Shown here: positions 1 through 64,000 of the stretch, in pieces
Layout of the letters: every line of letters begins with the position of its first letter
Position numbering within the stretch: the stretch's first letter is position 1
Source of the DNA: Bacteriovorax sp.
Lineage (GTDB): Bacteria; Bdellovibrionota; Bacteriovoracia; Bacteriovoracales; Bacteriovoracaceae
Direction: 5' to 3'
NCBI GenBank assembly: GCA_041662705.1
Contig: JBAZRY010000003.1
Location: forward strand, 15,532 to 79,531
DNA: 64,000 nucleotides
The notes under the pieces: model-generated
Database searches by the model: none
Seen by the model: the letters and a program-made list of their open reading frames with translations, nothing else
Told to the model about the DNA's origin: nothing
Position numbers and translations under genes: made by a program

Positions 1-180
1 ATCGCTGTCTCGCTTTTCGAAAATGACTGCATAATCTCTATAAACATCGACGATAAACGGGAATTCTGGAATATCTTTTTCATAGACTCGAAAACAATCA
101 AGCCCTTCTTTACGTGCCCATTTTGCCCGGTGTCTGAAATTTTTTTCTATGCGATTTTGAATGGTCTTTTGATCGGACAT
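1..180 (-). CDS. RlmK/RlmI-type rRNA SAM-dependent methyltransferase, N-terminal part (runs off left edge)
   Basis: Not in ORF track; manual translation from ATG at 180: MSDQKTIQNRIEKNFRHRAKWARKEGLDCFRVYEKDIPEFPFIVDVYRDYAVIFEK, resembling the start of the RlmK half of RlmKL (NRL.KN...KWA...G..CYRLYD.D.PE...VD.Y). Confidence 0.7.
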   Translation of the reverse strand, partial: MSDQKTIQNRIEKNFRHRAKWARKEGLDCFRVYEKDIPEFPFIVDVYRDYAVIFEKRDSD

Positions 181-182
181 AT

Positions 183-701
183 TTATCTTCTATGTAGCAT
201 GCGCTTTTCTTCTTTTATGACGTCTTCCAGGCTTTGGTTATGAAAGCGAATGCAGTAATCACCCAGTTTAAGCGTGATATCAGCATTGATTTTTTTATGA
301 ATTCCAAAAACTTCAAATGAGTATTGAGGGTATCGTTCTACAATTTTTTGAAGCGGCAGTTTAGTTACAAACTCAACATGCTCAAGCCCCCTTTTATAAG
401 AATGTCTGGCCTTTGGACTCGGTAGTTCTAAAAGGTAGATTTTACGATTTTTATAAATGATGGGTTCATGAAGTTTAAAAGTAGAGATTAATCTGCCGTT
501 GACCATTGATTCAACCAACAGTTCGCCAAAGGGCATGAGTTCATCTCTTTTAATTTTGTATTCATCCACTGTTTCTACACGATAACAAAGGTGATCGAGT
601 TCATATTTATCCACTTCAAGACCTATGTCTTCAAGTCTTAAAAAAAGATCTTCAAGAAAAACGATGGGGTCAGTGATGATGTCTGCGAGTATTTTATTCA
701 T
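183..701 (-). CDS. yecM: YecM-family VOC/glyoxalase-like metalloprotein
   Basis: DHLCYRV, NGRLI..FKL..PI, LELPSPK, GLEHVEFV motifs; start overlaps prfC stop (TAATG). Confidence 0.75.
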   Translation of the reverse strand: MNKILADIITDPIVFLEDLFLRLEDIGLEVDKYELDHLCYRVETVDEYKIKRDELMPFGELLVESMVNGRLISTFKLHEPIIYKNRKIYLLELPSPKARHSYKRGLEHVEFVTKLPLQKIVERYPQYSFEVFGIHKKINADITLKLGDYCIRFHNQSLEDVIKEEKRMLHRR

Positions 702-2311
702 TATCTATAGTCCGAATTTTTATAAAAATGCACATTGGGATTTTTTTCCATAACAAGTTTTAGGTCCCATTCAGAGCGAACGGAGAAACACATTCTCTTC
801 TTATGATCATAGACAATATTATTGCTGTTGTTCATCATGAATTTGCCCTGCTCTTTTTCATTTTCAAATTTGAGCCAGCGGACCCCGATAAATGAGTAAC
901 CTTCATAATCAGCATTAACATTGTATTCGTCTTCTAAACGGTATTTCACAACTTCAAACTGCAACGCGCCTACGGCACCAAGAATTTTTTCGCTCGTAGA
1001 GTGTCTGGTAAAGAGCTGAACAGTTCCTTCTTCAGAAAGTTGCAGTAAGCCTTTCTCAAGCTGTTTGGCTTTCATTGGATCTCTCAATACAACTTTATTA
1101 AAAATTTCAGGGGCAAAATTTGGAATACCAGTAAACTGATATTTAGATTTTTCCGTGAAGGTATCACCAATTTGAAATTTACCATTATCATGCAGACCGA
1201 TAATATCACCAGGATAGGCTTCTTCCGTAATTTCTCTGTCTTGAGCCTGAAACATAAGAGGCGTAGCGATCTTAATTTCTTTATCAGTGCGCACGTGATA
1301 AATTTTCTGGTTGCGCATAAATTTACCGGAGCAAACTCTTAAAAAAGCGATGCGGTCGCGGTGCTTTTTATCCATGTTTGCCTGAATCTTAAATATAAAA
1401 CCGGTGAACTCAGTTGTGCTTTCAGGATCGAGTGTCACAGTCTCTGAATCAGATTCGTATGGTGGAAGTTTTACTTCCCGTGGCTTGGGACCCGGGCAGG
1501 CCTCTGCAATCATATCGAGTGTTTCTTTGACACCAAAATTATTTAAGGCCGATCCAAAAAATACAGGAGTTTGAATTCCGGCGAGAAATTCTTCAACACT
1601 AAAATCTCCAATTAAAGTGGCGACCATTTCCAGCTCGTCTTTTAAAGTCGCGAGTAAACTTGTCCCTATGAAAGCTAAAACATGGGGGGCATCTAAATTA
1701 CTTGCATCGATAATTATCGGATTAAAAGGGTCAGCTGCATTTTTAAAGCTCATTATTTGTTGAGTTCTGAGGTCATATACTCCCTTGAAATCAACTCCCG
1801 ATCCGATAGGCCAGGTCATTGGAACACACTGAATATTTAATATCTTTTCAATATTCTCAAGTAAGGCAAAAGGATCCATTGCTTCGCGGTCATATTTGTT
1901 CATAAATGCCACAATAGGAGTGTCGCGCATTCTACAGACTTCCATTAGTTTTATTGTCTGAGCTTCAACACCTTTGGCCGAGTCAATCATCATGAGAACT
2001 GATTCAACTGCAGTAAGTGTTCGATAGGTATCTTCTGAAAAATCTTTGTGCCCAGGAGTATCTAGTAAATGCATGGCCCTATTTGCATAGGGAAAACTCA
2101 TGACTGAAGAACTAATTGATATACCTCTTTCTTTTTCCAGTTCCATCCAGTCAGACTTCGCAAAATTTCCGTCCTTGGCCTTAACCTTGCCTACATCACG
2201 TATGACCTGACCAAACCATAACAGCTTTTCTGTCATGGTGGTCTTACCCGCATCGGGGTGTGAAATGATTGCAAAAGTGCAACGTTTAGCATTTTGAGCA
2301 TGGTCGAGCAT
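701..2311 (-). CDS. prfC: Peptide chain release factor 3
   Basis: AIISHPDAGKTT, ERGISI, LDTPGHKDFSEDTYR, NKYDR, KIQANMD..HRDRIAF, GAVGALQFEV. Confidence 0.97.
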   Translation of the reverse strand: MLDHAQNAKRCTFAIISHPDAGKTTMTEKLLWFGQVIRDVGKVKAKDGNFAKSDWMELEKERGISISSSVMSFPYANRAMHLLDTPGHKDFSEDTYRTLTAVESVLMMIDSAKGVEAQTIKLMEVCRMRDTPIVAFMNKYDREAMDPFALLENIEKILNIQCVPMTWPIGSGVDFKGVYDLRTQQIMSFKNAADPFNPIIIDASNLDAPHVLAFIGTSLLATLKDELEMVATLIGDFSVEEFLAGIQTPVFFGSALNNFGVKETLDMIAEACPGPKPREVKLPPYESDSETVTLDPESTTEFTGFIFKIQANMDKKHRDRIAFLRVCSGKFMRNQKIYHVRTDKEIKIATPLMFQAQDREITEEAYPGDIIGLHDNGKFQIGDTFTEKSKYQFTGIPNFAPEIFNKVVLRDPMKAKQLEKGLLQLSEEGTVQLFTRHSTSEKILGAVGALQFEVVKYRLEDEYNVNADYEGYSFIGVRWLKFENEKEQGKFMMNNSNNIVYDHKKRMCFSVRSEWDLKLVMEKNPNVHFYKNSDYR

Positions 2312-2504
2312 AGATATTTGTCCTGAACTTTATAAATATTTTTTAATAGGGGTATATGAGGCAAAACTTATCATACAAAGCATCAAAAAACAGCAAATTT
2401 TTCCCGTCTATTGCCCTCGGGTTAGGTGCTGCGAGTATAATTTAAGAGGAAGGGCCCATATATCCGAATTGTTTATTAGCTATAAACATGAACGAGGTGC
2501 AGCG

Positions 2505-4079
2505 ATGAGCAAAAAACATTTTGGTATTATACTTCTTGGCGCTTTCTTACAGTTAAATCCTACGCAAACAAATGCAAAACTGGTACAAATTCTTCATACA
2601 AATGACACCCATTCTTATCTGGACAATACCACTCATGATGAAACGCGAGGCGGTTCTGCAAGATTAAAAAGCTTGATGGACTTTTATAAAAGTAAAATGG
2701 CCGAGGAAGGAGTTCCAACACTTGCATTGGATGCCGGGGATTTTTCTGAAGGGAACATGTATTACATGGCCGAGAAGGGAAGAAAGGTTTTTCAGGTACA
2801 CAATGAAATGGGTTTTGATGTAGGCACACTCGGGAATCATGATTATTTAATGGGCACAAAAGAGCTGGATAAAATTCTGGGTGAAATAGATAGTAAAGTG
2901 TCTTTTGTAGCAGCAAATCTTCAGTTGAACTATGACTTCAAAAATATCCGTGAAAAAATAAAACCTTATAAAGAACTGACAATAGATGGCATAAGAATCG
3001 GCGTGCTCGGACTTACGACGAATGAAATTTTTTACAAATGGCGTTTTGAAGGCGCACGCATAAGCAATCCTTATAAAGCAGCTCAGAAGTATGAACAGAT
3101 ATTAAAAGACCGAAAAAATGATTTTATTATTGCTCTAACTCATATTGGCGCTTTGAAAGACATAAATTTAGCTGAGAAAACTAAATATATTGATTTGATT
3201 GTTGGAGGCCACTCCCACACGGCACTTTTTAAGCCTAGTTTTGGGATCAATAAAAAGAAATACTCTGTGCCAATCGTTCAGGCGGGTATGCACACTGAAT
3301 ATCTAGGGCGACTAATTGTAGATATGGAAAAAGGCAAGCCACTCAAAGTTGTTCACTACGAACTGGTGCCGGTTAAATATGAGGCCGCTGACGTGAAAAT
3401 TAAATCGTTGGTTGAAGAAGCAAACAACGATCTGGAAAATCAATACGGGAAAGAGTGGCTTAACGAGCAGGTAGGGTTTTCTGATCTTAAAGGAAACGAT
3501 CCTGAAGGTGCCAGAAAATGGGCCTACTTCATTACTGATGTTCTTAAAGAAAAAGCAAACTCAGATATTGCCATTCACACTCCCGGGATGAATGGAGAAG
3601 ATTATCCTGTTGGGCACGTATCGAGACGTGATCTATTTAATTCATTCCCAAGAGTTTTTGATTTAACTGAAAAGTATGGCTGGAACATCTACACCACCAG
3701 AATAAAAGGCGCATGGCTTCGTCTGACGTTTGAGGCACTGACTCATTTTGGGCAACCGCTTACATTTTCCGGTTTGAAAATGGAGTACTCCAAGACCGAG
3801 CATGGGATTAAAATTAAAAAGTTTTTGATAAATGGAGAAAAACTTAATCCATTCAAGTATTACACAGTGGCCTTCACGGAAGGTATTGTCCGAGGCGCTC
3901 AAGGTGTAAGCCCATATACCTCTGCCCTGTTAAGAACTCCTGTTAATACTAAAGTCAATATCTGGTCTACGCTTGAGGAAAAAATTGGTCAGAATCTTGG
4001 AAAAATGAAAATTAAAAATATCAGCGAAGATAATCATCAATTGATTATGCCTAATATGAATGCGGATCTAGTTGAATAA
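2505..4079 (+). CDS. Exported 5'-nucleotidase / calcineurin-like metallophosphoesterase
   Basis: HTNDTH, DAGD, GNHD, GGHSHT motifs; signal-peptide-like N-terminus; ATG 2505 preceded by GAGGTG. Confidence 0.85.
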   Translation: MSKKHFGIILLGAFLQLNPTQTNAKLVQILHTNDTHSYLDNTTHDETRGGSARLKSLMDFYKSKMAEEGVPTLALDAGDFSEGNMYYMAEKGRKVFQVHNEMGFDVGTLGNHDYLMGTKELDKILGEIDSKVSFVAANLQLNYDFKNIREKIKPYKELTIDGIRIGVLGLTTNEIFYKWRFEGARISNPYKAAQKYEQILKDRKNDFIIALTHIGALKDINLAEKTKYIDLIVGGHSHTALFKPSFGINKKKYSVPIVQAGMHTEYLGRLIVDMEKGKPLKVVHYELVPVKYEAADVKIKSLVEEANNDLENQYGKEWLNEQVGFSDLKGNDPEGARKWAYFITDVLKEKANSDIAIHTPGMNGEDYPVGHVSRRDLFNSFPRVFDLTEKYGWNIYTTRIKGAWLRLTFEALTHFGQPLTFSGLKMEYSKTEHGIKIKKFLINGEKLNPFKYYTVAFTEGIVRGAQGVSPYTSALLRTPVNTKVNIWSTLEEKIGQNLGKMKIKNISEDNHQLIMPNMNADLVE

Positions 4080-4090
4080 AATAATGCAAT

Positions 4091-4121
4091 AAAAAAGGGG
4101 CCTGAAGGCCCCTTTTTTTTT
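4091..4121. terminator. Bidirectional intrinsic terminator
   Basis: AAAAAA-GGGGCC-TGAA-GGCCCC-TTTTTTTTT between convergent genes. Confidence 0.85.
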
Positions 4122-4123
4122 AA

Positions 4124-7100
4124 CTATGCCTGATTATGTGCCCGAAGAATTTCATGACTTACTTCTGAAATATTCATTCTGGAGAGTTTTATAGGATCTA
4201 TGACGTTAGGGTATAGTTCCGGCAGCGCTTTTAATTCCTCCATAAAAATTAAACTTTTATTGGCCTCAACTTCATCGACTTTTTTAACAGGGGTGAAGTG
4301 AGGAGCTGTTCGCAAGACGTGTGGTGTTTCGTTGATGAGCTCCAAAATGGCATTAACAACTTCTACAAACCTGTCGAGCTCTGCCAGCGAATATGTTTCA
4401 GTTGGCTCAATCATAAGACCGTAGACTTCAGGAAAAGCAACTGTCGGTGCATGAAGACCAAAATCTAAAAACAACTTTCCAATTTTAGCAATGGCCTGGG
4501 CCTTAGGTGTTCCACCCATTTCTATTCTTGCAAATGTATCTTTTGAAATGGTGAGAATAAATTCGTGCATGCGAACTTCTGACTCACATCCTTCCGGCAG
4601 GCTGGGAAAATTTGGTTTTAGTTTTTCATAAAGATATCTTGCGGAAAGAACGGCCACTGACGACATCGCACGCGTCCCGTTTCCACCCAGAGATTTAATA
4701 TAAGTATAAGCACGAACTTTGTGAGCAAAGTTTCCAAAATGGCGATGGAATGATCCAATAGTTTTTGGAGCGCGTACCAGATCGTAATGTCCTTTGCTGT
4801 CCTTTGTAACTTGAATGCCCGGGAGATAATCGACAAGCCTATGAGAGACGGCAACAATGCCGTCTCCTGGTCCGCCGCCGCCATGAGGGATAGTCCAGGT
4901 TTTATGGAGATTATTATGGACAGCATCGACACCCATTTTATTGAGGTCAATCCAGCCGGCAATGGCGTTCATATTGGCGCCATCCATGTAGACTAATCCT
5001 CCGGCTGCATGAATGAGTTCACTCATCTTTTTGAAACATGTTTCAAACAATCCAGAAGTGTTCGGGTTGGTAACCATCACGCCTGCAATTCTTTTATTAT
5101 ATTTTTCTATAGCTGCTTTCATCTGGTCAAAATCGATCTGGCCTCGTCTGTCTGCTTCGATAGTGACGATACCGTATTCAACTCCATCCACGGTTTTTGT
5201 TTCAAAACCTGCCATGGATGCCGAGGCAGGATTGGTTCCATGTGCTGAACGAGGGATCAATAGAATATTTCTTGTTTTATCTTCGCCGTTATTTCTGTGA
5301 TAGGCCTGGAATAATTTAAGCCCGACAAGTTCTCCCTGAGCACCAGCTACGGGTTGAGTTGTTACGGCTGGAAGACCTGTAATGGATTTAAACATTTCTT
5401 GAATGGAAAAAAGAATTTTTAGACAGCCCTGGACATCGCTGATGGGTGCCTGAGGATGAATATCGGTAAAGCCCTGAAGCCCTGCCGCATAGTCATTGAT
5501 ATAAGGGTTGTACTTCATTGTACAAGAACCAAGAGGATAAATATTATCATCAGGGCTCACATTTAAGCTGGAGAGTTTTGTATAAAATTCTTTCAGTTCG
5601 TCTTCTGAAAATGAAGGCAGTCCGACTTTAGTAGTGCGCAGAAAATTCTCCGGAATTTCCGGAAGAAAGTCATCATTTTCGATGGCCTCAAAATTCTCTC
5701 TGAAGAATGTTTCGAGTTTTTCCAGATCATCATCAGTGTGAATATCGAAGAATGAAAGAAGCAGAAGATTTCTTCCGTCTTTCAGTCGATCGCTCACGTC
5801 AATGCCGATTTGAATATTGGCTTCGGATGCTTTCTTTTGAATTTCTGCAACAGTAACCGGAAGTTCAAGAGTAAATTCATTGTAAAAAGGGGTTGAAGGG
5901 AAGGCGAGGTTAACATCTTTATATTGAGTTAAAACTTGGGCCATCTGGAGAGCGTAATCTCTGCCGGCAAGTGCCGATTCAGTCATGCCTTCTTCACCTC
6001 TGGCCATGATTCCTGCGCCTGCGGCTGAAGCAATAAAAGACTGGTTTGAACAAATGTTCGAGGTCGCCTTCTCTCTTCTTATGTGTTGCTCACGAGTTGA
6101 AAGAACCATGCAAAGACAGTTTTTTCCATCGGCGTCTTTAGCTCTTCCGATAAACCGGCCAGCTGTTGATCTGATATCCAGTTTATTGTTTTGGTTGTAA
6201 CGGATCCCGAAAATTCCAAGTCCAGGGCCGCCAAAATTTGGTCCGATTGCAAGGTGCTGTCCTTCACCGACAATCATATTAGCGCCTTGCTTTTTAGACC
6301 CGTATAGAACAGGTGGTATGAGCGCATCTGTAGCAAGCAACATTGGATCAATCATGGCAATTGATTGAACTTTTAATTCAGAACAAAGATCAGCAAACTC
6401 ATGTACGTCTTCAAGATTTCCAAAATTATTGACCTGTGGAAAGACAACAGCACAAAGGTCTGCACCGATTTCACGGGCCATCTTTTTTGCAGTTTCAATA
6501 TTAGTAATACCTGTTTCTGGATCAGTCGGAATGGTGATTATTTTGGTGCCGGTTTCAACAGCATTCGTTTTAAGAACTTCAATGTCACCCGGGTAAATGG
6601 ATTCACAGACAAGAGCTGTATGAGAATTCTTAACAAGTCTCATGGCCGTCTGAATGGCCTCAAAAAGAGCTGTTGAGCGGTCATAAAAAGAAGCGTTGAT
6701 TGCTTCAAATCCAGTCAGCATAGAAAGTGCTGAAGAATAAATCCATAATGTATTGAGTGTTCCTTGAGATCTCTCCGGCTGATAGGGAGTGTAGGCGGTT
6801 GTCAGACCCCGCAGGTTACAGACAAAAGGGACGAGGTCCTGAACTTTATAATTTTTTAGACCATCGCCGATGAAACAGGTTTTTAATTTATTCATTGCCG
6901 CGACTTCTTCAACGTGGGCAATAAGATCATTGTAGGGAAGCTCTTCACAAACAAACGGCGCCTTATCAAATTTTACGTCGTCAGGAATGTGTGCATAAAG
7001 ATCGCTTAAAGTTTTCAATTTTAAAGTAGAAAGCATCTGTGCCTGCTCTTCTACCGTTGAAGAAATATAATATTTTGTCAGTTCACGCTTAAGAGTCTTA

Positions 7101-7150
7101 GGATTATAGGGAAGCTTTTTGAAATTGCTTTCAGTATTGATGCTCGGCAT
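4124..7150 (-). CDS. gcvP: Glycine dehydrogenase (glycine cleavage P protein), single-chain fusion of GcvPA- and GcvPB-type halves
   Basis: TAYTPYQPERSQG, TREQHIRREKATSNICSNQ, YPLGSCTMKYNP, AHGTNPASA, NPNTSGLFE, YMDGANMNA, PLP-lysine HNNLHKTWTIPHGGGGPG; start ATG 7150 after AAAGGA. Confidence 0.92.
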   Translation of the reverse strand: MPSINTESNFKKLPYNPKTLKRELTKYYISSTVEEQAQMLSTLKLKTLSDLYAHIPDDVKFDKAPFVCEELPYNDLIAHVEEVAAMNKLKTCFIGDGLKNYKVQDLVPFVCNLRGLTTAYTPYQPERSQGTLNTLWIYSSALSMLTGFEAINASFYDRSTALFEAIQTAMRLVKNSHTALVCESIYPGDIEVLKTNAVETGTKIITIPTDPETGITNIETAKKMAREIGADLCAVVFPQVNNFGNLEDVHEFADLCSELKVQSIAMIDPMLLATDALIPPVLYGSKKQGANMIVGEGQHLAIGPNFGGPGLGIFGIRYNQNNKLDIRSTAGRFIGRAKDADGKNCLCMVLSTREQHIRREKATSNICSNQSFIASAAGAGIMARGEEGMTESALAGRDYALQMAQVLTQYKDVNLAFPSTPFYNEFTLELPVTVAEIQKKASEANIQIGIDVSDRLKDGRNLLLLSFFDIHTDDDLEKLETFFRENFEAIENDDFLPEIPENFLRTTKVGLPSFSEDELKEFYTKLSSLNVSPDDNIYPLGSCTMKYNPYINDYAAGLQGFTDIHPQAPISDVQGCLKILFSIQEMFKSITGLPAVTTQPVAGAQGELVGLKLFQAYHRNNGEDKTRNILLIPRSAHGTNPASASMAGFETKTVDGVEYGIVTIEADRRGQIDFDQMKAAIEKYNKRIAGVMVTNPNTSGLFETCFKKMSELIHAAGGLVYMDGANMNAIAGWIDLNKMGVDAVHNNLHKTWTIPHGGGGPGDGIVAVSHRLVDYLPGIQVTKDSKGHYDLVRAPKTIGSFHRHFGNFAHKVRAYTYIKSLGGNGTRAMSSVAVLSARYLYEKLKPNFPSLPEGCESEVRMHEFILTISKDTFARIEMGGTPKAQAIAKIGKLFLDFGLHAPTVAFPEVYGLMIEPTETYSLAELDRFVEVVNAILELINETPHVLRTAPHFTPVKKVDEVEANKSLIFMEELKALPELYPNVIDPIKLSRMNISEVSHEILRAHNQA

Positions 7151-7199
7151 GTGCTCACGTCCTTTTAAAATGGTCTGTTTGCCAGTATAATAACTAATA

Positions 7200-7961
7200 A
7201 TGAAAGACTTAATAAAGATAAAAATGAGTGACGCCAACAGAGAATTTTGGCCCTCATTTCTTGAAACTGCGCTACAGGATAAAAACAAGTTTTGTCTAGA
7301 AATTGAATCAGAGCGCAAGCTTTGTGATCTGTGTGATTACTTGTATTTTTCAGATGATATTTTGCAGTTTCACTCTGTAGAACTTGGGGCTATGTCGTTT
7401 GATTTTGCTAAAGATTACGCCTACCACCAGAGACAGAATTATGCTCTTTCCAGAGAGCCGCTTGCCAAGGCCCTTGGAATCAAAGGCGAAATAAAGCCCA
7501 CTATATGGGATGCAACATGTGGCACGGGAAAAGATAGTCTATTGATAAAGACTTTTGGTGGAGTTCTGAAGGCCTTCGAGCGCAATCCATCCATTTATCT
7601 TTTACTCACAGATGCCTTGCGAAGATTCCCCCTGGAATTTGAAATCGTATTCGCAGATGCTTCAAAATTATATCCCGAAATGACCGAAGAAGCTCACCGT
7701 CCGGATGTGATTTATTACGATCCAATGTATCCCGAAAAAAGCGGCTCAAAGAAATCAGCGCTGCCAAGAAAAGAGATGCGTATTTTTAAAGAGGTCGTGG
7801 GTGAAGACATCGACTCGGAGAATTTTTTAGAATGGGCCCTGAAGACTGCGCGCTCACGCGTTGTTGTCAAGCGTGCGCTAAATGCTCCCTTTATTAAAGA
7901 AAAGCCAAATGCCAGCTATGAAGGTAAGAGTACCCGCTATGATATGTATAAAATATTTTAG
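7200..7961 (+). CDS. rsmJ: 16S rRNA m2G1516 methyltransferase (RsmJ family)
   Basis: DATCGTGKDS, VIYYDPMYP, KSALPRKEM, RVVVKR, GKSTRYDMY. Confidence 0.85.
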   Translation: MKDLIKIKMSDANREFWPSFLETALQDKNKFCLEIESERKLCDLCDYLYFSDDILQFHSVELGAMSFDFAKDYAYHQRQNYALSREPLAKALGIKGEIKPTIWDATCGTGKDSLLIKTFGGVLKAFERNPSIYLLLTDALRRFPLEFEIVFADASKLYPEMTEEAHRPDVIYYDPMYPEKSGSKKSALPRKEMRIFKEVVGEDIDSENFLEWALKTARSRVVVKRALNAPFIKEKPNASYEGKSTRYDMYKIF

Positions 7962-7963
7962 TG

Positions 7964-8368
7964 TTATCCGCCGCTGCGTTTGATTTTAAAATTAAGTTTT
8001 GTCAGAAAAATCTCAGCTTTTTCTCTCTGATCTCCTTGAAGTTCAATCTGCGCTTTGCCTTCTGTTTTAAAGGTTCCGCCGGTACCGCAATGATTTTTTA
8101 ACTTCCTGGCCAGATCTTCAAAATAAGACGGATTGTTGGGAAAGTCGTGAATGACTGTTACCAGTTTTCCACCTCGCTGATTTTTTTCAAGTTTGATTTT
8201 GAGAGTCGTCTTGTCGGGAATAATGGTCTGAATGAATTGGGGCGAAGTCTCGCAAACGCAGGGATCATCAGAACATTTCTTACATATTTTCAAATGAGAG
8301 CCGTCGCTGGAATAGACCAATCTTGTCTCTGAGTTTTTTTGGGGTCTTGTGGGCGGTTTTTGTTTCAT
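7964..8368 (-). CDS. yciH: SUI1-family translation initiation factor
   Basis: RGGKLVTVI, LARKLKNHCGTGGTFK, IELQGDQRE. Confidence 0.85.
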   Translation of the reverse strand: MKQKPPTRPQKNSETRLVYSSDGSHLKICKKCSDDPCVCETSPQFIQTIIPDKTTLKIKLEKNQRGGKLVTVIHDFPNNPSYFEDLARKLKNHCGTGGTFKTEGKAQIELQGDQREKAEIFLTKLNFKIKRSGG

Positions 8369-8435
8369 TTTTGCGGTCTTTTGATTATTATTTTGAATCT
8401 AAACTGTAAGAAATTTTAAAAGGATTATAATCAGT

Positions 8436-9431
8436 ATGGCAAAGAAATACGACGTTTATGGAATCGGAAATGCATTAGTGGATATGGAATTTGAAGTGAC
8501 GACTGACTTTTTACAAAAGGCGTCTATTGAAAAAGGTCTGATGACACTTGTTGATGAGGCACGACAAACGGAAATCATCACCACGCTTCATGGAATTCAG
8601 CACAAACGAACTTGCGGCGGCTCTGCTGCCAATACCATGATTGCCGTTTCCCAGTTTGGAGGAAAAAGTTTTTATTCCTGCAAAGTCGCCAGCGATGAAA
8701 CGGGTGATTTTTATTTTAAAGATTTGATGGATAATGGTGTTGATACAAATCTATCCACCAGCTCGCTTGAACCGGGCATTACCGGCAAGTGTATTGTTCT
8801 GATTACACCGGATGCCGACAGAACGATGAATACATTCCTGGGTATCACCCAGACTTTGTCTTCTAAAGAACTTATCGAAGAAAATATAAAAAATTCTAAT
8901 TACGTTTATATCGAAGGTTATTTAGTGGCTTCACCAACGGGGAAAGAAGCTGCTATTAAGGCACGAAAAATTGCCGAGGCCAATAACGTTAAAACGGCGC
9001 TTACTTTTTCAGATGTGAACATGGTCCATTATTTCAATGACGGCCTGGTTGAAATGCTTGGAAATGGTGTCGATCTTTTATTTTGCAATGAGGCTGAAGC
9101 TTATACCTTTACCAAAACAAACAATGTTCAGGATGCGGCCAGTGCACTTAAAAAAGTGGCAAAAACTTTTTCCATTACTTTAGGTGCAAAAGGTGCCTTT
9201 GTATTTGATGGTCATAAAGAAATTTACGTCGTAACCACGCCGGTTGAGGCAGTTGATACCAATGGTGCCGGAGATCTTTTTGCCGGTGCGTTTTTATACG
9301 CGATTAATTCAGGGATTTCGTTCCCGGAAGCTGCAAAGCTTGGGTGTACGGCCTCGTCGCTTTTAGTTACTCAATTTGGTGCTCGTCTGCAGAAGGAACA
9401 GGTTCTGGAAATTAAATCAAAAACACTGTAG
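8436..9431 (+). CDS. Adenosine kinase-like PfkB carbohydrate kinase
   Basis: GIGNALVD, CGGSAANT, DRTMNTFLG, FCNEAEA, DTNGAGDLFAG. Confidence 0.85.
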   Translation: MAKKYDVYGIGNALVDMEFEVTTDFLQKASIEKGLMTLVDEARQTEIITTLHGIQHKRTCGGSAANTMIAVSQFGGKSFYSCKVASDETGDFYFKDLMDNGVDTNLSTSSLEPGITGKCIVLITPDADRTMNTFLGITQTLSSKELIEENIKNSNYVYIEGYLVASPTGKEAAIKARKIAEANNVKTALTFSDVNMVHYFNDGLVEMLGNGVDLLFCNEAEAYTFTKTNNVQDAASALKKVAKTFSITLGAKGAFVFDGHKEIYVVTTPVEAVDTNGAGDLFAGAFLYAINSGISFPEAAKLGCTASSLLVTQFGARLQKEQVLEIKSKTL

Positions 9432-9455
9432 CCATTTACTTTGATTGGAGTTTTT

Positions 9456-10868
9456 ATGTCACGCATGAAGGTTTTAGATATTTTTAGTCAAAACATTATC
9501 GATGTTGAAGCAACCGTTAAGGGCTGGGTAAGATCGGTAAGAAACTCGAAGAAATTTTCTTTTATTGTCTTGAACGACGGATCAACTCAAAATTCTTTGC
9601 AAATCATTGTCGATGCTACTTTGCCAAACTATGACGATGTAGCGAGTCTGTTGTCCGGTTCAGCTGTTGCCATTACCGGTCGACTGGTAAAAGGCGGTGG
9701 TAAAGTTCAGTCAATTGAGATGCAGGCCGGCACAGTTGAAGTTATCGGTCGTGTTGATGAATCTTATCCTCTTCAAAAGAAGGCTACTTCGCTTGAGTTT
9801 TTGAGAGAGCAGGCGCATTTGAGAATCCGAACTAATACCTTTGGCGCCATTATGAGAGTTCGCCACCACCTGGCCATGGCCACGCATGAATTTTTTTCTA
9901 AAAGAGGTTTCTTCTATCTGAATTCGCCGATTATTTCCGGTGTTGATGCTGAAGGCGCAGGAGAAATGTTTACAATTTCAACTCTGGCGAGCGATATCAC
10001 CAAGGCACCCAAAACCAAAGAGGGGAAACTTGATTTCTCAAGAGATTATTTTGGCAAGGAAACTTTCCTGGCGGTAACCGGACAGCTTGAAGGTGAGTGC
10101 TATGCCATGGGTCTTGGATCTATTTATACTTTTGGCCCGACATTTCGCTCTGAGAACTCTAATACGACCCGACACCTTTCAGAGTTCTGGATGATAGAGC
10201 CTGAAGTGGCCTTTGCTGATCTGGATGAGATTGCAGATCTTGCCACGGATTATATAAAATACCTTATATCTTACTCGCTCGAGCATGCAATGCCTGAGCT
10301 GGAATTTTTATTTAATCGTGAAGAGTCAACTGCTCCAAAAAATCATATGGATGTTCTTAAGCATGTACGCGATTCTAAATTCACGCGCATCACTTATACA
10401 GAGGCCATTGAAATTTTATCAAAGGTAGACCCTGGCGTTCGAAAATTCGAATACCCTACGGTTTGGGGGCACGAGCTTCAAACTGAGCATGAGCGTTTTC
10501 TAGCTGAAGAACATTTCAAAATGCCAGTGATTGTTACAGATTATCCAAAAGAGTTTAAGGCCTTTTATATGAAGCTAAATTCCGATGGTAAAACTGTGCG
10601 GGCCATGGATATTCTTGTTCCAGGTATCGGTGAAATTATCGGGGGCTCTCAACGTGAAGATAAATTAGAACTTCTTGAAAAAAGAATGGATGAGCTTCAA
10701 ATGCAGAAAGAACCGCTCTGGTGGTATCTGGATCTTCGCCGTTTCGGCTCCGTTCCTCACGCAGGATTTGGTCTGGGATTTGAGCGCGCCCTGATGTATA
10801 TCACTGGTGTTAACAATATCCGCGACGTGATTCCTTTCCCACGAACGCCAAAAAATTGTGATTTTTAA
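9456..10868 (+). CDS. asnS: Asparagine--tRNA ligase
   Basis: OB-fold GWVRSVR, FGPTFRSENSNTTRHLSEFWMIEPE, GEIIGGSQRE, PHAGFGLGFER; ATG 9456 after GGAG. Confidence 0.97.
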   Translation: MSRMKVLDIFSQNIIDVEATVKGWVRSVRNSKKFSFIVLNDGSTQNSLQIIVDATLPNYDDVASLLSGSAVAITGRLVKGGGKVQSIEMQAGTVEVIGRVDESYPLQKKATSLEFLREQAHLRIRTNTFGAIMRVRHHLAMATHEFFSKRGFFYLNSPIISGVDAEGAGEMFTISTLASDITKAPKTKEGKLDFSRDYFGKETFLAVTGQLEGECYAMGLGSIYTFGPTFRSENSNTTRHLSEFWMIEPEVAFADLDEIADLATDYIKYLISYSLEHAMPELEFLFNREESTAPKNHMDVLKHVRDSKFTRITYTEAIEILSKVDPGVRKFEYPTVWGHELQTEHERFLAEEHFKMPVIVTDYPKEFKAFYMKLNSDGKTVRAMDILVPGIGEIIGGSQREDKLELLEKRMDELQMQKEPLWWYLDLRRFGSVPHAGFGLGFERALMYITGVNNIRDVIPFPRTPKNCDF

Positions 10869-10881
10869 TTTTCGCTAAATA

Positions 10882-12288
10882 CTAAGTTTTTGCCGGTGGT
10901 GGAGTCGATCCGCCGCCACGATTACTGTTGTTACGATTGTTGTTATGGCGATTACGATTTCTATTATTATTGTTTCTGTTTTGATTATTGCTTTGGTTAT
11001 TGCGCGGACCAGCTTGCTGGCCACGAGGCTGAGAAGGCTGAAGATTTTGGTGATGATGCTGCTTAGGGACCTCTGCAGCTGGTGCCACAATGTTTTCATC
11101 CTCATCCACGAAATCTTCAATATGATCATTCTTTTTATAGAAATCGGATGTAGCGGAATCTAATTCCCGCTCGTGTGTAAGAATGGCGTTGTGTTCAAGA
11201 AATTTATCGCCTTTAATTTGCTCTTCCAGAGAAATGCCAATGCAATCTTTTGTTTCATTAATGATGTTTTCGAAAAATTCAGGAAATTTGTAATCATTGC
11301 CAAGATCAGACTCACGTCCTTTATATTGGTTTGCTGAATATCGACGTCTGATTCCAGTATCAGTGAGCATTTCAAACTGCTCAATCAGAATATTTAGTTT
11401 TTGTACTTTTCCTTTGTCGCCGTTAAGTGCTTTTATAAATGAACCTTCACGTGGAAGATTTTTTCTCTTGTCTGTGTAAACATCATCTTCATAACGGATG
11501 CAGCATTTGATCTGTCCGCAAACACCATTAAGTTTGGTTGGAATAAGAGCGAGATTTTGATTTTTTGCCATTTTGATGGATACGTTTCCATAATTTTTTA
11601 AAAAAGATGAACAGCAGGTCTGAAGGCCACAGGCCCCCACAGAGCCAAGGGCAGCAGCACGGTCCCGTACTGAAATTTGTCTAAGTTCAATTCTCATTTT
11701 TAAGTCGTAAACCAGATCCTTTACAAGATCCCTGAAGTCAACTCTGGCAGGAGCATTGAAATAGAAAACGGCTTTTTTGCCAAATTGAGTAAATTCAACA
11801 TGAGTTAAAATCATATCAAGTTGATGGCGCTCAATAAGATGAAGGCAAATAACTTCCGCCTTTTTTTCAGAATCACGGAATTCAATCTGGGCCTGAATAT
11901 CTTCCGGGCTGGCCACCTTTGCAATGGAGCGAACAGGAAGCATAGATTTATTGAAAACAACTTCGTATGGAAATGAATTAATATAACCTACGGTCATTCC
12001 GCGGTCACTCATCGCTACGACTTTCTGGCCGTATGAAAATCTTCTTTTGCCGGTAAGAAAAGGGAATGAGCGTGCGTTACCGGGGAAACGAACCCTAACC
12101 ATGGTCAGCTTTTCGCCGTCCTTGAATCTTGAATTCTCTTTTTCTTCCTGGTTTTTTTGTTCTTCTTCAGTTTCTTCGCTGTTGTAGATATATTCGCGCT
12201 CATTGCTATTTGAGTCGTTTTCATTTTCAATTTGTATATCTAGTTCCTGCTCAGAACTTACTTCACTATTATTGGCAACAGGCTGCAT
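10882..12288 (-). CDS. ricT: PSP1-C-terminal domain protein (RicT/YaaT family) with acidic N-terminal and N/Q/R-rich C-terminal tails
   Basis: RVDFRDLVKDL, RIELRQISVRD, GACGLQTCCS, KLNGVCGQIKCCIRYE; follows tmk-holB. Confidence 0.8.
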   Translation of the reverse strand: MQPVANNSEVSSEQELDIQIENENDSNSNEREYIYNSEETEEEQKNQEEKENSRFKDGEKLTMVRVRFPGNARSFPFLTGKRRFSYGQKVVAMSDRGMTVGYINSFPYEVVFNKSMLPVRSIAKVASPEDIQAQIEFRDSEKKAEVICLHLIERHQLDMILTHVEFTQFGKKAVFYFNAPARVDFRDLVKDLVYDLKMRIELRQISVRDRAAALGSVGACGLQTCCSSFLKNYGNVSIKMAKNQNLALIPTKLNGVCGQIKCCIRYEDDVYTDKRKNLPREGSFIKALNGDKGKVQKLNILIEQFEMLTDTGIRRRYSANQYKGRESDLGNDYKFPEFFENIINETKDCIGISLEEQIKGDKFLEHNAILTHERELDSATSDFYKKNDHIEDFVDEDENIVAPAAEVPKQHHHQNLQPSQPRGQQAGPRNNQSNNQNRNNNNRNRNRHNNNRNNSNRGGGSTPPPAKT

Positions 12289-12371
12289 TGTTTCATCAAT
12301 CCCGGGATTTTGTTAAATACTAAAAATTATGGTGATTTGAGGTAAAATTGTCACTGCACAAGGCAATAATA

Positions 12372-13079
12372 TTAGGGAAAAAATGCGGCTAAACGAGATT
12401 GTTTTGAATTATTGTAACTGGCGGCTACTTCAAAGTTTTCCAGGTTTCGAAGCACTGCTTCCAATTTATTATAATATTCCGGCGTTGCTGTGGCGTGAGA
12501 GAGGACATCAAAAATAGCGAGTTCAATAAATTTCTTTTCATCAGCATTTGCATTGGACGATTGCTTCAAATGGGCCAAAAGCTGGGCAGGAGAGTTAAAA
12601 TCTTCAAAATTAGCGGAATTTGGGAGCACCTGTGCATTTTTAGGAGTTGGTATTTGCAATTTAATGGCGCGGCTTTCAACAGTGGCCAGCAGGACTGCAT
12701 TGTCAGGTACCATCATGATCAAACAGAAATCAGCTCCCAGTTCTTCGAAAGTTTTGAGCAATTTCGAGGAGAGGATGACAGAGAGATCGGGGGCATCGAA
12801 GAGGAAGATAAATTTTTTGTTTAACTGTATTGGACGGTAATTTAAAAAATTTAAAAATTGTTTTATACTTGCGGATTCAACTTTATATTCAGTTTCTTTT
12901 TCAGTCTTGTTTATTTTTAAAACATCCGGGTGATCGGCCACGCTAGAAAATTGAGCGAGAAATTCATCAACCCAGAGATTGGGATCGATCATTGCTGAGT
13001 CGTATCTGGCCATATAAAGCGCGGCCAGATTTTTATCCAGATATTTTTTATAAAGAAGTTTTTGAAGACTATCGTTCAA
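12372..13079 (-). CDS. holB: DNA polymerase III delta-prime-like subunit (divergent, short)
   Basis: HPDVLKI, SSKLLKTFEE, LLATVESRA; lies between tmk and ricT. Confidence 0.7.
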   Translation of the reverse strand: MNDSLQKLLYKKYLDKNLAALYMARYDSAMIDPNLWVDEFLAQFSSVADHPDVLKINKTEKETEYKVESASIKQFLNFLNYRPIQLNKKFIFLFDAPDLSVILSSKLLKTFEELGADFCLIMMVPDNAVLLATVESRAIKLQIPTPKNAQVLPNSANFEDFNSPAQLLAHLKQSSNANADEKKFIELAIFDVLSHATATPEYYNKLEAVLRNLENFEVAASYNNSKQSRLAAFFP

Positions 13080-13097
13080 AGATTTTATCTCCTAAAT

Positions 13098-13805
13098 TTA
13101 CTCGTTGTCTTCGAGATCGCTGCTCTGTCTTGAACTGATTAGTTTATCAATTGATCCTAAAAGTGAAGTGGTCACCTGATCAAGTGAGCCTTCAGCGTCG
13201 AGTTTTAAGATTCTATTGGGGAAAAGCTCATGCATTAAATCATATCCCACCACTAATTTTTTATAAAATTCGATTCCCTTTGCTTCAAAATAATCTTTGG
13301 GAGCATTTCTGATTTTTTGCCTTTTCTCTGAAGTCTCAACTCCAATTCGTAAATAAAATGTTAAATGCGGAACTATATTAAGTGGAAATATATTATGGAT
13401 TTCCAGGACCTGTGCGACACCAAGGCCGCGGGCGTGCCCCTGGTAGACCATTGAGCTGTCAATATAGCGATCGCAGATAACGACAGTATTTGGTTTTGAA
13501 AGCTCTTGTAGAATGACTTCAGAAAGTAGCTGGGCCCGTGAAGCCGCAAACAAATGGGCCTCTGCGAGCGGAGTCAGTTCCGTTTTGGTTTCTAAAATGG
13601 CCTGTCGTAATTTTTCACCAAAAGGCGTTCCACCTGGCTCGCGAAGAATCAGAACTCGAAAGTTTTTTTCTTCCAGATAAGCCTTTAATCGTGTGATCTG
13701 GGTTGATTTTCCCGCACCTTCAATGCCTTCAAAACTCAAAAAAAATGAGCCCGGAAAGGCCGGAGCGCGAAACGAACTCAATAGTTCGTGAGTAATCTCT
13801 TTCAT
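13098..13805 (-). CDS. tmk: Thymidylate kinase
   Basis: FEGIEGAGKST, REPGGT, VICDRYIDSS..YQG. Confidence 0.95.
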   Translation of the reverse strand: MKEITHELLSSFRAPAFPGSFFLSFEGIEGAGKSTQITRLKAYLEEKNFRVLILREPGGTPFGEKLRQAILETKTELTPLAEAHLFAASRAQLLSEVILQELSKPNTVVICDRYIDSSMVYQGHARGLGVAQVLEIHNIFPLNIVPHLTFYLRIGVETSEKRQKIRNAPKDYFEAKGIEFYKKLVVGYDLMHELFPNRILKLDAEGSLDQVTTSLLGSIDKLISSRQSSDLEDNE

Positions 13806-13887
13806 AATCGTCCTGTGATAAAAGATAAAATTGCTAGCTTTAATGCATCAACTTTAGCAATTTTCGCAGAGATCAACAAGCAATTGG

Positions 13888-15048
13888 TTAATTGGACGAT
13901 TCCTGATTAAAAAGGGGCTCACCCTCAGGTGCCGGTGCCGGCATGGTTGCGCTATCAAAATTTTCTTTGGAAATTTGCGCTCGAACCGGGTCTAGTTCCA
14001 TTGGCGAAGCATTATCGTAATAATAATTGCTGTCTTCGGAAGTCCCTGAATCGTCCTGAGGTAAACTGTCCTGAAATGTTTTAGTTTCCATAAAGGATTT
14101 TTTCGACGCTGGACGTACTGGATTGAGTTTTCTGGTTTCAAATTTACCCATTCGTCTCTGGCTATTAAAACCATTTGAGTCAGTACGTGAGTTTCTTGCA
14201 TTGGGTGCATTAAAGTTCGTCGGCTCTTCTACAGGAGTGAGCATTTCCGCCTGCTCTCCAACTGAAGTCGTCTGGACATTGGCAAACGGCGAAGAAAGCT
14301 GTGATTTAATACTATAAAGAAAATAAACGATACCCAGAACTGAGACCACCAGAAGCCATTTGTAGATTGAAGAGGTCTTTGCTTTTTTAGACATCTCATC
14401 CTGATACGAACTTTCTTTAGCTTTTTCGATCGTTCTACCTTTCTTAAGATTTCCAAGAAAGGCGAGTGAGGTAAATGCATCAGTGGTCTCACCAATATTG
14501 TTTAGCACTTCACTGGGTCTGTTTAATAAATCAGAGTCCGGTTTTCCTGGCAGTTGGTCGCTGTCGCGAAGGGCGCGTCGGTCAAAGCCATCCACTTGAT
14601 AGAGTTTGCTCCAGACATGTCCACCGTTATAGGAAACCATATCAGTTAAAAGGATTTCTCTATTCTCTACCATTTCTAAGAGCTGACCTTTTTCAAAGGG
14701 ACCGGTCTTCTGTCCTTTTTGAAGGATAAAAAATTGCAGGTCATCGTCATCGCTGCTCAAGCTCTCTGCCGAAACAAGCTGAGGCTTTCTTCTTTGAAAA
14801 TATGGATGCTCAAAGATATTGAGCCATTGGTCTTCATCGATATTCTTTACTGAATAATTCCTGGCCTCTTCTTCATGTTCTAAAACATAGGCCTTTAAAT
14901 CATAGAGAGAAATAAATCCCAGACTGTGTTCAGCGTCTTTGATTTCAAAAATATGTTCGCGCATTTCCACATTTGCCGTTATTTCAGCTTCAGTGAAAAT
15001 GATATCTTTTAGGTATGTTTCTAAAACGGCCAGATTGTTTAAAGCCAT
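13888..15048 (-). CDS. GYF_2 (DUF4339)-like domain single-pass membrane protein
   Basis: GQKTGPFEKGQLLEMVENREI..TDMV....W; one TM segment WLLVVSVLGIVYFLYSI. Confidence 0.6.
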   Translation of the reverse strand: MALNNLAVLETYLKDIIFTEAEITANVEMREHIFEIKDAEHSLGFISLYDLKAYVLEHEEEARNYSVKNIDEDQWLNIFEHPYFQRRKPQLVSAESLSSDDDDLQFFILQKGQKTGPFEKGQLLEMVENREILLTDMVSYNGGHVWSKLYQVDGFDRRALRDSDQLPGKPDSDLLNRPSEVLNNIGETTDAFTSLAFLGNLKKGRTIEKAKESSYQDEMSKKAKTSSIYKWLLVVSVLGIVYFLYSIKSQLSSPFANVQTTSVGEQAEMLTPVEEPTNFNAPNARNSRTDSNGFNSQRRMGKFETRKLNPVRPASKKSFMETKTFQDSLPQDDSGTSEDSNYYYDNASPMELDPVRAQISKENFDSATMPAPAPEGEPLFNQESSN

Positions 15049-15091
15049 GGTTGCCCCAATTGTTCCATCCTACGCAGATGTCCTTAGTGGC

Positions 15092-15118
15092 TTATCGGGC
15101 TTTATTTGAAAATTTTTA
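15092..15118 (-). promoter_or_regulatory. Putative sigma28 (FliA) promoter
   Basis: Minus strand TAAAAATT-N11-CCCGATAA vs consensus TAAAGTTT-N11-GCCGATAA, 44 nt upstream of the 15048 ATG. Confidence 0.6.
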
Positions 15119-15132
15119 GGGTGTTTTTGGGC

Positions 15133-15164
15133 AAAAAAAAGGCCGGTAATTAACCGACCTTTTT
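15133..15164 (-). terminator. Intrinsic terminator
   Basis: Minus strand GGTCGGT-TAATT-ACCGGCC-TTTTTTTT right after the 15169 stop. Confidence 0.7.
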
Positions 15165-15168
15165 GGTG

Positions 15169-16221
15169 TTAAAGTGAAAAATCCATATATAAAGCTAATT
15201 CCGGGTATTTAAATTTCTCTGATAGGAAGTCCTTCCCATCTCTTGCATGAAACATTTCAGTTCCTATTTCACCAGTCAGAGTAGCTTTTGGACTGAATGA
15301 ATGTGACCAACCTATATAATACTCAAAGTAATCGTCTTTGCTCTGAGGTGCTTTCGTAAAGTTTTCACTGTGATAATACTTTAGCTGAAAATAGGTTCCG
15401 TCTTTATCGTTCCATTGATAATTAATGTAACCAACGTTCATTTCATGAGTAATGCTGAAACTGCGAGCAGTGTTGTCGTGATGAGGGGTATTAATAACGA
15501 TATCATCGTTAATTAACCAGGTCATTTTTTCTGATAATTGAAAAGTGTAGGTTGGAATCAATTCCGCACTATGTTTCCAGGTAGTGGCCGAAGGATGTTT
15601 ATAATCGTTTTGCAGGTATTGAACAAAAAGCGACCCTTTCCCTTTTGTGAGTGTGGTGAATACTCGGTTGTTTCCGTATGACGAAAGAGCAGCAATTCCA
15701 GTATTAAACTGTCTGCGGCCAATACCGGCGTCCATAGTAAGACCATGGATCTTTTCGGATAAAATATTTTTTCTTGTAAGAGTGAAAAGAGCTCGGAAAA
15801 AAGTATTAGGAAACGAAGTATCAAGACCGTCGACATCAGAATACTTAAATTCACTGGTGGCCAGTACTTGCCAGTCTTTAGTTGGTTTATAAATAACAGT
15901 AGGATTGTGCATGATTTTTATATCTTGAATGTCATTCTCTTTTCTGAGGGGACTGAGAGCATCACGTCTTACTAAGTAATATTCACCATGATAAGAAGCT
16001 GAGAATTTTTCTCTCATGTATTTAATGACATCACTAACTTTTGAAGAAGAAGGTGTTGGAGTTATCACTGCAGTTGCAGGAGCAATTTCCTTTTTTGCTT
16101 CCACGACCTTTTCATCTTTTTTCTTTGTAGTTGCTTTTGCCGATGGCGCTGTTGTGCTTTGGGCATAAACATGACCTGATAATAAAATCGCCGCAGTCAT
16201 TAATACAGTCTTTGCGTACAT
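15169..16221 (-). CDS. Exported protein, probable outer-membrane beta-barrel
   Basis: Signal peptide (VYA|Q), low-complexity T/K/A linker, alternating aromatic strands, C-terminal YMDFSL. Confidence 0.6.
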   Translation of the reverse strand: MYAKTVLMTAAILLSGHVYAQSTTAPSAKATTKKKDEKVVEAKKEIAPATAVITPTPSSSKVSDVIKYMREKFSASYHGEYYLVRRDALSPLRKENDIQDIKIMHNPTVIYKPTKDWQVLATSEFKYSDVDGLDTSFPNTFFRALFTLTRKNILSEKIHGLTMDAGIGRRQFNTGIAALSSYGNNRVFTTLTKGKGSLFVQYLQNDYKHPSATTWKHSAELIPTYTFQLSEKMTWLINDDIVINTPHHDNTARSFSITHEMNVGYINYQWNDKDGTYFQLKYYHSENFTKAPQSKDDYFEYYIGWSHSFSPKATLTGEIGTEMFHARDGKDFLSEKFKYPELALYMDFSL

Positions 16222-16440
16222 TGAAATAGCTCCCCTTTTATGTCGGTTATTTAAAGTGTTCTGTTATTAGTGTTATTGAGAAGACATATTGTTATGTTTT
16301 TTACTCAAGAATACAACGATGTTTTAAATAGTTGCCTACAAAAGGCCCAATTGTAAGAAATAGTAAGGAATTTGAGTGTTTGCTTTAAATCACAAAAGCT
16401 AAAGTGACAACCTGTCCCTAGTCTGCGATTCTATTGGATT

Positions 16441-17748
16441 ATGTCACGGATAATTTTTATTTCTCTTTTATTTATTGCGGATCTCATTCGGGGCCCAGCG
16501 TCAGTGTTGCTCATTATTTTAAAGAATTTTATTCCTCTGGCGAGAAAACGAATTGATTTTGAACGCAAGAATTTAGTCGAAGAGGGGTGTCGCTCTTTTA
16601 AAAAAGATTTTTTAATCGCAGATTACTGCTTTGAAGTCTCTTCTGAGGGTGAGCTTGAACAGGTTCGACCCCTTATCGAAAACTTTTTGGCCCGGGGATT
16701 GAGAATTGAAATCCTGTTTTCTTCGCCATCGGTAGAAAGCAAATGCCAGAAGCTCGCACACGATTATAGCGATTCAATCCGTATTTTAAGATTGCCCCTT
16801 GCCAGCTTTGCGCCGATAAATTTTCTTTTTTTCCAGGGATTGTGGCAATGGGTGAGTGCTTCGAAAATAATTTTTTGCAGGTATGATTTTTTTCCCGAGC
16901 TTCTTTCTTTTAAATTTTTTGGGAAAAAGCTCATCCTCTTATCAGCTGCGGATAAGAAGCATAGCTGGTTTAAGCGTGAGGCTTACTCCCTTTTCGATTT
17001 AATTGTTGCTGCAAATACATTTGAGGAAAATCATTTTAAGAAGATGTTTCCGTTAAAAAGAATTTATTCATTTGATTTTCGAGTTCCTCGCATTTTTGAG
17101 AGAGTGAAAGCTTCCGGGGAAACCCTCAATAAAGTCGGTCTGATTAAACAATACCTGTCATTCCTTGAGCAGAGACCTGCCAATTCAAATATAATTCTTG
17201 GCAGTGCGTGGGTAAGCGATCTTGCGATTCTGAAAAACACTGAGCTCAAAAATGATCTTCAGAGCGGTAAAGTGCATCTGACGATAGTGCCCCATAGCTT
17301 AAGCGCTCCGTCGATACAGGCCATAAAAGACGAATTAAAATCCTCATTACCAGAGATTCCGGTCTTTGAACTGTCTGCTTCATCAGAATCATTTGGCCCG
17401 CTGGGTATAATCATCCTGAATTGTAGCGGCATTCTCTGCGAGCTATACAGCAGATTTTCTTTTTCATATGTTGGAGGTGGATATGAGCGATCAATTCACT
17501 CTGTCTTAGAGCCCTTTTTATCCGGATCAGCTGTAAGCTGCGGACCGATTGTTCATCGCTCAACTGAATACGACTATATTAAAGAAATTGCTCCGGGGGA
17601 GATAAGCCTTCTCAAAAATCCTGAAAGCTTTTATAATCTTTATATGGATTACAGTAAAAAAACCCCAGATCAAACGCTTCGGAGCGAATTGAAGAATAAT
17701 GCCAGCGCCCAGATGGAGAGCATAATTAAAGAGATTGAGTCATGCTGA
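16441..17748 (+). CDS. waaA: Kdo transferase-like glycosyltransferase (divergent)
   Basis: N-terminal anchor, SSEGE..QVRPLI, RLPL, RYDFFPEL, YVGGG...IHSVLEP, GP. Confidence 0.75.
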   Translation: MSRIIFISLLFIADLIRGPASVLLIILKNFIPLARKRIDFERKNLVEEGCRSFKKDFLIADYCFEVSSEGELEQVRPLIENFLARGLRIEILFSSPSVESKCQKLAHDYSDSIRILRLPLASFAPINFLFFQGLWQWVSASKIIFCRYDFFPELLSFKFFGKKLILLSAADKKHSWFKREAYSLFDLIVAANTFEENHFKKMFPLKRIYSFDFRVPRIFERVKASGETLNKVGLIKQYLSFLEQRPANSNIILGSAWVSDLAILKNTELKNDLQSGKVHLTIVPHSLSAPSIQAIKDELKSSLPEIPVFELSASSESFGPLGIIILNCSGILCELYSRFSFSYVGGGYERSIHSVLEPFLSGSAVSCGPIVHRSTEYDYIKEIAPGEISLLKNPESFYNLYMDYSKKTPDQTLRSELKNNASAQMESIIKEIESC

Positions 17749-19133
17749 ATAAAGATATAGATTTTGCTCTGGTCGGACATAATTTTATTACCTTTTTACT
17801 TTCCATTGGATTGCTCAACCGCGGAAAGAAAGTTCTTATTCTTGATGACGATCGTTTTAATTATGGCGATTTTTTTACAAATTCCCTGACACTTCTTGAT
17901 GTAGAATTCTTAAGAAGCTGGGGAGATTTGGGCGGACTTCTTCCGCTGGTGAATATTGATGATTATCTCTCGGCTGAATCAGTGTATTTTTATGTTGGAA
18001 AAAAGCAGGTAGTTTTAGGGGATACGCCCATAAGAAATTATCGTGAGCTATGCAGAAAATTTCCCAATTTATTCATTGACGGCAAAAGTGGATCTCTCAG
18101 TGATTCAAATGAAGTTACCGCTTTTAACAGCAGTTATAATGATTTTTGTTCCAAAGTTACCCGTTCAATTTTTAATGAGAAAAACGCATCCAAAATATCC
18201 CGGACTTTTGAGGCATCTATTCCTGCTGATTTGATTTTTCATTTTCAGCATTTTTTTTCTCATTTTTCAATGAAAGATGATATGAATGAAATTGATCGGG
18301 GAGAATTCAATGCTCTGATTTTTATGACCAGAGGTTTTTTTCAGAACAGGCTCTCCAGCACAGGCAGCCGTGCGGAAATCATGCATCTTTTCTTCTCCTT
18401 GATATCGCCTTATTTTAAACTGGATCATGAACGGCTGATTCAGGACCTGTTGGTTGTGCACCAGGCGGCAGGCGGCGAATTCAAAAAATTAAATCTTGCT
18501 GATTTAAAGTTTCAGAGCGGTCTTGTGAAGAGCTTTGAGCTGGAGAGTTTTGAGGGAATCATTAAGCCCAAAAAGATGGCCTTTATCGGTGGCTATCCCG
18601 TCGGTCTTCCTATTCGTTTAAAAACATCCTCCGCTTCTTATAATTGCCTTAATGTTACCCTTAAATTCAAGCACCAGTTGCCCAAACTCTTAAAAAATAA
18701 AAAAGTGCTCTTTTCCAGCCCGATGAAAATTGGGACTGACAGGCCTTTTTGGGAAGTTTATTTCAAGGATAATATCGCAGTCTTTAATATCATCATGGCC
18801 AAGCGTGAGGGCGGCAAAGTAGATTTTATAAAAGAGCGTGTACTCAATTTTTTAAAAGATGACCTGCTTTTTTTATATCCCGAATACAGTTTTGAAATTA
18901 TCGGCAACGATATGAAGTTTACTTTGGATGTCTTTATAGAAGATAAAGACTACAAAGCGTACAAGAGGATTGATTCAACTCTGGGCATGAAATTGGTGGA
19001 AGTACTGGAAGACACCGCTCCTCTTATCTTTTCACGCTTAAAGAATGTTCTCTATTTTGGTCCTTATAATGAAGATGCTCTTGGGACCTTTTCCTCTCTT
19101 ATTGAAATCAAACGATGGAGAGAGTCCCTTTGA
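17742..19133 (+). CDS. Hypothetical protein with degenerate Rossmann-like N-terminus
   Basis: DFALVGHNFITFLLSIGLLNRGKKVLILDD resembles a beta-alpha-beta FAD-binding unit lacking GxGxxG; start overlaps waaA stop. Confidence 0.5.
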   Translation: MLNKDIDFALVGHNFITFLLSIGLLNRGKKVLILDDDRFNYGDFFTNSLTLLDVEFLRSWGDLGGLLPLVNIDDYLSAESVYFYVGKKQVVLGDTPIRNYRELCRKFPNLFIDGKSGSLSDSNEVTAFNSSYNDFCSKVTRSIFNEKNASKISRTFEASIPADLIFHFQHFFSHFSMKDDMNEIDRGEFNALIFMTRGFFQNRLSSTGSRAEIMHLFFSLISPYFKLDHERLIQDLLVVHQAAGGEFKKLNLADLKFQSGLVKSFELESFEGIIKPKKMAFIGGYPVGLPIRLKTSSASYNCLNVTLKFKHQLPKLLKNKKVLFSSPMKIGTDRPFWEVYFKDNIAVFNIIMAKREGGKVDFIKERVLNFLKDDLLFLYPEYSFEIIGNDMKFTLDVFIEDKDYKAYKRIDSTLGMKLVEVLEDTAPLIFSRLKNVLYFGPYNEDALGTFSSLIEIKRWRESL

Positions 19134-19363
19134 GAGATATTAAAAAGGATCAAAAAGGGCAGACCGTCATTGAATATCTACTGATGCTCCTAGTCATGGT
19201 GAGCATTATTACTAGCATCCTAACTCGTATTAAAACCAAGTACCTGGGTGACCCCACCAAATGCACCAGCGCAGCAAATAAGAAGACACTTCTTTGTAAA
19301 ATCAATGGAATAATTGAGCCGAATACTGAAGGGAAGAAATTCCAGCGATGGCGTATAAAATAG
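19115..19363 (+). CDS. Small Flp/TadE-like prepilin
   Basis: Class III signal KKDQKG|QTVIEY followed by a hydrophobic helix; true start may be TTG 19129 after GGAGAG. Confidence 0.6.
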   Translation: MERVPLRDIKKDQKGQTVIEYLLMLLVMVSIITSILTRIKTKYLGDPTKCTSAANKKTLLCKINGIIEPNTEGKKFQRWRIK

Positions 19364-19520
19364 TCTAAATAAATCATACTACCCAGTAAAATCTACACGA
19401 CACGACGAATTATGGTGTGAAAATATCGGAGTCTGTTATAACAAGGTGGAAATTGTAATTGGTATTTAAATGAAAAAAAGCCCTGCGAAAACTCGCAAGC
19501 TTTGGCCCAAAGGAGAAGTT

Positions 19521-20606
19521 ATGAAACTTTCAACTGAGACTAGAAGATTTACATTTATGAGCCTATTCCTGGCAAGCGCACTTGTCGCAGGAATTCATAC
19601 ATCTAATGTACAGGCACAGGATGATTTATTGGATGATGCAAATGATTCGCTGGATCTAGATATGATGGACATTGATGGAACTCCTCCAAAAGGACTAACT
19701 GCTTCCGAGAGATTAAAAATTAGAAGAGATAAGCTTGAGGAAAGAAATAGAATCATGGTTGAAAAGAAGATTGAAGATGTTCGCATTAAGCAGGAAATTG
19801 CTTTAACAAATAAACTTCAGGACGCTTTTGGAAAGAGCCTTAATAATCTTAACGAAGATAAAGTTCAAGTAGTGCAGGCCGCACCTGTTGCTGTGGCACC
19901 TCAACCGATTGCACCAGTTGTTGAAACAAGAATTGTTGAAGTAAAAGAGGAGCCGGTAAAGGAAGTTAAAAAATCAAAAGTTATTCCTTATCTTGGTGCA
20001 TCTTCAATGAAAGGCGATAAAATTGATTTTGAATCAAAAATGAACATCGGTTTAAACCTTGAGACGATGGTAATGCCTCAAATAAGTGTCGGTGTTGGTG
20101 TTGGTTATACGTCAATGGACATTACAGATATCGCAAATGATTTTACAGGTGGAAGTGTTTATAATCCAAACTACTTCAATAGTTTTGGTGCCGGAAGAAA
20201 AATGTCTTCTACAAAATTGACTATAGAAACTAATGGTAAATTCTTCTTAACTGAAGATTCAAGAATTAAGCCGTACGCAGGTTTAGGTTTAAGCTTTAAC
20301 CGTTCTAACTTGAAGTATGAAGACGGTGGAAATGGCTATAGCAACAACGGTGTTAATTTTGGTAATGAAGGTTATTCTTCAACAGCGATGGGAGCATCGG
20401 CGAAGTTAGGTGCGGAAGTAGATTTTAACGATACAGTAGGTCTTAACGTTGATCTTTCTTATACAAAGACATTATCTTCAGGGATTTCAAGCTCAGCTGA
20501 TACAACTACAATTAACCCTGATCAGGTTAGACTTCAGAATGTTACGAAATCAATGGAAGATTCGGACATTACTGCAATCCAGGCGGGTCTGGTTGTAAGA
20601 TTCTAG
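19521..20606 (+). CDS. Outer-membrane beta-barrel protein (OmpA-like barrel) with N-terminal coiled coil
   Basis: ATG after AAGGAG, signal peptide VQA|Q, KPYAGLGL strand, C-terminal QAGLVVRF. Confidence 0.7.
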   Translation: MKLSTETRRFTFMSLFLASALVAGIHTSNVQAQDDLLDDANDSLDLDMMDIDGTPPKGLTASERLKIRRDKLEERNRIMVEKKIEDVRIKQEIALTNKLQDAFGKSLNNLNEDKVQVVQAAPVAVAPQPIAPVVETRIVEVKEEPVKEVKKSKVIPYLGASSMKGDKIDFESKMNIGLNLETMVMPQISVGVGVGYTSMDITDIANDFTGGSVYNPNYFNSFGAGRKMSSTKLTIETNGKFFLTEDSRIKPYAGLGLSFNRSNLKYEDGGNGYSNNGVNFGNEGYSSTAMGASAKLGAEVDFNDTVGLNVDLSYTKTLSSGISSSADTTTINPDQVRLQNVTKSMEDSDITAIQAGLVVRF

Positions 20607-20635
20607 TTTGTGACTGATATATTTTAAATATGGTA

Positions 20636-20665
20636 GCGGGCATCTTCTTGATGCCCGTTTTTTTT
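20636..20665 (+). terminator. Intrinsic terminator
   Basis: GCGGGCATC-TTCTT-GATGCCCGT followed by a T-run. Confidence 0.8.
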
Positions 20666-20783
20666 GGTCATCTATTATTTCCTCTTTATTATCTTAACCA
20701 AACAAAAAAAAATACGATGTTTCTTTAATTTCAATCTTCCCTTAGAATTTATAGGTAATCCGCTAAATTCATGGAGAAGAATT

Positions 20784-22079
20784 ATGTCAATGAAAGACGT
20801 GTATATTGTTGATGGAAAGAGAACCCCTCAGGCAAAGTCCGGATTGGACCTAAAAGATGTTCAGGCCCCTTACCTTGGCGCATACCTGGTAAAACATTTA
20901 ATCGACAACACTGAAATTCCAACTGACATGGTTGATGAAGTGGTTATTGGCAATACCGGAAATCCTGCAAAATATCCCAATATCGGCCGGGTGATTGCTC
21001 TGGAAGCAGGTCTTCATAAAAAAACTTCCGCCTCGTCTGTGCATAGAAACTGTGCTTCAGGAATGGAAGCAGCGTCTCAAGCCTATCTGAGAATAGCAAG
21101 TGGACGCAATGATGTTGTCATTGCCGGTGGTGTTGAATCAATGTCTCAGATGCCTCTCATTTATAATAAAGAGATGACTGAATTATTTGCCAAACTGATG
21201 AAGGCCAAAACAGTTGGTGAAAAACTTTCTGCCTTAAGCGCTTTCAGGCCAAATTATCTCACGCCGATTGTGGCGATAGAGCAGGGGTTAACTGATCCTT
21301 TTTGCGGACTGAATATGGGGCAGACTGCAGAGCTCTTGGCACGTGAGTTAAAAATCACCAGAGAGATGCAGGATATTTTTGCGAACACTTCTCACGCAAA
21401 AGCTGTAGCCGCAACTAAAGAAGGAAGGTTCAAAGATGAAATTCTTCCGATCACAATTGGTGGAAGTTTAAATAAACTTTTAACCAACGATGTTGGTCCC
21501 AGAGAAAATTCAACTGTCGAAGGACTCGCCAAGATGAAACCGTATTTTGATAGAAAATCAGGAACGGTTACTGTTGGAAACAGCTGTCCGATTACGGACG
21601 GTGGTTCGGCGCTTTTAATGGTTTCAGAAGAAGCTGTAAAAAAGTATAACTTGAAACCTATGGCCAAGCTCACTGATTTTCATTTTCATGGACTAGAGCC
21701 TGAAAGAATGGGAATGGGGCCGCTTCTTGCTATGGATGGCGTGATGAAACGCACAGGTTTGAAACTTTCCGACTTTGACTTGTTTGAATTGAACGAGGCG
21801 TTCGCAGCTCAAATTATGGCCGTGGCAATCGGACTCAGAGATAAGGATGTTGCGGCGAAATTCAGTGTTGACCGTGCATGGGGAGAGTTGGATATGAGCA
21901 AGGTTAATGTGAACGGAGGGGCAATTGCTCTTGGACACCCGGTTGGTTCAACCGGATCGCGTTTGATCGTCACTTTGATGCATGAGCTTCGAAGAAGAAA
22001 AGGCCGTTACGGACTTGCTTCGTTGTGTATCGGTGGCGGGCAGGGCGGAGCGGTCGTTATCGAGAATTTAATTCGTTAA
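20784..22079 (+). CDS. fadI: Acetyl-CoA C-acyltransferase (beta-oxidation thiolase, FadI/FadA type)
   Basis: HRNCASG, GGVESMS, ELNEAFAAQ, NVNGGAIALGHPVG, ASLCIGGGQG; ATG 20784 after GGAG. Confidence 0.85.
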   Translation: MSMKDVYIVDGKRTPQAKSGLDLKDVQAPYLGAYLVKHLIDNTEIPTDMVDEVVIGNTGNPAKYPNIGRVIALEAGLHKKTSASSVHRNCASGMEAASQAYLRIASGRNDVVIAGGVESMSQMPLIYNKEMTELFAKLMKAKTVGEKLSALSAFRPNYLTPIVAIEQGLTDPFCGLNMGQTAELLARELKITREMQDIFANTSHAKAVAATKEGRFKDEILPITIGGSLNKLLTNDVGPRENSTVEGLAKMKPYFDRKSGTVTVGNSCPITDGGSALLMVSEEAVKKYNLKPMAKLTDFHFHGLEPERMGMGPLLAMDGVMKRTGLKLSDFDLFELNEAFAAQIMAVAIGLRDKDVAAKFSVDRAWGELDMSKVNVNGGAIALGHPVGSTGSRLIVTLMHELRRRKGRYGLASLCIGGGQGGAVVIENLIR

Positions 22080-22106
22080 TAAAAAGTTATTAAAAGCGGG
22101 AAGTGT

Positions 22107-24239
22107 ATGACAAATAAAAGAATCAGTCTGGAAATTAAAGAGAAGGTTGCTTATGTAGGTTTTGGCCATAACAGCACAAAGAGCATGACCACTCTTGACG
22201 TTGAAACGATGGAAGAACTCGGTTTGATTATTGAAGAAGTTCATTCAAAATCGTCAGAGTTAAGCGGCGTTATTTTCTTTTCCCATATTGAAAATTGTTT
22301 TCTCGCAGGGGCAGATATTAATTTAATTTCTTCGATGACAACTGAGGCTGAAGCCGCTGACAAGGCTGAACAAGGACAGAATATTTATAACCGAATTGAA
22401 GATCTGAGCATACCGACAGTTGTCTGTGTGGATGGTGTTTGTCTGGGAGGGGGTCTCGAGCTTTCTCTGGCCTGTAATACTATCATCGCTTCTAATTCAA
22501 AAAAAACATCTCTAGGCCTGCCGGAAGTTAAGCTGGGGCTTATTCCTGGTTTCGGCGGAACGTACCGTCTCCCACGCAAGATTGGTTTGCCAAACGCACT
22601 TGATATGATTTTAACCGGGAAGACTTTGCGTGCCGACAAGGCCAAGAGATTAGGGCTGGTGGCGGAAGTCTATCCCGCCGAAAATCTGCTTGCAATGGCG
22701 CCTAAATTTTTTAATAAAAAAGCTGCACCTCATACTTTGAAAAATTCCATCAAGGAAATTGCCACCGAAAATTTTGTGACAAGAAAAATTATTTTTCAAA
22801 AAGTGCGTGAAAGTGTGTTGAAAAAAACAAACGGATTTTACCAGGCGCCGCTAAAAATACTGGACGTGATGGATTCAGGAATGATGAAGGGCCGCACCAG
22901 CTATCTTGCCGGTGAAGCACAGGCCTTTGGCGAACTGGCCACCAGCGAGCAGAGTAAAAATCTTCAGCATATCTATTTCATGTCTGAAGCGGTTAAAAAA
23001 TACAGCGGTCCAAAAGCAACAAAACCACTGCCTGTTTTAGAACGTGGGGCAGCTCTCGGTGCCGGAACGATGGGGGGCGGGATTGCATGGCTTATGGCCG
23101 ATGCCGGAATGTCTCCCATCATGAAAGATCTTACGATCGATGCCTTGAATCTTGGGTTAAAGCAATCTTCTCAAAATTTTGCAGGGGCGCTTAAAAGAAA
23201 AAAAATTAACCCTGATGAGTTTGAAAGAAAACAAAGATCGATCACTGCCCAGCTTGATTATAGTGGATTTAAAAAAGTGGATCTGGTCATTGAAGCTGTC
23301 GTTGAAAATATGGACATTAAGAAAAAGGTTTTTGCTGAGACTGAAAAGCATGTCCACACGGACTGTCTTTTGACTAGTAATACTTCTTCTCTTTCAGTTG
23401 AAGAGATGTCAAAAGCACTTGAGTACCCGGGACGATTTGCAGGACTGCACTTTTTTAACCCGGTTCACCTGATGCCTTTAGTGGAAATTATTGTTCACAG
23501 CAAAGTTGATCCTGAGACTGTTGAGGCCCTATATAAATGGGTTTTACGTGTGAAAAAAACACCGGTTGTTGTCAAAGACGGACCTGGGTTTCTGGTTAAC
23601 CGAATTCTGACTCCTTATTTAAATGAGGCAGGCTATTTACTTGATGAAGGTGTATCGATTAAAGACATCGATCAGGCGGCGCTTAATTTTGGCATGCCAA
23701 TGGGGCCTTGCAGACTTTTAGATGAAGTCGGAATAGATGTCGCTGTAAAAGTGGCAAAGGTTATGTATGATGGACTGGGTGAGCGCGCTCACCCCTCAAC
23801 GTTTTCTCATAAGCTGATGGAAAAGAATTTTTTGGGAAAGAAAAATTCTAAAGGTTTTTATCTTTATGATGAGAAAGGAAAAGTGACAGGACTGAATCCT
23901 GAAGTTGATGAACTGCTCCCTACGGCTAAAACGAAAATGAGTGAAACGGATCTTCAAATGCGATTATTTTTACCTATGATCAATGAAGCTGCCGCAATTC
24001 TAAAAGATGGAATTGTAAGAACTGCCGGTGAAGTGGATCTGGGATTAATTTTTGGAATAGGTTTTCCACCGTTTAGAGGTGGACTGCTCCGATATGCAGA
24101 TAGTGAAGGACTGGATAAAATCCTGAATGCTTTAAAACATTTCAGCGAGACAGTGGATAAACAACGTTATAGTCCGAGCACATATCTGGAGGAACTGGTT
24201 CTTAGTAAAACTACTTTCTATGAAAAAACCAGATTCTAA
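22107..24239 (+). CDS. fadJ: Fatty-acid oxidation complex alpha subunit (enoyl-CoA hydratase/3-hydroxyacyl-CoA dehydrogenase)
   Basis: FLAGADI, CLGGGLELSLAC, LPEVKLGLIPGFGGT, GAGTMGGGIA, SNTSSL, GLHFFNPV. Confidence 0.88.
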   Translation: MTNKRISLEIKEKVAYVGFGHNSTKSMTTLDVETMEELGLIIEEVHSKSSELSGVIFFSHIENCFLAGADINLISSMTTEAEAADKAEQGQNIYNRIEDLSIPTVVCVDGVCLGGGLELSLACNTIIASNSKKTSLGLPEVKLGLIPGFGGTYRLPRKIGLPNALDMILTGKTLRADKAKRLGLVAEVYPAENLLAMAPKFFNKKAAPHTLKNSIKEIATENFVTRKIIFQKVRESVLKKTNGFYQAPLKILDVMDSGMMKGRTSYLAGEAQAFGELATSEQSKNLQHIYFMSEAVKKYSGPKATKPLPVLERGAALGAGTMGGGIAWLMADAGMSPIMKDLTIDALNLGLKQSSQNFAGALKRKKINPDEFERKQRSITAQLDYSGFKKVDLVIEAVVENMDIKKKVFAETEKHVHTDCLLTSNTSSLSVEEMSKALEYPGRFAGLHFFNPVHLMPLVEIIVHSKVDPETVEALYKWVLRVKKTPVVVKDGPGFLVNRILTPYLNEAGYLLDEGVSIKDIDQAALNFGMPMGPCRLLDEVGIDVAVKVAKVMYDGLGERAHPSTFSHKLMEKNFLGKKNSKGFYLYDEKGKVTGLNPEVDELLPTAKTKMSETDLQMRLFLPMINEAAAILKDGIVRTAGEVDLGLIFGIGFPPFRGGLLRYADSEGLDKILNALKHFSETVDKQRYSPSTYLEELVLSKTTFYEKTRF

Positions 24240-24242
24240 TAA

Positions 24243-25397
24243 GTGTTTAAGACTTACTTAAAATATTTTTTCTTCTATATCCTCTCTGCAAAGAATCGCC
24301 AGCGGCTGCTCATACTTGCAGTAACCGGGTTGATCATTTCTTCTTTTGCTCTGATTGTTCTTCAAAGTACCATGGGGGGGCTTCAAAATAAACTGATGGA
24401 GCGGTCCAAGGCCGTCATAGGACGTGCCACTCTGATGTTTAAAAGTGAAGAGGATGATTCTAAACTAATCGTGCTTGAAAGCCTTTTGAAAAAAGAGAAG
24501 CTTGAATACACGCGGGAATATGAAATTGAGCTGCTGCTGAGTTATCAGACCTATTTATCTTACGTCATTGTCCACGGTATTGATCAAGCAGGCTACCTAC
24601 CTCCTTTTTTAAGCGAAGAGAAAAAATTTGAGGCCATAATACCGACGGAGCTTGCTTACAAAGTAGGAGTAGCGCCACCGGAAGACCTGCAGCTTATTTC
24701 TCCCGCACATGTTGATTCGCTTTTGGGTGAAATTCCAAGAAGCCAGACAATACGAATTGATAAAACTTTTAATTCAGATGTGCCGGAAATTGATACGTCC
24801 CACCTCTGGGTAAGACTTCCGCTTATTCAAAATCTGATTCAGGCGAGAAATATTAATCGCATCCGCATTTATTCAGATGTTGATTTTAAAAAACTCTCAA
24901 AAATGCTTCCCGATTGGGTTCAATTTAAAACATGGGAGCAGGAAAATGGCACATTAGTATGGGCGCTCAATTTAGAAAGCACTGTGATGATTTTTCTGTT
25001 TGCTGCCATGAGCTTGTTGGTTTCTCTGTGTATCTCTTCCGGCCTGCTTATTTTTTTCAACAAAGTAAAAACCGATCTCTCGAGCTTCTGGATTCTTGGA
25101 GCTTCATATGATCAGATCAATAGATCAACAAAATATTTTCTTCATTTGATGAGTTTTCTTTCAATTCTATTTGGAGTGCTTTCAGGCGTTGTTTTTCTTT
25201 ATTTCTTCGATCATTTTGCACCGGAAATCATGCCTGATGTGTTTGTTGACAGGAAAATTCCTATACTGATAACCGCAAAAGGACTCGCTATATCCTTTTT
25301 TGTTCCTTACATCATTTCGTCAGTGTTTGTTACTTATGCCATTTCTCAGTTCAAGCGCGAACACAATTTACTGGATCATGTTCGCTCTATCAGCTGA
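24243..25397 (+). CDS. LolC/LolE-family ABC transporter permease
   Basis: TM1, large periplasmic domain, three C-terminal TMs; S..GGLQNKL and TWEQEN..L..AL.LE pattern. Confidence 0.75.
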   Translation: MFKTYLKYFFFYILSAKNRQRLLILAVTGLIISSFALIVLQSTMGGLQNKLMERSKAVIGRATLMFKSEEDDSKLIVLESLLKKEKLEYTREYEIELLLSYQTYLSYVIVHGIDQAGYLPPFLSEEKKFEAIIPTELAYKVGVAPPEDLQLISPAHVDSLLGEIPRSQTIRIDKTFNSDVPEIDTSHLWVRLPLIQNLIQARNINRIRIYSDVDFKKLSKMLPDWVQFKTWEQENGTLVWALNLESTVMIFLFAAMSLLVSLCISSGLLIFFNKVKTDLSSFWILGASYDQINRSTKYFLHLMSFLSILFGVLSGVVFLYFFDHFAPEIMPDVFVDRKIPILITAKGLAISFFVPYIISSVFVTYAISQFKREHNLLDHVRSIS

Positions 25398-25411
25398 TTG
25401 TTTATAATTTT

Positions 25412-25674
25412 TAAACTGTCCTACTACAATGGTGTTGATGGATCAAATATCAAAGTACAATTTATCCATTAACTTTGGCAGTTGAGCATTTTATTATCAA
25501 ATTGTTGCCACTGAACACATTCTAGGCACTTCTTTAAAATTGAACTGATAAGTGATGGTCGATAGGCTCATTTTTCAATACATTTTAAACAGCTCCCATC
25601 AAACTTTGATATTTGATCAGACCAATGGTGTTGATGGAATCAAATATCAAAGTACAATTGTAGTAGGGCAGTTC
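25412..25674. repeat. ~263-bp non-coding element with terminal inverted repeats and internal repeats (MITE-like)
   Basis: TIR AACTGTCCTACTACAAT (25414-25430) / ATTGTAGTAGGGCAGTT (25657-25673), 1 mismatch; flanking direct repeat TTATAATTTT (25402-25411, 25675-25684); 36/37-nt internal direct repeat (25427-25462, 25623-25659); inverted partial copy 25603-25618. Confidence 0.65.
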
Positions 25675-27990
25675 TTATAATTTTAAATTTTTAAGTCCGG
25701 CAAAAGCATTATTTTTTAATTGGGGTTCTGCTTTTGGCATTGGAGCTGACTGTTTATTAGAATTGACGTTATGTCTTGGAGCGTCTCCGGTTGCACGTTT
25801 AACTTCACCGCCGGTTTTGGCGGTTAGGGAAATGCGGCCGCGTTCATAATCTACTTCTAAGACCTGTACTTTAACAACTTGACCGACTTTTAGCGCAGTC
25901 ATTGCATTTTCTACGAACGTATCTGATATTTGAGACACGTGAAGAAGACCGTTTTCTTTGATTCCTATGTCAACGAATGCGCCAAACTGAGTGATGTTCG
26001 TCACAAGACCTGGGTACCATTCTCCAATTTTCAAATCGCCGATTTTGGAAACGTCTTTTCTGTATTCAAAAGATTTAAATTCTGTTCGTGGATCCTGAGT
26101 AGGGGCCTTTAGCGATTTAACGATATCATTAAAAGTAAATTCGCCGATCTCGGTTTTAAACGTGTTGTCCCTTTCAAGCTTCATGATAACATCTTTGTCT
26201 GTTATCAAATCTCTCAATTGTGTTGAATTTTTTTTTGCCCAGTTTGAAAGCACTTCATACCGCTCAGGGTGAATGAATGTTCCATCGAGTGGTTCTTCTC
26301 CATTATAAATGCGAAGAAAACCAGCGGCCTGCTCAAATATTTTTGCTGAAAAGCGGGGGATCTTTAAAATTTCTTTTCTATTTTTAAATCCGCCGTGCTG
26401 TTCGCGGTATTTCACCACGTTCTGGGCCAGAGCAGGACCGATCCCCGATACATAAGACAAAAGCGGAGCAGAGGCAGTGTTCAAATCAACGCCAACGTAG
26501 TTAACACAAGATTCAACAACGCCCTCTAGTGATTTTTTCAAACGGGCCTGATTAACATCGTGCTGATACTGTCCGACTCCGATTGATTTAGGGTCAATTT
26601 TTACAAGTTCTGCCAATGGATCCTGAAATCTTCTGGCAATTGATATGGCCCCTCTCACTGTCGGGTCTTTATCCGGAAATTCTTCTCTGGCAATGTCAGA
26701 TGCTGAGTATACAGAAGCACCGGCTTCCGAGATCAGAGTGGCATTGACTTTTCCATCTTTTACTTTTTTTACATTCTGCTGAAAAAAGGTGAGTGTTTCT
26801 CTGCCGTAAGTCCCGCTTCCAATGGCAATATGCTCAACTTTAAATTGCTCAATAATGGCATCCATTATGGCCGCCGATTCTTTTACCTGCAGACGCGGCT
26901 CATGAGGGTATATTACACAATCAGCAAGAAACTTTCCGGTATTGTCGACAATGACAATTTTACATCCGGTGCGTACTCCAGGATCAACCCCGACTACTGA
27001 TTTAGGACCGAGATAGGGTTGAAGTAATAGATTTTTTAAATTGATGCCGAACACACTTATTGCTGTTTCATCAGAGACTTTTTTGAGTTCCGATTTAATT
27101 TCGAGATCCAGACTTGGGTGAATATAATTTAAATATGCCTTTTTGGCGGCCAGCTCCAGATCAGACAAGCAGCCTAAATTGGAACTTGAAAAAAATCTTT
27201 TCTTCAACAACCCAAGTGCGGCTTCTTCAGGATAAACCACATCCACTTTAAGAGTCTTAGAGGTCATTCCTCTTCTCATCGCTAAAAAGCGGTGTCCTGC
27301 TTTGGGGTCTTTGAGTTCAACCGCCCGCTGGGAGAATTCAAAATAATCTTTATATTTCATCCAGTCTTTATCTTCTGCCTCGGCCTTGTCACGTTTGGTG
27401 GATTTCACCACAGCATCTTTCCAGTAATCATTGCGAAGTGTTTCTTTGATTTCCGGGTCATGGGCCATCATTTCAATAATAATATCAAAAGCGCCTGTAT
27501 AGGCTTCCTCGAAGCTTGTAATTTTAAATTCGGGCTTGTTAAACTTATCTCCGATTTCTGTCATTAACTGTTGCTTGCCTTTACTGGCAGTTAAAATCAA
27601 GTCGGCCAATGGCTGAAGTCCTGCTTCAATGGCCAGCATTCCCTTCGATTTCTTTTTTGCTTTGTAAGGAGCATATAAATCTTCAAGCTGATTGATTGAA
27701 CTGGCAGCCTGAATTTTTTTCTCAAGATCACTCGTTAACAATTCCATTTTTTTAATTGCATCTAAAATAAAAGCGCGTCTTTTTTCGCGTTCGATATAAT
27801 TTTCATAGGATTCATGTATGGCCCTGATTTGAACCTCATCCATACCGCCTGTGACTTCTTTTCTATATCGTGCCACAAAAGGCACTGTTGCCTGTTCTGT
27901 AACCAACAGATTGAGAACGCTTAAAACTGACCGCGCGTTGATATTGGTTTCCTGTGCGGCAAAAATAACAGCGCTTTGTTCAAGTGACAT
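25675..27990 (-). CDS. tex: Tex-family RNA-binding transcription accessory protein
   Basis: TVPFVARYRKEVTG, GVDPGVRTGCK, ELVKIDPKSIGVGQYQHDV, GVDLNTAS, C-terminal S1 domain. Confidence 0.93.
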   Translation of the reverse strand: MSLEQSAVIFAAQETNINARSVLSVLNLLVTEQATVPFVARYRKEVTGGMDEVQIRAIHESYENYIEREKRRAFILDAIKKMELLTSDLEKKIQAASSINQLEDLYAPYKAKKKSKGMLAIEAGLQPLADLILTASKGKQQLMTEIGDKFNKPEFKITSFEEAYTGAFDIIIEMMAHDPEIKETLRNDYWKDAVVKSTKRDKAEAEDKDWMKYKDYFEFSQRAVELKDPKAGHRFLAMRRGMTSKTLKVDVVYPEEAALGLLKKRFFSSSNLGCLSDLELAAKKAYLNYIHPSLDLEIKSELKKVSDETAISVFGINLKNLLLQPYLGPKSVVGVDPGVRTGCKIVIVDNTGKFLADCVIYPHEPRLQVKESAAIMDAIIEQFKVEHIAIGSGTYGRETLTFFQQNVKKVKDGKVNATLISEAGASVYSASDIAREEFPDKDPTVRGAISIARRFQDPLAELVKIDPKSIGVGQYQHDVNQARLKKSLEGVVESCVNYVGVDLNTASAPLLSYVSGIGPALAQNVVKYREQHGGFKNRKEILKIPRFSAKIFEQAAGFLRIYNGEEPLDGTFIHPERYEVLSNWAKKNSTQLRDLITDKDVIMKLERDNTFKTEIGEFTFNDIVKSLKAPTQDPRTEFKSFEYRKDVSKIGDLKIGEWYPGLVTNITQFGAFVDIGIKENGLLHVSQISDTFVENAMTALKVGQVVKVQVLEVDYERGRISLTAKTGGEVKRATGDAPRHNVNSNKQSAPMPKAEPQLKNNAFAGLKNLKL

Positions 27991-28126
27991 GAATACTGCT
28001 CCTTATTGAAAAATATTCCAAGAATGTGAAGACTAAAAACGATAATCATTTTAAAAACTCTTGGCAATACGTTATAATTTACTTAATGAAAAATCGTCCG
28101 CTTATCTCTAATATACGAGGCTTGAA

Positions 28127-29164
28127 GTGATTTATGACTTAATAGTGGTGGGAAATGGTCTTGCTGCGCAGACATTTCTCATGGAATTATTTGGCCACAT
28201 TGGACTAAATGATAAAAAATATCAGAATTTTTCTGTTGCTCAGGTATTTTCCGAGGAAACTGCCCCTGCTTGTTCTCTGAGAACAACTGCCAGTGTTTCT
28301 CTGAGCGGAATTGCTCCCGGCGTGAGTGAACTTGGCGATGATTTAAGAAAGTCTTTTTTTTTATTTGAAGATTTTGTCGCTAAAGAAAGGCCCGAGAGCG
28401 TTGAGGCAATTAAGCAATACATCAGTTATTCAACTCTAGCAGAAAAAGAAAAACTCATCAGACGCTATGGAGAGCTTATACCCATTCATTCTCCGTTATT
28501 TAAAACGGACATGAGTGGCACCACTCTCGATTCTTATATAGTCGATCCGCTTATTCACGCAGAGTGGTTCAATAAGAAGATTGCCTCTCAAAAGATAGTT
28601 CTAAAAAATAATTTTTTAAAAGCGATGTCTAAAAATGAGGACGGGACATTTAGTTGCGAGTTGATGAGCGCAGAAATTTTGACTGCCCGAAAAATAATAC
28701 TTTGTACCGGGGCCTATGCCAGAATATTTTCTCAATTCTATGCACTGACAGCACAATTACAAAATACTCAGGTGGTGGCAGGTTCATACCTGCAGAAGAC
28801 TATCAATCTCGGCTGCCCATCATTTTACGTGACAATTGACGGGCATAATTTAATATACCGCAGTGCTACCTGCCAGTTGATAATGGGAAGTGCTTCTTAT
28901 AAGGGGGCCTTCCTTGCTCCTGACTTTGCCGAGTTAAATAAAATTTATCAGGTCTTTAGCAACGCTCTCAGACCAGCATTAGGGAGCTTTGAGGATTTCA
29001 AAACCATCACAGGTCTTCGCCATAAAGCACAGAAAAGAAAGCCTCTGGCGTGCGCTCTTAATGATGAAAAATCAGTTTATGTGATCAGTGGATTTTATAA
29101 AAATGGCTTCAGCGTTTCGCATTTATGCGCAAAGAAGATCGTAGGCGAGATTTTTAATAGTTAA
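28127..29164 (+). CDS. FAD-dependent oxidoreductase (DAO / MnmC C-terminal-like)
   Basis: DLIVVGNGLAA dinucleotide motif, GLRHK, SGFYKNGFS. Confidence 0.7.
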   Translation: MIYDLIVVGNGLAAQTFLMELFGHIGLNDKKYQNFSVAQVFSEETAPACSLRTTASVSLSGIAPGVSELGDDLRKSFFLFEDFVAKERPESVEAIKQYISYSTLAEKEKLIRRYGELIPIHSPLFKTDMSGTTLDSYIVDPLIHAEWFNKKIASQKIVLKNNFLKAMSKNEDGTFSCELMSAEILTARKIILCTGAYARIFSQFYALTAQLQNTQVVAGSYLQKTINLGCPSFYVTIDGHNLIYRSATCQLIMGSASYKGAFLAPDFAELNKIYQVFSNALRPALGSFEDFKTITGLRHKAQKRKPLACALNDEKSVYVISGFYKNGFSVSHLCAKKIVGEIFNS

Positions 29165-29412
29165 ATGGTTTTATCGCAGGCGCCTTGTTCGTATTTTACA
29201 TTGGCACATTTGGCAAAGCAGGCGTTGGAGTAAGTTATTCCATTTTCTCCGCAAACAGGCATCCAAAGCTGAACACAGATGCAATTTTTCATGTCAATGG
29301 TCTGCTCGGATTTGGGAGTATTGCTTAGATGTTTCTGCGGCGTTGTTGAATTACAGGCCGCTAAAAAAATAAATATTGATGTTAATAAAAGCTGAATGAA
29401 TATTTTTTTCAT
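29161..29412 (-). CDS. Lipoprotein with Kazal-type protease-inhibitor domain
   Basis: Lipobox FLAA|C; C-x-C-x5-PVCGENGITYSNACFAKC-x8-GAC Kazal signature. Confidence 0.85.
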   Translation of the reverse strand: MKKIFIQLLLTSIFIFLAACNSTTPQKHLSNTPKSEQTIDMKNCICVQLWMPVCGENGITYSNACFAKCANVKYEQGACDKTI

Positions 29413-29450
29413 AAATTTATCTTCGCAGTTTAATTGGAGGAATTCAAATA

Positions 29451-31610
29451 CTATTTGGTTTCTTTAATTTGATTTAAGTATTCAATCACAAAATCTACAG
29501 CTTCTACACCCAATCCAGCAGTCGTTGCTGCACCTGCCGCAGGGATTCCATAGAACGCGAGACGATTGGCGGCGGTTGCCTTCAATAAATCTTCGTCGGA
29601 TAAATCCTTGTCTGTATTATAGGCCGTCTTCATTACTACGCGATCGCTTCTGGCAATTTTACGTTGTGTAAGAAAAGGATCTAATTGGGCCGCTGGATTT
29701 ATTTTTTCTATATCTGCCAGCCCCATTGATCTGCAGACACTTTGCGAGCAGTTATTAACCAGAAAGGAATAAGGAAGTTGTTTTTCGTAAACTTTTTGAA
29801 AATAACTTTTCATGACAAGCTTTTCTTTTTCCGATGATTCGATGACCTGACCGTAGACTTTATAATTTTTTTTAGTGACTCCCAGAAAGTTTTCAAAAGT
29901 TTCAATTTTAAATCCTGAACCGCCTGTCTGATGATAAACCTTATCTCCAATGCGTAAAGCAATATGACCGACTCTTTTAACGGCGTTGGGTAAATGGGGT
30001 ACATCAGCTCCTGGAATATACAAAAGCTCAACCGTGTCTTTTCCAATATTCTTTTGATAATCTGAAAGATTTGATGTCGTTATCTGCACCGGCCTATTTA
30101 AATCCGCGGCTAGCTGGTGATTCTTAAGAAACTGGTCGACTTCTGGTTTCATCTTTTTTGTATTGGACGACATTGAAGCAATTTGGATTTTTTCTTCTCG
30201 GACTACACTTACGATATTATCCATCTCAGTTTTGATAATTTTATTTTTCCCAGCGCCAAAATCTTTTAATAACAGTGAAATTGTTCCTGGCGTTTTAGCG
30301 CTGGATAACGAAGATTTCGTTTTAAGCAACGAAAGAATTTTTTGAGATATATCGGTTTTAAGAAGTGGTATTGCCGAAATTTCGGTTAATATTATCTTGT
30401 TGCTAAGTTCTTTTTTACATTCTTTTAAGCCTTCTAATTTCTGTCCGGTTGCCGCAGAAATAAATTCAGCTTCTTTCTGCTTACATTTCTTAATATCATT
30501 AGCAATCTGGCTTAAGTCACTAGCAGTTACTGAACTTAAAATAGCGATGTTAGTTAACTTTATTGCCCGAGATGCTTCACTGGCCTTAAGTCCATAGGTG
30601 GCCAATCTCTTTCCAAGTATTAATTCAATCGACAATTCTGAAGCCCTGCCTATTGGACCTAAGGCAAATGGCAGTGCAAATAATGTGATATCGAGTGCGA
30701 ACTCTTGATAGTCTTTCTTGGAAGTATAAGATTTATAACGTTGGGTCAAATAACACGCACATTTATTTGGAGGAGATTTAGCTGCTTCGTTGAAGGACAG
30801 ATCTAGAACTACTGACTCGCTTATTAATGGGAATCGTTCAATAATATTTTCATTGTAGTTCTTAATATGGTCTATATTATTTAATCTAATATATGGTTTT
30901 TGTGGGTCGTCACTAAAACGTTCAAATTCATTTTCCTTTTTTAATATACCCTGTAGGTTTTCAAAAAGTGCAGAAAATAATTTTTGCTCAAAAATATCTC
31001 TTGAAATAAACTCTTCTTTATCAACATCATTGTCACTCATTTTCGTGAAGATTTCTTCAAAACTAGAATTGGCCAGCAAAGGTTGCTTAATTAAAATGAT
31101 GCTTTTTAATTTTTGGACTCGTTCAATATCTTTATTGAGCTCCATTTTTCTTACGGCCGAACAATTTGTAATGCAGATATTTAATTTTCGCTGAAGTTGG
31201 ATGGCCTCTTTTGAAAGTAGGGTTAATTGTTTAAAGTCTTCTTCTATTTCACCTATTTCTTTTATCCCTGATTGGTAGGTTGGCTCTTTTTCCTTATCCC
31301 TTAATGTTCTAAATAGGGAGCCTAGGTTATCTTTGACCACCAGGTTCGCTGCCCTCAGCCGATTCGCTTTTTCCGTAAAAAGTTCCAATGTTTCGATTGG
31401 GGCCGCTACTTTATTGGTAAATTCACTGAATTTTTCAATGTTAACAATTGAGGACTCGGGCCCTCTGCAGTTTGAGCAGTCCTTTGATCTTTTTTTTGGG
31501 GATTCGCATCCTGCTGGCACTTCATAGCTTAAAGAGCTTGATATACTTGCCATAAAAAAGGTGAAAAAAATGAGAAAATTCATCAATAAAGTATCGGTAT
31601 TGTTGATCAT
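29451..31610 (-). CDS. Large exported protein with C-terminal permuted papain-like (DUF4105/PPPDE-type) domain
   Basis: Signal-like MNFLIFFTFFMASISSSLS; helical middle; GHIALRIG ... YSFLVNNCSQ His-before-Cys pattern. Confidence 0.55.
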   Translation of the reverse strand: MINNTDTLLMNFLIFFTFFMASISSSLSYEVPAGCESPKKRSKDCSNCRGPESSIVNIEKFSEFTNKVAAPIETLELFTEKANRLRAANLVVKDNLGSLFRTLRDKEKEPTYQSGIKEIGEIEEDFKQLTLLSKEAIQLQRKLNICITNCSAVRKMELNKDIERVQKLKSIILIKQPLLANSSFEEIFTKMSDNDVDKEEFISRDIFEQKLFSALFENLQGILKKENEFERFSDDPQKPYIRLNNIDHIKNYNENIIERFPLISESVVLDLSFNEAAKSPPNKCACYLTQRYKSYTSKKDYQEFALDITLFALPFALGPIGRASELSIELILGKRLATYGLKASEASRAIKLTNIAILSSVTASDLSQIANDIKKCKQKEAEFISAATGQKLEGLKECKKELSNKIILTEISAIPLLKTDISQKILSLLKTKSSLSSAKTPGTISLLLKDFGAGKNKIIKTEMDNIVSVVREEKIQIASMSSNTKKMKPEVDQFLKNHQLAADLNRPVQITTSNLSDYQKNIGKDTVELLYIPGADVPHLPNAVKRVGHIALRIGDKVYHQTGGSGFKIETFENFLGVTKKNYKVYGQVIESSEKEKLVMKSYFQKVYEKQLPYSFLVNNCSQSVCRSMGLADIEKINPAAQLDPFLTQRKIARSDRVVMKTAYNTDKDLSDEDLLKATAANRLAFYGIPAAGAATTAGLGVEAVDFVIEYLNQIKETK

Positions 31611-31643
31611 TTATTTAGGTAAATAAGGGGGAATTGGATATTT

Positions 31644-31720
31644 TGGTGGCTTGGGGCAGAATCGAACTGCCCACCTATGGGTTATGAATCCATCGCTCTA
31701 ACCAACTGAGCTACCAAGCC
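31644..31720 (-). tRNA. tRNA with CAT anticodon (probably elongator tRNA-Met; Ile2 not excluded)
   Basis: GGCTTGG/CCAAGCC acceptor stem, D-arm GCTC/GAGC, anticodon loop TTCATAA, TTCGATT T-loop, encoded CCA; 77 nt. Confidence 0.93.
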
Positions 31721-31736
31721 AAAAAAAGTTTGCTTG

Positions 31737-31765
31737 ATCCTAAATTCTCATGACTTATCTGTCAA
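31737..31765 (-). promoter_or_regulatory. sigma70 promoter of the tRNA
   Basis: Minus strand TTGACA-N17-TAGGAT, 16 nt upstream of the tRNA 5' end. Confidence 0.75.
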
Positions 31766-31825
31766 GAATTCTTTGCTTAAAAGGAGTTTCGACCTATGAT
31801 GCATTTAAGGATTTAAGCAATAATA

Positions 31826-33130
31826 ATGAGTAGACTAAGAACCGCACAATTTGTTTCTCACGTTCATTTATTTATGAAGTCGTTTCACTTGATAAATAAG
31901 GAAAAATCCAATCTGGTGGCGGTTTCTGGCGGCGTGGACTCCCTTGCACTTATGTATGTCCTGAACGATATTTTCAGGGGAAACCTTAGGGTGCTTCATA
32001 TAAACCATGGTACTCGAGCGGAGAACGACCAGGAAGAAAATCTGGTTAGAAATCATGGTGAACTCCTGGGACTTGAAGTTGATGTCGTAAAGTTCACCAT
32101 GAATCTGGATCAGAATAATTTTGAGGCAGTCGCAAGAAATCTTAGGGCCGAAGTTTATAAGCAATATTTACACAAGAATTATCTGGTATACACCGCACAC
32201 CATTTGGATGATTCTTTTGAATGGAGCATGATTCAATCTTTCAGGCAGAGCCTGCTTCAGTCCACGCTTGGTATTCCAGTTTATAACAGGGGACTGGTCA
32301 GGCCTTTTATGTGCGTGAGTAAAAATCAGATCAGAATGTATGCTAAGGCATTAGGTCTCAGTTGGGCAGAGGACAGTTCAAATCGTGACACACGCTTTGA
32401 GCGAAATTTTTTTCGTGCAAAACTTACGAGCACTATCAGAAAGCGTTATCCACAATACCTGCGGCACTATGTGGCCCGTCAAAATGCACTCGCGCTGAAG
32501 CTCAATTTGCATCGCAGTCTCTTTTTAAATGAACCCCAGTTTGCACCGCTAATCCGGCTGGATGAAAAACGCGAAGCCTCGGGAGCCGTCGTTTTAAGAT
32601 CTCAGGATTTTAGTCACCACAAAGATCAGATTAAGGAATGGATTCATTTTTTTTCCAAGACTCATAGAGGGGAAATAAACCGGGAAGTTGATAAATTAAT
32701 TGAGGCCCATAAGAAAATTGGCAGCGACCCTCGGGAGCCAAAAATTAAAGGCCCTCTAAGTTTTTCGGGTGGAGTAAAGATTCATATACTTCGGGATTAT
32801 TTATTAATTACCAATGAATTACATATGGATTACTACCGCAAATGCGACGAACTTTTGCTTCAACGACTTGAGCACACTATTGACGTTACGCAGATTACTG
32901 AGCGAGACCATAAAAAACCCGTCAAGGCCTTTTTCCCTTATTTGTGTTTTCTTTCCAAGGAAGACAAGTCTAAATCTTCGAAGCTGATACATCCATTGTT
33001 GCCAAAAAGTACTCAGTGGCTCAGGGAACATAAGATCCCCTACAGTTTTTATCCGCTAATACAAAAAAAGGGGAAACAAAAGTTGTTTCACAATGCTGTC
33101 ATACTTGATTCTTCTGGCTTAGGTTTATAG
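31826..33130 (+). CDS. tilS: tRNA(Ile)-lysidine synthetase
   Basis: VAVSGGVDS, LHINHG, EAVAR..R, TAHHLDD, RPF, EDSSN....ERN..R; tilS-ftsH-folP order. Confidence 0.9.
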   Translation: MSRLRTAQFVSHVHLFMKSFHLINKEKSNLVAVSGGVDSLALMYVLNDIFRGNLRVLHINHGTRAENDQEENLVRNHGELLGLEVDVVKFTMNLDQNNFEAVARNLRAEVYKQYLHKNYLVYTAHHLDDSFEWSMIQSFRQSLLQSTLGIPVYNRGLVRPFMCVSKNQIRMYAKALGLSWAEDSSNRDTRFERNFFRAKLTSTIRKRYPQYLRHYVARQNALALKLNLHRSLFLNEPQFAPLIRLDEKREASGAVVLRSQDFSHHKDQIKEWIHFFSKTHRGEINREVDKLIEAHKKIGSDPREPKIKGPLSFSGGVKIHILRDYLLITNELHMDYYRKCDELLLQRLEHTIDVTQITERDHKKPVKAFFPYLCFLSKEDKSKSSKLIHPLLPKSTQWLREHKIPYSFYPLIQKKGKQKLFHNAVILDSSGLGL

Positions 33131-33133
33131 AAT
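33105..33133 (+). promoter_or_regulatory. Putative sigma70 promoter for ftsH inside the tilS 3' end
   Basis: TTGATT-N17-TAGAAT, 52 nt upstream of the ftsH ATG. Confidence 0.5.
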
Positions 33134-33185
33134 GAGTGATGTCAAAAAATGAAGTTTGATAAAGCAATGAAGGAATAGGAATTAA

Positions 33186-35081
33186 ATGAAACCTCAGCAA
33201 AAAACACTCACTCTTTGGATTGTTGTCATTTTACTAATGGCGCTCGTGGCGAAAGTCGCAACCGTTGATAAAAAAGATCATAAATTTATTAAATACCCAG
33301 ACTTTGTAAGAGCTGTGCAGGACAAAAATGTCGACGAAGTTGTCTTTAAAGGCAAAGACACCATCATGGGGAAATTCAAAACAGGTTACGAAGGCGGGTC
33401 TCGTTTTAGTTTAACTGGTAATACCGGGGACGCGACATTTAATATTTTGCGTGAAAACGGAATTATTCCTCAATACGAAGAAGAGGAGAAGCAAACATTC
33501 TTTACATCGCTCCTGCTCAACTGGGGACCAATGATATTACTTATTGTTATTTTTTATTTTTTCCTGCGCCAGATTCAGGCCGGCGGAGGAAAAGCAATGA
33601 GCTTTGGGAAGTCGCGGGCGCGCCTGCTGAATCCGCATGATAAAAAAATAACTTTCGGTGATGTCTCAGGTGTTCAGGAGGCAAAAGAAGAACTTGAAGA
33701 AGTTGTCGATTTTCTGAAAGACCCAAAAAAATATACTGCACTTGGCGGGAAAATTCCTAAAGGAGTTATCCTGGTTGGTCCTCCGGGTACAGGTAAAACT
33801 TTACTGGCAAGAGCTGTTGCCGGTGAAGCAGATGTTCCGTTCTTTTCAATTTCAGGATCAGATTTTGTTGAGATGTTTGTCGGTGTCGGTGCTTCACGCG
33901 TGAGAGATTTATTTGAACAGGGCAAGAAACACGCTCCGTGTATCATCTTCATTGATGAGATCGATGCAGTTGGACGTCATAGAGGTCAGGGAATGGGCGG
34001 GGGGCACGACGAACGTGAACAAACGCTTAACCAACTTCTTGTTGAGATGGATGGATTTGAATCCAATGAAGGCGTTATTTTAATTGCAGCTACAAACAGA
34101 ATCGATGTACTGGATCCGGCGCTTCTACGTCCGGGACGGTTTGATAGACGTGTTATGGTTGGTGCTCCTGATGTACGCGGCCGCCTTGGTATTTTAAAAG
34201 TTCATACTAAAAAAACTCCACTTGAGGACAATATCGATTTAGAAGTTATTGCTAAAGGGACACCGGGATTTACCGGTGCTGACCTGGCAAACTTGGTTAA
34301 CGAGGCAGCGTTAAATGCAGCTCGCCTTAATAAGAAAAAATTATCAAATGAAGATTTTGAACAGGCCAAGGATAAAGTATTAATGGGACCTGAGCGAAAA
34401 TCATTGGTCATTTCCGATAAAGAAAAACTAATGACGGCTTATCATGAGGCCGGACATACGTTGGTTGGTATGAATCTTCCTCATACTGATCCGATTCACA
34501 AAGTTTCAATCATGCCAAGAGGCGGAGCTTTAGGTGTTACACAAACTCTTCCAAATGAAGACATGCTTTCATTGACTAATGACAGGGCAGAGAATTTTAT
34601 CGCCTTTTTAATGGGGGGGCGTTGTGCTGAAGAAATTGTTTACGGACAAATGACTTCAGGAGCGTCTAATGACATTGAAAGAGCGACAGGTCTTGCCCGC
34701 AATATGGTTTGTAAATGGGGCATGTCTGAAAAGATGGGCCCTATCAATTACAATAAATCATCTATGTCGATTTATACAGGTACCGGAGACAATACTGATT
34801 ACTCAGAAAAAACAGCTCAGGAAATTGATGAAGAAATTAACCGCATAGTAGAAAAGAATTATCGACAGGCCATCAATATTCTGAAATCAAATCGCGATGG
34901 ACTTGATCGTCTTGCCAAGGCTTTAATGGCCTGGGAAACAATTGATATTCAGCAAGTTAAAGATGTGATTGCAGGTGTTGATATTGGAGTTCCACTTAAG
35001 TCTGAAAAAGCTGCTAAACCAGATGAGGCACCTAGTAAAACTGAACCTGTCACGAGCACGCTTAATCCAGTTATCGCGTAA
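33186..35081 (+). CDS. ftsH: ATP-dependent zinc metalloprotease FtsH
   Basis: [40 protein letters not shown]. Confidence 0.98.
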
Positions 35082-35087
35082 AATTTA

Positions 35088-35972
35088 ATGCTTTATCCAT
35101 TTAAAGAAATAAGGAGTATGGGGGTTATTAATATAACTCCCGATTCTTTTTCGGATGCCGGATCTCTGTTTCAAAATGGTGAAGAGTTAAAAAAATTATT
35201 GAAGCAATTTAAAAAAATTCCCGCTCTTGTTTATGATTTTGGTTTCGAATCCACTGCTCCCATGAACAGTGCAATCTCCAGTGCCGAAGAGAAATCGCGA
35301 TTTGATAATATATTTGATGCCCTGGCAGGAATTGATTTGAGTGGAAAGTGGATTTCTTTTGATACCTACAGGCCCGAGAGTTATCTCTATTTTGAGGAAA
35401 AATTTCAAATGAGATACAAAGGCTGCGGGTTCATTTTCAATGATATATCGGGTGTCGTGGACTCTGACCTTTTAAATCTACTTAAATCTAAAAGGTATCA
35501 AAAGAATTTCTACTACGTTCTCGGGAGTACGCATATTCCTTCCCGTGATAAGGTTCTTGACCACATGAATTACATCCATGAAGGAGACATTGTCGAGCAA
35601 ACGGGGGACTGTTTTTTAAACGGAATCCCAAAATTAGTCGAGTGTGGACTCAAAGAGAAAATCATTCTTGATCCTTGTTTTGGTTTTTCGAAAAGCTATG
35701 AACAAAATTGGGAGCTGCTCACTCGCTTTGATGATTTAGCACGAATTCTAAAAGCATCCGGACATACTTATCCGTGGCTTGTCGGTGTCTCCAAGAAATC
35801 ATTTCTCAGGAGGGCGCTTCCTGAATCCAGTGACCCGTTTAACGACGCTGAAATTTTGCATGCTAAAATTATAGAGGACATGATCTTAAAGAATTGCGGG
35901 CAACTGATATGGAGAGCACACGATCCTTTTTTAGTGGAGAGCATATACTCTAGAGCGGCAACTCAATCTTAA
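35088..35972 (+). CDS. folP: Dihydropteroate synthase (divergent)
   Basis: MGVINITPDSFSD, SFDTY, NDISG, ILDP.FGF.K, VGVSKKSF, RAHD. Confidence 0.85.
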   Translation: MLYPFKEIRSMGVINITPDSFSDAGSLFQNGEELKKLLKQFKKIPALVYDFGFESTAPMNSAISSAEEKSRFDNIFDALAGIDLSGKWISFDTYRPESYLYFEEKFQMRYKGCGFIFNDISGVVDSDLLNLLKSKRYQKNFYYVLGSTHIPSRDKVLDHMNYIHEGDIVEQTGDCFLNGIPKLVECGLKEKIILDPCFGFSKSYEQNWELLTRFDDLARILKASGHTYPWLVGVSKKSFLRRALPESSDPFNDAEILHAKIIEDMILKNCGQLIWRAHDPFLVESIYSRAATQS

Positions 35973-37755
35973 ATGTTGAGCCGACACCCAGTTTACTTTC
36001 TACAGAAAGTTTTCCTGCATGGGCATCGATTATCTGTTTGGAAATAAATAACCCAAGACCAAGTCCACTAACCTCGGAGGGATTGGGTATTTTTTCAAAT
36101 CGATTAAATATTTTATCCAGGTTCTCTTCTGCTATCCCTATGCCGTGATCTTTAAGGCTGATGAGTATTTTTGTTTCCATATGGGTAGTCGTAAGAATAA
36201 TCTGCTTGCCTTTACCATAGCGGATGGCATTTGTAAGGAGATTGATCAGTACCTGTTCAATTCGGATTCTGTCCCAATTTACCAAAATATTACCGCAATT
36301 ATTTTCAATGATCGGCGACGGGCAGTTGGACGAGATGAATTGATCCTTTAATATTTCATGAACCTCGCCAAGTAAATCGGAGAATTGAAATTGCTGAGGC
36401 TTCAAAGTAAGATTGCCTGTTCTGATACGTGAAATGTCCAGCATATCATCGACGAGTCTGTTTAGTTTTGAAACCTGCTTTTCTACCTGCAGGGATAGAT
36501 TATCGATTCTCGCCGGAGTGTATGCGTTTTCATCGCCTCTTAAAACCCCTTTTCTGAAATTTTGAGAATGCAGCTTAAGGGAGGTGAGGGGGGTTTTTAA
36601 TTCATGTGAGGCAATTGAAAGAAACTCATCTCTTGCTTTTAGTGCATCTTCAAGGGCAGAGTTCTGCTTTTCAATATTGCGGGCAAGTCTTTTTTGATCA
36701 TCAATATCAGTGCATGACCCGAACCATTTTACCGTTTTGCCAATGCTGTCTTTGACTGGAAGTGCGAGTCCTAAGAACCATCTATATGTACCGTCTTTGC
36801 CTTTTAGACGATACTCAATATGGTAAGGGACGCTGGTTTCAAGAGATGTGCACCAACATTCATGATCCCTTAAGTAATCGTCGGGATGGATGATACTTTC
36901 CCATGTAGGATTAAAGTAGTCTCCTGTTTGAGTGCCTGTGTACTCGTAGAAACGGGCATTGTAAAAATCTAAATGCCCTGATCCTGTTGAGGTCCATACG
37001 ATATGTGGAATTGAATCTGCCAGAAACCTGAAACTCTTTTCACTGAAGGCCAGTTCATTCTCGGCCATTTTTCGTTTTGTGATATTTCTAAAAAATAAGG
37101 CTATACCGTTATCTTTTGGATAAATTCTCACTTCTACCCATGCATCCATTGGTGAATAATAGGATTCAAATTCGGAAGGAGAACGGCTGGACATGACTTT
37201 GTTGGCCTCGAGCCAGAAGATTGAATTTTTATCGGCTGCTTCAGGAAATATTTCCCAGACAAAATGGTCGATGGAATCTTCCCGCGATAAGAGCGTCAGC
37301 ATCTCATAATTTCTATTAACCATGACAATTTTCCAGTCGCGATCAAGGGCAAAAAAGGCATCTTGCATACCTTCAATGATTGATGACAATTCCCTTGAAC
37401 TGCTTTCAAGTTTATGCCGAAGACGACGTTCCTGTCTTCTGGCCTGTTCGATGATTAAAGCAATTGAAAAGGCGAAGAAGGCAAGTATCCCGGTCTTCAT
37501 CAATTCAAAGCCGTCGAAAAAAGGAACATTGGGGTTAAAGATAATATTTGAAAGTATAGAGCAGAAAACAATTGAAGCGATGGCAGGATAAAAACCGGCA
37601 ATCCAGGAAATGAAGAATAAAACCGGATAAAGGACAATGTATCTTCCAGGGAGATACGACCTAAATTTGTATTGCAAAAATAGAGTCACTGAACAAAAAA
37701 TCAGCGAAAACAGCAGTCTCACAATGAATGGTTTTTTTAAAAGTACCTTCGTCAT
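35950..37755 (-). CDS. Membrane PAS-PAS sensor histidine kinase (orphan)
   Basis: N-terminal TMs, two PAS domains, IASHELKTPL, QVLINLLTNAIRY, DHGIGI, GLGLGL. Confidence 0.9.
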   Translation of the reverse strand: MTKVLLKKPFIVRLLFSLIFCSVTLFLQYKFRSYLPGRYIVLYPVLFFISWIAGFYPAIASIVFCSILSNIIFNPNVPFFDGFELMKTGILAFFAFSIALIIEQARRQERRLRHKLESSSRELSSIIEGMQDAFFALDRDWKIVMVNRNYEMLTLLSREDSIDHFVWEIFPEAADKNSIFWLEANKVMSSRSPSEFESYYSPMDAWVEVRIYPKDNGIALFFRNITKRKMAENELAFSEKSFRFLADSIPHIVWTSTGSGHLDFYNARFYEYTGTQTGDYFNPTWESIIHPDDYLRDHECWCTSLETSVPYHIEYRLKGKDGTYRWFLGLALPVKDSIGKTVKWFGSCTDIDDQKRLARNIEKQNSALEDALKARDEFLSIASHELKTPLTSLKLHSQNFRKGVLRGDENAYTPARIDNLSLQVEKQVSKLNRLVDDMLDISRIRTGNLTLKPQQFQFSDLLGEVHEILKDQFISSNCPSPIIENNCGNILVNWDRIRIEQVLINLLTNAIRYGKGKQIILTTTHMETKILISLKDHGIGIAEENLDKIFNRFEKIPNPSEVSGLGLGLFISKQIIDAHAGKLSVESKLGVGSTFKIELPL

Positions 37756-37863
37756 AGCTACCAGAAAATACGGGCTTTTTTATTTATTGTCAGCTCAAGA
37801 TATTCTCAATTATATTGAAGGTTTAAGTTTGTAAATTTTTCAGTATTCATTTAACATAAAGAA

Positions 37864-38256
37864 ATGGAATACGAATGCGGCCCGCTTCTCCTATACTCTC
37901 AGGATAAAACCCGAATGATGGATTTTCTTTCGGATGTCTTTGAATTTGATGTGGACAGCGTTTCCGACAGTGTTCACCGAGGCCCTCTCAATTTGAAACT
38001 TTGTACGCTTGAATCCCCCGGCCAAGACCAAAACAGCGGGGGCATTGTTTTTTCTTTTAAAGTTAAAAGCGAGCAGGAACTCAAAGAGATAATGAGCAAG
38101 TATAATTTTTTTCTCTACAGGAAATCGGCCCTTTCTACTACTGTTGAAAAACTGGACCTGATACAAAACGACCAAAAGAAAGTCTTGACCATTTCTGATA
38201 TTGATCAGAGGCTATGGCGGTTTGAATTTGATATGAGAGCTATTCAGGATATCTAA
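37864..38256 (+). CDS. Hypothetical protein, possible VOC-fold
   Basis: FLSDVFEFD, IVFSFKV, ISDIDQRLWRF resemble VOC strands; same-strand neighbour of pyrC. Confidence 0.45.
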   Translation: MEYECGPLLLYSQDKTRMMDFLSDVFEFDVDSVSDSVHRGPLNLKLCTLESPGQDQNSGGIVFSFKVKSEQELKEIMSKYNFFLYRKSALSTTVEKLDLIQNDQKKVLTISDIDQRLWRFEFDMRAIQDI

Positions 38257-38258
38257 TT

Positions 38259-39545
38259 ATGGCAGTCAAGATTCTAGAAGCGATATGTGCCACCAGCTCA
38301 GATGTTTTGCGCAGGCAAATAGCTTTTGATGTTCAAAGCGGAATTATTTTAAGCGTCGGCGATTGTCTTAAACCTAAAGCACAGCTGGATTTTTATTTCG
38401 ATGATGACTGTTTACTATTTGCCGGAATGGGCGATATTCATATACACGCCAGGGAAGATATAACCGGCAAAAATAAATATAAAGAAGACTTTAATTCTGT
38501 TTGCTGCGCGGCCATTAATGGTGGTCTTGCTCATGTAGCAGATATGCCAAACAATCCTGTGCCTCCCGTTGATGATGAAAGTTATCTGCAAAAAGCCGTG
38601 CTTGCCGCCAATAGTGTCGTTCCTATTTTAATGTACGCAGGCATAGGTCCGGACACCAGACCTCTCAGTTTTGAAGTTCCCTATAAGGCCTATATGGGAC
38701 CTTCTATCGGTGAACTTTATTTTAAAAATAACGAGCAACTTGAGCGCGTTTTAGAATTCTATCGTCATCAATGGGTGAGTTTTCATTGTGAAGACCCGCA
38801 AATTTTAGAGGACTGTAAGCTGGAATCCGATCATTTTTCCAGAAGGCCGCTTCGTTCGGAATTAATAGCAACAGATTTTGCATTGAAATTAATTGAAAAA
38901 TTTGAACTCAAAGGAAAACTTTGCCATTACAGTGCCGGCGCCGGACTCGATGCTATAAGGGCGGCTAGAAAAAAAGGGGTCAATGTCAGCTGTGAAGTCA
39001 CTCCTCAGCATCTTTATTTCACCCGGGAAATGATTCAACAAATGCCTCTGGATGAGCAGATCTTGTTTCAAATGAATCCGCCGATAAGGGAAGCCAGCGA
39101 CGCGCATAAATTGTTGAGCGCCCTTAAAAATCACGAAATAGATTTTCTTGCGACAGACCATGCCCCTCATAGCCCTGAAGAAAAAGCAAAAGGCATGAGT
39201 GGTCTGCCCGGGCTCGATACCTATGCTGCATTTGTGACATGGTTATTGATTGATCAAAATATTCCCGCGACGACCATTGCACTTATTGCTTCAGAAAATC
39301 CAGGCCGTTTTTTTAACCAGTTTTTACCAGTCCTTTCCAAAATCTCTGCCGAAGGTTCCAGATGGGGCAAGGGAATGGGCTTTTTGGCACCCGGTTTTTC
39401 GGCTTCATTTACCATTCTAAATACGAAAAGAGCGAGCGTTATAACCCACGAAAATTTAAAGACAAAGGCTTCTTGGTCTCCTTTTTTAAATGTTAAATTT
39501 CCCGGCTCTCTTGAGGCAATTTTTATTGGCGGAAACAGGATGTAG
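38259..39545 (+). CDS. pyrC: Dihydroorotase / amidohydrolase family
   Basis: DIHIHARE, DMPNN.PP, HCED, CEVTPQHL, MNPPIR, TDHAPH. Confidence 0.85.
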   Translation: MAVKILEAICATSSDVLRRQIAFDVQSGIILSVGDCLKPKAQLDFYFDDDCLLFAGMGDIHIHAREDITGKNKYKEDFNSVCCAAINGGLAHVADMPNNPVPPVDDESYLQKAVLAANSVVPILMYAGIGPDTRPLSFEVPYKAYMGPSIGELYFKNNEQLERVLEFYRHQWVSFHCEDPQILEDCKLESDHFSRRPLRSELIATDFALKLIEKFELKGKLCHYSAGAGLDAIRAARKKGVNVSCEVTPQHLYFTREMIQQMPLDEQILFQMNPPIREASDAHKLLSALKNHEIDFLATDHAPHSPEEKAKGMSGLPGLDTYAAFVTWLLIDQNIPATTIALIASENPGRFFNQFLPVLSKISAEGSRWGKGMGFLAPGFSASFTILNTKRASVITHENLKTKASWSPFLNVKFPGSLEAIFIGGNRM

Positions 39546-39672
39546 GACATTAGTCGAGTAAAACAGTCAACTGTAAGAAGTTGTTAGTATACCAGATGAG
39601 TCAATTGTTCTTTAATATTGCCCAAATCTGATTTAAAAAAATTAGATAATTCGGCAAATAAAAGGGACCTTC

Positions 39673-40569
39673 ATGAAATCTAAATTTGTTCTTTGCTCTT
39701 TTTTGGTCTTAAGTTTTTTAAACGCTCAGGCAGCGGTCAAAAAAAGTCCAATTAAAATTATTCCAAAAGTTATATATGGTACAGATGACCGAATGGATGT
39801 TTTCGAGAGTTCTGATTCTTTGATGAAGGAGCTTTCTCGTTCAACAGCGGCACAAATATTGAGCAGCAATCTGGTTCAGGATGGCGACACATTCACAATC
39901 AAGGCAAAAACTTTGCAGGAAGATGGAATTTGTTCAAGTGAGAGATTTGCCAATCAATTGGCAGCGGCTAATTGTTCTGGTTTTTTAATTTCAGCTGATA
40001 CTCTGGTTACTGCCGGACACTGTATCAATACGGTTAACGACTGTGAAAACCATTTTTGGGTTTTTGATTTCGCCAACACATCAGAAGAAAAAACAGCTTT
40101 TTCGTTCAATCAAGACCAGGTTTATCACTGTACAAAAATCATTGCTCGTGAAAAAGATTCATCGACAATGAATGATTATGCTGTTCTAAAACTTGACCGC
40201 AAAGTAACAGGCTCAAGAGGGCCCTTAAAATTCAGAACTTCAGGAAAGCCTGCTGATGACGCAGTTTTTACAGTCATCGGTCACCCTACAGGACTTCCAG
40301 CTAAAATTACGAGTGGTGCTGATATGAGAGATAACACTCACCCCGTATATTTCAGAACTAACGCTGATACATATGGCGGGAACTCAGGTTCAGCGGTCGT
40401 CGATTCAAGAACAGGTATAGTCGAAGGGATTCTGGTTCGAGGGGATCAGGATTATATGCAGTCAGAAACAGAGTCATGCCTGGTTTCAGTTCACCGTGAG
40501 CAAAACGGCGGACGCGGTGAAGACGTGACAAGAATTACAAATATTAAAGAATTTACTACACATAATTAA
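39673..40569 (+). CDS. Exported trypsin-like (S1) serine protease
   Basis: Signal peptide, K|VIYG, TAGHC, DYAVL, TYGGNSGS triad motifs. Confidence 0.9.
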   Translation: MKSKFVLCSFLVLSFLNAQAAVKKSPIKIIPKVIYGTDDRMDVFESSDSLMKELSRSTAAQILSSNLVQDGDTFTIKAKTLQEDGICSSERFANQLAAANCSGFLISADTLVTAGHCINTVNDCENHFWVFDFANTSEEKTAFSFNQDQVYHCTKIIAREKDSSTMNDYAVLKLDRKVTGSRGPLKFRTSGKPADDAVFTVIGHPTGLPAKITSGADMRDNTHPVYFRTNADTYGGNSGSAVVDSRTGIVEGILVRGDQDYMQSETESCLVSVHREQNGGRGEDVTRITNIKEFTTHN

Positions 40570-40576
40570 GTACGAC

Positions 40577-40608
40577 GGCCCCTGCATGAAAAATTTCATG
40601 CAGGGGCC
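40577..40608. terminator. Strong inverted repeat between convergent genes (possible terminator)
   Basis: GGCCCCTGCATGAAA-AA-TTTCATGCAGGGGCC; no clear U-tract on either strand. Confidence 0.5.
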
Positions 40609-40636
40609 TGACTGGCCTCTAGGGAAGGAGGTTTTT

Positions 40637-41608
40637 TTAAACGACCCGTCCCTTCAGTTCGCCGCCTTCCAACCCTGCTATGACATTCTCAGCTGCCATT
40701 AGAGACATTTCACTTCTTGCTTCGAAAGTTGCAGACCCAATATGCGGTAAAATAAAAGCATTGCTTAACAAAAAGAGTTCGCTGTCTATAGGTAGCGGTT
40801 CTGGGTCCGTAACATCAAGGCCGGCCGCAAATATCTTCTTATTTTTTAATGCCCGGATGAGTGCCACCTGGTCGATGATTTCTCCACGAGAAGTATTGAC
40901 AAGTACAACACTGCTTTTCATCAGACCTAATTCTCTTTCACTGATAAACTTTCTTGTGTCTGAGGTTAATGGAACATGAATTGAAATAAAATCGCTTCGT
41001 TTTAAAAGCTCTTCCATTGAAACCTTTTCGGCATTGAAAGAATTAGTTTTCAGGGTGCGAGCTGTATAGATGACTCTCATTTTAAAGGCTGCTGACGCCA
41101 TTTCTGCCAGCCTATGGCCTATGCGCCCAAAGCCTATTACTCCCAGTGTCTTATTAGACAATGCATGGCCTAGATGATCCGTGGGAGACCAGCATCTCCA
41201 GAGGCCTTGGGCAGCAGATGTCTGTGATGAGTGGAAATTTCTGGCTGCAGAAATCATTAAACCTAAGGCGACTTCGGCCGTGGCTTCTGTCAGCACGTCA
41301 GGCGTGTTGCCAATAGCAATCTGCAGAGATCGGGCCTTCTCAATATCTATATTGTTGAAACCAACAGCATAATTGGAGATGACCTTTAAGTGCTTATTCT
41401 GCTCAAGGAAATTGGCGTCTATGCGATCGCCCAACATTGTAATCAAGGCATCAAAGTGACGGGCCTTCTCGACTAGTTCACTATATGTCAGCGGACGATC
41501 AATTGAGCTCATTTCAACTTCAAAACCTTTGTCTTTCATGAGATCAATGCCAGCAGACAAGATAGAACGTGTAATAAATACCTTTTTTTTCAATGGACCC
41601 ATCCTCAT
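40637..41608 (-). CDS. D-2-hydroxyacid dehydrogenase (glyoxylate/hydroxypyruvate reductase type)
   Basis: AVGFNNID, NTPDVLT, GFGRIG, VNTSRG, LDV...EP, PHIGSAT. Confidence 0.88.
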   Translation of the reverse strand: MRMGPLKKKVFITRSILSAGIDLMKDKGFEVEMSSIDRPLTYSELVEKARHFDALITMLGDRIDANFLEQNKHLKVISNYAVGFNNIDIEKARSLQIAIGNTPDVLTEATAEVALGLMISAARNFHSSQTSAAQGLWRCWSPTDHLGHALSNKTLGVIGFGRIGHRLAEMASAAFKMRVIYTARTLKTNSFNAEKVSMEELLKRSDFISIHVPLTSDTRKFISERELGLMKSSVVLVNTSRGEIIDQVALIRALKNKKIFAAGLDVTDPEPLPIDSELFLLSNAFILPHIGSATFEARSEMSLMAAENVIAGLEGGELKGRVV

Positions 41609-41720
41609 GTTTCTAACATTAACTTACAATTTTACGTTTTTGGCCCTCAACGCATTTTTTTAATTCAATTTGAATGAAAAAATGCTAGGTTCCGCGAATT
41701 ACTACCAAGCAGGAGTTTGT

Positions 41721-43097
41721 GTGAAAATTTTAATCCCTTTACTTGCCCTTGTACAACTTAGTTCAGCAGATGCATCTATTGTAGGCATCATGGACTCCGG
41801 GACAGATATTTCCCATAAAGACCTCGTTGCAAAAACATGGGTCAACGCTAAAGAAAAAGCTGGGAGTTTAGTAGACCTGGATGGCGACGGTCTTCCGGGT
41901 GATATTAATGGATGGGATTTCACTGAAAATACTGCGAAAGTATTCAATGATAAATACAACAATCTTATTACGGCCGATGTAAAAACATTTTATGCTTACT
42001 ATGCCAAATATGAGCTGGGACTTTTAACTCAAAGTTCACCTGAGCTTGCGTGGTTAAAAACTCATACTAAAGATCAGTCTCTAATGAATAAGGTTAATTT
42101 CGTGGGTGGTTATATTCATGGAACGCATGTTGCTGGTATTTCTGCTGACAAAAATTCAAGCGTAAAACTGCTTTCAATGAAGATTATCCCGACTGTATTT
42201 CAAGAATCTCTTGTGCCGAACGTTCTTAAAATTGAAGAGAAAGACGGAAACGAATCTGCTGCTAAAACAGTAGAAGAATTCACGAAAGAAGTCTTGGACA
42301 GTGCAACTGCTTCGGTTACAGAAATGGTTGGTCTTCACGGCATTCTGGATTTCCATAAAGTAGATGTTGTGAATCAATCTTTCGGGATTGGCTTTAACGA
42401 CGCAGTTAATTTTGTTAATGCGGCTTTCGTTGAGGAAGTTAAGCGCGAACCAACAAAAGAAGAACTTGCGACCATAGTAAAACTATACTTTGACCAGTTA
42501 TTAGTAGACGGTCCCAGAATGTTTAACGCTGCACCAAATACACTTTTTACAATTGCAGCTGGGAATGATTCTTCAAATAACGATCTTTACCCAGATTACC
42601 CGGCTGATATTCAGGCCGACAATAAAATCGTTGTCGCTGCAACTATGGGATACAAGTCACTGGCTGAATTTTCTAACTACGGGGCAACTAAAGTAGATGT
42701 GGCCGCACCAGGTGTAGCAATCAATTCTACAGCACCAACACATGTTTATTTGCCGCTAAGTGGAACAAGTCAGGCAACTCCATACGTTACAAATATTATC
42801 GCTGCTATGAAAGACCTCAACCCAGCTCTTAGCGCTAGAGATCTTAAATCAATAGTACTTGGTACAGTTGATGTAAAGTCATGGCTAAAAGGCAAAGTAA
42901 AGACATCCGGGATTGTAAATAAGGCCCGCGCTCTTAAAGCAGCTGAATTGGCAAAATCACAAACTGTTGACCTGGCCATTTCAAATGCTCGCACAGCTGT
43001 TTCGGATGTTCCGGTTGAGAAATCGTTTGTTAATAAACCTATGGGTCTTGGCTTTAAATTTAAGCCAGTTCGCCCAAGTTTAGTTATCAAAAAATAA
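41721..43097 (+). CDS. Exported subtilisin-like S8 peptidase (copy 1)
   Basis: GTG after AGGAG; IMDSG, HGTHVAG, AAGN, SGTSQATP. Confidence 0.9.
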   Translation: MKILIPLLALVQLSSADASIVGIMDSGTDISHKDLVAKTWVNAKEKAGSLVDLDGDGLPGDINGWDFTENTAKVFNDKYNNLITADVKTFYAYYAKYELGLLTQSSPELAWLKTHTKDQSLMNKVNFVGGYIHGTHVAGISADKNSSVKLLSMKIIPTVFQESLVPNVLKIEEKDGNESAAKTVEEFTKEVLDSATASVTEMVGLHGILDFHKVDVVNQSFGIGFNDAVNFVNAAFVEEVKREPTKEELATIVKLYFDQLLVDGPRMFNAAPNTLFTIAAGNDSSNNDLYPDYPADIQADNKIVVAATMGYKSLAEFSNYGATKVDVAAPGVAINSTAPTHVYLPLSGTSQATPYVTNIIAAMKDLNPALSARDLKSIVLGTVDVKSWLKGKVKTSGIVNKARALKAAELAKSQTVDLAISNARTAVSDVPVEKSFVNKPMGLGFKFKPVRPSLVIKK

Positions 43098-43146
43098 CCA
43101 AAAGCATATTGTTTCTTTCAGCACCCAAGCTGCAAGGAATAAAAAG

Positions 43147-43175
43147 AAAGGCGTCCTTCGGGGCGCCTTTTTTTT
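43147..43175 (+). terminator. Intrinsic terminator
   Basis: AAAGGCGTCC-TTCG-GGGCGCCTTT-TTTTT. Confidence 0.85.
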
Positions 43176-43269
43176 GCTACTCCCAGTAAGACTTAGTCAG
43201 AAAGTTGTCATGGACCTCATCTGGTATGAGCGCAATACTTAGGGATTACCAAAAACGGTCCAGGAGTCA

Positions 43270-44640
43270 GTGATGACAAAATTATCATTATTAAGTTTAT
43301 CTTTGCTACTAACAGTTAATTCTTTAAGCGCTTCAACTATTGCAGTTGTAGATTCAGGGAATGATTTCTTACATAAAGATCTTGTTTCAAGTGCATGGGT
43401 CAATCCAATCGAAATTCCGATGAATGACCGCGATGAAGACAAAAATGGCTATCCAGATGACGTTAACGGTTGGAACTTTGCTGAAAGCAATAACACGCTT
43501 GTGGATTACTCATACGCAAAATCCAATACTGAAGACGCAAGAAAGTTTTTTGATGTCCAGTTAAAGTCATTTTTAGGCACGGTTACTCAGTCTGAAATTG
43601 ACTGGGCAAGAGAAAAATTTAAAGACGAAGCTTTTGTAAAAAACCTTCAGATTTTTGGCAACTGGATTCATGGAACACACGTAACAGGAATTGCTGTGAA
43701 GAATTCTCCAGATACAAAGGTTGTAGGGATTAAATTGATTCCAACCGAAGTAAAACTTCCAGGGCAAAAATCATTTGATGCTATGATTGCAAAGGGTGGA
43801 GCTAAGGAAATGATCCTTAAGGCCGCTCTAAAAGCGCTGGCTCAACAACAAACAAAAATCTACGTTGAAATCGGAAGTTATATCAAAGGAGCAAAAGCTG
43901 ACGTTATGAACGGCTCTTTTGGAACTTCATATGAAGCTATCTCTGGAGTGATTTTTGTTCTTTATAAAACGGTTTTTAGAGCAGAGCCAACATCTGACGA
44001 GTTAAAGTTATATGCGAATTATTTCTTTGAAGTAAATCTTGAAGAAACTAAGAAATTCCTGAGCGAATCACCTGAGACACTTTTTGTTTTTGCTGCAGGT
44101 AATGAAGGTTCAAATAACGACGATGTACCTAGTTCACCTACCAATGTTAAGGCCGATAATAAAATTTCAGTTGCTGCAACTTTGGGAGACCAGGGGCTAG
44201 CTAATTTTTCTTGCTATGGTGTGAACAATGTTGAAGTTGCCGCTCCAGGAGTTGGTATAAATTCAACAATACCGATGAACAATTACCTTGCTATTAGTGG
44301 TACGAGTCAGGCTGCACCATATGTTGCCAATATGGCCGGTAAGATTAAAGATGTGAATCCAAAATTAAATTACAAAGACATTAAAAAAATTATCATGGAA
44401 ACCGTAGATGTTAAGCCATGGTTGATTGGAAAAGTTAAAACATCAGGTCTAGTTAATCGCGAGCGTGCCATTAGAGCAGCTGAACTTTCAAGAAAACTTG
44501 CTCTTGATATTGCAATCGAAAGATCTAAGAAAGATGTACTTGCTAAGACTGAAAACGAGAAAGCAATAGGTCCTCGTTATTTCCAGATTCCAAAAGAATT
44601 TGTTCAGTCTCTACCAAGCCCGATTGTATTTAAGTATTAA
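43270..44640 (+). CDS. Exported subtilisin-like S8 peptidase (copy 2)
   Basis: AGGAG RBS; VVDSG, HGTHVTG, AAGNEG, SGTSQAAP. Confidence 0.9.
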   Translation: MMTKLSLLSLSLLLTVNSLSASTIAVVDSGNDFLHKDLVSSAWVNPIEIPMNDRDEDKNGYPDDVNGWNFAESNNTLVDYSYAKSNTEDARKFFDVQLKSFLGTVTQSEIDWAREKFKDEAFVKNLQIFGNWIHGTHVTGIAVKNSPDTKVVGIKLIPTEVKLPGQKSFDAMIAKGGAKEMILKAALKALAQQQTKIYVEIGSYIKGAKADVMNGSFGTSYEAISGVIFVLYKTVFRAEPTSDELKLYANYFFEVNLEETKKFLSESPETLFVFAAGNEGSNNDDVPSSPTNVKADNKISVAATLGDQGLANFSCYGVNNVEVAAPGVGINSTIPMNNYLAISGTSQAAPYVANMAGKIKDVNPKLNYKDIKKIIMETVDVKPWLIGKVKTSGLVNRERAIRAAELSRKLALDIAIERSKKDVLAKTENEKAIGPRYFQIPKEFVQSLPSPIVFKY

Positions 44641-44653
44641 TTTTTGAATTTTT

Positions 44654-44682
44654 ATAGGCCGGCATTTTGCCGGCCTATTTTT
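44654..44682. terminator. Intrinsic terminator between convergent genes
   Basis: ATAGGCCGGCA-TTT-TGCCGGCCTAT followed by Ts. Confidence 0.8.
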
Positions 44683-44687
44683 GTCTA

Positions 44688-47390
44688 TTATTGATCTATT
44701 ATTTCAATGATTCCAGTTTCACCATTCATTTTGATTTTCATGCCGCTTTTTAATTTTTTTGTAAGACCTTTTATCCCGACTACTGTTGGAAGACCCATTT
44801 CTCTGGCAACAATGGCAGAATGAGATAATAGTCCGCCACGCTCAACCAGTAACCCGCTTACAGAAGGGTATAATGGAATCCAGCCCGGATCGGTGCGGTC
44901 AGTGACAAGGATTTCTCCGTTTAAGACCATATCGTCTTCGGGGCCCATGATTACTTTTACCACTCCGGTAATATCGCCCGGGGAGCAAGGTATTCCTCTC
45001 ATCTGGTTTTCTTTTAGAGTAGATTCATCAAATACGACAACTTCTTCTTTTTCTGTATGTTGATTGTGCCAATAAACCGGGCCTCTGGTGGTAAATCTGG
45101 AGGCCGGTTCAATGTTTTTGTAACTTTCGTATTCTTTTCTCCTGACTTCTATGACGGCGCGAAGATTTTGAATTGTGTTAGTTCCTTCAAAAGCTCCCTT
45201 CAATTCCTGAAATGATAAATAAAACACATCTTCTTTTTTATCAATGATATTTGATTTGGTGAAATCTTCACCAATGGCATAGAACATGGATCTTACGACT
45301 CCGTAAATTCTTGTGCGGCAAAAGCGTGTATTCTCCCTGTTCATCACGGCTTTACGGGCGTGATTGAGTGACCATTTATAAATAATTTTTTTTATTCCGC
45401 TGATATTTTTTTCAAGAAGAGCTTCAGCATTTTGACGAATATCTTTTTCTCGTTTTTCATATTCATGCAGATCCGTTTGTCCGCAATTGATGAGGTTCTT
45501 TAAAAATACAAAAAACAATCCCGGCTCCTGATGAAGATCCTTTTGTTCAAGCTTCATTTCACTCATGCATCTGAACCCGTAGCGATCAATATAATCCAGA
45601 ACCATTTTGTAGAATTCGCTTTGATTGTTTTGATTGAGGGCCTCCAGGCAGTGCTCGTTTGGAGTAGTAAGAATGAGAGCTTTTAAAGTTTCATTCTTTG
45701 AAACAATCCCGGAGAGTTCAATGAGTCTTTTCGTCGGCTCAGCCGATTCAAGATTCCCGTTACCTGCGAGTAGATCATTATAAAATGAATCGCCCAGGTG
45801 AGAGAGCCATTTGTTGGTGAGCTTTTTGAAAGTCCCGTAATGAACCATACATAGAGTGTCGTTAATAATGGGAGCGTGCCATTTTCTTAGAATTTCCGCT
45901 TCCAGTTTTTGGAAATGTTCGTAGACCTTATCTGCACTAAGTCTGGAATAATCAATTTTTCTGAACTTATTGTAAACGATATGAAATTCTTTTTGAAAAT
46001 CATCGACGACATTTTGGATGTTCCAATGGAAATACAAAAACTTCATTCCTGTAATACAATGGCGGACAAAGGCCCCTGGCCCATTTTGGAAATCCGATGG
46101 CTTCACCCGCTCAGCAACTTCGTCCTGTATGGCTTCATTGGTGCCCATCATGGTTTCCATAAAAGCACGATTATTTTTGTAGCCGGGAAGAATGGATATT
46201 AATTTATACCAGTTCAATAAATTATAGTAAACGCGGCCGTAAAAAAGCCCCAGCATATTGTTTAAATATTGATCCATTTCTTTAATACTTTTTTGCGGAA
46301 CTAGTAAAACTTCGCAAAATTGAATATAAACCTGATGATAAACATAATGTGCAAAACCAAATGTCAGCGGCATTGTTAATCCGCCATAACTTTCAACAAT
46401 ATTGGAATTGTCCCAGATATAAAGAATTCCCCGGTTGTTTTCAGTTTCAGTTGTGACGGGACGTGATTGAAGTATAAAAAGTTCATTATTTTTTATGGCC
46501 CATTCAACATCCTGTGGTCTTCCATAGAAGAGTTCTATATTTTTGGCTATTGAATATAGCTTTTTTAGATGTTCTGCGTTTAATGATTCTGCTAATGCCT
46601 CCGTTGTATCAACTTTTACTTCAAGACATTCCTGTTTTTTTATATCGCGAATTAACTTTTTTGATTTTTCGACAATGCTCTTTTCAATGATCGCCCCATC
46701 TGCTTTGGTTAAAACAAACGTATCTGCATCCAGTAAGCCTGAGACCAGCCCTTCGCCAACACCATACACAGAATTAATAAAAATCTGGCCATTGTTTCCG
46801 TTTACTGGATTACACGTAAAAAAAACACCGCTGACATCGGGATCGACCATTTCCTGAAGGATGACGGATACTCGAATATTTTTAAGCTCAAGTTTATTGA
46901 TAGTGCGGTAATGAAGAGAGCGCTCCGAGTAGGCGCTTGCCCAGCATTCCTTGATGGATTTAAGGGTATGAGCGAAATCCGAAATATACAGGTAGCTGCT
47001 TAGTTGACCAGCAAAAGAATGCAGGGCCGAGTCTTCATCATGAGCGGAGGACCGTACTGAGATGAGAGGTCTGTTTAATTCTTTATAAATATCTTCAATC
47101 TGCGATAGTAATGTTGGTTTGAAAGGTGTCTCAACAATTTTCGCCCGGATTTTTTCCGAAACTTCCAGAAGAGAGAGGTGCTGATCTAAAAAAATATGCT
47201 CAATATAATCATTGATTTTTGTTGTTTCTTTAAATAGTTCAAAAAAATGCGGGGGGAGCGTAACGAAGGGGGGAACGTTTACTCCATTTGTGCTGAGAAG
47301 AAATAGATTAAATCCTTTCCCGCCGCTTTCTTTTTTAGCAAAATGATAAGTACTCTTATTGGTTACAGTCAAAAGACGATTTTCTTTCAT
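44688..47390 (-). CDS. RPH/PigC-type PEP-utilizer dikinase (ATP-grasp, substrate-binding domain, swivelling His domain)
   Basis: GGKG, VRSSA..ED....SFAG, QEMV, GEGLVSG, DVEWA, LQSRPVT; C-terminal TDPGW..L...GGLLSHSAIVARE; no PEP-binding TIM barrel. Confidence 0.85.
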   Translation of the reverse strand: MKENRLLTVTNKSTYHFAKKESGGKGFNLFLLSTNGVNVPPFVTLPPHFFELFKETTKINDYIEHIFLDQHLSLLEVSEKIRAKIVETPFKPTLLSQIEDIYKELNRPLISVRSSAHDEDSALHSFAGQLSSYLYISDFAHTLKSIKECWASAYSERSLHYRTINKLELKNIRVSVILQEMVDPDVSGVFFTCNPVNGNNGQIFINSVYGVGEGLVSGLLDADTFVLTKADGAIIEKSIVEKSKKLIRDIKKQECLEVKVDTTEALAESLNAEHLKKLYSIAKNIELFYGRPQDVEWAIKNNELFILQSRPVTTETENNRGILYIWDNSNIVESYGGLTMPLTFGFAHYVYHQVYIQFCEVLLVPQKSIKEMDQYLNNMLGLFYGRVYYNLLNWYKLISILPGYKNNRAFMETMMGTNEAIQDEVAERVKPSDFQNGPGAFVRHCITGMKFLYFHWNIQNVVDDFQKEFHIVYNKFRKIDYSRLSADKVYEHFQKLEAEILRKWHAPIINDTLCMVHYGTFKKLTNKWLSHLGDSFYNDLLAGNGNLESAEPTKRLIELSGIVSKNETLKALILTTPNEHCLEALNQNNQSEFYKMVLDYIDRYGFRCMSEMKLEQKDLHQEPGLFFVFLKNLINCGQTDLHEYEKREKDIRQNAEALLEKNISGIKKIIYKWSLNHARKAVMNRENTRFCRTRIYGVVRSMFYAIGEDFTKSNIIDKKEDVFYLSFQELKGAFEGTNTIQNLRAVIEVRRKEYESYKNIEPASRFTTRGPVYWHNQHTEKEEVVVFDESTLKENQMRGIPCSPGDITGVVKVIMGPEDDMVLNGEILVTDRTDPGWIPLYPSVSGLLVERGGLLSHSAIVAREMGLPTVVGIKGLTKKLKSGMKIKMNGETGIIEIIDQ

Positions 47391-47424
47391 TCAGGGATTT
47401 CCTTTAAAATAAACTGTTACGGTA

Positions 47425-47451
47425 GTATCGGTAAAAAATTCAATAACTTTG
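47425..47451 (-). promoter_or_regulatory. Putative sigma28 (FliA) promoter for the dikinase
   Basis: Minus strand CAAAGTTA-N11-ACCGATAC (6/8 + 6/8 to TAAAGTTT-N11-GCCGATAA), 34 nt upstream of the ATG. Confidence 0.5.
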
Positions 47452-47486
47452 ATGATTTACTCACTTTATTTCATGGTTGATGTTTT

Positions 47487-47515
47487 TTGTCGGAAACATG
47501 CCCGGCAATTATAAA
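47487..47515 (+). promoter_or_regulatory. Putative sigma70 promoter for the 47555-56087 operon
   Basis: TTGTCG-N17-TATAAA, 39 nt upstream of the ATG. Confidence 0.45.
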
Positions 47516-47554
47516 ATTTTAACAAAAGTTTTTGATTTTCATTAAACTAAGGAT

Positions 47555-48964
47555 ATGAATTGTATAGATTTGTTTGCGCAGAAGTCTCTTGAAATGCAAG
47601 ATCAGCTTGCTTTTGTCTCGCCGTTTGGCGCTGACCATTCGTTTTCAGACTTAAGGGAAAGGGTTGTGAGGGTGCAAAGCTCCTTGCGCAGCCTGGGCTT
47701 TAAGAAAAACGATGCTGTCTTAATGGCGATTGATGTTTCAATAGATCTTTATTCGACAGTCATTGCGGTGCTTGGTCTAGGTGGAACAATTGTGCTTGTC
47801 GAACCATGGATGCCTGTTAAAAAAATTTCAGAAGTAATCAATCTGGTTTTGCCAAAAATTTTTGTCAGTTCGATGATCGGCAATTTATGGGGACTAAGAG
47901 TCTCTGAAATCAGACAAATTCCTTTTTGGGTGACTCCAGCAAAGCTTTTAAGTGGAAAAAATGCTGAATTAATTTGTGAACCTGTGAACGAAAAATCACC
48001 GGGAGTGATAACTTTTACGACAGGAACTAGCGGAACTCCAAAAGGGGTCGTCCGAGAACACGGGTATATGTTAAGGCAATTTGATGTTTTGAAAAACTCT
48101 CTTCATTTTGATGCCTATCAGGGAAGTGATCTTTGCATTTTTGCCAACTGGACTCTTTTGAATCTTGCGCAGGGAAAGCCCACCGTTTTTTTTCCTTCTA
48201 AATGGTCCAAAAGGAATTTCGATTGGCTTCAAACTGCCTCAATAAAATATAATATTCAGACTCTTTCATCAGGTCCTGCTTTTGCGAAAATGCTTAACTC
48301 GCACGTTAAATTAGAGACGCTGAAGGATATTCATATTGGCGGTGCTCTGACACCATGTTCTCTTTTTGATGAACTTTTTAGAAATTACCCTGAATCTCAA
48401 ATTCAGCAAGTCTATGGATCAAGTGAAGTTGAACCCGTTTGCCTGGTGGATGCCCGATTGTCCGTAAAAAAGTCGCGCGAAAAAAATTATTACCATTCTT
48501 TATATCTTGGAAAGCCGATTGATAAGATTCAATTTGAAAATAAAGAGGATGGCATGTGGGTAACCGGCCCACATGTCTGTTCATTTTATTTGAATAATCA
48601 AAAGGAAAATGAATTAAACAAGCGGCTCGATAATGAAAAGCGAATCTGGCATTTTATGGGAGATAGAATTACCATCGATGAGCAAGAAGACTGGTGGTAT
48701 AGCGGGCGCTCTCAGTTAAGTGCTGAAGATTTTTTTCTGGAGCAGAATTTATACGTATTTCTAGGCCATGATAATGCTTTCTTTTATCGCGATTCAACCA
48801 ACAAAATGCTATTGATTGGCGAAAAACTGAAATCACGCCAGGCGATTTTAAAGCAGAAGTTCCCTGTCATTGACAGAATCATCGAAGCAAAAATTATTAA
48901 AGATATCAGGCACCGGGCCAGAATCGACCGCAAGGCTGTTCTGGCAAAGTTAAAATTAGGATAA
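47555..48964 (+). CDS. AMP-binding (ANL) ligase, OleC-like
   Basis: TFTTGTSGTPKG, YGSSEVEP, WHFMGD, DIRHRARIDR. Confidence 0.8.
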   Translation: MNCIDLFAQKSLEMQDQLAFVSPFGADHSFSDLRERVVRVQSSLRSLGFKKNDAVLMAIDVSIDLYSTVIAVLGLGGTIVLVEPWMPVKKISEVINLVLPKIFVSSMIGNLWGLRVSEIRQIPFWVTPAKLLSGKNAELICEPVNEKSPGVITFTTGTSGTPKGVVREHGYMLRQFDVLKNSLHFDAYQGSDLCIFANWTLLNLAQGKPTVFFPSKWSKRNFDWLQTASIKYNIQTLSSGPAFAKMLNSHVKLETLKDIHIGGALTPCSLFDELFRNYPESQIQQVYGSSEVEPVCLVDARLSVKKSREKNYYHSLYLGKPIDKIQFENKEDGMWVTGPHVCSFYLNNQKENELNKRLDNEKRIWHFMGDRITIDEQEDWWYSGRSQLSAEDFFLEQNLYVFLGHDNAFFYRDSTNKMLLIGEKLKSRQAILKQKFPVIDRIIEAKIIKDIRHRARIDRKAVLAKLKLG

Positions 48965-48968
48965 AACT

Positions 48969-49832
48969 ATGCGAAACTGGCTTACATTTTTTAGAGAAAG
49001 AACACCACTAGCTAGCTATTTGCTCATTACTTTTGGTCCTGCGCTTTCTGGTTATGCGCTGGCAGACAGTCCCAAATATGTTTCCTTGACCCTGGCCTTT
49101 ACCGGGTTTTTTCTTTTCTTTCTTGTTTTAAGAATGATGGATGAGTACAAGGATTACGATAAAGATGTATTGGCCCATCCAGGAAGACCATTGCCTAGAG
49201 GACTTATCCCTCTGTCTCAGTTTAAAATGGCCATATCACTGGGAATGATTGTACTGATTCTTTTTAATATTCTTTTATTGATATGCGGGTTTAAAATTTC
49301 TTTTTATCTTTACTCGCTGGTGATAATTCATTTGTGGCTAATGTATAAAGAATTCTATATTGCGGAATGGATTAACGCCAGACCAATTCTGTACGCAGTA
49401 ACTCATCAGCTTATTTTAGTTACTCTTTGTTTGTATTGTATTTCAATCTATTACAGATCAGAGTTTACGGGGTTTAAACTCATTGATTTCGCCTATTCTT
49501 ACTCTGTGTTGTTTGCCTTTTTTAGCTATGAAGTTTGCAGAAAACTTGACCCCAAGGCTCACCCTGTGTTGAAGACTTATCTTTCTGTCTATGGAATAGG
49601 TGGAGTTTTGAAAATTGTCTCAACTCTGCTTGTACTCCATGTTTGTATGATAAGATTTCTTTTTCTGAACAATAACAACCAGTATTATTTTTATATTCCT
49701 ATCGCTTTACTTTTTGGATCTTTGGTTGCTTTGAGCGCTCAAAAAATTAAATTTAAAATGGTAGAATTGATGGCCACTTTAAATCTTTTAGTTTTTTTAT
49801 ATTCGGGGATTTTATATGTCATTGCATATTGA
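48969..49832 (+). CDS. UbiA-superfamily integral membrane transferase
   Basis: RMMDEYKDYDKD...HPGRPLPRG aspartate-rich motif; multiple TMs; YEVCRK second motif. Confidence 0.8.
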   Translation: MRNWLTFFRERTPLASYLLITFGPALSGYALADSPKYVSLTLAFTGFFLFFLVLRMMDEYKDYDKDVLAHPGRPLPRGLIPLSQFKMAISLGMIVLILFNILLLICGFKISFYLYSLVIIHLWLMYKEFYIAEWINARPILYAVTHQLILVTLCLYCISIYYRSEFTGFKLIDFAYSYSVLFAFFSYEVCRKLDPKAHPVLKTYLSVYGIGGVLKIVSTLLVLHVCMIRFLFLNNNNQYYFYIPIALLFGSLVALSAQKIKFKMVELMATLNLLVFLYSGILYVIAY

Positions 49833-50841
49833 ACTTTATAGTAAAACTTCGGACAAACAAAAATTTATTCAGGAATTTGCGCAATTTCCGAGTATTCTCT
49901 TTGCTGAAAATCAGAACGTAAAAAAAATTCCCTTGGAGCTTGAAGCACTTTACTTCAAATTGCATGCACTAACCCATGATTTTATCCTGATCAAAGACAG
50001 TGGGAAAACAGTCTTGCGCTCAATGATTTGCCTGACGCCTTTTCAGGGACTGGCCTATTTTGGGCTTTTGGATTTTGATTATAAATCTGCCAATGTGTTG
50101 CCCATTTTAAATGAGTTTAAGGCTTTCATTTTAAGCTGGTGTCAGGGCAATGGTGCTGCAAAAATATATGGACCAATCAATTTTTCTACATGGCTTCCTT
50201 ACAGGCTTTTAAGCTCTGTGGAAGGTGGTCCGATGTTTTCCTTTGAGCCTGACCGTCCTCTTGAATACACAAATTCTCTAAAGCAAGTGGGATTTTCAAC
50301 CAACCAGTTGTTTTCATCCAAGGGTTACGAAGAACTTGATAATATTATTAATCTTTCCAAAAATGACTATGATAAAGCTTTGGGGCTTGGTTATACATTT
50401 GAATTTTTTCCGAAAGAATTAAATCTTGAAGATATGAAAGATCTGCATCGTCTTTCGCTTAAAATTTTTGATGATAATTATCTGGCCACTCCAATTGATT
50501 TTGAAACTTTCCGAACGCTTTATGCAACCCAGTCTAAAAAAGACGACTTCACCCTTTCGCTTTTTATAAAATCAGCTGCAGGGGAGAGAATAGGGTATTT
50601 CATAAATTTTTTAGAACATGACTATTGTGTAATCAAAACAATTGGTATTGATAAGCAGTACAGGGGCAGCGGTCTATCAAATGGCTCTATGTATTTGTCT
50701 CTTAAAAAAGCGGCAGATATGGGGATTCATCGCATGGTTGCGGCCATGGTAAAAGAAGGCGCCCAGAGCGAATCCTATGGCCGAAAAATGAAGCATATGT
50801 GGACTCATTTGTACGAGATCCTTGAACTTAGCGTTTCCTAG
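49816..50841 (+). CDS. YghO-like GNAT-fold acyltransferase
   Basis: YGPINFSTW..YR, EP..P..Y...L...GF, KTIGIDKQYRGSGL acyl-CoA motif A. Confidence 0.65.
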   Translation: MSLHIELYSKTSDKQKFIQEFAQFPSILFAENQNVKKIPLELEALYFKLHALTHDFILIKDSGKTVLRSMICLTPFQGLAYFGLLDFDYKSANVLPILNEFKAFILSWCQGNGAAKIYGPINFSTWLPYRLLSSVEGGPMFSFEPDRPLEYTNSLKQVGFSTNQLFSSKGYEELDNIINLSKNDYDKALGLGYTFEFFPKELNLEDMKDLHRLSLKIFDDNYLATPIDFETFRTLYATQSKKDDFTLSLFIKSAAGERIGYFINFLEHDYCVIKTIGIDKQYRGSGLSNGSMYLSLKKAADMGIHRMVAAMVKEGAQSESYGRKMKHMWTHLYEILELSVS

Positions 50842-50950
50842 CTGATCAAAATGGCAATATAACCTATATTCTTTACACACCTGGTAGCGAGTTTTTCCAA
50901 TCTTGTTACACTTTTAGCTGTTAAAAATTTCTCTGGGAACCAGGAATTCT

Positions 50951-51910
50951 ATGCAAAATATTTCTGTGTATTTAAATCAGAGGGCCTCAAATGGGGCCAA
51001 CGACTGGCAAGAGCAGATTAACAATGCTCTTTTCAGGAGTAATGTCGAGTATCAGATGCCAAAAGATCTCAATGAGCTTTATGGGCAACTCAATCTGGAC
51101 GTTGAAAATAAGGTTGATGCTGTTTTGTCGGTAGGAGGAGATGGCACTGTCAATACTATCATTCAAAGGTTGGCAGGAACGGATATAAGCTTGCTGGTTG
51201 TTCCCGGTGGAACTGCCAATGATTTTGCAAGAGTACTGGGTTCAAATACGAATATTAAACGCATTACTCAGACCATAAGACAGAACGTAAAAAAGAAAAT
51301 CGATCTTATCAGTATAAACGGAAAATTCATGGCAACTAACGGAGGTATTGGATTTGCTGCCGATGTCGCCAGGGAAATAAACGATCTTCGCGCAAGCTTT
51401 CCCCAGTTTAAAAGTTTCATGAAGCTTTCCGGAAAAAGTGTTTATTCATTGTTTCTTGCAAAAAAGTTGCTTAACAAAGAAATTAAGAGCCATAAATTTA
51501 ATATTCATGCTGATAATTTCTCTGAAACAGTTTTTTCTCCTCTCATTTTAATTAATAATCAACCGGCGCTTGGTGGAGACTTTACTGTTGCACCTCGCAC
51601 TTCACATACGGATGGAACTTTTAATGTCACTATATTTAAACACCAAAACAGGCTGGAACTGGTCCAGTGTATTCTGAGAATTTTAAACGGGAATTATCCA
51701 GTTAATGATACAAACCTGATCAGTTTTGAAACGAGCGCCGCCAAAATAGATCTCTTAGACGAGAATGCTATTTCCTTTTTTGGAGATGGTGAAATATTGA
51801 ATCAGGCCCAAAGCTGGAATATTGTCTGCCATCCTGCCTTTCTTTCTGTTTTTTCTCCTAAAGACCAAAAAGATATGGTAAATCTTTGCACTCAAGTCTC
51901 ACTAATGTAA
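50951..51910 (+). CDS. Diacylglycerol/lipid kinase family (DAGK/YegS)
   Basis: N..AS, VGGDGTVN, PGGTANDFAR, DGE. Confidence 0.88.
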   Translation: MQNISVYLNQRASNGANDWQEQINNALFRSNVEYQMPKDLNELYGQLNLDVENKVDAVLSVGGDGTVNTIIQRLAGTDISLLVVPGGTANDFARVLGSNTNIKRITQTIRQNVKKKIDLISINGKFMATNGGIGFAADVAREINDLRASFPQFKSFMKLSGKSVYSLFLAKKLLNKEIKSHKFNIHADNFSETVFSPLILINNQPALGGDFTVAPRTSHTDGTFNVTIFKHQNRLELVQCILRILNGNYPVNDTNLISFETSAAKIDLLDENAISFFGDGEILNQAQSWNIVCHPAFLSVFSPKDQKDMVNLCTQVSLM

Positions 51911-51924
51911 GACGATAAACCATT

Positions 51925-52929
51925 ATGAAAATATTTATCACCGGTGCAACAGGATTTCTTGGAAATTACCTTGTAAACATTCTGAGCTCAGAATTTGAAA
52001 CAATATATGTACTTACTCGTAATGCCGATTTTTCAGGCTTTAACCATTTGGCCAATGTAAAGCTTGTCAAAGGGGATATTACCAGTCTGTCCATTATTGA
52101 AAGCGACATAGAAAAAGAAGAAGTCGTAAGAGAATGCAGCTACGCCATCCATGCTGCCGCTATCTATGATATGAAAGCAAGTCACGCCGAGTGCTATATG
52201 CAAAATGTGCTGGGGACCCAGAACACTCTGCGGCTAATCAAGAAAATGAAAAATTTAAAGGCATTTTATTATATTTCAACCATTGCAGTAGGAGATGACC
52301 AGACATTTTTTCTTGAAGAAGATCATTTTCCATCCAGGAGAAAATTTAATGATTCATACTCAGAAACTAAGTATCATGCAGAAAGATTAGTCAGAGAAGC
52401 AACACTTATTGCTCCGATCAGAATAATCCGTCCGGGGATTATTGTAGGGAACTCTGAGACAGGGGAAATGAACAAAGTCGACGGCCCATACTATTTTATT
52501 GAGGCGATGAAAAAGTACTCCAGACTTTTAAGAGCGATGCCATTCATGCCACTGGCCCATAATCCAAGAACGAAAATCCCGCTTATTCCAGTGGATCATT
52601 GCGCCCATTATATTTCTTTGTTGATTAAAAGGGATGATTATAATTCAAAGGTTAAAACATATCATCTGATCAGTCATGAGATTCCAAGTGTAAAAGAATT
52701 TCTTGAAGACCTCAATCAGGCCTTTGGCATAAAAACAATTTATCTCCCCACAGGAAAGAATCTGGTGAATAATTCCCTATTGAAACTCTTTGGTATTCCC
52801 AAAGAGGTAGTACCATTCATGTTTTCAAGACTCTCTTACGATAAGACCCATACAATAGAAGAAGTTCCTGAGTTGAAAAGCAGTACGTACAGTACTTTTA
52901 AAAAATCGCTCTTTGGGAATTGTTTCTAA
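51925..52929 (+). CDS. Extended SDR, fatty acyl/aldehyde reductase-like (NAD_binding_4)
   Basis: ITGATGFLG, HAAAIYD, YIST, YSETK, RPGIIVGNSETGEMNKVDGPYYF. Confidence 0.75.
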   Translation: MKIFITGATGFLGNYLVNILSSEFETIYVLTRNADFSGFNHLANVKLVKGDITSLSIIESDIEKEEVVRECSYAIHAAAIYDMKASHAECYMQNVLGTQNTLRLIKKMKNLKAFYYISTIAVGDDQTFFLEEDHFPSRRKFNDSYSETKYHAERLVREATLIAPIRIIRPGIIVGNSETGEMNKVDGPYYFIEAMKKYSRLLRAMPFMPLAHNPRTKIPLIPVDHCAHYISLLIKRDDYNSKVKTYHLISHEIPSVKEFLEDLNQAFGIKTIYLPTGKNLVNNSLLKLFGIPKEVVPFMFSRLSYDKTHTIEEVPELKSSTYSTFKKSLFGNCF

Positions 52930-52951
52930 GATCTCAACTAAGAATGAATAT

Positions 52952-55006
52952 ATGAAACACATTCTCTCTTTGGCCTTTGCCCAAGAACAGTATAATTTCG
53001 ACGAAGAGGTGGAATTCTTCGGTGAAAAATATCGTATCACTCAGTACTCCACAAATCTCGATGTAGAGCTGACAGAAAGTATTATTAAAAAATATGACGG
53101 GCGTTGCGATGTTATATGTATTTCTGGTCTTCCTCATAAGATTAAATTCAAAAAAGGATTTTTCATACATCCTGATGCTTATAGAATTAAAGTAGCCGCA
53201 AAATATACACCACTGGTTGACGGGCAGATTATTAAAGACGTCTATATTCCTTATGCCCTGAGATTATTTTATTTAAAGAACAAGAATTTCCTATCCAAGA
53301 AAAAAATTGGATTTTATTCAGCTGCCCTTCAAAAAAGTTTCGTTGAAGTTCTGGAGGAACTGGAGAATACGCTGGTGATGGCCGACCCCTATTTTCTTAC
53401 TAAAATGCCTTTTAATCTTCATAGCAGTAAAGGGCTTGAACAGTATCTTAAGGCACTTGCGCCTGTATTAAGAAGACTAAAAATCAAAAGAAGTAGCGTG
53501 CCCTCATTTTCAGAACAAAACCGTAAAATGAACAGAGCGCTTGATGAATTTCTTTCCTGCGATATTCTTGTAGGAAATGAGGCCAATATTAATTTTCTTA
53601 ATTTGTCTCATTTAAAAGGAAAAACTCTTATCATTGATATTGTTTCTTCCGGTCTGGAAGAGAAATTAATGAATGCCGGATTGAAAGAAGCGCTCATATG
53701 CCTGCCACAGCTTTCTAACTATTCAAAAATTAATTATTCAATTCTCGAAGGAATTGTACAATTAAAAAAGGGAGCAGGCGATCATGTTACTGAAGATGAT
53801 GTCATCAGTCTGGTGGACGAGCTTAAGCTTGCACCAGAAATAAAAACATTTAATATTGATAATAATACGCCTGTAACTTTTTCTTTTGTCATTCATCCCC
53901 TCAGCTCCAGTTATCTATTAAAACATCCTCTCTTTAAATACATGAATAAAAAATATGCCGGGTATTTTGAGAAAGGAATTGAAGAGGTGATGTCGGTGTC
54001 TCCCGGGTTTTACTATGGCAAGATCGAAGGAATTGTCAGTGAAAAAAATGGAAAAAAAGTGGAAGGATTAATTTACGCTGTCACAGAGACTCCCAAAAAA
54101 TTAATGGAGAAAGAAGCTGATGTGATTTACAAAAAAATTCTGAAACTATGTGAGAAAGCACACTCTGCGGGGTCCCGGATTATGGGGCTTGGAGCATATA
54201 CCAAAATTGTTGGAGATGCAGGCGTCACTATTGACAGGTTAAGTCCCATACCGGTTACAACCGGCAATTCACTTTCATCAGCTTCAACCTTATGGGCCGC
54301 CAAACTCGCGGTGGAGAAGCTGGGATTTGTAGAAAAGAAAAATAATAAATTTTGGGGAACGGTAATGATAGTGGGTGCAACCGGGAGTATTGGTGCAGTT
54401 TCTGCAAAGGTTCTTTCGTTTACCTGGAAAAATATAATACTTGTGGCCCCAAGGGCCTATAAATTAATTGAGCTAAAAGAAGAGATACTTAAAATTAACC
54501 CGACGGTGAATATTATTGTTTCCACTGATGCCGATTCTCACTCAAATGAATGTGATCTTATTATCACAACAACCTCAGGGCAAGGTAAGACCGTTCTGGA
54601 TATAATGAAGATAAAACCGGGTTGCGTGGTCTGCGATGTTTCGAGGCCTTTTGATATCAGCGAACAAGAGGCCATAAGAAGACCTGATGTTCTGGTTATT
54701 GCCAGCGGAGAAGTTCAGCTTCCTGGAGAAAAAGTTAATCTTAATATCGACATTGGTCTTGAAGGTAATATTGTCTATGCCTGTCTGGCAGAAACAGCTC
54801 TCTTGGCAATGGAAGGCAAGTTTGAGTCCTTTACCTTGAGCAGAAACATTAATTATGAAAAAGTTATAGAAATAGATAAGCTTGCCAATGAGCATGGAGT
54901 GCGGTTGTCCGCCATCATGGGGCACACGGGATTTATCACTGATGAGGAGTTTAGTCTTTGTCGAGAGCATGCATTAAAACGTTTGAATGGTAAAAGTCAT
55001 GACTAA
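52952..55006 (+). CDS. Two-domain protein: unknown N-terminal domain plus acyl-ACP-reductase-like C-terminal domain
   Basis: FSFVIHP, GLGAYTKIV, VTTGNS, VGATGSIG, DVSRP, YACLAE..LL.MEG...FTLSR; ATG 52952. Confidence 0.7.
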   Translation: MKHILSLAFAQEQYNFDEEVEFFGEKYRITQYSTNLDVELTESIIKKYDGRCDVICISGLPHKIKFKKGFFIHPDAYRIKVAAKYTPLVDGQIIKDVYIPYALRLFYLKNKNFLSKKKIGFYSAALQKSFVEVLEELENTLVMADPYFLTKMPFNLHSSKGLEQYLKALAPVLRRLKIKRSSVPSFSEQNRKMNRALDEFLSCDILVGNEANINFLNLSHLKGKTLIIDIVSSGLEEKLMNAGLKEALICLPQLSNYSKINYSILEGIVQLKKGAGDHVTEDDVISLVDELKLAPEIKTFNIDNNTPVTFSFVIHPLSSSYLLKHPLFKYMNKKYAGYFEKGIEEVMSVSPGFYYGKIEGIVSEKNGKKVEGLIYAVTETPKKLMEKEADVIYKKILKLCEKAHSAGSRIMGLGAYTKIVGDAGVTIDRLSPIPVTTGNSLSSASTLWAAKLAVEKLGFVEKKNNKFWGTVMIVGATGSIGAVSAKVLSFTWKNIILVAPRAYKLIELKEEILKINPTVNIIVSTDADSHSNECDLIITTTSGQGKTVLDIMKIKPGCVVCDVSRPFDISEQEAIRRPDVLVIASGEVQLPGEKVNLNIDIGLEGNIVYACLAETALLAMEGKFESFTLSRNINYEKVIEIDKLANEHGVRLSAIMGHTGFITDEEFSLCREHALKRLNGKSHD

Positions 55007-56087
55007 GAAATATTTTACAGGACTTAATTATACATTAGGCAACGAGGATACCAGTGTTGAAATTGCTTTGGTTTCTCATTATAAGCCAAAAAATATCTTT
55101 GCTGTCTGCGGCAGTGGTGGAAGATCGCTTTCGCTGGCCTCTGAAAATATTGAAGAGCTTACTCTTGCAGATTTATCAAATGAACAAATCTGTCTGGCAA
55201 AACTTCGTGAAGCTACCTATAAACAATTGTCTTATGAGGATTTTTTACGATTCTGGGGATATTTTCCTTTTGGTAATGATCAAAATTCAGAAGCTCGGAA
55301 GGAGTTGTTTAACCGACTCCAGCTTGAAGCAGCTGTTAAGGAAATGTTCTCTCGAATCTTTCAGGAATTAAATTATTCATCACTCCTTTATCTGGGAAAA
55401 TGGGAAAGAACTTTTCTTATTCTGGCAAAAATCAACCGGCGGCTTCTTGGACGTGATTTCGATCGCATTTTAAAGTTTGAAAATTTAGATGAGCAGAGAA
55501 AATATTATCAGGAAAAATTTCCACATAATCGTTGGAAAATGGTTCTATTTCTTTTGGGAAATAAAGCAATATTTAATGCTCTTTTATATAAAGGGGATTT
55601 TATTGAAAAAAATTCAGCTGACACTCATTTTCAGTATTATCACAAGGCCTTCGAAAAATTATTTACCTATGATTTAGCTCAGAAAAGTTTTTTCCTTCAT
55701 CTTTGCTTTTACGGGAAAATTAATTCTTCTGCAGGCAATCCAGTAGAGGCCAGCGCTTTAGTTCATCACAGAATTAACGGCTCAAAGGCAAATTATCACT
55801 ATGTTACTGAGGATCTGATTAAGCATTTGAGCAGCGGTACAAAACGCTATGACTTTCTTTCTTTAAGCGATGTTCCTTCCTATTTTAGGGGAGACCTGGA
55901 AGTTGATTTTATGCAAAAAATCCGGCCTTCTCTCATTCCCGGGGCCATAGTTGTTAATCGCTATTATCTCAGAAAAGCTCATTGTAACCTGGCAGCTTTT
56001 ACGGATATTACCAAAAGGCATAGGGATTTAATCGATGCTGAAAAAGTTCAAATGTACGACATCTGCGTTTATCAATACACGCCTTAA
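54999..56087 (+). CDS. DUF3419 / BtaA-like SAM-dependent transferase
   Basis: NED..VE, CGSGGRSLSL, DLS.EQ..LA.LR, LSDV..Y, G...V.R. Confidence 0.65.
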   Translation: MTKKYFTGLNYTLGNEDTSVEIALVSHYKPKNIFAVCGSGGRSLSLASENIEELTLADLSNEQICLAKLREATYKQLSYEDFLRFWGYFPFGNDQNSEARKELFNRLQLEAAVKEMFSRIFQELNYSSLLYLGKWERTFLILAKINRRLLGRDFDRILKFENLDEQRKYYQEKFPHNRWKMVLFLLGNKAIFNALLYKGDFIEKNSADTHFQYYHKAFEKLFTYDLAQKSFFLHLCFYGKINSSAGNPVEASALVHHRINGSKANYHYVTEDLIKHLSSGTKRYDFLSLSDVPSYFRGDLEVDFMQKIRPSLIPGAIVVNRYYLRKAHCNLAAFTDITKRHRDLIDAEKVQMYDICVYQYTP

Positions 56088-56222
56088 ATCAATTAAACTG
56101 TCTATACTTTAAACACCCTGAGGTGTAGTAATGTAATTAATTCATGTGCATCAAGAATTCTTCTTTTTTAGGATATTATTCCACTTATAGGGCATGAACT
56201 CATTAATGGAAAAGGCGAATTT

Positions 56223-56381
56223 ATGAAAGATTTAATCTTTATTTTCATATTATCTGCGACAGTCGCAACAGCAGGTCTATTAAAGGACGAAAATAATATT
56301 CAGGATACGAAAGGTGTGACAAGTACTCAAAAATACCTCTCTTTCAATAAAACATCAGCTATAAAGCCAGTAATAAATTAG
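56223..56381 (+). CDS. Possible 52-aa exported small protein
   Basis: Not in ORF track; AAAGGCG upstream; MKDLIFIFILSATVATAGLLKDENNIQDTKGVTSTQKYLSFNKTSAIKPVIN; overlaps the 3' end of ynbB. Confidence 0.35.
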   Translation: MKDLIFIFILSATVATAGLLKDENNIQDTKGVTSTQKYLSFNKTSAIKPVIN

Positions 56382-57299
56382 ATAGAAGAAGACCAGATTA
56401 GAGAATATCAAAGAGTCCATTCTGTCTAAAATTCCCCCGTGCCCTGGAATCAAATCCCCCATATCTTTAATTTTTAAATCTCTTTTAATGGCCGAAATAT
56501 TCAGATCGCCAAAGAAGCCGGCAATGGCCAGGAGTCCAGACAGCATCAAAACCTGAATGGTTGTTAATGGTAAAAGATCTCTAAAGAAATACCCAAACAT
56601 GATTGAACCGAGCACCCCGCCTACGAGTCCTGCCCATGTTTTATTAGGAGAAATAAGAGGGGAGATCTTTCGTTTACCGAATAATTTTCCGGAAATAAAT
56701 TGAGACACATCATTGAGCTGAGTAATGAGGATCAAAAAGAAAATCATACCAGGAGCGCCTTCTTTTAAGGCCTCGACATTTGGTAGAGAGGCAATATACG
56801 AAATATGGGATAAGGAAAAAACAGTCAGCATCAGGGCCCAATGAAGCTGGCTGAACGTCTTTATACTCTCTTCACTCAAGTCTTCAAGTATCGATCTAAA
56901 AGGCAAAAGAACGAGCATTCCAACCGGAATAAAGGTGAGGAAAGCAATAAAGTATCTTGAATAGGCAAAATAATATTGAAAGGGAATGGCCACAAAAGCA
57001 ATGAACAAAGTTCTTCTATGACTTTTATTAAAGTTGAGCTTGCTAGTTAGCTCTCTGAGCGAAATGGCGGAAATTATGGCCATTGAAATAAACAAAACTT
57101 CACGTCTGGCACCCACCATGATTATGACGATCAGGAAGATGATCCACCAGGAATTCACTCTTTGTTTAAGGACGGCTAGAAAATCCCGCGGCCAGAAATA
57201 ATCCCACCCATAGAATAGAAGAGTAAAAAACATAATTAATGAGAACGTGGCAATAACGGAAGATTGAGTTTGTTCGCCGATAGAAAGCATAGATTGCAT
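56355..57299 (-). CDS. ynbB: Phosphatidate cytidylyltransferase-like (YnbB type)
   Basis: RVNSWW, NDVSQF..GK.FG, ISPNKTWAG, GDL..SA.KR...KD.G..IPGHGGILDRMDS; ATG 57299 after GAGGA. Confidence 0.85.
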   Translation of the reverse strand: MQSMLSIGEQTQSSVIATFSLIMFFTLLFYGWDYFWPRDFLAVLKQRVNSWWIIFLIVIIMVGARREVLFISMAIISAISLRELTSKLNFNKSHRRTLFIAFVAIPFQYYFAYSRYFIAFLTFIPVGMLVLLPFRSILEDLSEESIKTFSQLHWALMLTVFSLSHISYIASLPNVEALKEGAPGMIFFLILITQLNDVSQFISGKLFGKRKISPLISPNKTWAGLVGGVLGSIMFGYFFRDLLPLTTIQVLMLSGLLAIAGFFGDLNISAIKRDLKIKDMGDLIPGHGGILDRMDSLIFSNLVFFYLIYYWLYS

Positions 57300-57366
57300 T
57301 TTATTCCTCAATATTCTGTTTTATCTGTCGAAGAGTCCTTAAATTCAATTATATACGGAGAACTCA

Positions 57367-59124
57367 ATGAATAAAAGAGAAGAAAAAAAATCACACTTTT
57401 CAACCTTTGATGGTGAAAAACTAGTTTATCGTTCATGGACGCCAAGTCGTGATTCAGTTGGTGAGAAAAAAGCCCTTATTGTCATTCATCGCGGACATGA
57501 GCATTCCGGACGATTGATTGAACTCATTGAAGGAATTAATCAGCCAGAATGCTGGGCATTTGGGTACGATTCTCGCGGGCACGGTGAATCCGGCGGCCCC
57601 CGCGGATATGCACCAAGCTTTTCTCATATAGTGAAAGATCTTGATACTTTTGTTAAATTTATCAGCAAAGAATACCAGATAAAAATTGAAAATATTTTTA
57701 TCGTTGCCAATAGCGTGGGTGCAGTCGTTGCCAGCGCCTGGGTGCATGACTACGCTCCCAATATAAGAGGAATGGCCCTTGCCGCTCCGGCTTTTGAAAT
57801 TAAACTTTATGTCCCGCTTGCTTTGTCTGGTTGTCGTCTTCTGGATGCCGTTAAACATCCGGCGTATATTTCAAGCTATGTAAAATCAAAATTCTTAACT
57901 CATGACCCGGTTGAGCAAAAAAAATACGATGAAGATAAATTAATCACGCCGCAAATTGCAGTGAATATTCTGGTAGGCCTTCATGACACTTCAGAAAGAG
58001 TCGTTAAAGACGCCGGGGCCATTCATGTGCCAACGATCGTTTTCTCGGCCGGAAGTGACTGGGTAGTAAAGAATGGTCCCCAGAAAACATTTTTTGATAA
58101 TTTAAGTTCAAAGAAAAAAGAATTTATTGTGCTAGATGGATTTTATCATGGTGTTCTTTATGAAAAAGACCGTCAACTTCCTTTTGGGCATATTCATCGT
58201 TTTATCAACGAATGTTTTAATGCAAGTGTAGCAACAGTAGACATGATTGCTGCTGACAAACAAGGCTATACATACAATGAATATAAAACAATTCAGGCCG
58301 GTGATGTAAATATTTTTAACAAAATTAATTATGCTATCCAGGTGCTTTCAATGAAAACACTCGGAATGCTGTCTGTCGGAATTCGCATTGGTTATAAATA
58401 CGGCTTTGATTCAGGTATATCTCTTGACCATGTTTATAAAAATAAGGCACGAGGGGAAATGCTAATCGGAAAAATTATTGATTTTTTCTATATCAATGCC
58501 GTAGGATGGAAAGGAATTCGTGCACGTCGTGTTCACATGAGAGAGTCGCTTAATTACTGTATCGATGAACTCATTAAAGAAGGCAAGCCAGTTCGTATTA
58601 TGGATATTGGATCCGGTCCAGGCAGATACTTGCTTGAAACAGCTAAGAAATATGAAAAAAATGACATAAAAGTTTTATTGCGAGATTACTCCGACAGCAA
58701 TATTAAAGAAGCTCAGGAAATTGCCAAAGATATTGGTTGCACCAACGCAGAATTTAAGGTTGCCGATGCATTTGATCCTAATACTTATAAAGAGCAGGCA
58801 TTTAAGCCAAATATTTTAATTGTGTCAGGGCTCTTCGAGTTATTTCCAAGCAATGAAACTGTTTTAAAAGCTGTAAATGGGGCAACATCCATATTGGAAA
58901 AAGATGGATTTATCGTTTATACCGGTCAACCTTGGCACCCTCAACTTGAGATGATTGCTCATACACTTCCCAACAGAGAAGGTGTTAACTGGGTTATGAG
59001 ACGAAGAACGCAGCTGGAAATTGATCAGATTTTTGCTGTGAACGGAGCAGATAAGCTTGATATGAAAATTGATCAATGGGGAATTTTTACTGTAGCGACA
59101 GCAAAATTTAAAAAGAGTGCATAG
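57367..59124 (+). CDS. ynbC: Bifunctional alpha/beta hydrolase - class I SAM methyltransferase (YnbC type)
   Basis: HRGHEHSGR, RGHGES.G.RG, ANSVGA...WVHDYAP, GFYH; DIGSGPGRY, SGLFELF, YTGQPWHPQLE.IA, WVMRRRTQ.E, GIFTV. Confidence 0.9.
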   Translation: MNKREEKKSHFSTFDGEKLVYRSWTPSRDSVGEKKALIVIHRGHEHSGRLIELIEGINQPECWAFGYDSRGHGESGGPRGYAPSFSHIVKDLDTFVKFISKEYQIKIENIFIVANSVGAVVASAWVHDYAPNIRGMALAAPAFEIKLYVPLALSGCRLLDAVKHPAYISSYVKSKFLTHDPVEQKKYDEDKLITPQIAVNILVGLHDTSERVVKDAGAIHVPTIVFSAGSDWVVKNGPQKTFFDNLSSKKKEFIVLDGFYHGVLYEKDRQLPFGHIHRFINECFNASVATVDMIAADKQGYTYNEYKTIQAGDVNIFNKINYAIQVLSMKTLGMLSVGIRIGYKYGFDSGISLDHVYKNKARGEMLIGKIIDFFYINAVGWKGIRARRVHMRESLNYCIDELIKEGKPVRIMDIGSGPGRYLLETAKKYEKNDIKVLLRDYSDSNIKEAQEIAKDIGCTNAEFKVADAFDPNTYKEQAFKPNILIVSGLFELFPSNETVLKAVNGATSILEKDGFIVYTGQPWHPQLEMIAHTLPNREGVNWVMRRRTQLEIDQIFAVNGADKLDMKIDQWGIFTVATAKFKKSA

Positions 59125-59126
59125 TT

Positions 59127-60128
59127 ATGCCAAATACAAAAAATAATAAAGATCTGAAAGTGTATTTTGACCTGATGCTTGCCAACGGTGCATCTTCTCT
59201 TTACAGAATTGTCCAGGAAATGGAAATTCTTAATGCATACAGGCCGGGTGAGATCTTCTCAGCAACAGATCTGGCTGAGAAGCATCAGTTTAAAGTCGGA
59301 CCGACCAAGGTATTACTTGATTCACTTTCAACAATGGGTCTTGTGGTAAAAAAAGGCGAGAGCTACTCAATTTCAAATGTTATGCATCTTCTTAAAGGGA
59401 ATTATCAGAATTTAAGTTCTGAGTACTGGGCGCATTTGCCCACATTGCTCAAGTCCGGAACGCCCTTTAAAAAAATGGATGCCGTTGAAAATAGTGAAAA
59501 GGAATATCAGGTTCAGGTAAAATCGCTTGAGTGGATGATGGGGCCTTGTGCTGAACTAACCGCTCAGATGGTGTCTGAACTTTATCCGGAAAAGGAAACC
59601 AAAAATGCTTCTATCAATGTGCTGGATGTTGGGGCCGGCTCAGGCGTATGGGGATTTAATTTTCTTTATGCCAATCCCAATGCAACTTGTACCCTGGCCG
59701 ACTGGCCCGCGGTACTAAAAGTAGCTAGAGATACTTCGGAGAGAAATAAGATTTCAAGTCGAGTGAGTTATATCGAGGGGAATTTTCATCAGACTAATTT
59801 TGGTGAGCCACGGTTTGATTACGCGACTTTGGGAAATGTTACCCATATCCAGACACCTGACGAAAATAAAAATATTTTCAAAAAAATATATAATGCTCTT
59901 TTGCCAGGAGGCAGGCTCATCATACTCGATGCCTATGGCAAAGTAGAAGAAGGAGCAATGGCACGTGCTCTTTATCAGATGGGGCTTACGATCAGAACGG
60001 TACAGGGCAAGGTATATCAGCCTGAGGAACTGGAGCCATGGTTAAAAGAAGCAGGTTTTACCTCTTTTGAATTTCATTCAATTGATGTTGTACCTCATTC
60101 AATGGGAATGTTCATTGCAAAAAAATAA
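59127..60128 (+). CDS. SAM-dependent O-methyltransferase (dimerisation domain + Methyltransf_2)
   Basis: VLDVGAGSGVW, ADWPAVL, GNF, NV.H, L.PGG.L.I.D. Confidence 0.8.
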   Translation: MPNTKNNKDLKVYFDLMLANGASSLYRIVQEMEILNAYRPGEIFSATDLAEKHQFKVGPTKVLLDSLSTMGLVVKKGESYSISNVMHLLKGNYQNLSSEYWAHLPTLLKSGTPFKKMDAVENSEKEYQVQVKSLEWMMGPCAELTAQMVSELYPEKETKNASINVLDVGAGSGVWGFNFLYANPNATCTLADWPAVLKVARDTSERNKISSRVSYIEGNFHQTNFGEPRFDYATLGNVTHIQTPDENKNIFKKIYNALLPGGRLIILDAYGKVEEGAMARALYQMGLTIRTVQGKVYQPEELEPWLKEAGFTSFEFHSIDVVPHSMGMFIAKK

Positions 60129-60488
60129 ATGAAAGCACTTGATTCACAGGCGATTCCGATTCTTCTTATCTTAGTGGCCGCATTTATCGGGGCATGTGCT
60201 CAGTATTTTTTCAAAGTTGGATCACTGAAAATTATTGAAGTGCCAATTTATAAAAATTGGTTTTTCTTAGCAGGGCTCGTTTCTTTTTTCTGGGTGCTGG
60301 TTCTGATAACCATGTCCTTTCGCTTCGGCGGGATGATGATGGTTGTCTATCCTGCCTATGGAACAACTTATATATGGGCGCTCCTTATTTCACATTATTT
60401 TGACAAAGCACCGCTCAATTATGTTCAGATCAGTGGTATATTCTGTATTATTTTAGGAATCGGTCTTGTGAGTTATCAGAAAAATTAA
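60129..60488 (+). CDS. SMR/EamA (DMT) 4-TM transporter, ArnE/ArnF-flippase-like
   Basis: 119 aa, four hydrophobic helices, Q.F.K.G, YP.Y...YIW..L.S. Confidence 0.65.
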   Translation: MKALDSQAIPILLILVAAFIGACAQYFFKVGSLKIIEVPIYKNWFFLAGLVSFFWVLVLITMSFRFGGMMMVVYPAYGTTYIWALLISHYFDKAPLNYVQISGIFCIILGIGLVSYQKN

Positions 60489-61072
60489 GTCAGTGCCTTT
60501 CTTATCCTATTATAGATAGTGACTAACAGCAGAACTGCCACGGCGGAAATAATGATAGTGTAAATTCTTTCCTGAACAACGCCAAAACAAATCATTATTG
60601 CCATAATACTAAAAACAAAAGCACGGTCGCTCTTTCCCATGGGGCCAGCGAATTGTCGCGGTCTTGAGATATGAAAGGCCGCCAATCCAGTTACTTCTGT
60701 CAGAGCGGAAAAAAAAATAATGAATAACAAAAGATAAGTGCTGATAAAAGAAAAACGCAAAAATGCAAAATAGAGGAATCCATCTGAAACAACATCAGTC
60801 ACTTCATTTAGTATGGCCCCCATGGGCGTTTTTAAATCATGTTCTTTTGCCAGCATCCCGTCGATTGCGTTAAGTGCCATTCTCACGAAAAAAAAGAAAG
60901 GAAGAATAATAAACATTTCGGTTTCTGCCATAAACAAAAAAAGTCCTACGGCGACAGAAAGAAGGCATGTGACCAGAGTTATCTGGTTGGGAGTTATGCC
61001 CATTTTCCAGATGGCTACGACAAATGGCCTTAACATGTTTTGAAACTTTGGCTTCAGATCATAAATGGTCAT
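60485..61072 (-). CDS. ynbA: CDP-alcohol phosphatidyltransferase (YnbA type)
   Basis: YDLKPKFQ..LRP, TPNQIT, RMALNAIDGMLA, GAILNE..DV.SD, GPMGKSDRA. Confidence 0.9.
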   Translation of the reverse strand: MTIYDLKPKFQNMLRPFVVAIWKMGITPNQITLVTCLLSVAVGLFLFMAETEMFIILPFFFFVRMALNAIDGMLAKEHDLKTPMGAILNEVTDVVSDGFLYFAFLRFSFISTYLLLFIIFFSALTEVTGLAAFHISRPRQFAGPMGKSDRAFVFSIMAIMICFGVVQERIYTIIISAVAVLLLVTIYNRIRKALT

Positions 61073-61740
61073 GTAATGTCCTTTGGAAACTTTTGATTGA
61101 CCGAAAAATTGCTCATGACCTGTATTTGAGATCCGCTTTGTATGGTCGTACCCGGACCCATTTTTGTGAATGCGCCGATGAAGCAGTTGCTCCCAATTTT
61201 TATTTTCTTAATATAGACAAAAAATCTGCCGTTCTTAACTCTCAACAAGTGGGATGACATATAAGTATTGTGACCGAAAATGACAAAATCCCCTACATCC
61301 ATAAGACTCCTGTCATTTACGATTGTTCCTGGTGTCCAGAAAACATTTTTTCCAATTTTTGAGCCCCATAAACGCAGCCACCCGCTATAAAGTCCTGGCA
61401 AATAGAATAAGAGTCGCTCTAGTTGCGGGAAGACAAGATAAATTTGCTGAACCCGCAACGAAAAAAGCCAGGGAGAAAAACTTTTTTCATCGAGCCCAAT
61501 ATATACACCGCCTTCCTTTATTGGATAGATGCCAAGGACAATACGCTGGATTAAAAGCGGAAGGAAATAGGGTAGGAGTAAAAATGCCGCAAAAAAATAT
61601 AAGTTTTTAGTGAGTACAAATTGAGCAAAACAAGTGATCATAATTGAAAAAAATATTAATGGAAAAAAATGCTGTAAGCGTTTAAATAAAAAATTTAGGA
61701 TATGATCTTTATAAGTTGTCATATTAAAATTATAATTCAT
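61069..61740 (-). CDS. Membrane-anchored hexapeptide-repeat (LbH) acyltransferase-like protein
   Basis: N-terminal TMs; WLRLWGSKIG, hexapeptide repeats (VGDFVIFG, IGSNCFIG). Confidence 0.7.
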   Translation of the reverse strand: MNYNFNMTTYKDHILNFLFKRLQHFFPLIFFSIMITCFAQFVLTKNLYFFAAFLLLPYFLPLLIQRIVLGIYPIKEGGVYIGLDEKSFSPWLFSLRVQQIYLVFPQLERLLFYLPGLYSGWLRLWGSKIGKNVFWTPGTIVNDRSLMDVGDFVIFGHNTYMSSHLLRVKNGRFFVYIKKIKIGSNCFIGAFTKMGPGTTIQSGSQIQVMSNFSVNQKFPKDIT

Positions 61741-61766
61741 ATTTCAAAATAGAAAATGAGGAATCA

Positions 61767-63128
61767 TTGAGTTCAACCATAAAAAACATGAAAGACAAAA
61801 GAAAAGCGGTAACACCGCCCAGGGATTTTTTCTGGGGTGCGATCACCGGGCATGGCTTAAGTCTTCGTCAGGGCAGATTGAATTATATGTATGCCTGCCT
61901 AAAACAGTATGGTGATTTCATCATCATGTTTTTGGGTAAAAAAAGAACGATACTTGTAAATGATCCAGATGGGCTGAAGTATGTTCTCTTGGATAACAGT
62001 AAAAATTATCCCAAAAATACACCCGGCTATCAAAAAGTGGCCGAAGTTCTCGGGCAGGGAGTTTTTACAGACGTCGGAGAGGAATGGAAAAAAGGCAGGA
62101 GAGTTATTCAGCCTACATTTAATCCGAGCAAATTTGATCACTATTATGAACTGGTTTTTGATGAATCAAGTAAGTCAGTTGAAAAAATGCGGGCAGAATA
62201 TTCGACCAATAAGACCTTTAATATCAATTCAATTTCCACCGCATATGCCTTGCATGTAATTGGCAGAAGTCTGTTCAACCAGACCCTTGCCGAAAGTTTT
62301 CAGGTTATCAGCAGGAATCTCTCACATTTGATAGATCTTACTGAAAAGAAAATGACTTATGTCACGCCATTTAAAACACCTGCAAAAATGAAGCTCGAAA
62401 AAGATTTTAATGAAACGCTTGCTTTGCTTGATGGGGAAATAGAAAAAATTATTGAGAAAGAAAAAACAAAACCAATGAATCCGAAAGAGAATATGATTCA
62501 TGCTTTGCTTGTCTCGCCTCTTAATTTTACAGGAAAAAAAATACTTTCTCAGGTTAAAACCATGATTTTTGCCGGTCATGAAACGACGGCAAATGTTATC
62601 ACCTGGAGCTTTTATTTCCTTGCGCTTCATCCAAAATGGCAGGAGAAAATATTCAACGAATTCAGGGAAAAAAAATTCGTTATAGGAAAAGAAGAAGACC
62701 TCGAACAATTTATTTATTTAAATTTGTTTTTAAAAGAAGTTCTAAGAATGCGTCCGCCGGCATGGTCTTTTGGGAGAGTGGCCATATCGCATGACAAAAT
62801 TCATGGTGAAGATATTTTTCCTGGCGATCTGATTTCAATTTCTCCTTTTCTCATTCATCATCATCCGGACTATTGGGAAAATCCTGAAGACTTCAATCCT
62901 GAGCGCTTTATCAATCCGCCTGCTGATTATACTTTTATTCCCTTTGGCCTCGGACCAAGAGTGTGTATGGGGGAGCGTCTTGCAAACTTAGAAATGTGCA
63001 TGTTCTTACTCCATGTCATTAAAAATTTCTCATTTATATTTTCTGAGCGGACTCAAAATGTAAAGATGAATGCTCAGGTATCTTTGCGACCAAATCAGGA
63101 TATTTACCTTGATATGATCTTAAGATAG
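61767..63128 (+). CDS. Cytochrome P450
   Basis: AGHETTA I-helix, EVLR, FNPERF, PFGLGPRVCMG heme-Cys motif; TTG after GAGGA. Confidence 0.95.
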   Translation: MSSTIKNMKDKRKAVTPPRDFFWGAITGHGLSLRQGRLNYMYACLKQYGDFIIMFLGKKRTILVNDPDGLKYVLLDNSKNYPKNTPGYQKVAEVLGQGVFTDVGEEWKKGRRVIQPTFNPSKFDHYYELVFDESSKSVEKMRAEYSTNKTFNINSISTAYALHVIGRSLFNQTLAESFQVISRNLSHLIDLTEKKMTYVTPFKTPAKMKLEKDFNETLALLDGEIEKIIEKEKTKPMNPKENMIHALLVSPLNFTGKKILSQVKTMIFAGHETTANVITWSFYFLALHPKWQEKIFNEFREKKFVIGKEEDLEQFIYLNLFLKEVLRMRPPAWSFGRVAISHDKIHGEDIFPGDLISISPFLIHHHPDYWENPEDFNPERFINPPADYTFIPFGLGPRVCMGERLANLEMCMFLLHVIKNFSFIFSERTQNVKMNAQVSLRPNQDIYLDMILR

Positions 63129-63335
63129 GGCCCCTAAAGAACAGTCTAAGTTACAGATTTTTAAATGCTTAAACTGAATCGACCTATTTTGTGGTCGAAA
63201 TCCAAACCTTAAGACTGGAAGCATTTTTGTAAGGTATTAAAAATTCAACAACTCCCTAAATTTATCCGATAGAACCGTAGAATACTAACTGTTGTTATTC
63301 ATTAACTTGAAGCAGTTTTAATTGAAGGATTACCT

Positions 63336-64000
63336 ATGAAAAACTCATTCTTAATTTTGGTTTTGCTGCCGCTATTATTTATTGGAGGTTGTTCCAGTAA
63401 AGGGAAGGGTACGCCGACAAAGTTTAAGTTAAAAGTTGCAAGTTTAACCGGTACTGTAAACGGCATTGCAATCAGTGACGGGGTTTTGTACGGAAGATCA
63501 GATTTGGGTGCTTTCTTTGCCCATAAAATTAATACGTCGTCTGAAACTTTAGATATGCCTAATGGTAATTGGACCTTCCATGCATTTATTTGGGATGCCG
63601 CCAATGGTGCAACTGCGATGAATGGTAATATTTATTGTGCGACTACAACCGCTGCATTGGCCGGTACTGATGTTAATCTTTCTCTTACTCTTAATAATGC
63701 AAATTGTTCCAGTCCTGCCTTCTCTGATGGCAAAACTTATTTAGATACACAAACGCCGACTGCGTTTTATCGATTTGCAGAATTTTTCTTCGAAGATTGT
63801 GATGTTGTTCCGACTGCTCCTGATTATGCCTGTGGTCTCAAAAATATGGGGAATGCACTTTCATATAAAGTTGTCTTTCAAGAATACAGTTCTGGGTTTG
63901 CACCTGCTTCTGGATTTATTGATTCATACTGTGTAGCGGTTGGTACAGGAAGTCCGGATGTGTTTGGTTTTAGCAGCAAAGGTTTGCCGGTCAATTTCCC
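63336..64000 (+). CDS. Cysteine-rich lipoprotein of unknown function (runs off right edge)
   Basis: Not in ORF track; ATG after GAAGGA; MKNSFLILVLLPLLFIGG|CSS lipobox; frame open to 64000. Confidence 0.75.
   Translation, partial: MKNSFLILVLLPLLFIGGCSSKGKGTPTKFKLKVASLTGTVNGIAISDGVLYGRSDLGAFFAHKINTSSETLDMPNGNWTFHAFIWDAANGATAMNGNIYCATTTAALAGTDVNLSLTLNNANCSSPAFSDGKTYLDTQTPTAFYRFAEFFFEDCDVVPTAPDYACGLKNMGNALSYKVVFQEYSSGFAPASGFIDSYCVAVGTGSPDVFGFSSKGLPVNF

Follow-up and report, generated by a model that had tools for sequence, protein, structure and literature searches.

A run of 15 mostly lipid-related genes in the genome of a Bacteriovorax sp. raises the question of whether it encodes one biosynthetic pathway or several. 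A first-pass annotation of the 64,000-nucleotide stretch analyzed here (the window) had described positions 44688 to 63128 as a candidate 15-gene pathway. We confirmed all 15 open reading frames with their coordinates, as well as their arrangement in six alternating strand blocks (-, seven +, -, three +, two -, +). Domain searches (Pfam and NCBIfam) upheld nearly all of the proposed families, and the lipid flavor of the gene set was borne out, most genes being lipid related. The genes, designated G1 to G15, are as follows.

44688..47390, - strand: G1, Rph/PigC-type ATP-dependent dikinase (PPDK_N and PEP-utilizers, Pfam)
47555..48964, + strand: G2, stand-alone adenylate-forming (ANL) ligase, no carrier domain (AMP-binding, 6.8e-27)
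48969..49832, + strand: G3, divergent UbiA-superfamily integral membrane transferase (NCBIfam prenyltransferase PRK13592, 1.2e-12)
49816..50841, + strand: G4, YghO-like two-domain GNAT-fold N-acyltransferase (weak GNAT Pfam matches)
50951..51910, + strand: G5, soluble DAGK/YegS-family lipid kinase (DAGK_cat, 1.5e-18, and YegS_C)
51925..52929, + strand: G6, NAD(P)H thioester reductase of the "male sterility"/NRPS R-domain type (NAD_binding_4, 7.9e-38)
52952..55006, + strand: G7, fusion of a novel N-domain with an AAR/PigE-N-type Cys-dependent acyl-thioester reductase (PigE N-domain, 8e-46; AAR, 1e-13)
54987..56087, + strand: G8, DUF3419 (BtaA-like) putative SAM-dependent 3-amino-3-carboxypropyl transferase (DUF3419, 2.5e-27)
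56355..57311, - strand: G9, YnbB-like CdsA-family cytidylyltransferase (CTP_transf_1, 2.8e-61)
57367..59124, + strand: G10, YnbC-like fusion of an alpha/beta hydrolase with Methyltransf_20 (Pfam)
59127..60128, + strand: G11, class I SAM O-methyltransferase (Methyltransf_2, 7.8e-15)
60129..60488, + strand: G12, small membrane protein with 3-4 transmembrane segments (hydropathy), weakly DMT/SMR-like (DMT_YdcZ, 2.4e-4, below cut-off)
60485..61072, - strand: G13, YnbA-like CDP-alcohol phosphatidyltransferase (CDP-OH_P_transf, 1.3e-9)
61069..61740, - strand: G14, membrane-anchored left-handed beta-helix (hexapeptide) acyl/acetyltransferase (Hexapep, 1.2e-6)
61767..63128, + strand: G15, cytochrome P450 (p450, 2.4e-77)

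Synteny across more than 80 other genomes indicated that this arrangement is not due to chance, yet it comprises two units, G1 to G8 (cluster I, 44688 to 56087) and G9 to G15 (cluster II, 56355 to 63128). We considered as fully flanked the 46 Bacteriovoracales loci with at least 8 kb on either side of G7. Each cluster I gene was found in 40 to 45 of them (about 87 to 98%; for instance, G5 and G6 in 45, G8 in 43, G1 in 42, and G2 in 40), and 41 carried either G4 or the Formyl_trans_N protein that stands in for it in other genomes, never both together. G9 to G14, in contrast, were present in 3 of the 46 loci and absent from 43, missing even from the relatives L002 and L005 (G7 77 to 85% identical). 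Conversely, Bacteriovorax sp. HI3 has all seven genes G9 to G15, intact and colinear (56 to 77% identity), flanked by chemotaxis genes on one side and TonB/TldD genes on the other, and no G1 to G8 gene lies within 10 kb. The ynbABC core of cluster II is widespread; Bdellovibrio sp. HCB, Nitrosococcus, and E. coli have it too, accompanied by other accessory genes, and those ynb neighborhoods show no cluster I genes.

These distributions largely refute a conserved pathway of all 15 genes, in which G1 to G8 would make a lipid alcohol or phosphate, the YnbB/YnbA-type enzymes would activate it with CDP and add a head group, and methylation, hydroxylation, acylation, and flipping would follow. G1 to G15 follow one another with little intergenic space in the window as well as in L001, L003, L004, and L045, and the product of the DAGK-type kinase could feed the cytidylyltransferase; we nevertheless consider a single pathway very unlikely. 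The two clusters adjoin in only 5 of 81 loci, the window included. With moderate confidence, we regard the interval as two independently inherited envelope-lipid clusters that are neighbors only in this Bacteriovorax sub-lineage, cluster I being a putative order-wide lipid pathway and cluster II a putative ynbABC-type module. Given their adjacency here, cluster II may act on the cluster I product in this lineage. Since co-occurrence splits the genes, CDP activation, head-group transfer, methylation, hydroxylation, and flipping, which the first-pass annotation had placed in one route, become steps of the separate ynbABC-type unit.

The eight genes of cluster I are conserved across the predatory order Bacteriovoracales, with identities of 42 to 89%. 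Gene order is reshuffled among lineages, but content is retained. In L082 and L083, all eight genes are colinear although G7 is only 36% identical, and L084 has all eight together with a P450 and a MacB-type transporter. Five loci (L050, L062, L066, L072, and L079) join G2 to the UbiA-like G3 domain in one protein. Judged from this colinearity, the fusion, and the retained gene content, cluster I appears to be a functional unit. Its two halves may nevertheless be less coupled than in a linear pathway, because G1 to G4 have been exchanged independently of G5 to G8 among close relatives (23 to 43% versus 59 to 86% identity in L001 and L013). Lol/MacB-type exporters lie inside the cluster in some genomes only, as illustrated by the LolA_like, FtsX, and ABC genes between G8 and G4 in L051, L054, L056, and L059. 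We found no characterized counterpart of the eight-gene set, for which the original claim of novelty holds, and cluster I seems to represent an uncharacterized pathway shared throughout the order.

The most economical reading of G1 to G8 is still the series proposed at the outset, that is, activation, reduction, phosphorylation, UbiA-type transfer, and aminocarboxypropyl addition. Enzyme families were assigned by homology, and we infer the order of steps and the substrates. The ligase G2 would adenylate a carboxylate, most likely a fatty acid. It has a TTGTSGTPKG motif and matches the PRK09274 fatty-acid-CoA-ligase family (3e-46, under cut-off). The AMP-binding ligase part of its initial "OleC-like" label stood, while OleC specificity did not (74 bits versus a cut-off of 900). 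As its closest solved relative is an amino-acid adenylation domain (that of LgrA, 1.6e-17), G2 may act on something other than a fatty acid. In the next step, the AAR/PigE-type half of G7 would take an acyl thioester onto a conserved Cys and reduce it to an aldehyde, which the R-domain-type reductase G6 would convert to an alcohol. Reductases of both types usually work on thioesters, yet cluster I encodes no carrier protein (ACP or PCP).

G7 probably starts at the ATG at 52952 rather than at the TTG at 52913. Its C-terminal half matches 4ppm (2.9e-28) and, by Foldseek, AAR (2.8e-18), and the predicted catalytic Cys624 (54782-54784) aligns with AAR Cys294, a position occupied by C in the wild-type structure 6jzq and by S in 6jzz, the C294S mutant. 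For the PigE N-domain, a thioester reductase function has experimental support (PMC8341465). The N-domain of G7 itself is two-lobed, of about 305 amino acids (model pLDDT 87, only weak fold matches, which point to no function), and its family comprises 194 cluster representatives among 1.84 billion proteins. A distant G7 homologue adjoins a PlsC-type acyltransferase, which, like the LolA_like, FtsX, and ABC genes, favors a lipid destination. G6 contains GATGFLG and YxxxK motifs, matches TIGR01746 (3e-33), and has the MxaA terminal reductase as its best solved relative (5e-16).

A lipid hydroxyl would be phosphorylated or activated by G5 and G1. G5 has a GGDGT motif and scores 109 bits against TIGR00147 (cut-off, 118.65). 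G1 consists of a PPDK_N ATP-grasp domain, a central Rph-type domain, and a C-terminal swiveling phospho-His domain, with a GGLLSHSAIVAR motif and His857 (codon 44820-44822) as the predicted phospho-His. It lacks the PEP-utilizers_C domain and is therefore not a true PEP synthase. Its NF004881 match is above cut-off (1038 bits), those to the PigC, RedH, and Rph models (about 1e-104 to 1e-110) are all far under theirs, and its best solved relative is Listeria Rph (5fbs, 1.3e-82).

G3 would catalyze a diphosphate-dependent alkyl or prenyl transfer, giving an ether-type bond. The window protein had no Pfam match in the domain search, but its L084 orthologue has a precomputed PF01040 UbiA match, and the family profile matches DGGGP synthase (6m31, 1.8e-8). 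Seven hydrophobic segments (hydropathy) and an invariant D58-E-x-x-D62-x3-D66 ... R73-P-L-P-R-G pattern are present; the first Asp-rich UbiA motif is kept, while the second is not Asp-rich. Allylic diphosphates are the usual substrates of UbiA enzymes, so transferring a saturated alkyl chain would have no precedent.

With SAM as the donor, the BtaA-like G8 would attach a 3-amino-3-carboxypropyl (homoserine) head group. DUF3419 is the BTA1/BtaA domain (PMC10685587), and a G8 orthologue is named S-adenosylmethionine-diacylglycerol 3-amino-3-carboxypropyl transferase in JGI. The head-group amine would be capped by G4 or, in the alternative flavor, by the formyltransferase. The G4 family profile matches GNAT structures (2.8e-5) and E. 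coli YghO (hhalign probability 99.1%, E 1.7e-18). The mutual exclusivity of GNAT and formyltransferase points to an amine substrate, and G8 is the only conserved cluster I enzyme that would clearly bring in an amine. In some lineages, the embedded Lol/MacB-type exporters would move the product to the outer membrane. Sequence comparison thus suggests that the cluster I product is probably a reduced-acyl lipid, possibly ether linked, with an N-capped homoserine-type head group. A sphingolipid, entertained in the first-pass annotation, found no support, as we saw no serine palmitoyltransferase-like gene among the window open reading frames at 25675-64000 or the families recurring in the flanks of other loci.

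Several of these similarities also fit a diffusible specialized metabolite or signal, such as an alkaloid derived from a fatty aldehyde or amine through PigC-like condensation, or a small molecule carrying alkyl or prenyl groups. G1 has PigC and RedH among its relatives (1e-108 to 1e-110), the C-terminal half of G7 finds its closest similarity in the PigE reductase domain, G2 looks like an NRPS adenylation domain, and P450, metallo-beta-lactamase-fold, and ABC-exporter accessories are typical of biosynthetic gene clusters. However, G1 reaches only about 365-370 bits against PigC/RedH cut-offs of 1300-1350, and cluster I has no pyrrole, aminotransferase, PKS/NRPS, or carrier-protein genes. The order-wide identity fits a structural function better, and the DAGK-type, BtaA-like, UbiA-like, and LolA-like partners all indicate lipids, making a metabolite possible but unlikely.

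In the commonest architecture, G2 bears an N-terminal lysophospholipase-like hydrolase (in the formyltransferase flavor, it is fused to an N-terminal alpha/beta hydrolase), and the hosts are obligate predators that eat prey lipids. Cluster I could accordingly salvage or remodel fatty acids or polyprenols taken from prey, turning them by hydrolase-ligase activation, reduction, and rephosphorylation into the usual membrane or carrier lipids and yielding no new lipid class. Two kinases and a UbiA-type enzyme recall the alcohol-rephosphorylation salvage routes of plants. Yet the hydrolase domain is missing from the window's own G2, the BtaA-like protein, amine-capping enzymes, and dedicated AAR-type fusion would be superfluous for salvage, and Anaerolineales-like bacteria likewise have a G7-type fusion, although there without the other cluster I genes. 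We judge salvage highly improbable and retain the capped homoserine-type lipid.

Cluster II, in turn, would be a ynbABC-type CDP-alcohol phospholipid module making a separate tailored phospholipid. The E. coli ynbABC operon is poorly understood; the homologues of its three products are G13, G9, and G10, respectively. G13 is 42% identical to YnbA over its full length (2e-44), carries the YnbA-type motif variant N-x2-D-G-x2-A-K ... G-x3-N-x3-D, and scores 72 bits against the archaetidylinositol-phosphate synthase model (cut-off, 180). G9 shows 35% full-length identity to YnbB (3e-53) and 71% to its HI3 orthologue, while G10 is 42% identical to YnbC over 582 amino acids (1e-169) and has more than 8000 homologues spread across phyla.

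Besides these homologues, cluster II includes an O-methyltransferase (G11), a small membrane protein (G12), a membrane-anchored hexapeptide transferase (G14), and a P450 (G15). G11 has a colinear HI3 orthologue (64% identical). G12, initially described as SMR flippase-like, is indeed a small membrane protein, but its transporter-family match is weak, and a search against solved structures found no relative; orthologues lie beside ynbC in HI3 (69%) and Bdellovibrio sp. HCB (42%). G14 has two N-terminal transmembrane segments (hydropathy) and a 76% identical HI3 orthologue. The HI3 orthologue of G15 is 60% identical and colinear, in the matching position of its cluster II, and P450s found with cluster I at other loci share only 24 to 29% identity with G15.

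The contig occurs in groundwater metagenomes, and its host belongs to the Bacteriovoracaceae and is Bacteriovorax-like. The G+C content was even across the cluster region (ca. 38% in the window), and the genes upstream of the clusters were housekeeping genes or proteases. The ORF list matched exactly the 15 genes in six alternating strand blocks at 44688-63128 that the first-pass annotation had read as a single lipid pathway, and Pfam and NCBIfam scans of the 15 proteins upheld almost all of its family calls. By sequence, every protein can be placed in a known superfamily, while none reached the NCBIfam equivalog cutoff of any characterized enzyme, with the exception of an evidently misnamed model (NF004881) for G1. 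Below, the genes are divided into cluster I (G1 to G8, 44688-56087) and cluster II (G9 to G15, 56355-63128).

Genes of clusters I and II and their family assignments
G1, 44688-47390, minus strand: dikinase with PPDK_N (residues 22-319) and a C-terminal PEP-utilizers swivelling domain (824-893) (Pfam)
G2, cluster I: AMP-binding ligase (Pfam)
G3, cluster I: UbiA-like transferase
G4, cluster I: YghO-like GNAT
G5, cluster I: DAGK_cat/YegS kinase with the GGDGT motif of DAGK-type lipid kinases
G6, cluster I: NAD_binding_4 thioester reductase
G7, cluster I: fusion of an N-terminal domain (52952-53866) and an acyl-ACP reductase (AAR)-type domain
G8, cluster I: BtaA-like DUF3419 protein (PF11899 at 2.5e-27, above the cutoff)
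G9, cluster II: CTP_transf_1, YnbB-like
G10, cluster II: Hydrolase_4 plus Methyltransf_20, YnbC-like
G11, cluster II: O-methyltransferase
G12, cluster II: small protein with 3-4 transmembrane segments and a sub-threshold DMT match only
G13, 60485-61072, cluster II: CDP-OH_P_transf, YnbA-like
G14, cluster II: hexapeptide-repeat protein
G15, cluster II: P450

To compare gene content, 80 species-representative loci around G7 homologues were fetched, all window proteins were mapped onto them, and every ORF was clustered into families; gene counts were restricted to the 46 loci in which G7 is flanked by 8 kb or more on each side. Within this set, G5 and G6 were each present in 45 loci, G8 in 43, G1 in 42, and G2 in 40. 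Either G4 or a formyltransferase replacing it, never both, was found in 41 of the 46, and G3 stood as a gene of its own in 32, with a G2-G3 fusion in five further loci. G9 to G14 were found in only 3/46. Co-occurrence therefore splits the proposed 15-gene pathway: the observation of the genes was confirmed, and of its interpretation an eight-gene unit stood and the single 15-gene unit did not.

The same division was visible in individual genomes. In the close relatives L002 and L005 (G7 77 to 85% identical to that of the window), G8 is followed directly by a nitroreductase gene with none of G9 to G15 between them. G9 to G15 were inserted between G8 and the nitroreductase gene in the lineage of the window, which has itself since lost the latter gene. 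Bacteriovorax sp. HI3 decides the matter: all seven genes G9 to G15 are colinear there (56 to 77% identity) between chemotaxis and TonB/TldD genes, and none of G1 to G8 was found within 10 kb of the unit. Because HI3 carries G9 to G15 together without G1 to G8 nearby, the P450 (G15) belongs to the second unit; it shares only 24 to 29% identity with the P450s found alongside cluster I elsewhere. The object of interest shrinks to 8 genes (44688-56087) relative to the original claim, but the case for it as a conserved functional unit is much stronger.

The conservation of cluster I is genuine: its eight genes remain linked although their order varies between loci. Of the arrangements, two dominated, one running <G1 <G3 <G2 <formyltransferase >G5 >G6 >G7 >G8 and the other >G2 >G3 >G1 >G4 (>G8) beside G5-G6-G7. 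Even in two distant loci (L082 and L083; G7 36% identical), all eight genes lie in a row, and L084 carries all eight together with a P450 and a MacB-type ABC transporter. Four loci have a LolA_like/FtsX/ABC export set inside cluster I, and further loci have one next to it. In the formyltransferase version of the cluster, G2 has an N-terminal lysophospholipase-like hydrolase. Several genomes encode G2 and G3 as single proteins of 760 to 828 aa, which is strong evidence that ligase and UbiA-like protein act together. In L001 and L013, G5 to G8 are 59 to 86% identical to those of the window, compared with 23 to 43% for the G1-G4 block, which has its own P450; these identities suggest that half of the cluster has been exchanged for divergent counterparts of its genes. 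Since G1 to G4 are exchanged independently of G5 to G8, we regard cluster I as a stable core (G5 to G8) with a variable partner block.

There was no excess of promoter-like sites (59 versus 57 in the shuffled expectation) in the promoter scan or of terminator-like sites (15 versus 16) in the terminator scan. The sole convincing hairpin of the latter, at 44654-44678 (11 bp, strong, GC-rich, with a T tract), sits between an S8 subtilase gene and G1, which are convergent, and is likely a terminator marking the left boundary of cluster I.

Two further loci were also noted. A high-GC contig labelled Bacteriovoracaceae, whose composition is unlike that of the window, carries G5-G6-G7 at 29 to 45% identity (L076:8000-12067), and could stem from misbinning, mislabelling, or horizontal transfer; its apparent 1130-aa G7 was rejected as a fusion, being an ORF-calling artefact in a high-GC contig. 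In an Anaerolineales-like contig (L085:5081-9846), a G7-type fusion (31% identical) adjoins an SDR and a 439-aa PlsC-type acyltransferase, with the other cluster I genes absent, an arrangement that may represent a minimal or ancestral lipid module.

The first gene of the cluster carries a name that its domains contradict. G1 scores above the cutoff of the NCBIfam equivalog NF004881, "phosphoenolpyruvate synthase." However, the C-terminal PEP/pyruvate-binding TIM barrel (PEP-utilizers_C) is absent from G1, in which Pfam detected PPDK_N and PEP-utilizers and the precomputed domains added Rph_4th only, so a true PEP synthase or PPDK was rejected. The name of the model therefore looks like a misnomer and, judging from this domain content, is probably wrong in the many Bacteriovoracales genomes to which it has spread. 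A phospho-His motif is present (His857 predicted), and the closest solved structure is the Listeria rifampin phosphotransferase (1.3e-82). Together with the missing PEP-binding domain, these features point to an ATP-dependent phosphoryl-transfer or activating enzyme. G1 shares the three-part architecture and phospho-His motif of Rph, but its score falls below the equivalog cutoff (348 versus 999 bits), and resistance is an unlikely role for a protein embedded in a conserved biosynthetic cluster. The PigC/Rph architecture and motif are likewise common to PigC, the ATP-dependent condensing enzyme of prodigiosin synthesis, yet G1 was far below the NCBIfam cutoffs for both PigC (364.5 versus 1300 bits) and RedH (369.8 versus 1350), and the remaining pig genes of the prodigiosin pathway are absent here.

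The C-terminal half of G7 is similar to the N-domain of PigE (8e-46) and to cyanobacterial AAR, and it has the AAR fold (Foldseek, 2.8e-18; target-normalized TM, 0.72 to 0.78). Within this fold, Cys624 aligns exactly with the catalytic Cys294 of AAR and the Gly-rich NAD(P)-binding motif GATGSIG is present. As an internal control, the residue opposite Cys624 was Cys in the wild-type AAR structure, whereas the structure deposited for the C294S mutant had Ser there. Despite the common fold and catalytic Cys, identity to cyanobacterial AAR is only 22%, the AAR part is joined to a novel 305-aa N-domain, and there is no partner corresponding to the aldehyde-deformylating oxygenase (ADO). An AAR/ADO alkane pathway was rejected (TIGR04058, 51 versus 449.7 bits; no ADO-like gene in the window or the loci). 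PigE combines a thioester reductase with an aminotransferase; for its N-terminal reductase domain, the part homologous to the C-terminal half of G7, reduction of a thioester to the aldehyde has been demonstrated (PMC8341465). G7 lacks the aminotransferase domain. The idea that the AAR-type domain yields 2-enals, and from them allylic diphosphate donors, received no specific support from the revised PigE chemistry (PMC8341465) and is kept only as speculation.

For the N-terminal 305 residues of G7, the model was confident (pLDDT, 87) and showed a two-lobed alpha/beta domain, for which a fold search returned only weak, nonspecific similarity to two-lobed proteins of Rossmann-like fold (glutamate dehydrogenase, periplasmic binding proteins, and AAR; TM of ca. 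0.4 to 0.45). The family is small, with 194 representatives among 1.84 billion proteins. Stand-alone versions of ca. 300 aa (P0299, P0308, and P0324) occur in Chloroflexota, Coprothermobacter, and Wallbacteria; they have no Pfam match and are named "quinate 5-dehydrogenase" by NCBI.

Among the remaining enzymes of acyl activation and transfer, G2 has an amino acid adenylation domain as its nearest solved relative. Membership in the olefin (OleABCD) pathway was rejected from the OleC and OleD scores (74 versus 900 bits and 49 versus 580 bits, respectively; no thiolase [OleA] is present). G6 resembles the terminal reductase domains of NRPS/PKS systems (MxaA, 5e-16). G3 had no Pfam match, while one of its orthologues has a precomputed PF01040 match, and the best solved match for a profile of 32 orthologues was the DGGGP synthase 6m31 (1.8e-8). 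The 32 sequences share an invariant D-E-x-x-D-x3-D...R-P-L-P-R-G pattern (D58, E59, D62, D66, R73, P74, and L75), and G3 has seven hydrophobic segments. G3 possesses the first Asp-rich motif and the RPLxxG segment of UbiA enzymes in a polytopic membrane protein, features also common to the ether-bond-forming archaeal DGGGP synthase (RPLPxG). It differs from UbiA prenyltransferases in its very low sequence similarity and in the second Asp-rich motif (DxxxD), which is missing from the 32 sequences; the later conserved positions are E188, R191, and K192, with no invariant Asp pair. To our knowledge, fusion to an adenylating enzyme, as seen for G3 in some genomes, has not been described for characterized UbiA enzymes.

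G8 is a member of the BtaA/BTA1 family, whose domain is DUF3419 (PMC10685587). The domain is common to the BtaA/BtaB pathway of DGTS (betaine-lipid) synthesis, in which BtaA attaches the 3-amino-3-carboxypropyl moiety of SAM to a hydroxyl of the lipid. In contrast to that pathway, no BtaB-type N-methyltransferase is conserved with G8: none of the families that recur across the 80 cluster I loci is a methyltransferase, and the recurrent partners are the GNAT or the formyltransferase. G4 alone had no significant match; its designation as a YghO-like GNAT proved right when the family profile was compared with E. coli YghO (hhalign, 99.1%; E value, 1.7e-18), along with GNAT structure matches. Because a GNAT or formyltransferase is conserved in the place of BtaB, the amine of the head group would be acylated or formylated rather than trimethylated, and the mutual exclusion of the two argues that the intermediate carries a free amine. 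From its family, G8 would be the only conserved cluster I enzyme clearly able to supply an amine.

These enzyme classes, assigned by homology, can be arranged into a scheme whose step order and substrates we infer. An acyl group would be activated by G2 and reduced, via the Cys thioester of G7 and then by G6, to aldehyde and alcohol. A lipid hydroxyl would be phosphorylated or activated by G5 and G1, after which G3 would carry out a membrane-bound, UbiA-type, diphosphate-dependent transfer. G8 would add a homoserine-type head group, the amine of which may be capped by G4 or the formyltransferase, and in some lineages the product could be exported by Lol/MacB-type systems. The weak points are that there is no carrier protein, that G2 is closest to an amino acid adenylation domain among solved structures, that G3 lacks the second Asp-rich motif, and that UbiA enzymes are not known to take saturated alkyl diphosphates as donors. 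On balance, we lean towards an envelope lipid as the product of cluster I, while the full seven-step scheme is doubtful. Likewise improbable is the specific version in which cluster I is an ether-lipid route unknown until now, converting a fatty acid into a long-chain alcohol (G2, G7, and G6) and then an alkyl or alkenyl mono- and diphosphate (DAGK-type G5, and G1), which would serve G3 as alkyl donor, with an N-acylated or N-formylated homoserine head group derived from SAM, to give a phosphorus-free ether aminolipid characteristic of Bacteriovoracales outer membranes.

An ether-lipid reading invites comparison with the myxobacterial elb genes, where ElbD reportedly combines ligase, carrier, reductase, and acyltransferase (PlsC-type) domains. 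An adenylating enzyme and an NAD_binding_4 reductase, in some genomes with an alpha/beta hydrolase, are common to elb and cluster I, as is the theme of an activated fatty acid reduced for lipid synthesis. Unlike in ElbD, ligase and reductase are separate proteins here, neither a carrier domain nor PF01553 (PlsC) was found in the window, and elb has no equivalent of the AAR-type fusion, the pair of kinases, or the UbiA-like and BtaA-like proteins. The suggested link to sphingolipids was not supported. A serine palmitoyltransferase-type enzyme is defining for bacterial sphingolipid synthesis, and no such gene was detected among the scanned window ORFs, at 25675-64000, or in the recurrent locus families.

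We found no characterized pathway combining an Rph/PigC-type dikinase, an AAR fusion, a UbiA-like protein (sometimes fused to a ligase), and a BtaA-like protein, and neither cluster turned up in literature searches on DUF3419, Bacteriovorax lipids, ynbABC, or combinations of the enzyme names. Given the absence of known-system partners and of a literature description, we rate cluster I as a lipid or metabolite cluster of known enzyme classes in an undescribed combination, with a modest chance of its being an ether-lipid route of a categorically new kind. The Bacteriovoracales, throughout which cluster I is conserved, are obligate predators whose envelopes must fuse with or cross those of their prey, and their lipids have been little studied, apart from the sphingophosphonolipids of B. 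stolpii. Once known, the product of cluster I could prove to be a new lipid class or uncover a novel way of making ether or amino lipids, and could give the first physiological role of an Rph/PigC-family enzyme beyond antibiotic resistance and pigment synthesis. Such work could also set right two annotations in wide use, "phosphoenolpyruvate synthase" and "quinate 5-dehydrogenase."

Cluster II adds a new member to the ynb family, which is widespread but uncharacterized. G13, G9, and G10, all within 56355-61072, were 42%, 35%, and 42% identical over their full length to YnbA, YnbB, and YnbC of E. coli K-12 (BLASTP; 2e-44, 3e-53, and 1e-169, respectively). The clustering of these three genes and the variant CDP-OH motif of YnbA are common to cluster II and E. 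coli ynbABCD, but gene order and strands differ, and YnbD is absent, no phosphatase domain being found among G9 to G15. Compared with E. coli ynb, the extra genes of cluster II are the O-methyltransferase, the small membrane protein, the hexapeptide transferase, and the P450. The ynbABC core recurs in other bacteria with differing accessory genes, namely, YnbD in E. coli, a G12-like small membrane protein in Bdellovibrio sp. HCB, and a PlsC acyltransferase, a sulfotransferase, and a DSPc phosphatase in Nitrosococcus; HI3, like the window, has no such phosphatase. The YnbC family is very large (>8000 matches). A ynbB knockout of E. coli, constructed to see whether the gene contributes to MPIase glycolipid biosynthesis, was viable and grew like its parent (PMC6362211). 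Most likely, cluster II builds a separate CDP-alcohol-derived phospholipid, which is then methylated, hydroxylated, or acylated; an archaeal-type CDP-archaeol pathway was rejected, with every score far below the cutoff. The extended ynbABC unit is carried by isolates that can be cultured, Bacteriovorax sp. HI3 for example, and this offers a tractable way to the E. coli ynb product.

Both G13 and E. coli YnbA (L081:5622-6227) have a variant CDP-alcohol signature, N-x2-D-G ... G-x3-N-x3-D, with Asn at the first and third acidic positions, and in G13 of the window the Arg of the signature is also replaced by Lys. The variant residues suggest altered metal binding or chemistry.

Several genes flanking the clusters were also noted. 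Two upstream ORFs, at 29451-31610 (minus strand, 719 aa) and 38259-39545 (plus strand, 428 aa), had no Pfam match at an E value of ≤1e-5. Downstream of cluster I, many Bacteriovorax loci encode predicted secreted or surface proteins (ORF families f13/f32; 63336-64000 in the window), which form a large family of proteins of up to ca. 1240 aa with repetitive Gly/Asn-rich segments; the window copy is without a Pfam match. Directly upstream of cluster I lie two tandem paralogous S8 subtilases (41670-43097 and 43270-44640), and the nearest relatives (L002, L003, L005, L006, and L045) have an S8 gene in synteny with G1. These subtilases are probably predation hydrolases unrelated to clusters I and II.

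Follow-up and report, generated by a model that had tools for sequence, protein, structure and literature searches.

The locus described here raises the question of whether two neighbouring genes, one for an SDR and one for a large fusion protein, encode consecutive steps of one acyl-reduction pathway, and what the first half of the fusion contributes to it. Both lie in a window of 64,000 nt from Bacteriovorax sp. (the whole stretch of DNA analysed), in which a sequence-only reading had proposed that an acyl thioester is reduced first to an aldehyde and then to a fatty alcohol, which feeds an ether or alkyl lipid.

Both open reading frames were found where that reading had placed them (Table 1). 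The fusion gene extends from 52952 to 55006 on the forward strand and encodes 684 aa. Its reading frame opens upstream, at TTG 52913; however, since the homologues are all 678-690 aa long with an N-terminus beginning MKH, the true start codon is ATG 52952 rather than this TTG, in agreement with the sequence-only reading.

Table 1. Proteins and domains of the locus, with positions in the window
Feature	Position	Strand	Assignment or basis
PEP-synthase/PigC/RPH-like dikinase, 900 aa	44688..47390	-	PF01326, PF00391; NF004881 1038 bits; PigC 364 bits
AMP-forming ligase, 469 aa	47555..48964	+	PF00501 E 7e-27; PRK09274 E 3e-46
YegS/DAGK-family lipid kinase, 319 aa	50951..51910	+	PF00781 E 1.5e-18; PF19279; TIGR00147 E 1.5e-31
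TR/FAR-type extended SDR, 334 aa	51925..52929	+	PF07993, TIGR01746, PRK07201
N-terminal domain, aa 1-309 of fusion	52952..53878	+	two-lobed alpha/beta; fused form of ~300-aa 'quinate 5-dehydrogenase'-labelled family
C-terminal domain, aa 310-684 of fusion	53879..55006	+	NAD(P)H thioester reductase, Cys-dependent, AAR/PigE-type; matched in profile, sequence and fold
DUF3419 (BtaA-like, SAM-dependent) protein, 366 aa	54987..56087	+	PF11899 E 2.5e-27

The C-terminal domain of the fusion had been likened to acyl-ACP reductase (AAR) and PigE, an assignment that was borne out by matches far beyond chance. The domain matched the NCBIfam PigE model NF053554 over profile positions 2-358 of 837 (E 8e-46, 156.7 bits against an equivalog cut-off of 850 bits) and the AAR model TIGR04058 (E 1e-13, 51 bits against an equivalog cut-off of 449.7 bits), and, among PDB sequences, PigE 4ppm (E 5e-25) and AAR 6jzq (E 4.5e-8). 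Its AF2 model (pLDDT 82.7) was matched by Foldseek to AAR 6jzy (E 4e-18, target-normalised TM 0.80). The motifs noticed earlier were all present on direct reading of the sequence, i.e. FVIHP (aa 312-316 in the 684-aa numbering), TTGN (aa 436-439), the Gly-rich dinucleotide-binding loop GATGSIG (aa 475-481, 54374-54394) and the catalytic-Cys motif YACLAE (aa 609-614, 54776-54793; Cys611 codon 54782-54784). Together with GEMNKVDGPYYF of the SDR, encoded at 52462-52497, they are invariant among 38 homologues of 56-89% identity. The Cys of YACLAE aligns with the FACFAE Cys of AAR (Cys294) and with Cys296 of PigE. By sequence and structural model, the C-terminal half of the fusion is an AAR/PigE-type thioester reductase of the COG5322 fold, for which NAD(P)H-dependent aldehyde formation is predicted. 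Because the scores lie far under both equivalog cut-offs, neither substrate nor product can be transferred to it by homology.

Cyanobacterial AAR (TIGR04058; 6JZQ/6JZU/6JZY) shares with the C-terminal domain the fold, the Gly-rich NAD(P)H loop and the Cys in a [YF]AC[FL]AE helix, but is ~22% identical to it and lacks the 309-aa N-terminal domain, while the fusion has no ADO-type partner gene in its cluster and sits in a lipid-kinase/SDR operon of a non-photosynthetic predator. The N-terminal reductase domain of PigE, from the MAP pathway of prodigiosin (NF053554; 4ppm; PMC8341465), is the best sequence match; it extends over the entire reductase domain, and the Cys is kept. In contrast to PigE, the fusion carries no class-III aminotransferase domain, and no prodiginine genes lie nearby save the distant PigC-like dikinase; as had been stated before, neither an aminotransferase nor an ADO-type deformylating oxygenase is encoded between 44.6 and 63.1 kb. 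PtTamH of the tambjamine pathway resembles the fusion in that an AAR-like reductase is joined to a partner, there an aldehyde-receiving N-terminal class-III transaminase, here a domain without known function. The reductase of PtTamH is C-terminal (PMC9594044), not N-terminal as the sequence-only reading had it. The same genome also encodes an 870-aa TA-TR paralogue (G000:C2, locus L168, 7932-10544). Finally, the putative TAD of CarI (PDB 9E4S/9E50; bioRxiv 10.1101/2024.10.28.620694), terminal in an NRPS, shows an AAR-like fold with NAD near an invariant Cys, and a different, non-reductive chemistry has been proposed for it. TAD structures were the second-best Foldseek match of the C-terminal domain (E 3e-16), but the sequence match was marginal (E 0.12).

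The FAR-type nature proposed for the SDR agrees with its strongest profile matches. It scored 130.5 bits with PF07993 (E 8e-38; gathering score 20.1), 115.6 bits with TIGR01746 (E 3e-33), which is under the curated cut-off of 213.35, and 185 vs 549 bits with PRK07201 (E 2e-54), the match covering positions 1-270 of 657 only. The best PDB match was the MxaA terminal reductase 4u7w (E 5e-16), one of the NRPS/PKS terminal reductases. An N-terminal GATGFLG (TGxxGxxG) and, aligned with MxaA, a catalytic YSETK (Y-x3-K) are the motifs also found in MxaA and in Maqu_2507-type FARs, which are included in PRK07201. Compared with these enzymes, the window SDR has no classical-SDR half at its C-terminus and no carrier protein or synthetase joined to it, and the cluster contains no gene for a PP-binding domain or carrier protein. 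3beta-HSD and epimerase models were matched as well, and Shikimate_DH and Semialdhyde_dh matches to the module proteins were weak and confined to the Rossmann part. As a whole, the profile searches grouped the two proteins with AAR/PigE and TR/FAR reductases, not with the shikimate/saccharopine dehydrogenases or sugar epimerases that had been named as alternatives. On these grounds, the SDR is classified as a thioester-reductase/fatty-acyl-reductase-type enzyme with an intact Y-x3-K.

Evidence that the two reductases belong together is given by the gene order in 80 species-level loci, where counts refer to the loci with room for the respective gene and those of 20 kb or more (n=47) are called long. 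The SDR gene lies directly 5' of the fusion gene in 72/72 loci (one with a 217-bp alignment gap) and the kinase gene directly 5' of the SDR gene in 69/69, which makes kinase, SDR, fusion a fixed order in 69-72 species-level loci of Bacteriovoracales. In L175, from a second family of the phylum, the same three genes occur together with those for DUF3419 and the dikinase, and the kinase is also present in locus L177. In Blastocatellia, which lie outside Bdellovibrionota, and in one further assembly (L173), an SDR of the same subfamily follows the fusion, an order opposite to that of Bacteriovoracales; this SDR is 33% identical to that of the window (E 3e-44), carries the motif GEMDKIDGPYY and matches the N-terminal half of PRK07201 with E 3e-88. 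Since the two genes are kept side by side across Bacteriovoracales, the second family and Blastocatellia, there is strong support for the two reductases working as one module, in line with the original proposal. On the other hand, Ketobacter and Hahella (Gammaproteobacteria) possess the fusion without SDR and kinase, so that it can also work alone.

In the window, the stop codon of the kinase gene precedes the SDR start by 14 bp; the kinase, an invariant third member, had been absent from the module as first described. The genes form a co-directional run from 47555 to 56087, tightly spaced or overlapping, with the AMP-forming ligase gene first. The DUF3419 gene, a frequent fourth member, overlaps the 3' end of the fusion gene; it follows the fusion directly in 50 of 74 loci and is found within the locus in 44 of the 47 long ones. 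The ligase gene is no more than 10 kb away from the fusion in 41/47. A scan for promoters and terminators returned counts equal to those of shuffled sequence. Genes for a CDP-diglyceride synthase, a CDP-alcohol transferase, a hydrolase-methyltransferase, an O-methyltransferase and a small transporter were rejected as core parts, as they occur together with the fusion in 3/47 long loci only.

The N-terminal ~310 aa of the fusion had been described as lacking any recognisable function. The domain belongs to a large family, however, and represents a fused partner gene. No Pfam or NCBIfam model matched its 309 aa, and a sequence profile search of the PDB gave no match within it. Its relatives nevertheless form 194 clusters at 50% identity among 1.8 billion proteins, comprising both ~300-aa and ~690-aa forms, and homology to the ~300-aa family spans aa 1-300 in phmmer and profile matches. 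Members of that family are labelled 'quinate 5-dehydrogenase'. A Pfam search up to E 1 yielded no PF01488 or PF08501 match for the domain or for seven relatives (four stand-alone, of ~300 aa, and three short ones of the Bacteriovorax type); the label is an annotation artefact. In 35 loci of stand-alone homologues, an AAR-like gene is the next one downstream on the same strand, and one is found somewhere in the locus in ~43 of the 65 with room. In one of them (L004), the AAR-like protein encoded downstream is 34% identical to the C-terminal domain of the window (E 6e-62). As an AAR-like gene usually comes right after a stand-alone member, the fusion joins a widespread two-gene pair. Judged by homology, its N-terminal domain is not an orphan but a partner protein that commonly accompanies AAR-like reductases, here in fused form.

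The structural check suggested earlier gave a confident model of this domain (AF2 pLDDT 89.8, pTM 0.86), but did not reveal a close structural relative. Foldseek against the PDB returned a best E of 3e-5, and every TM was below 0.5, the highest (0.47) being to AAR; the matches were generic two-lobed alpha/beta proteins, i.e. ATCase, sugar-binding proteins, amino-acid dehydrogenases and AAR/TAD. The domain has neither a Gly-rich NAD loop nor a Cys at the catalytic position and is therefore not a second catalytic reductase. A duplication within the fusion was not detected by hhalign with default settings (N- vs C-terminal domain, probability <1%). When the alignments were enlarged and the mact threshold set low, the two domains could be aligned co-linearly over 265 columns, though not significantly (E about 0.1); this alignment pairs DAxGxGG with GLGAxT, TPVVDG with IPVTTGN and an E-containing helix with YACMAET. 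The partner family may be a degenerate paralogue of the AAR fold whose role is that of a scaffold or of the half that binds a ligand. In 13 fusions of the Bacteriovorax lineage, all 14 polar residues that do not vary within the stand-alone family (S8, R14, E30, R31, E99, D126, R127, D209, T228, T230, D235, T249, T251 and N263) are replaced, mostly by hydrophobic residues; D49, D53, D90, K95, D145, K224 and E266 of that family are kept. The cleft appears to have turned hydrophobic in this lineage, which would fit a lipid ligand.

The reading that we favour, and to which we give roughly an even chance, is that SDR and fusion form a conserved two-reductase module which, with the kinase encoded upstream, leads from thioester to aldehyde to alcohol and then to phosphorylation. 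The AMP-forming ligase is a candidate for activating the acyl substrate. Its product, or else acyl-ACP or acyl-CoA, would provide the activated fatty acyl group, which would be transferred to Cys611 and reduced with NAD(P)H to the aldehyde, a step modelled on the mechanism of AAR, PigE and TamH. The SDR would then reduce the aldehyde to a primary alcohol, and the YegS/DAGK-type kinase would phosphorylate the resulting hydroxyl. The DUF3419 (BtaA-like) enzyme, together with others, would decorate the product further and so yield a lipid of predatory bacteria. Since the clade of the SDR itself reduces thioesters, the split of labour between SDR and fusion is a guess, and an ether lipid as the end product is speculation: AGPS, PlsA/Ger and ElbD-type genes were not found in the cluster, and we know of no report of ether lipids for Bacteriovorax.

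Alternatively, the aldehyde might be condensed instead of reduced, either being used by the N-terminal domain or, after activation by the PigC-like dikinase, being coupled to a nucleophile, with the SDR reducing another carbonyl, e.g. a backbone keto group. We consider this unlikely. For AAR and GluTR, channelling of the aldehyde to the enzyme that follows is reported, and in PigE and TamH a transaminase is present as a fused domain (PMC8341465; PMC9594044); these relatives all hand the aldehyde to a dedicated or fused partner, which at this locus is constantly the N-terminal domain. AAR-like reductases and PigC-type enzymes also share a pathway in prodiginine and tambjamine clusters, as is well established (PMC8341465), and the PigC/RedH-like dikinase (364-370 bits), encoded divergently from the operon, is conserved in 41/47 long loci and in the second family. 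Furthermore, the SDR matches 3beta-HSD and epimerase models as well. However, the dikinase passes the cut-off of a generic 'PEP synthase' model but stays far under that of PigC, the cluster contains no pyrrole- or amine-forming genes, the strongest matches of the SDR are all to thioester or fatty-acyl reductases instead of ketoreductases, and the loss of most polar family invariants from the N-terminal domain argues against conserved catalysis.

It is improbable that the locus serves a sphingolipid-like pathway, with the SDR as a ceramide/3-ketosphinganine-type reductase, the DAGK as ceramide kinase, a GNAT as ceramide synthase, the ligase as acyl-ACP synthetase and the fusion supplying an unusual long-chain block. 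The gene types do echo the ceramide gene set of Caulobacter, which comprises similar enzyme types, and Bacteriovorax stolpii makes sphingophosphonolipids. However, another contig holds an Spt-like alpha-oxoamine synthase (345 bits, NF047600) with an HpnA-like SDR, a lipid kinase and a TamH-type TA-TR fusion, and this SDR and kinase are not close paralogues of those in the window (no tblastn match). The ceramide reading is made less likely by the position of the Spt-like gene apart from the module, in a cluster that already has an SDR and a kinase; in addition, a GNAT gene is found in 20/47 long loci only, and the window SDR is of the TR/FAR type.

There is likewise little to recommend the two proteins as independent thioester reductases, acting on two acyl groups or on two ends of one molecule (e.g. 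a dicarboxylic or bifunctional lipid) and each ending at its own aldehyde or alcohol. Both come from thioester-reducing clades and Gammaproteobacteria have the fusion without the SDR, but the fact that they are strictly adjacent in two phyla points to consecutive steps on a single substrate, and the cluster has just one ligase and no carrier protein. Non-reductive off-loading by the AAR-like domain, e.g. amidation as proposed for the TAD of carmabin-type NRPSs, is very improbable: the NAD site and Cys shared with the TAD, and its rank among the fold matches, are outweighed by a sequence similarity far weaker than that to PigE and AAR, by the lack of an NRPS or carrier-protein context and by the TAD chemistry itself being only proposed.

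A parallel to the favoured two-reductase module is given by the elb ether-lipid clusters of myxobacteria (ElbD) and by elb-like clusters. Their adenylating enzyme and reductase types, the latter taken by us to be of the NAD_binding_4 type, are also present in the window, as separate genes, and the Blastocatellia locus (L171), where a PlsC-type acyltransferase comes after the SDR, adds to this likeness. Compared with elb, the window lacks an ElbD-type multidomain protein, a carrier domain and AGPS, and the AAR-like fusion has no elb counterpart. A preprint (bioRxiv 10.64898/2026.06.23.733905, citing Lorenzen 2014) places some elb-like clusters next to DAG kinases and CDP-alcohol transferases.

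Our search of the literature on Bacteriovorax and Bdellovibrio lipids and on COG5322 returned nothing on the fusion family. New are the family placement of the N-terminal domain, the kinase-SDR-fusion order in Bacteriovoracales and a second family, and the SDR-fusion pair in Blastocatellia. A much wider picture can be drawn, which we regard as doubtful. AAR-like reductases outside cyanobacteria would generally consist of a catalytic half and an obligate, catalytically stripped paralogue, i.e. the thousands of 'quinate 5-dehydrogenase' proteins. In Bdellovibrionota, the partner cleft would have become hydrophobic, and fusion, FAR-type SDR and lipid kinase would be the core of a pathway to a fatty-alcohol-derived lipid (alkyl-phosphate or alkyl-ether type) characteristic of predatory bacteria. 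The fusion-SDR pair beside the PlsC-type acyltransferase in Blastocatellia would then be a candidate for how Acidobacteria subdivision 4 make their alkyl glycerol ethers aerobically.

To our knowledge, work on AAR-type reductases has dealt almost solely with the alkane enzyme of cyanobacteria and with members of pigment pathways. The locus represents a different use of the AAR fold, conserved across the phylum, in which the reductase is fused to its usual partner and encoded in one operon together with a lipid kinase and a FAR-type reductase. Reductase pairs of this kind are of practical interest for the production of fatty aldehydes and alcohols. The locus gives a handle on a large family of proteins misnamed in the databases, on a lipid of predatory bacteria and possibly on fatty-alcohol or ether-lipid synthesis in Acidobacteria.

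In profile searches, the C-terminal domain of the 684-aa fusion (C-domain, aa 310-684) matched the PigE model NF053554 over its N-terminal reductase part (E 8e-46) and the model of the cyanobacterial acyl-ACP reductase (AAR), TIGR04058 (E 1e-13), both scores lying far under the equivalog cut-offs. Sequence searches against solved structures retrieved PigE (4ppm, E 5e-25) and AAR (6jzq, E 4.5e-8), with the Cys of YACLAE in the same column as the Cys of AAR FACFAE, and an AlphaFold2 model of the domain (mean pLDDT 82.7) superposed on AAR with a TM of 0.80 (E 4e-18), which bears out the AAR/PigE-type assignment of the sequence-only reading. In AAR, PigE and TamH, the acyl group moves from a phosphopantetheine thioester onto the Cys, and a hydride from NAD(P)H then frees the aldehyde (PMC8341465; PMC9594044). 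The reductase of TamH had been placed at the N-terminus; in PtTamH it sits C-terminally (PMC9594044).

All motifs previously listed were found, i.e. three directly (see table) and FVIHP and TTGN in the translation of the fusion, and their residues are invariant in 38 homologues (56-89% identity). The reading frame of the fusion opens at TTG 52913 in the ORF call, but since every homologue is 678-690 aa long and begins with MKH..., ATG 52952 is taken as the start.

Features of the reductase locus in the window and of L168, another cluster of the same genome
Feature	Location	Strand	Remark
334-aa SDR	51925-52929	+	ORF
GEMNKVDGPYYF, SDR	52462-52497	+	read directly
684-aa fusion	52952-55006	+	ATG start; adjoins SDR gene
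GATGSIG, fusion	54374-54394	+	read directly
YACLAE, fusion	54776-54793	+	read directly
ynbA/ynbB/ynbC-like genes (CDP-alcohol transferase, CdsA paralogue, hydrolase + Methyltransf_20)	within 56355-61740		
O-methyltransferase, small DMT protein, hexapeptide protein	within 56355-61740		
870-aa TamH-type fusion, class-III aminotransferase then AAR-like reductase	L168		PigE model 332 bits
Spt-like alpha-oxoamine synthase	L168		345 bits to NF047600, under cut-off
HpnA-like SDR, PLD/cardiolipin-synthase-like protein, YegS-type lipid kinase	L168		
Two ThiL/AIR-synthase-like proteins, dTMP-kinase-like protein, HAD hydrolase	L168		

The SDR encoded upstream matched PF07993 (E 8e-38), TIGR01746 (E 3e-33) and, over the first 270 of 657 positions only, PRK07201 (E 2e-54), in agreement with its earlier description as FAR-type; among solved structures, the terminal reductase MxaA comes closest (E 5e-16). 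Its sequence puts it among the extended SDRs, in the thioester-reductase/fatty-acyl-reductase clade. Given this clade and its intact GATGFLG and YSETK motifs, it could reduce a thioester, an aldehyde or both, and need not be an aldehyde reductase alone.

The gene order was compared by tblastn mapping in 80 species-representative loci from Bacteriovoracaceae, Halobacteriovoraceae and related MAGs. Wherever the locus left room, the SDR lay directly upstream of the fusion (72/72, one with a 217-bp alignment gap) and a YegS/DAGK-family lipid kinase directly upstream of the SDR (69/69), while a DUF3419 (BtaA-like) gene followed the fusion directly in 50 of 74. The 47 loci of at least 20 kb further contained genes for DUF3419 (44), an AMP-ligase (41), a PigC/RPH-like dikinase (41), GNAT (20), a UbiA-like protein (14) and a P450 (11). 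Only three of these 47 shared the CDP-diglyceride synthase, CDP-alcohol transferase, hydrolase-methyltransferase, O-methyltransferase, small transporter and hexapeptide genes of the window, which are a recent addition in the genus, outside the conserved core. In Halobacteriovorax-type clusters (L049 4774-7907), the AMP-ligase (798 aa) has a 270-aa N-terminal extension and is followed by a formyltransferase-like gene; therefore, the activating step varies between clades. Just upstream of the lipid cluster, the window (from a 3.7-Mb genome, its nearest relatives being named Bacteriovorax or Bacteriovoracaceae) encodes a trypsin-like protease and two subtilases (39673-44640), typical predatory hydrolase cargo with no relation to the reductase pair.

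The fused N-terminal domain (N-domain, aa 1-309) was present in 71 of 301 genomes of the phylum. In a second family with complete genomes of ~3.9 Mb, the order is kinase, SDR, fusion, LolA-like gene, DUF3419 and dikinase (L175). The LolA-like gene, for a lipid or lipoprotein carrier, comes straight after the fusion (L175 7067-7762) and hints at product transport to the outer membrane. Outside the phylum, in Blastocatellia (L171) and a further assembly (L173), the fusion precedes an SDR of the same subfamily as that of the window (33% identical, E 3e-44), which carries GEMDKIDGPYY and matches the N-half of PRK07201 (E 3e-88); the SDR of L171 is in turn followed by genes for a PlsC-type acyltransferase and a hexapeptide protein. 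The SDR of a third lineage (L172) is of an unrelated epimerase type, and a PlsC-type gene lies a few genes downstream; in Ketobacter and Hahella the fusion stands alone.

As the sequence-only reading had it, the N-domain is without recognisable function: its 309 aa had no match in Pfam, NCBIfam or PDB sequences. A phmmer search run exhaustively on 1.8 billion representatives returned 194 clusters in which stand-alone proteins of ~300 aa and fusions of ~690 aa were mixed, and a profile search found thousands of stand-alone relatives. These are labelled ‘quinate 5-dehydrogenase’ or ‘hypothetical’ at source, but none of seven N-domain relatives scanned (four stand-alone, three short Bacteriovorax-type forms) matched a shikimate/quinate dehydrogenase profile. 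Among 80 metagenomic loci with a stand-alone member, an AAR-like gene followed directly on the same strand in 35, and one lay somewhere in the locus in ~43 of the 65 with room. In L004, for example, the protein encoded downstream shares 34% identity with the C-domain of the window (E 6e-62) and retains YACMAET. Because AAR-like genes often directly trail the stand-alone relatives, the fusion is, as read from gene order, a widespread gene pair joined in its usual order.

The stand-alone pairs are set among housekeeping genes; recurrent neighbours of the ‘quinate 5-dehydrogenase’ genes (L086-L165, L004/L005) were a ~170-aa HTH protein (40), dus (37), greA (34), lysS (28), coaX (20) and birA (13). 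Near one stand-alone gene (L158), a class-III aminotransferase is fused in front of the AAR-like domain. Some relatives carry an extra stand-alone Bacteriovorax-type N-domain besides the fusion (L176 8886-9806, i.e. G064:C5:220886-221788; G123:C1; G025:C52), in frames of 313-326 aa, 33-41% identical and without an adjoining AAR-like gene, at ~32 kb from the fusion in G064 and G123 and on a separate contig in G025.

A structure check of the N-domain modelled alone gave a confident two-lobed alpha/beta fold (pLDDT 89.8, pTM 0.86) for which Foldseek found no close solved relative (best E 3e-5, every TM <0.5); the top TM values were those of AAR (0.47) and the putative terminal amidation domain (TAD) of carmabin-type NRPS (0.45). 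Comparison of the N-domain with the C-domain by hhalign yielded nothing significant, permissive settings giving a co-linear alignment that pairs conserved motifs below significance. The N-domain has neither the Gly-rich loop nor a Cys at the catalytic position; it could plausibly be a copy of the AAR fold that has degenerated. Of the polar residues that never vary in the stand-alone family, 14 are exchanged in the Bacteriovorax-type fusions, mostly for hydrophobic ones, which suggests that the putative ligand site has moved toward a hydrophobic ligand; seven acidic or basic positions are retained.

Motifs, profiles, the C-domain fold and the SDR matches together confirm the earlier observation. 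Its interpretation is supported in part: established are only the identity of the domains and the linkage of the genes; substrate, chain length, division of labour and final lipid are what we infer from them. The pairing of the fusion with one SDR subfamily across phyla, whichever gene comes first, is good evidence for both reductases acting in one pathway, and the invariant kinase points to a putative lipid product carrying a hydroxyl. Most economically, Cys611 of the fusion would convert an acyl thioester to the aldehyde, the SDR would reduce this to the alcohol and the kinase would form a phosphate ester, to be decorated further. That the product may be an ether lipid has only indirect support, since the enzyme types parallel those of ElbD-type clusters (bioRxiv 10.64898/2026.06.23.733905) and a PlsC-type gene joins the pair in Blastocatellia. 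Blastocatellia are known for alkyl glycerol ethers, the genes for which are not settled (bioRxiv 10.64898/2026.06.23.733905).

Rival readings are that the aldehyde is condensed via the frequently linked PigC-like dikinase, or that fusion and SDR are two independent reductases, set against their shared linkage across phyla. Another is a non-reductive, TAD-like chemistry, TADs being the second-nearest fold relatives of the C-domain model after AAR. A sphingolipid-like pathway is weakened by the separate lipid-type cluster on another contig (L168, G000:C2:708001-728000, outside the window), which has its own Spt-like synthase, SDR, lipid kinase and TamH-type transaminase-reductase fusion and is probably the organism's sphingolipid-type pathway.

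The kind of enzyme is already known; what is new is that an AAR-like reductase is here fused from two parts and tied to a FAR-type SDR and a lipid kinase. The interest of the finding, moderate to good, lies in a family that is large and misnamed and whose function here is a predicted one.
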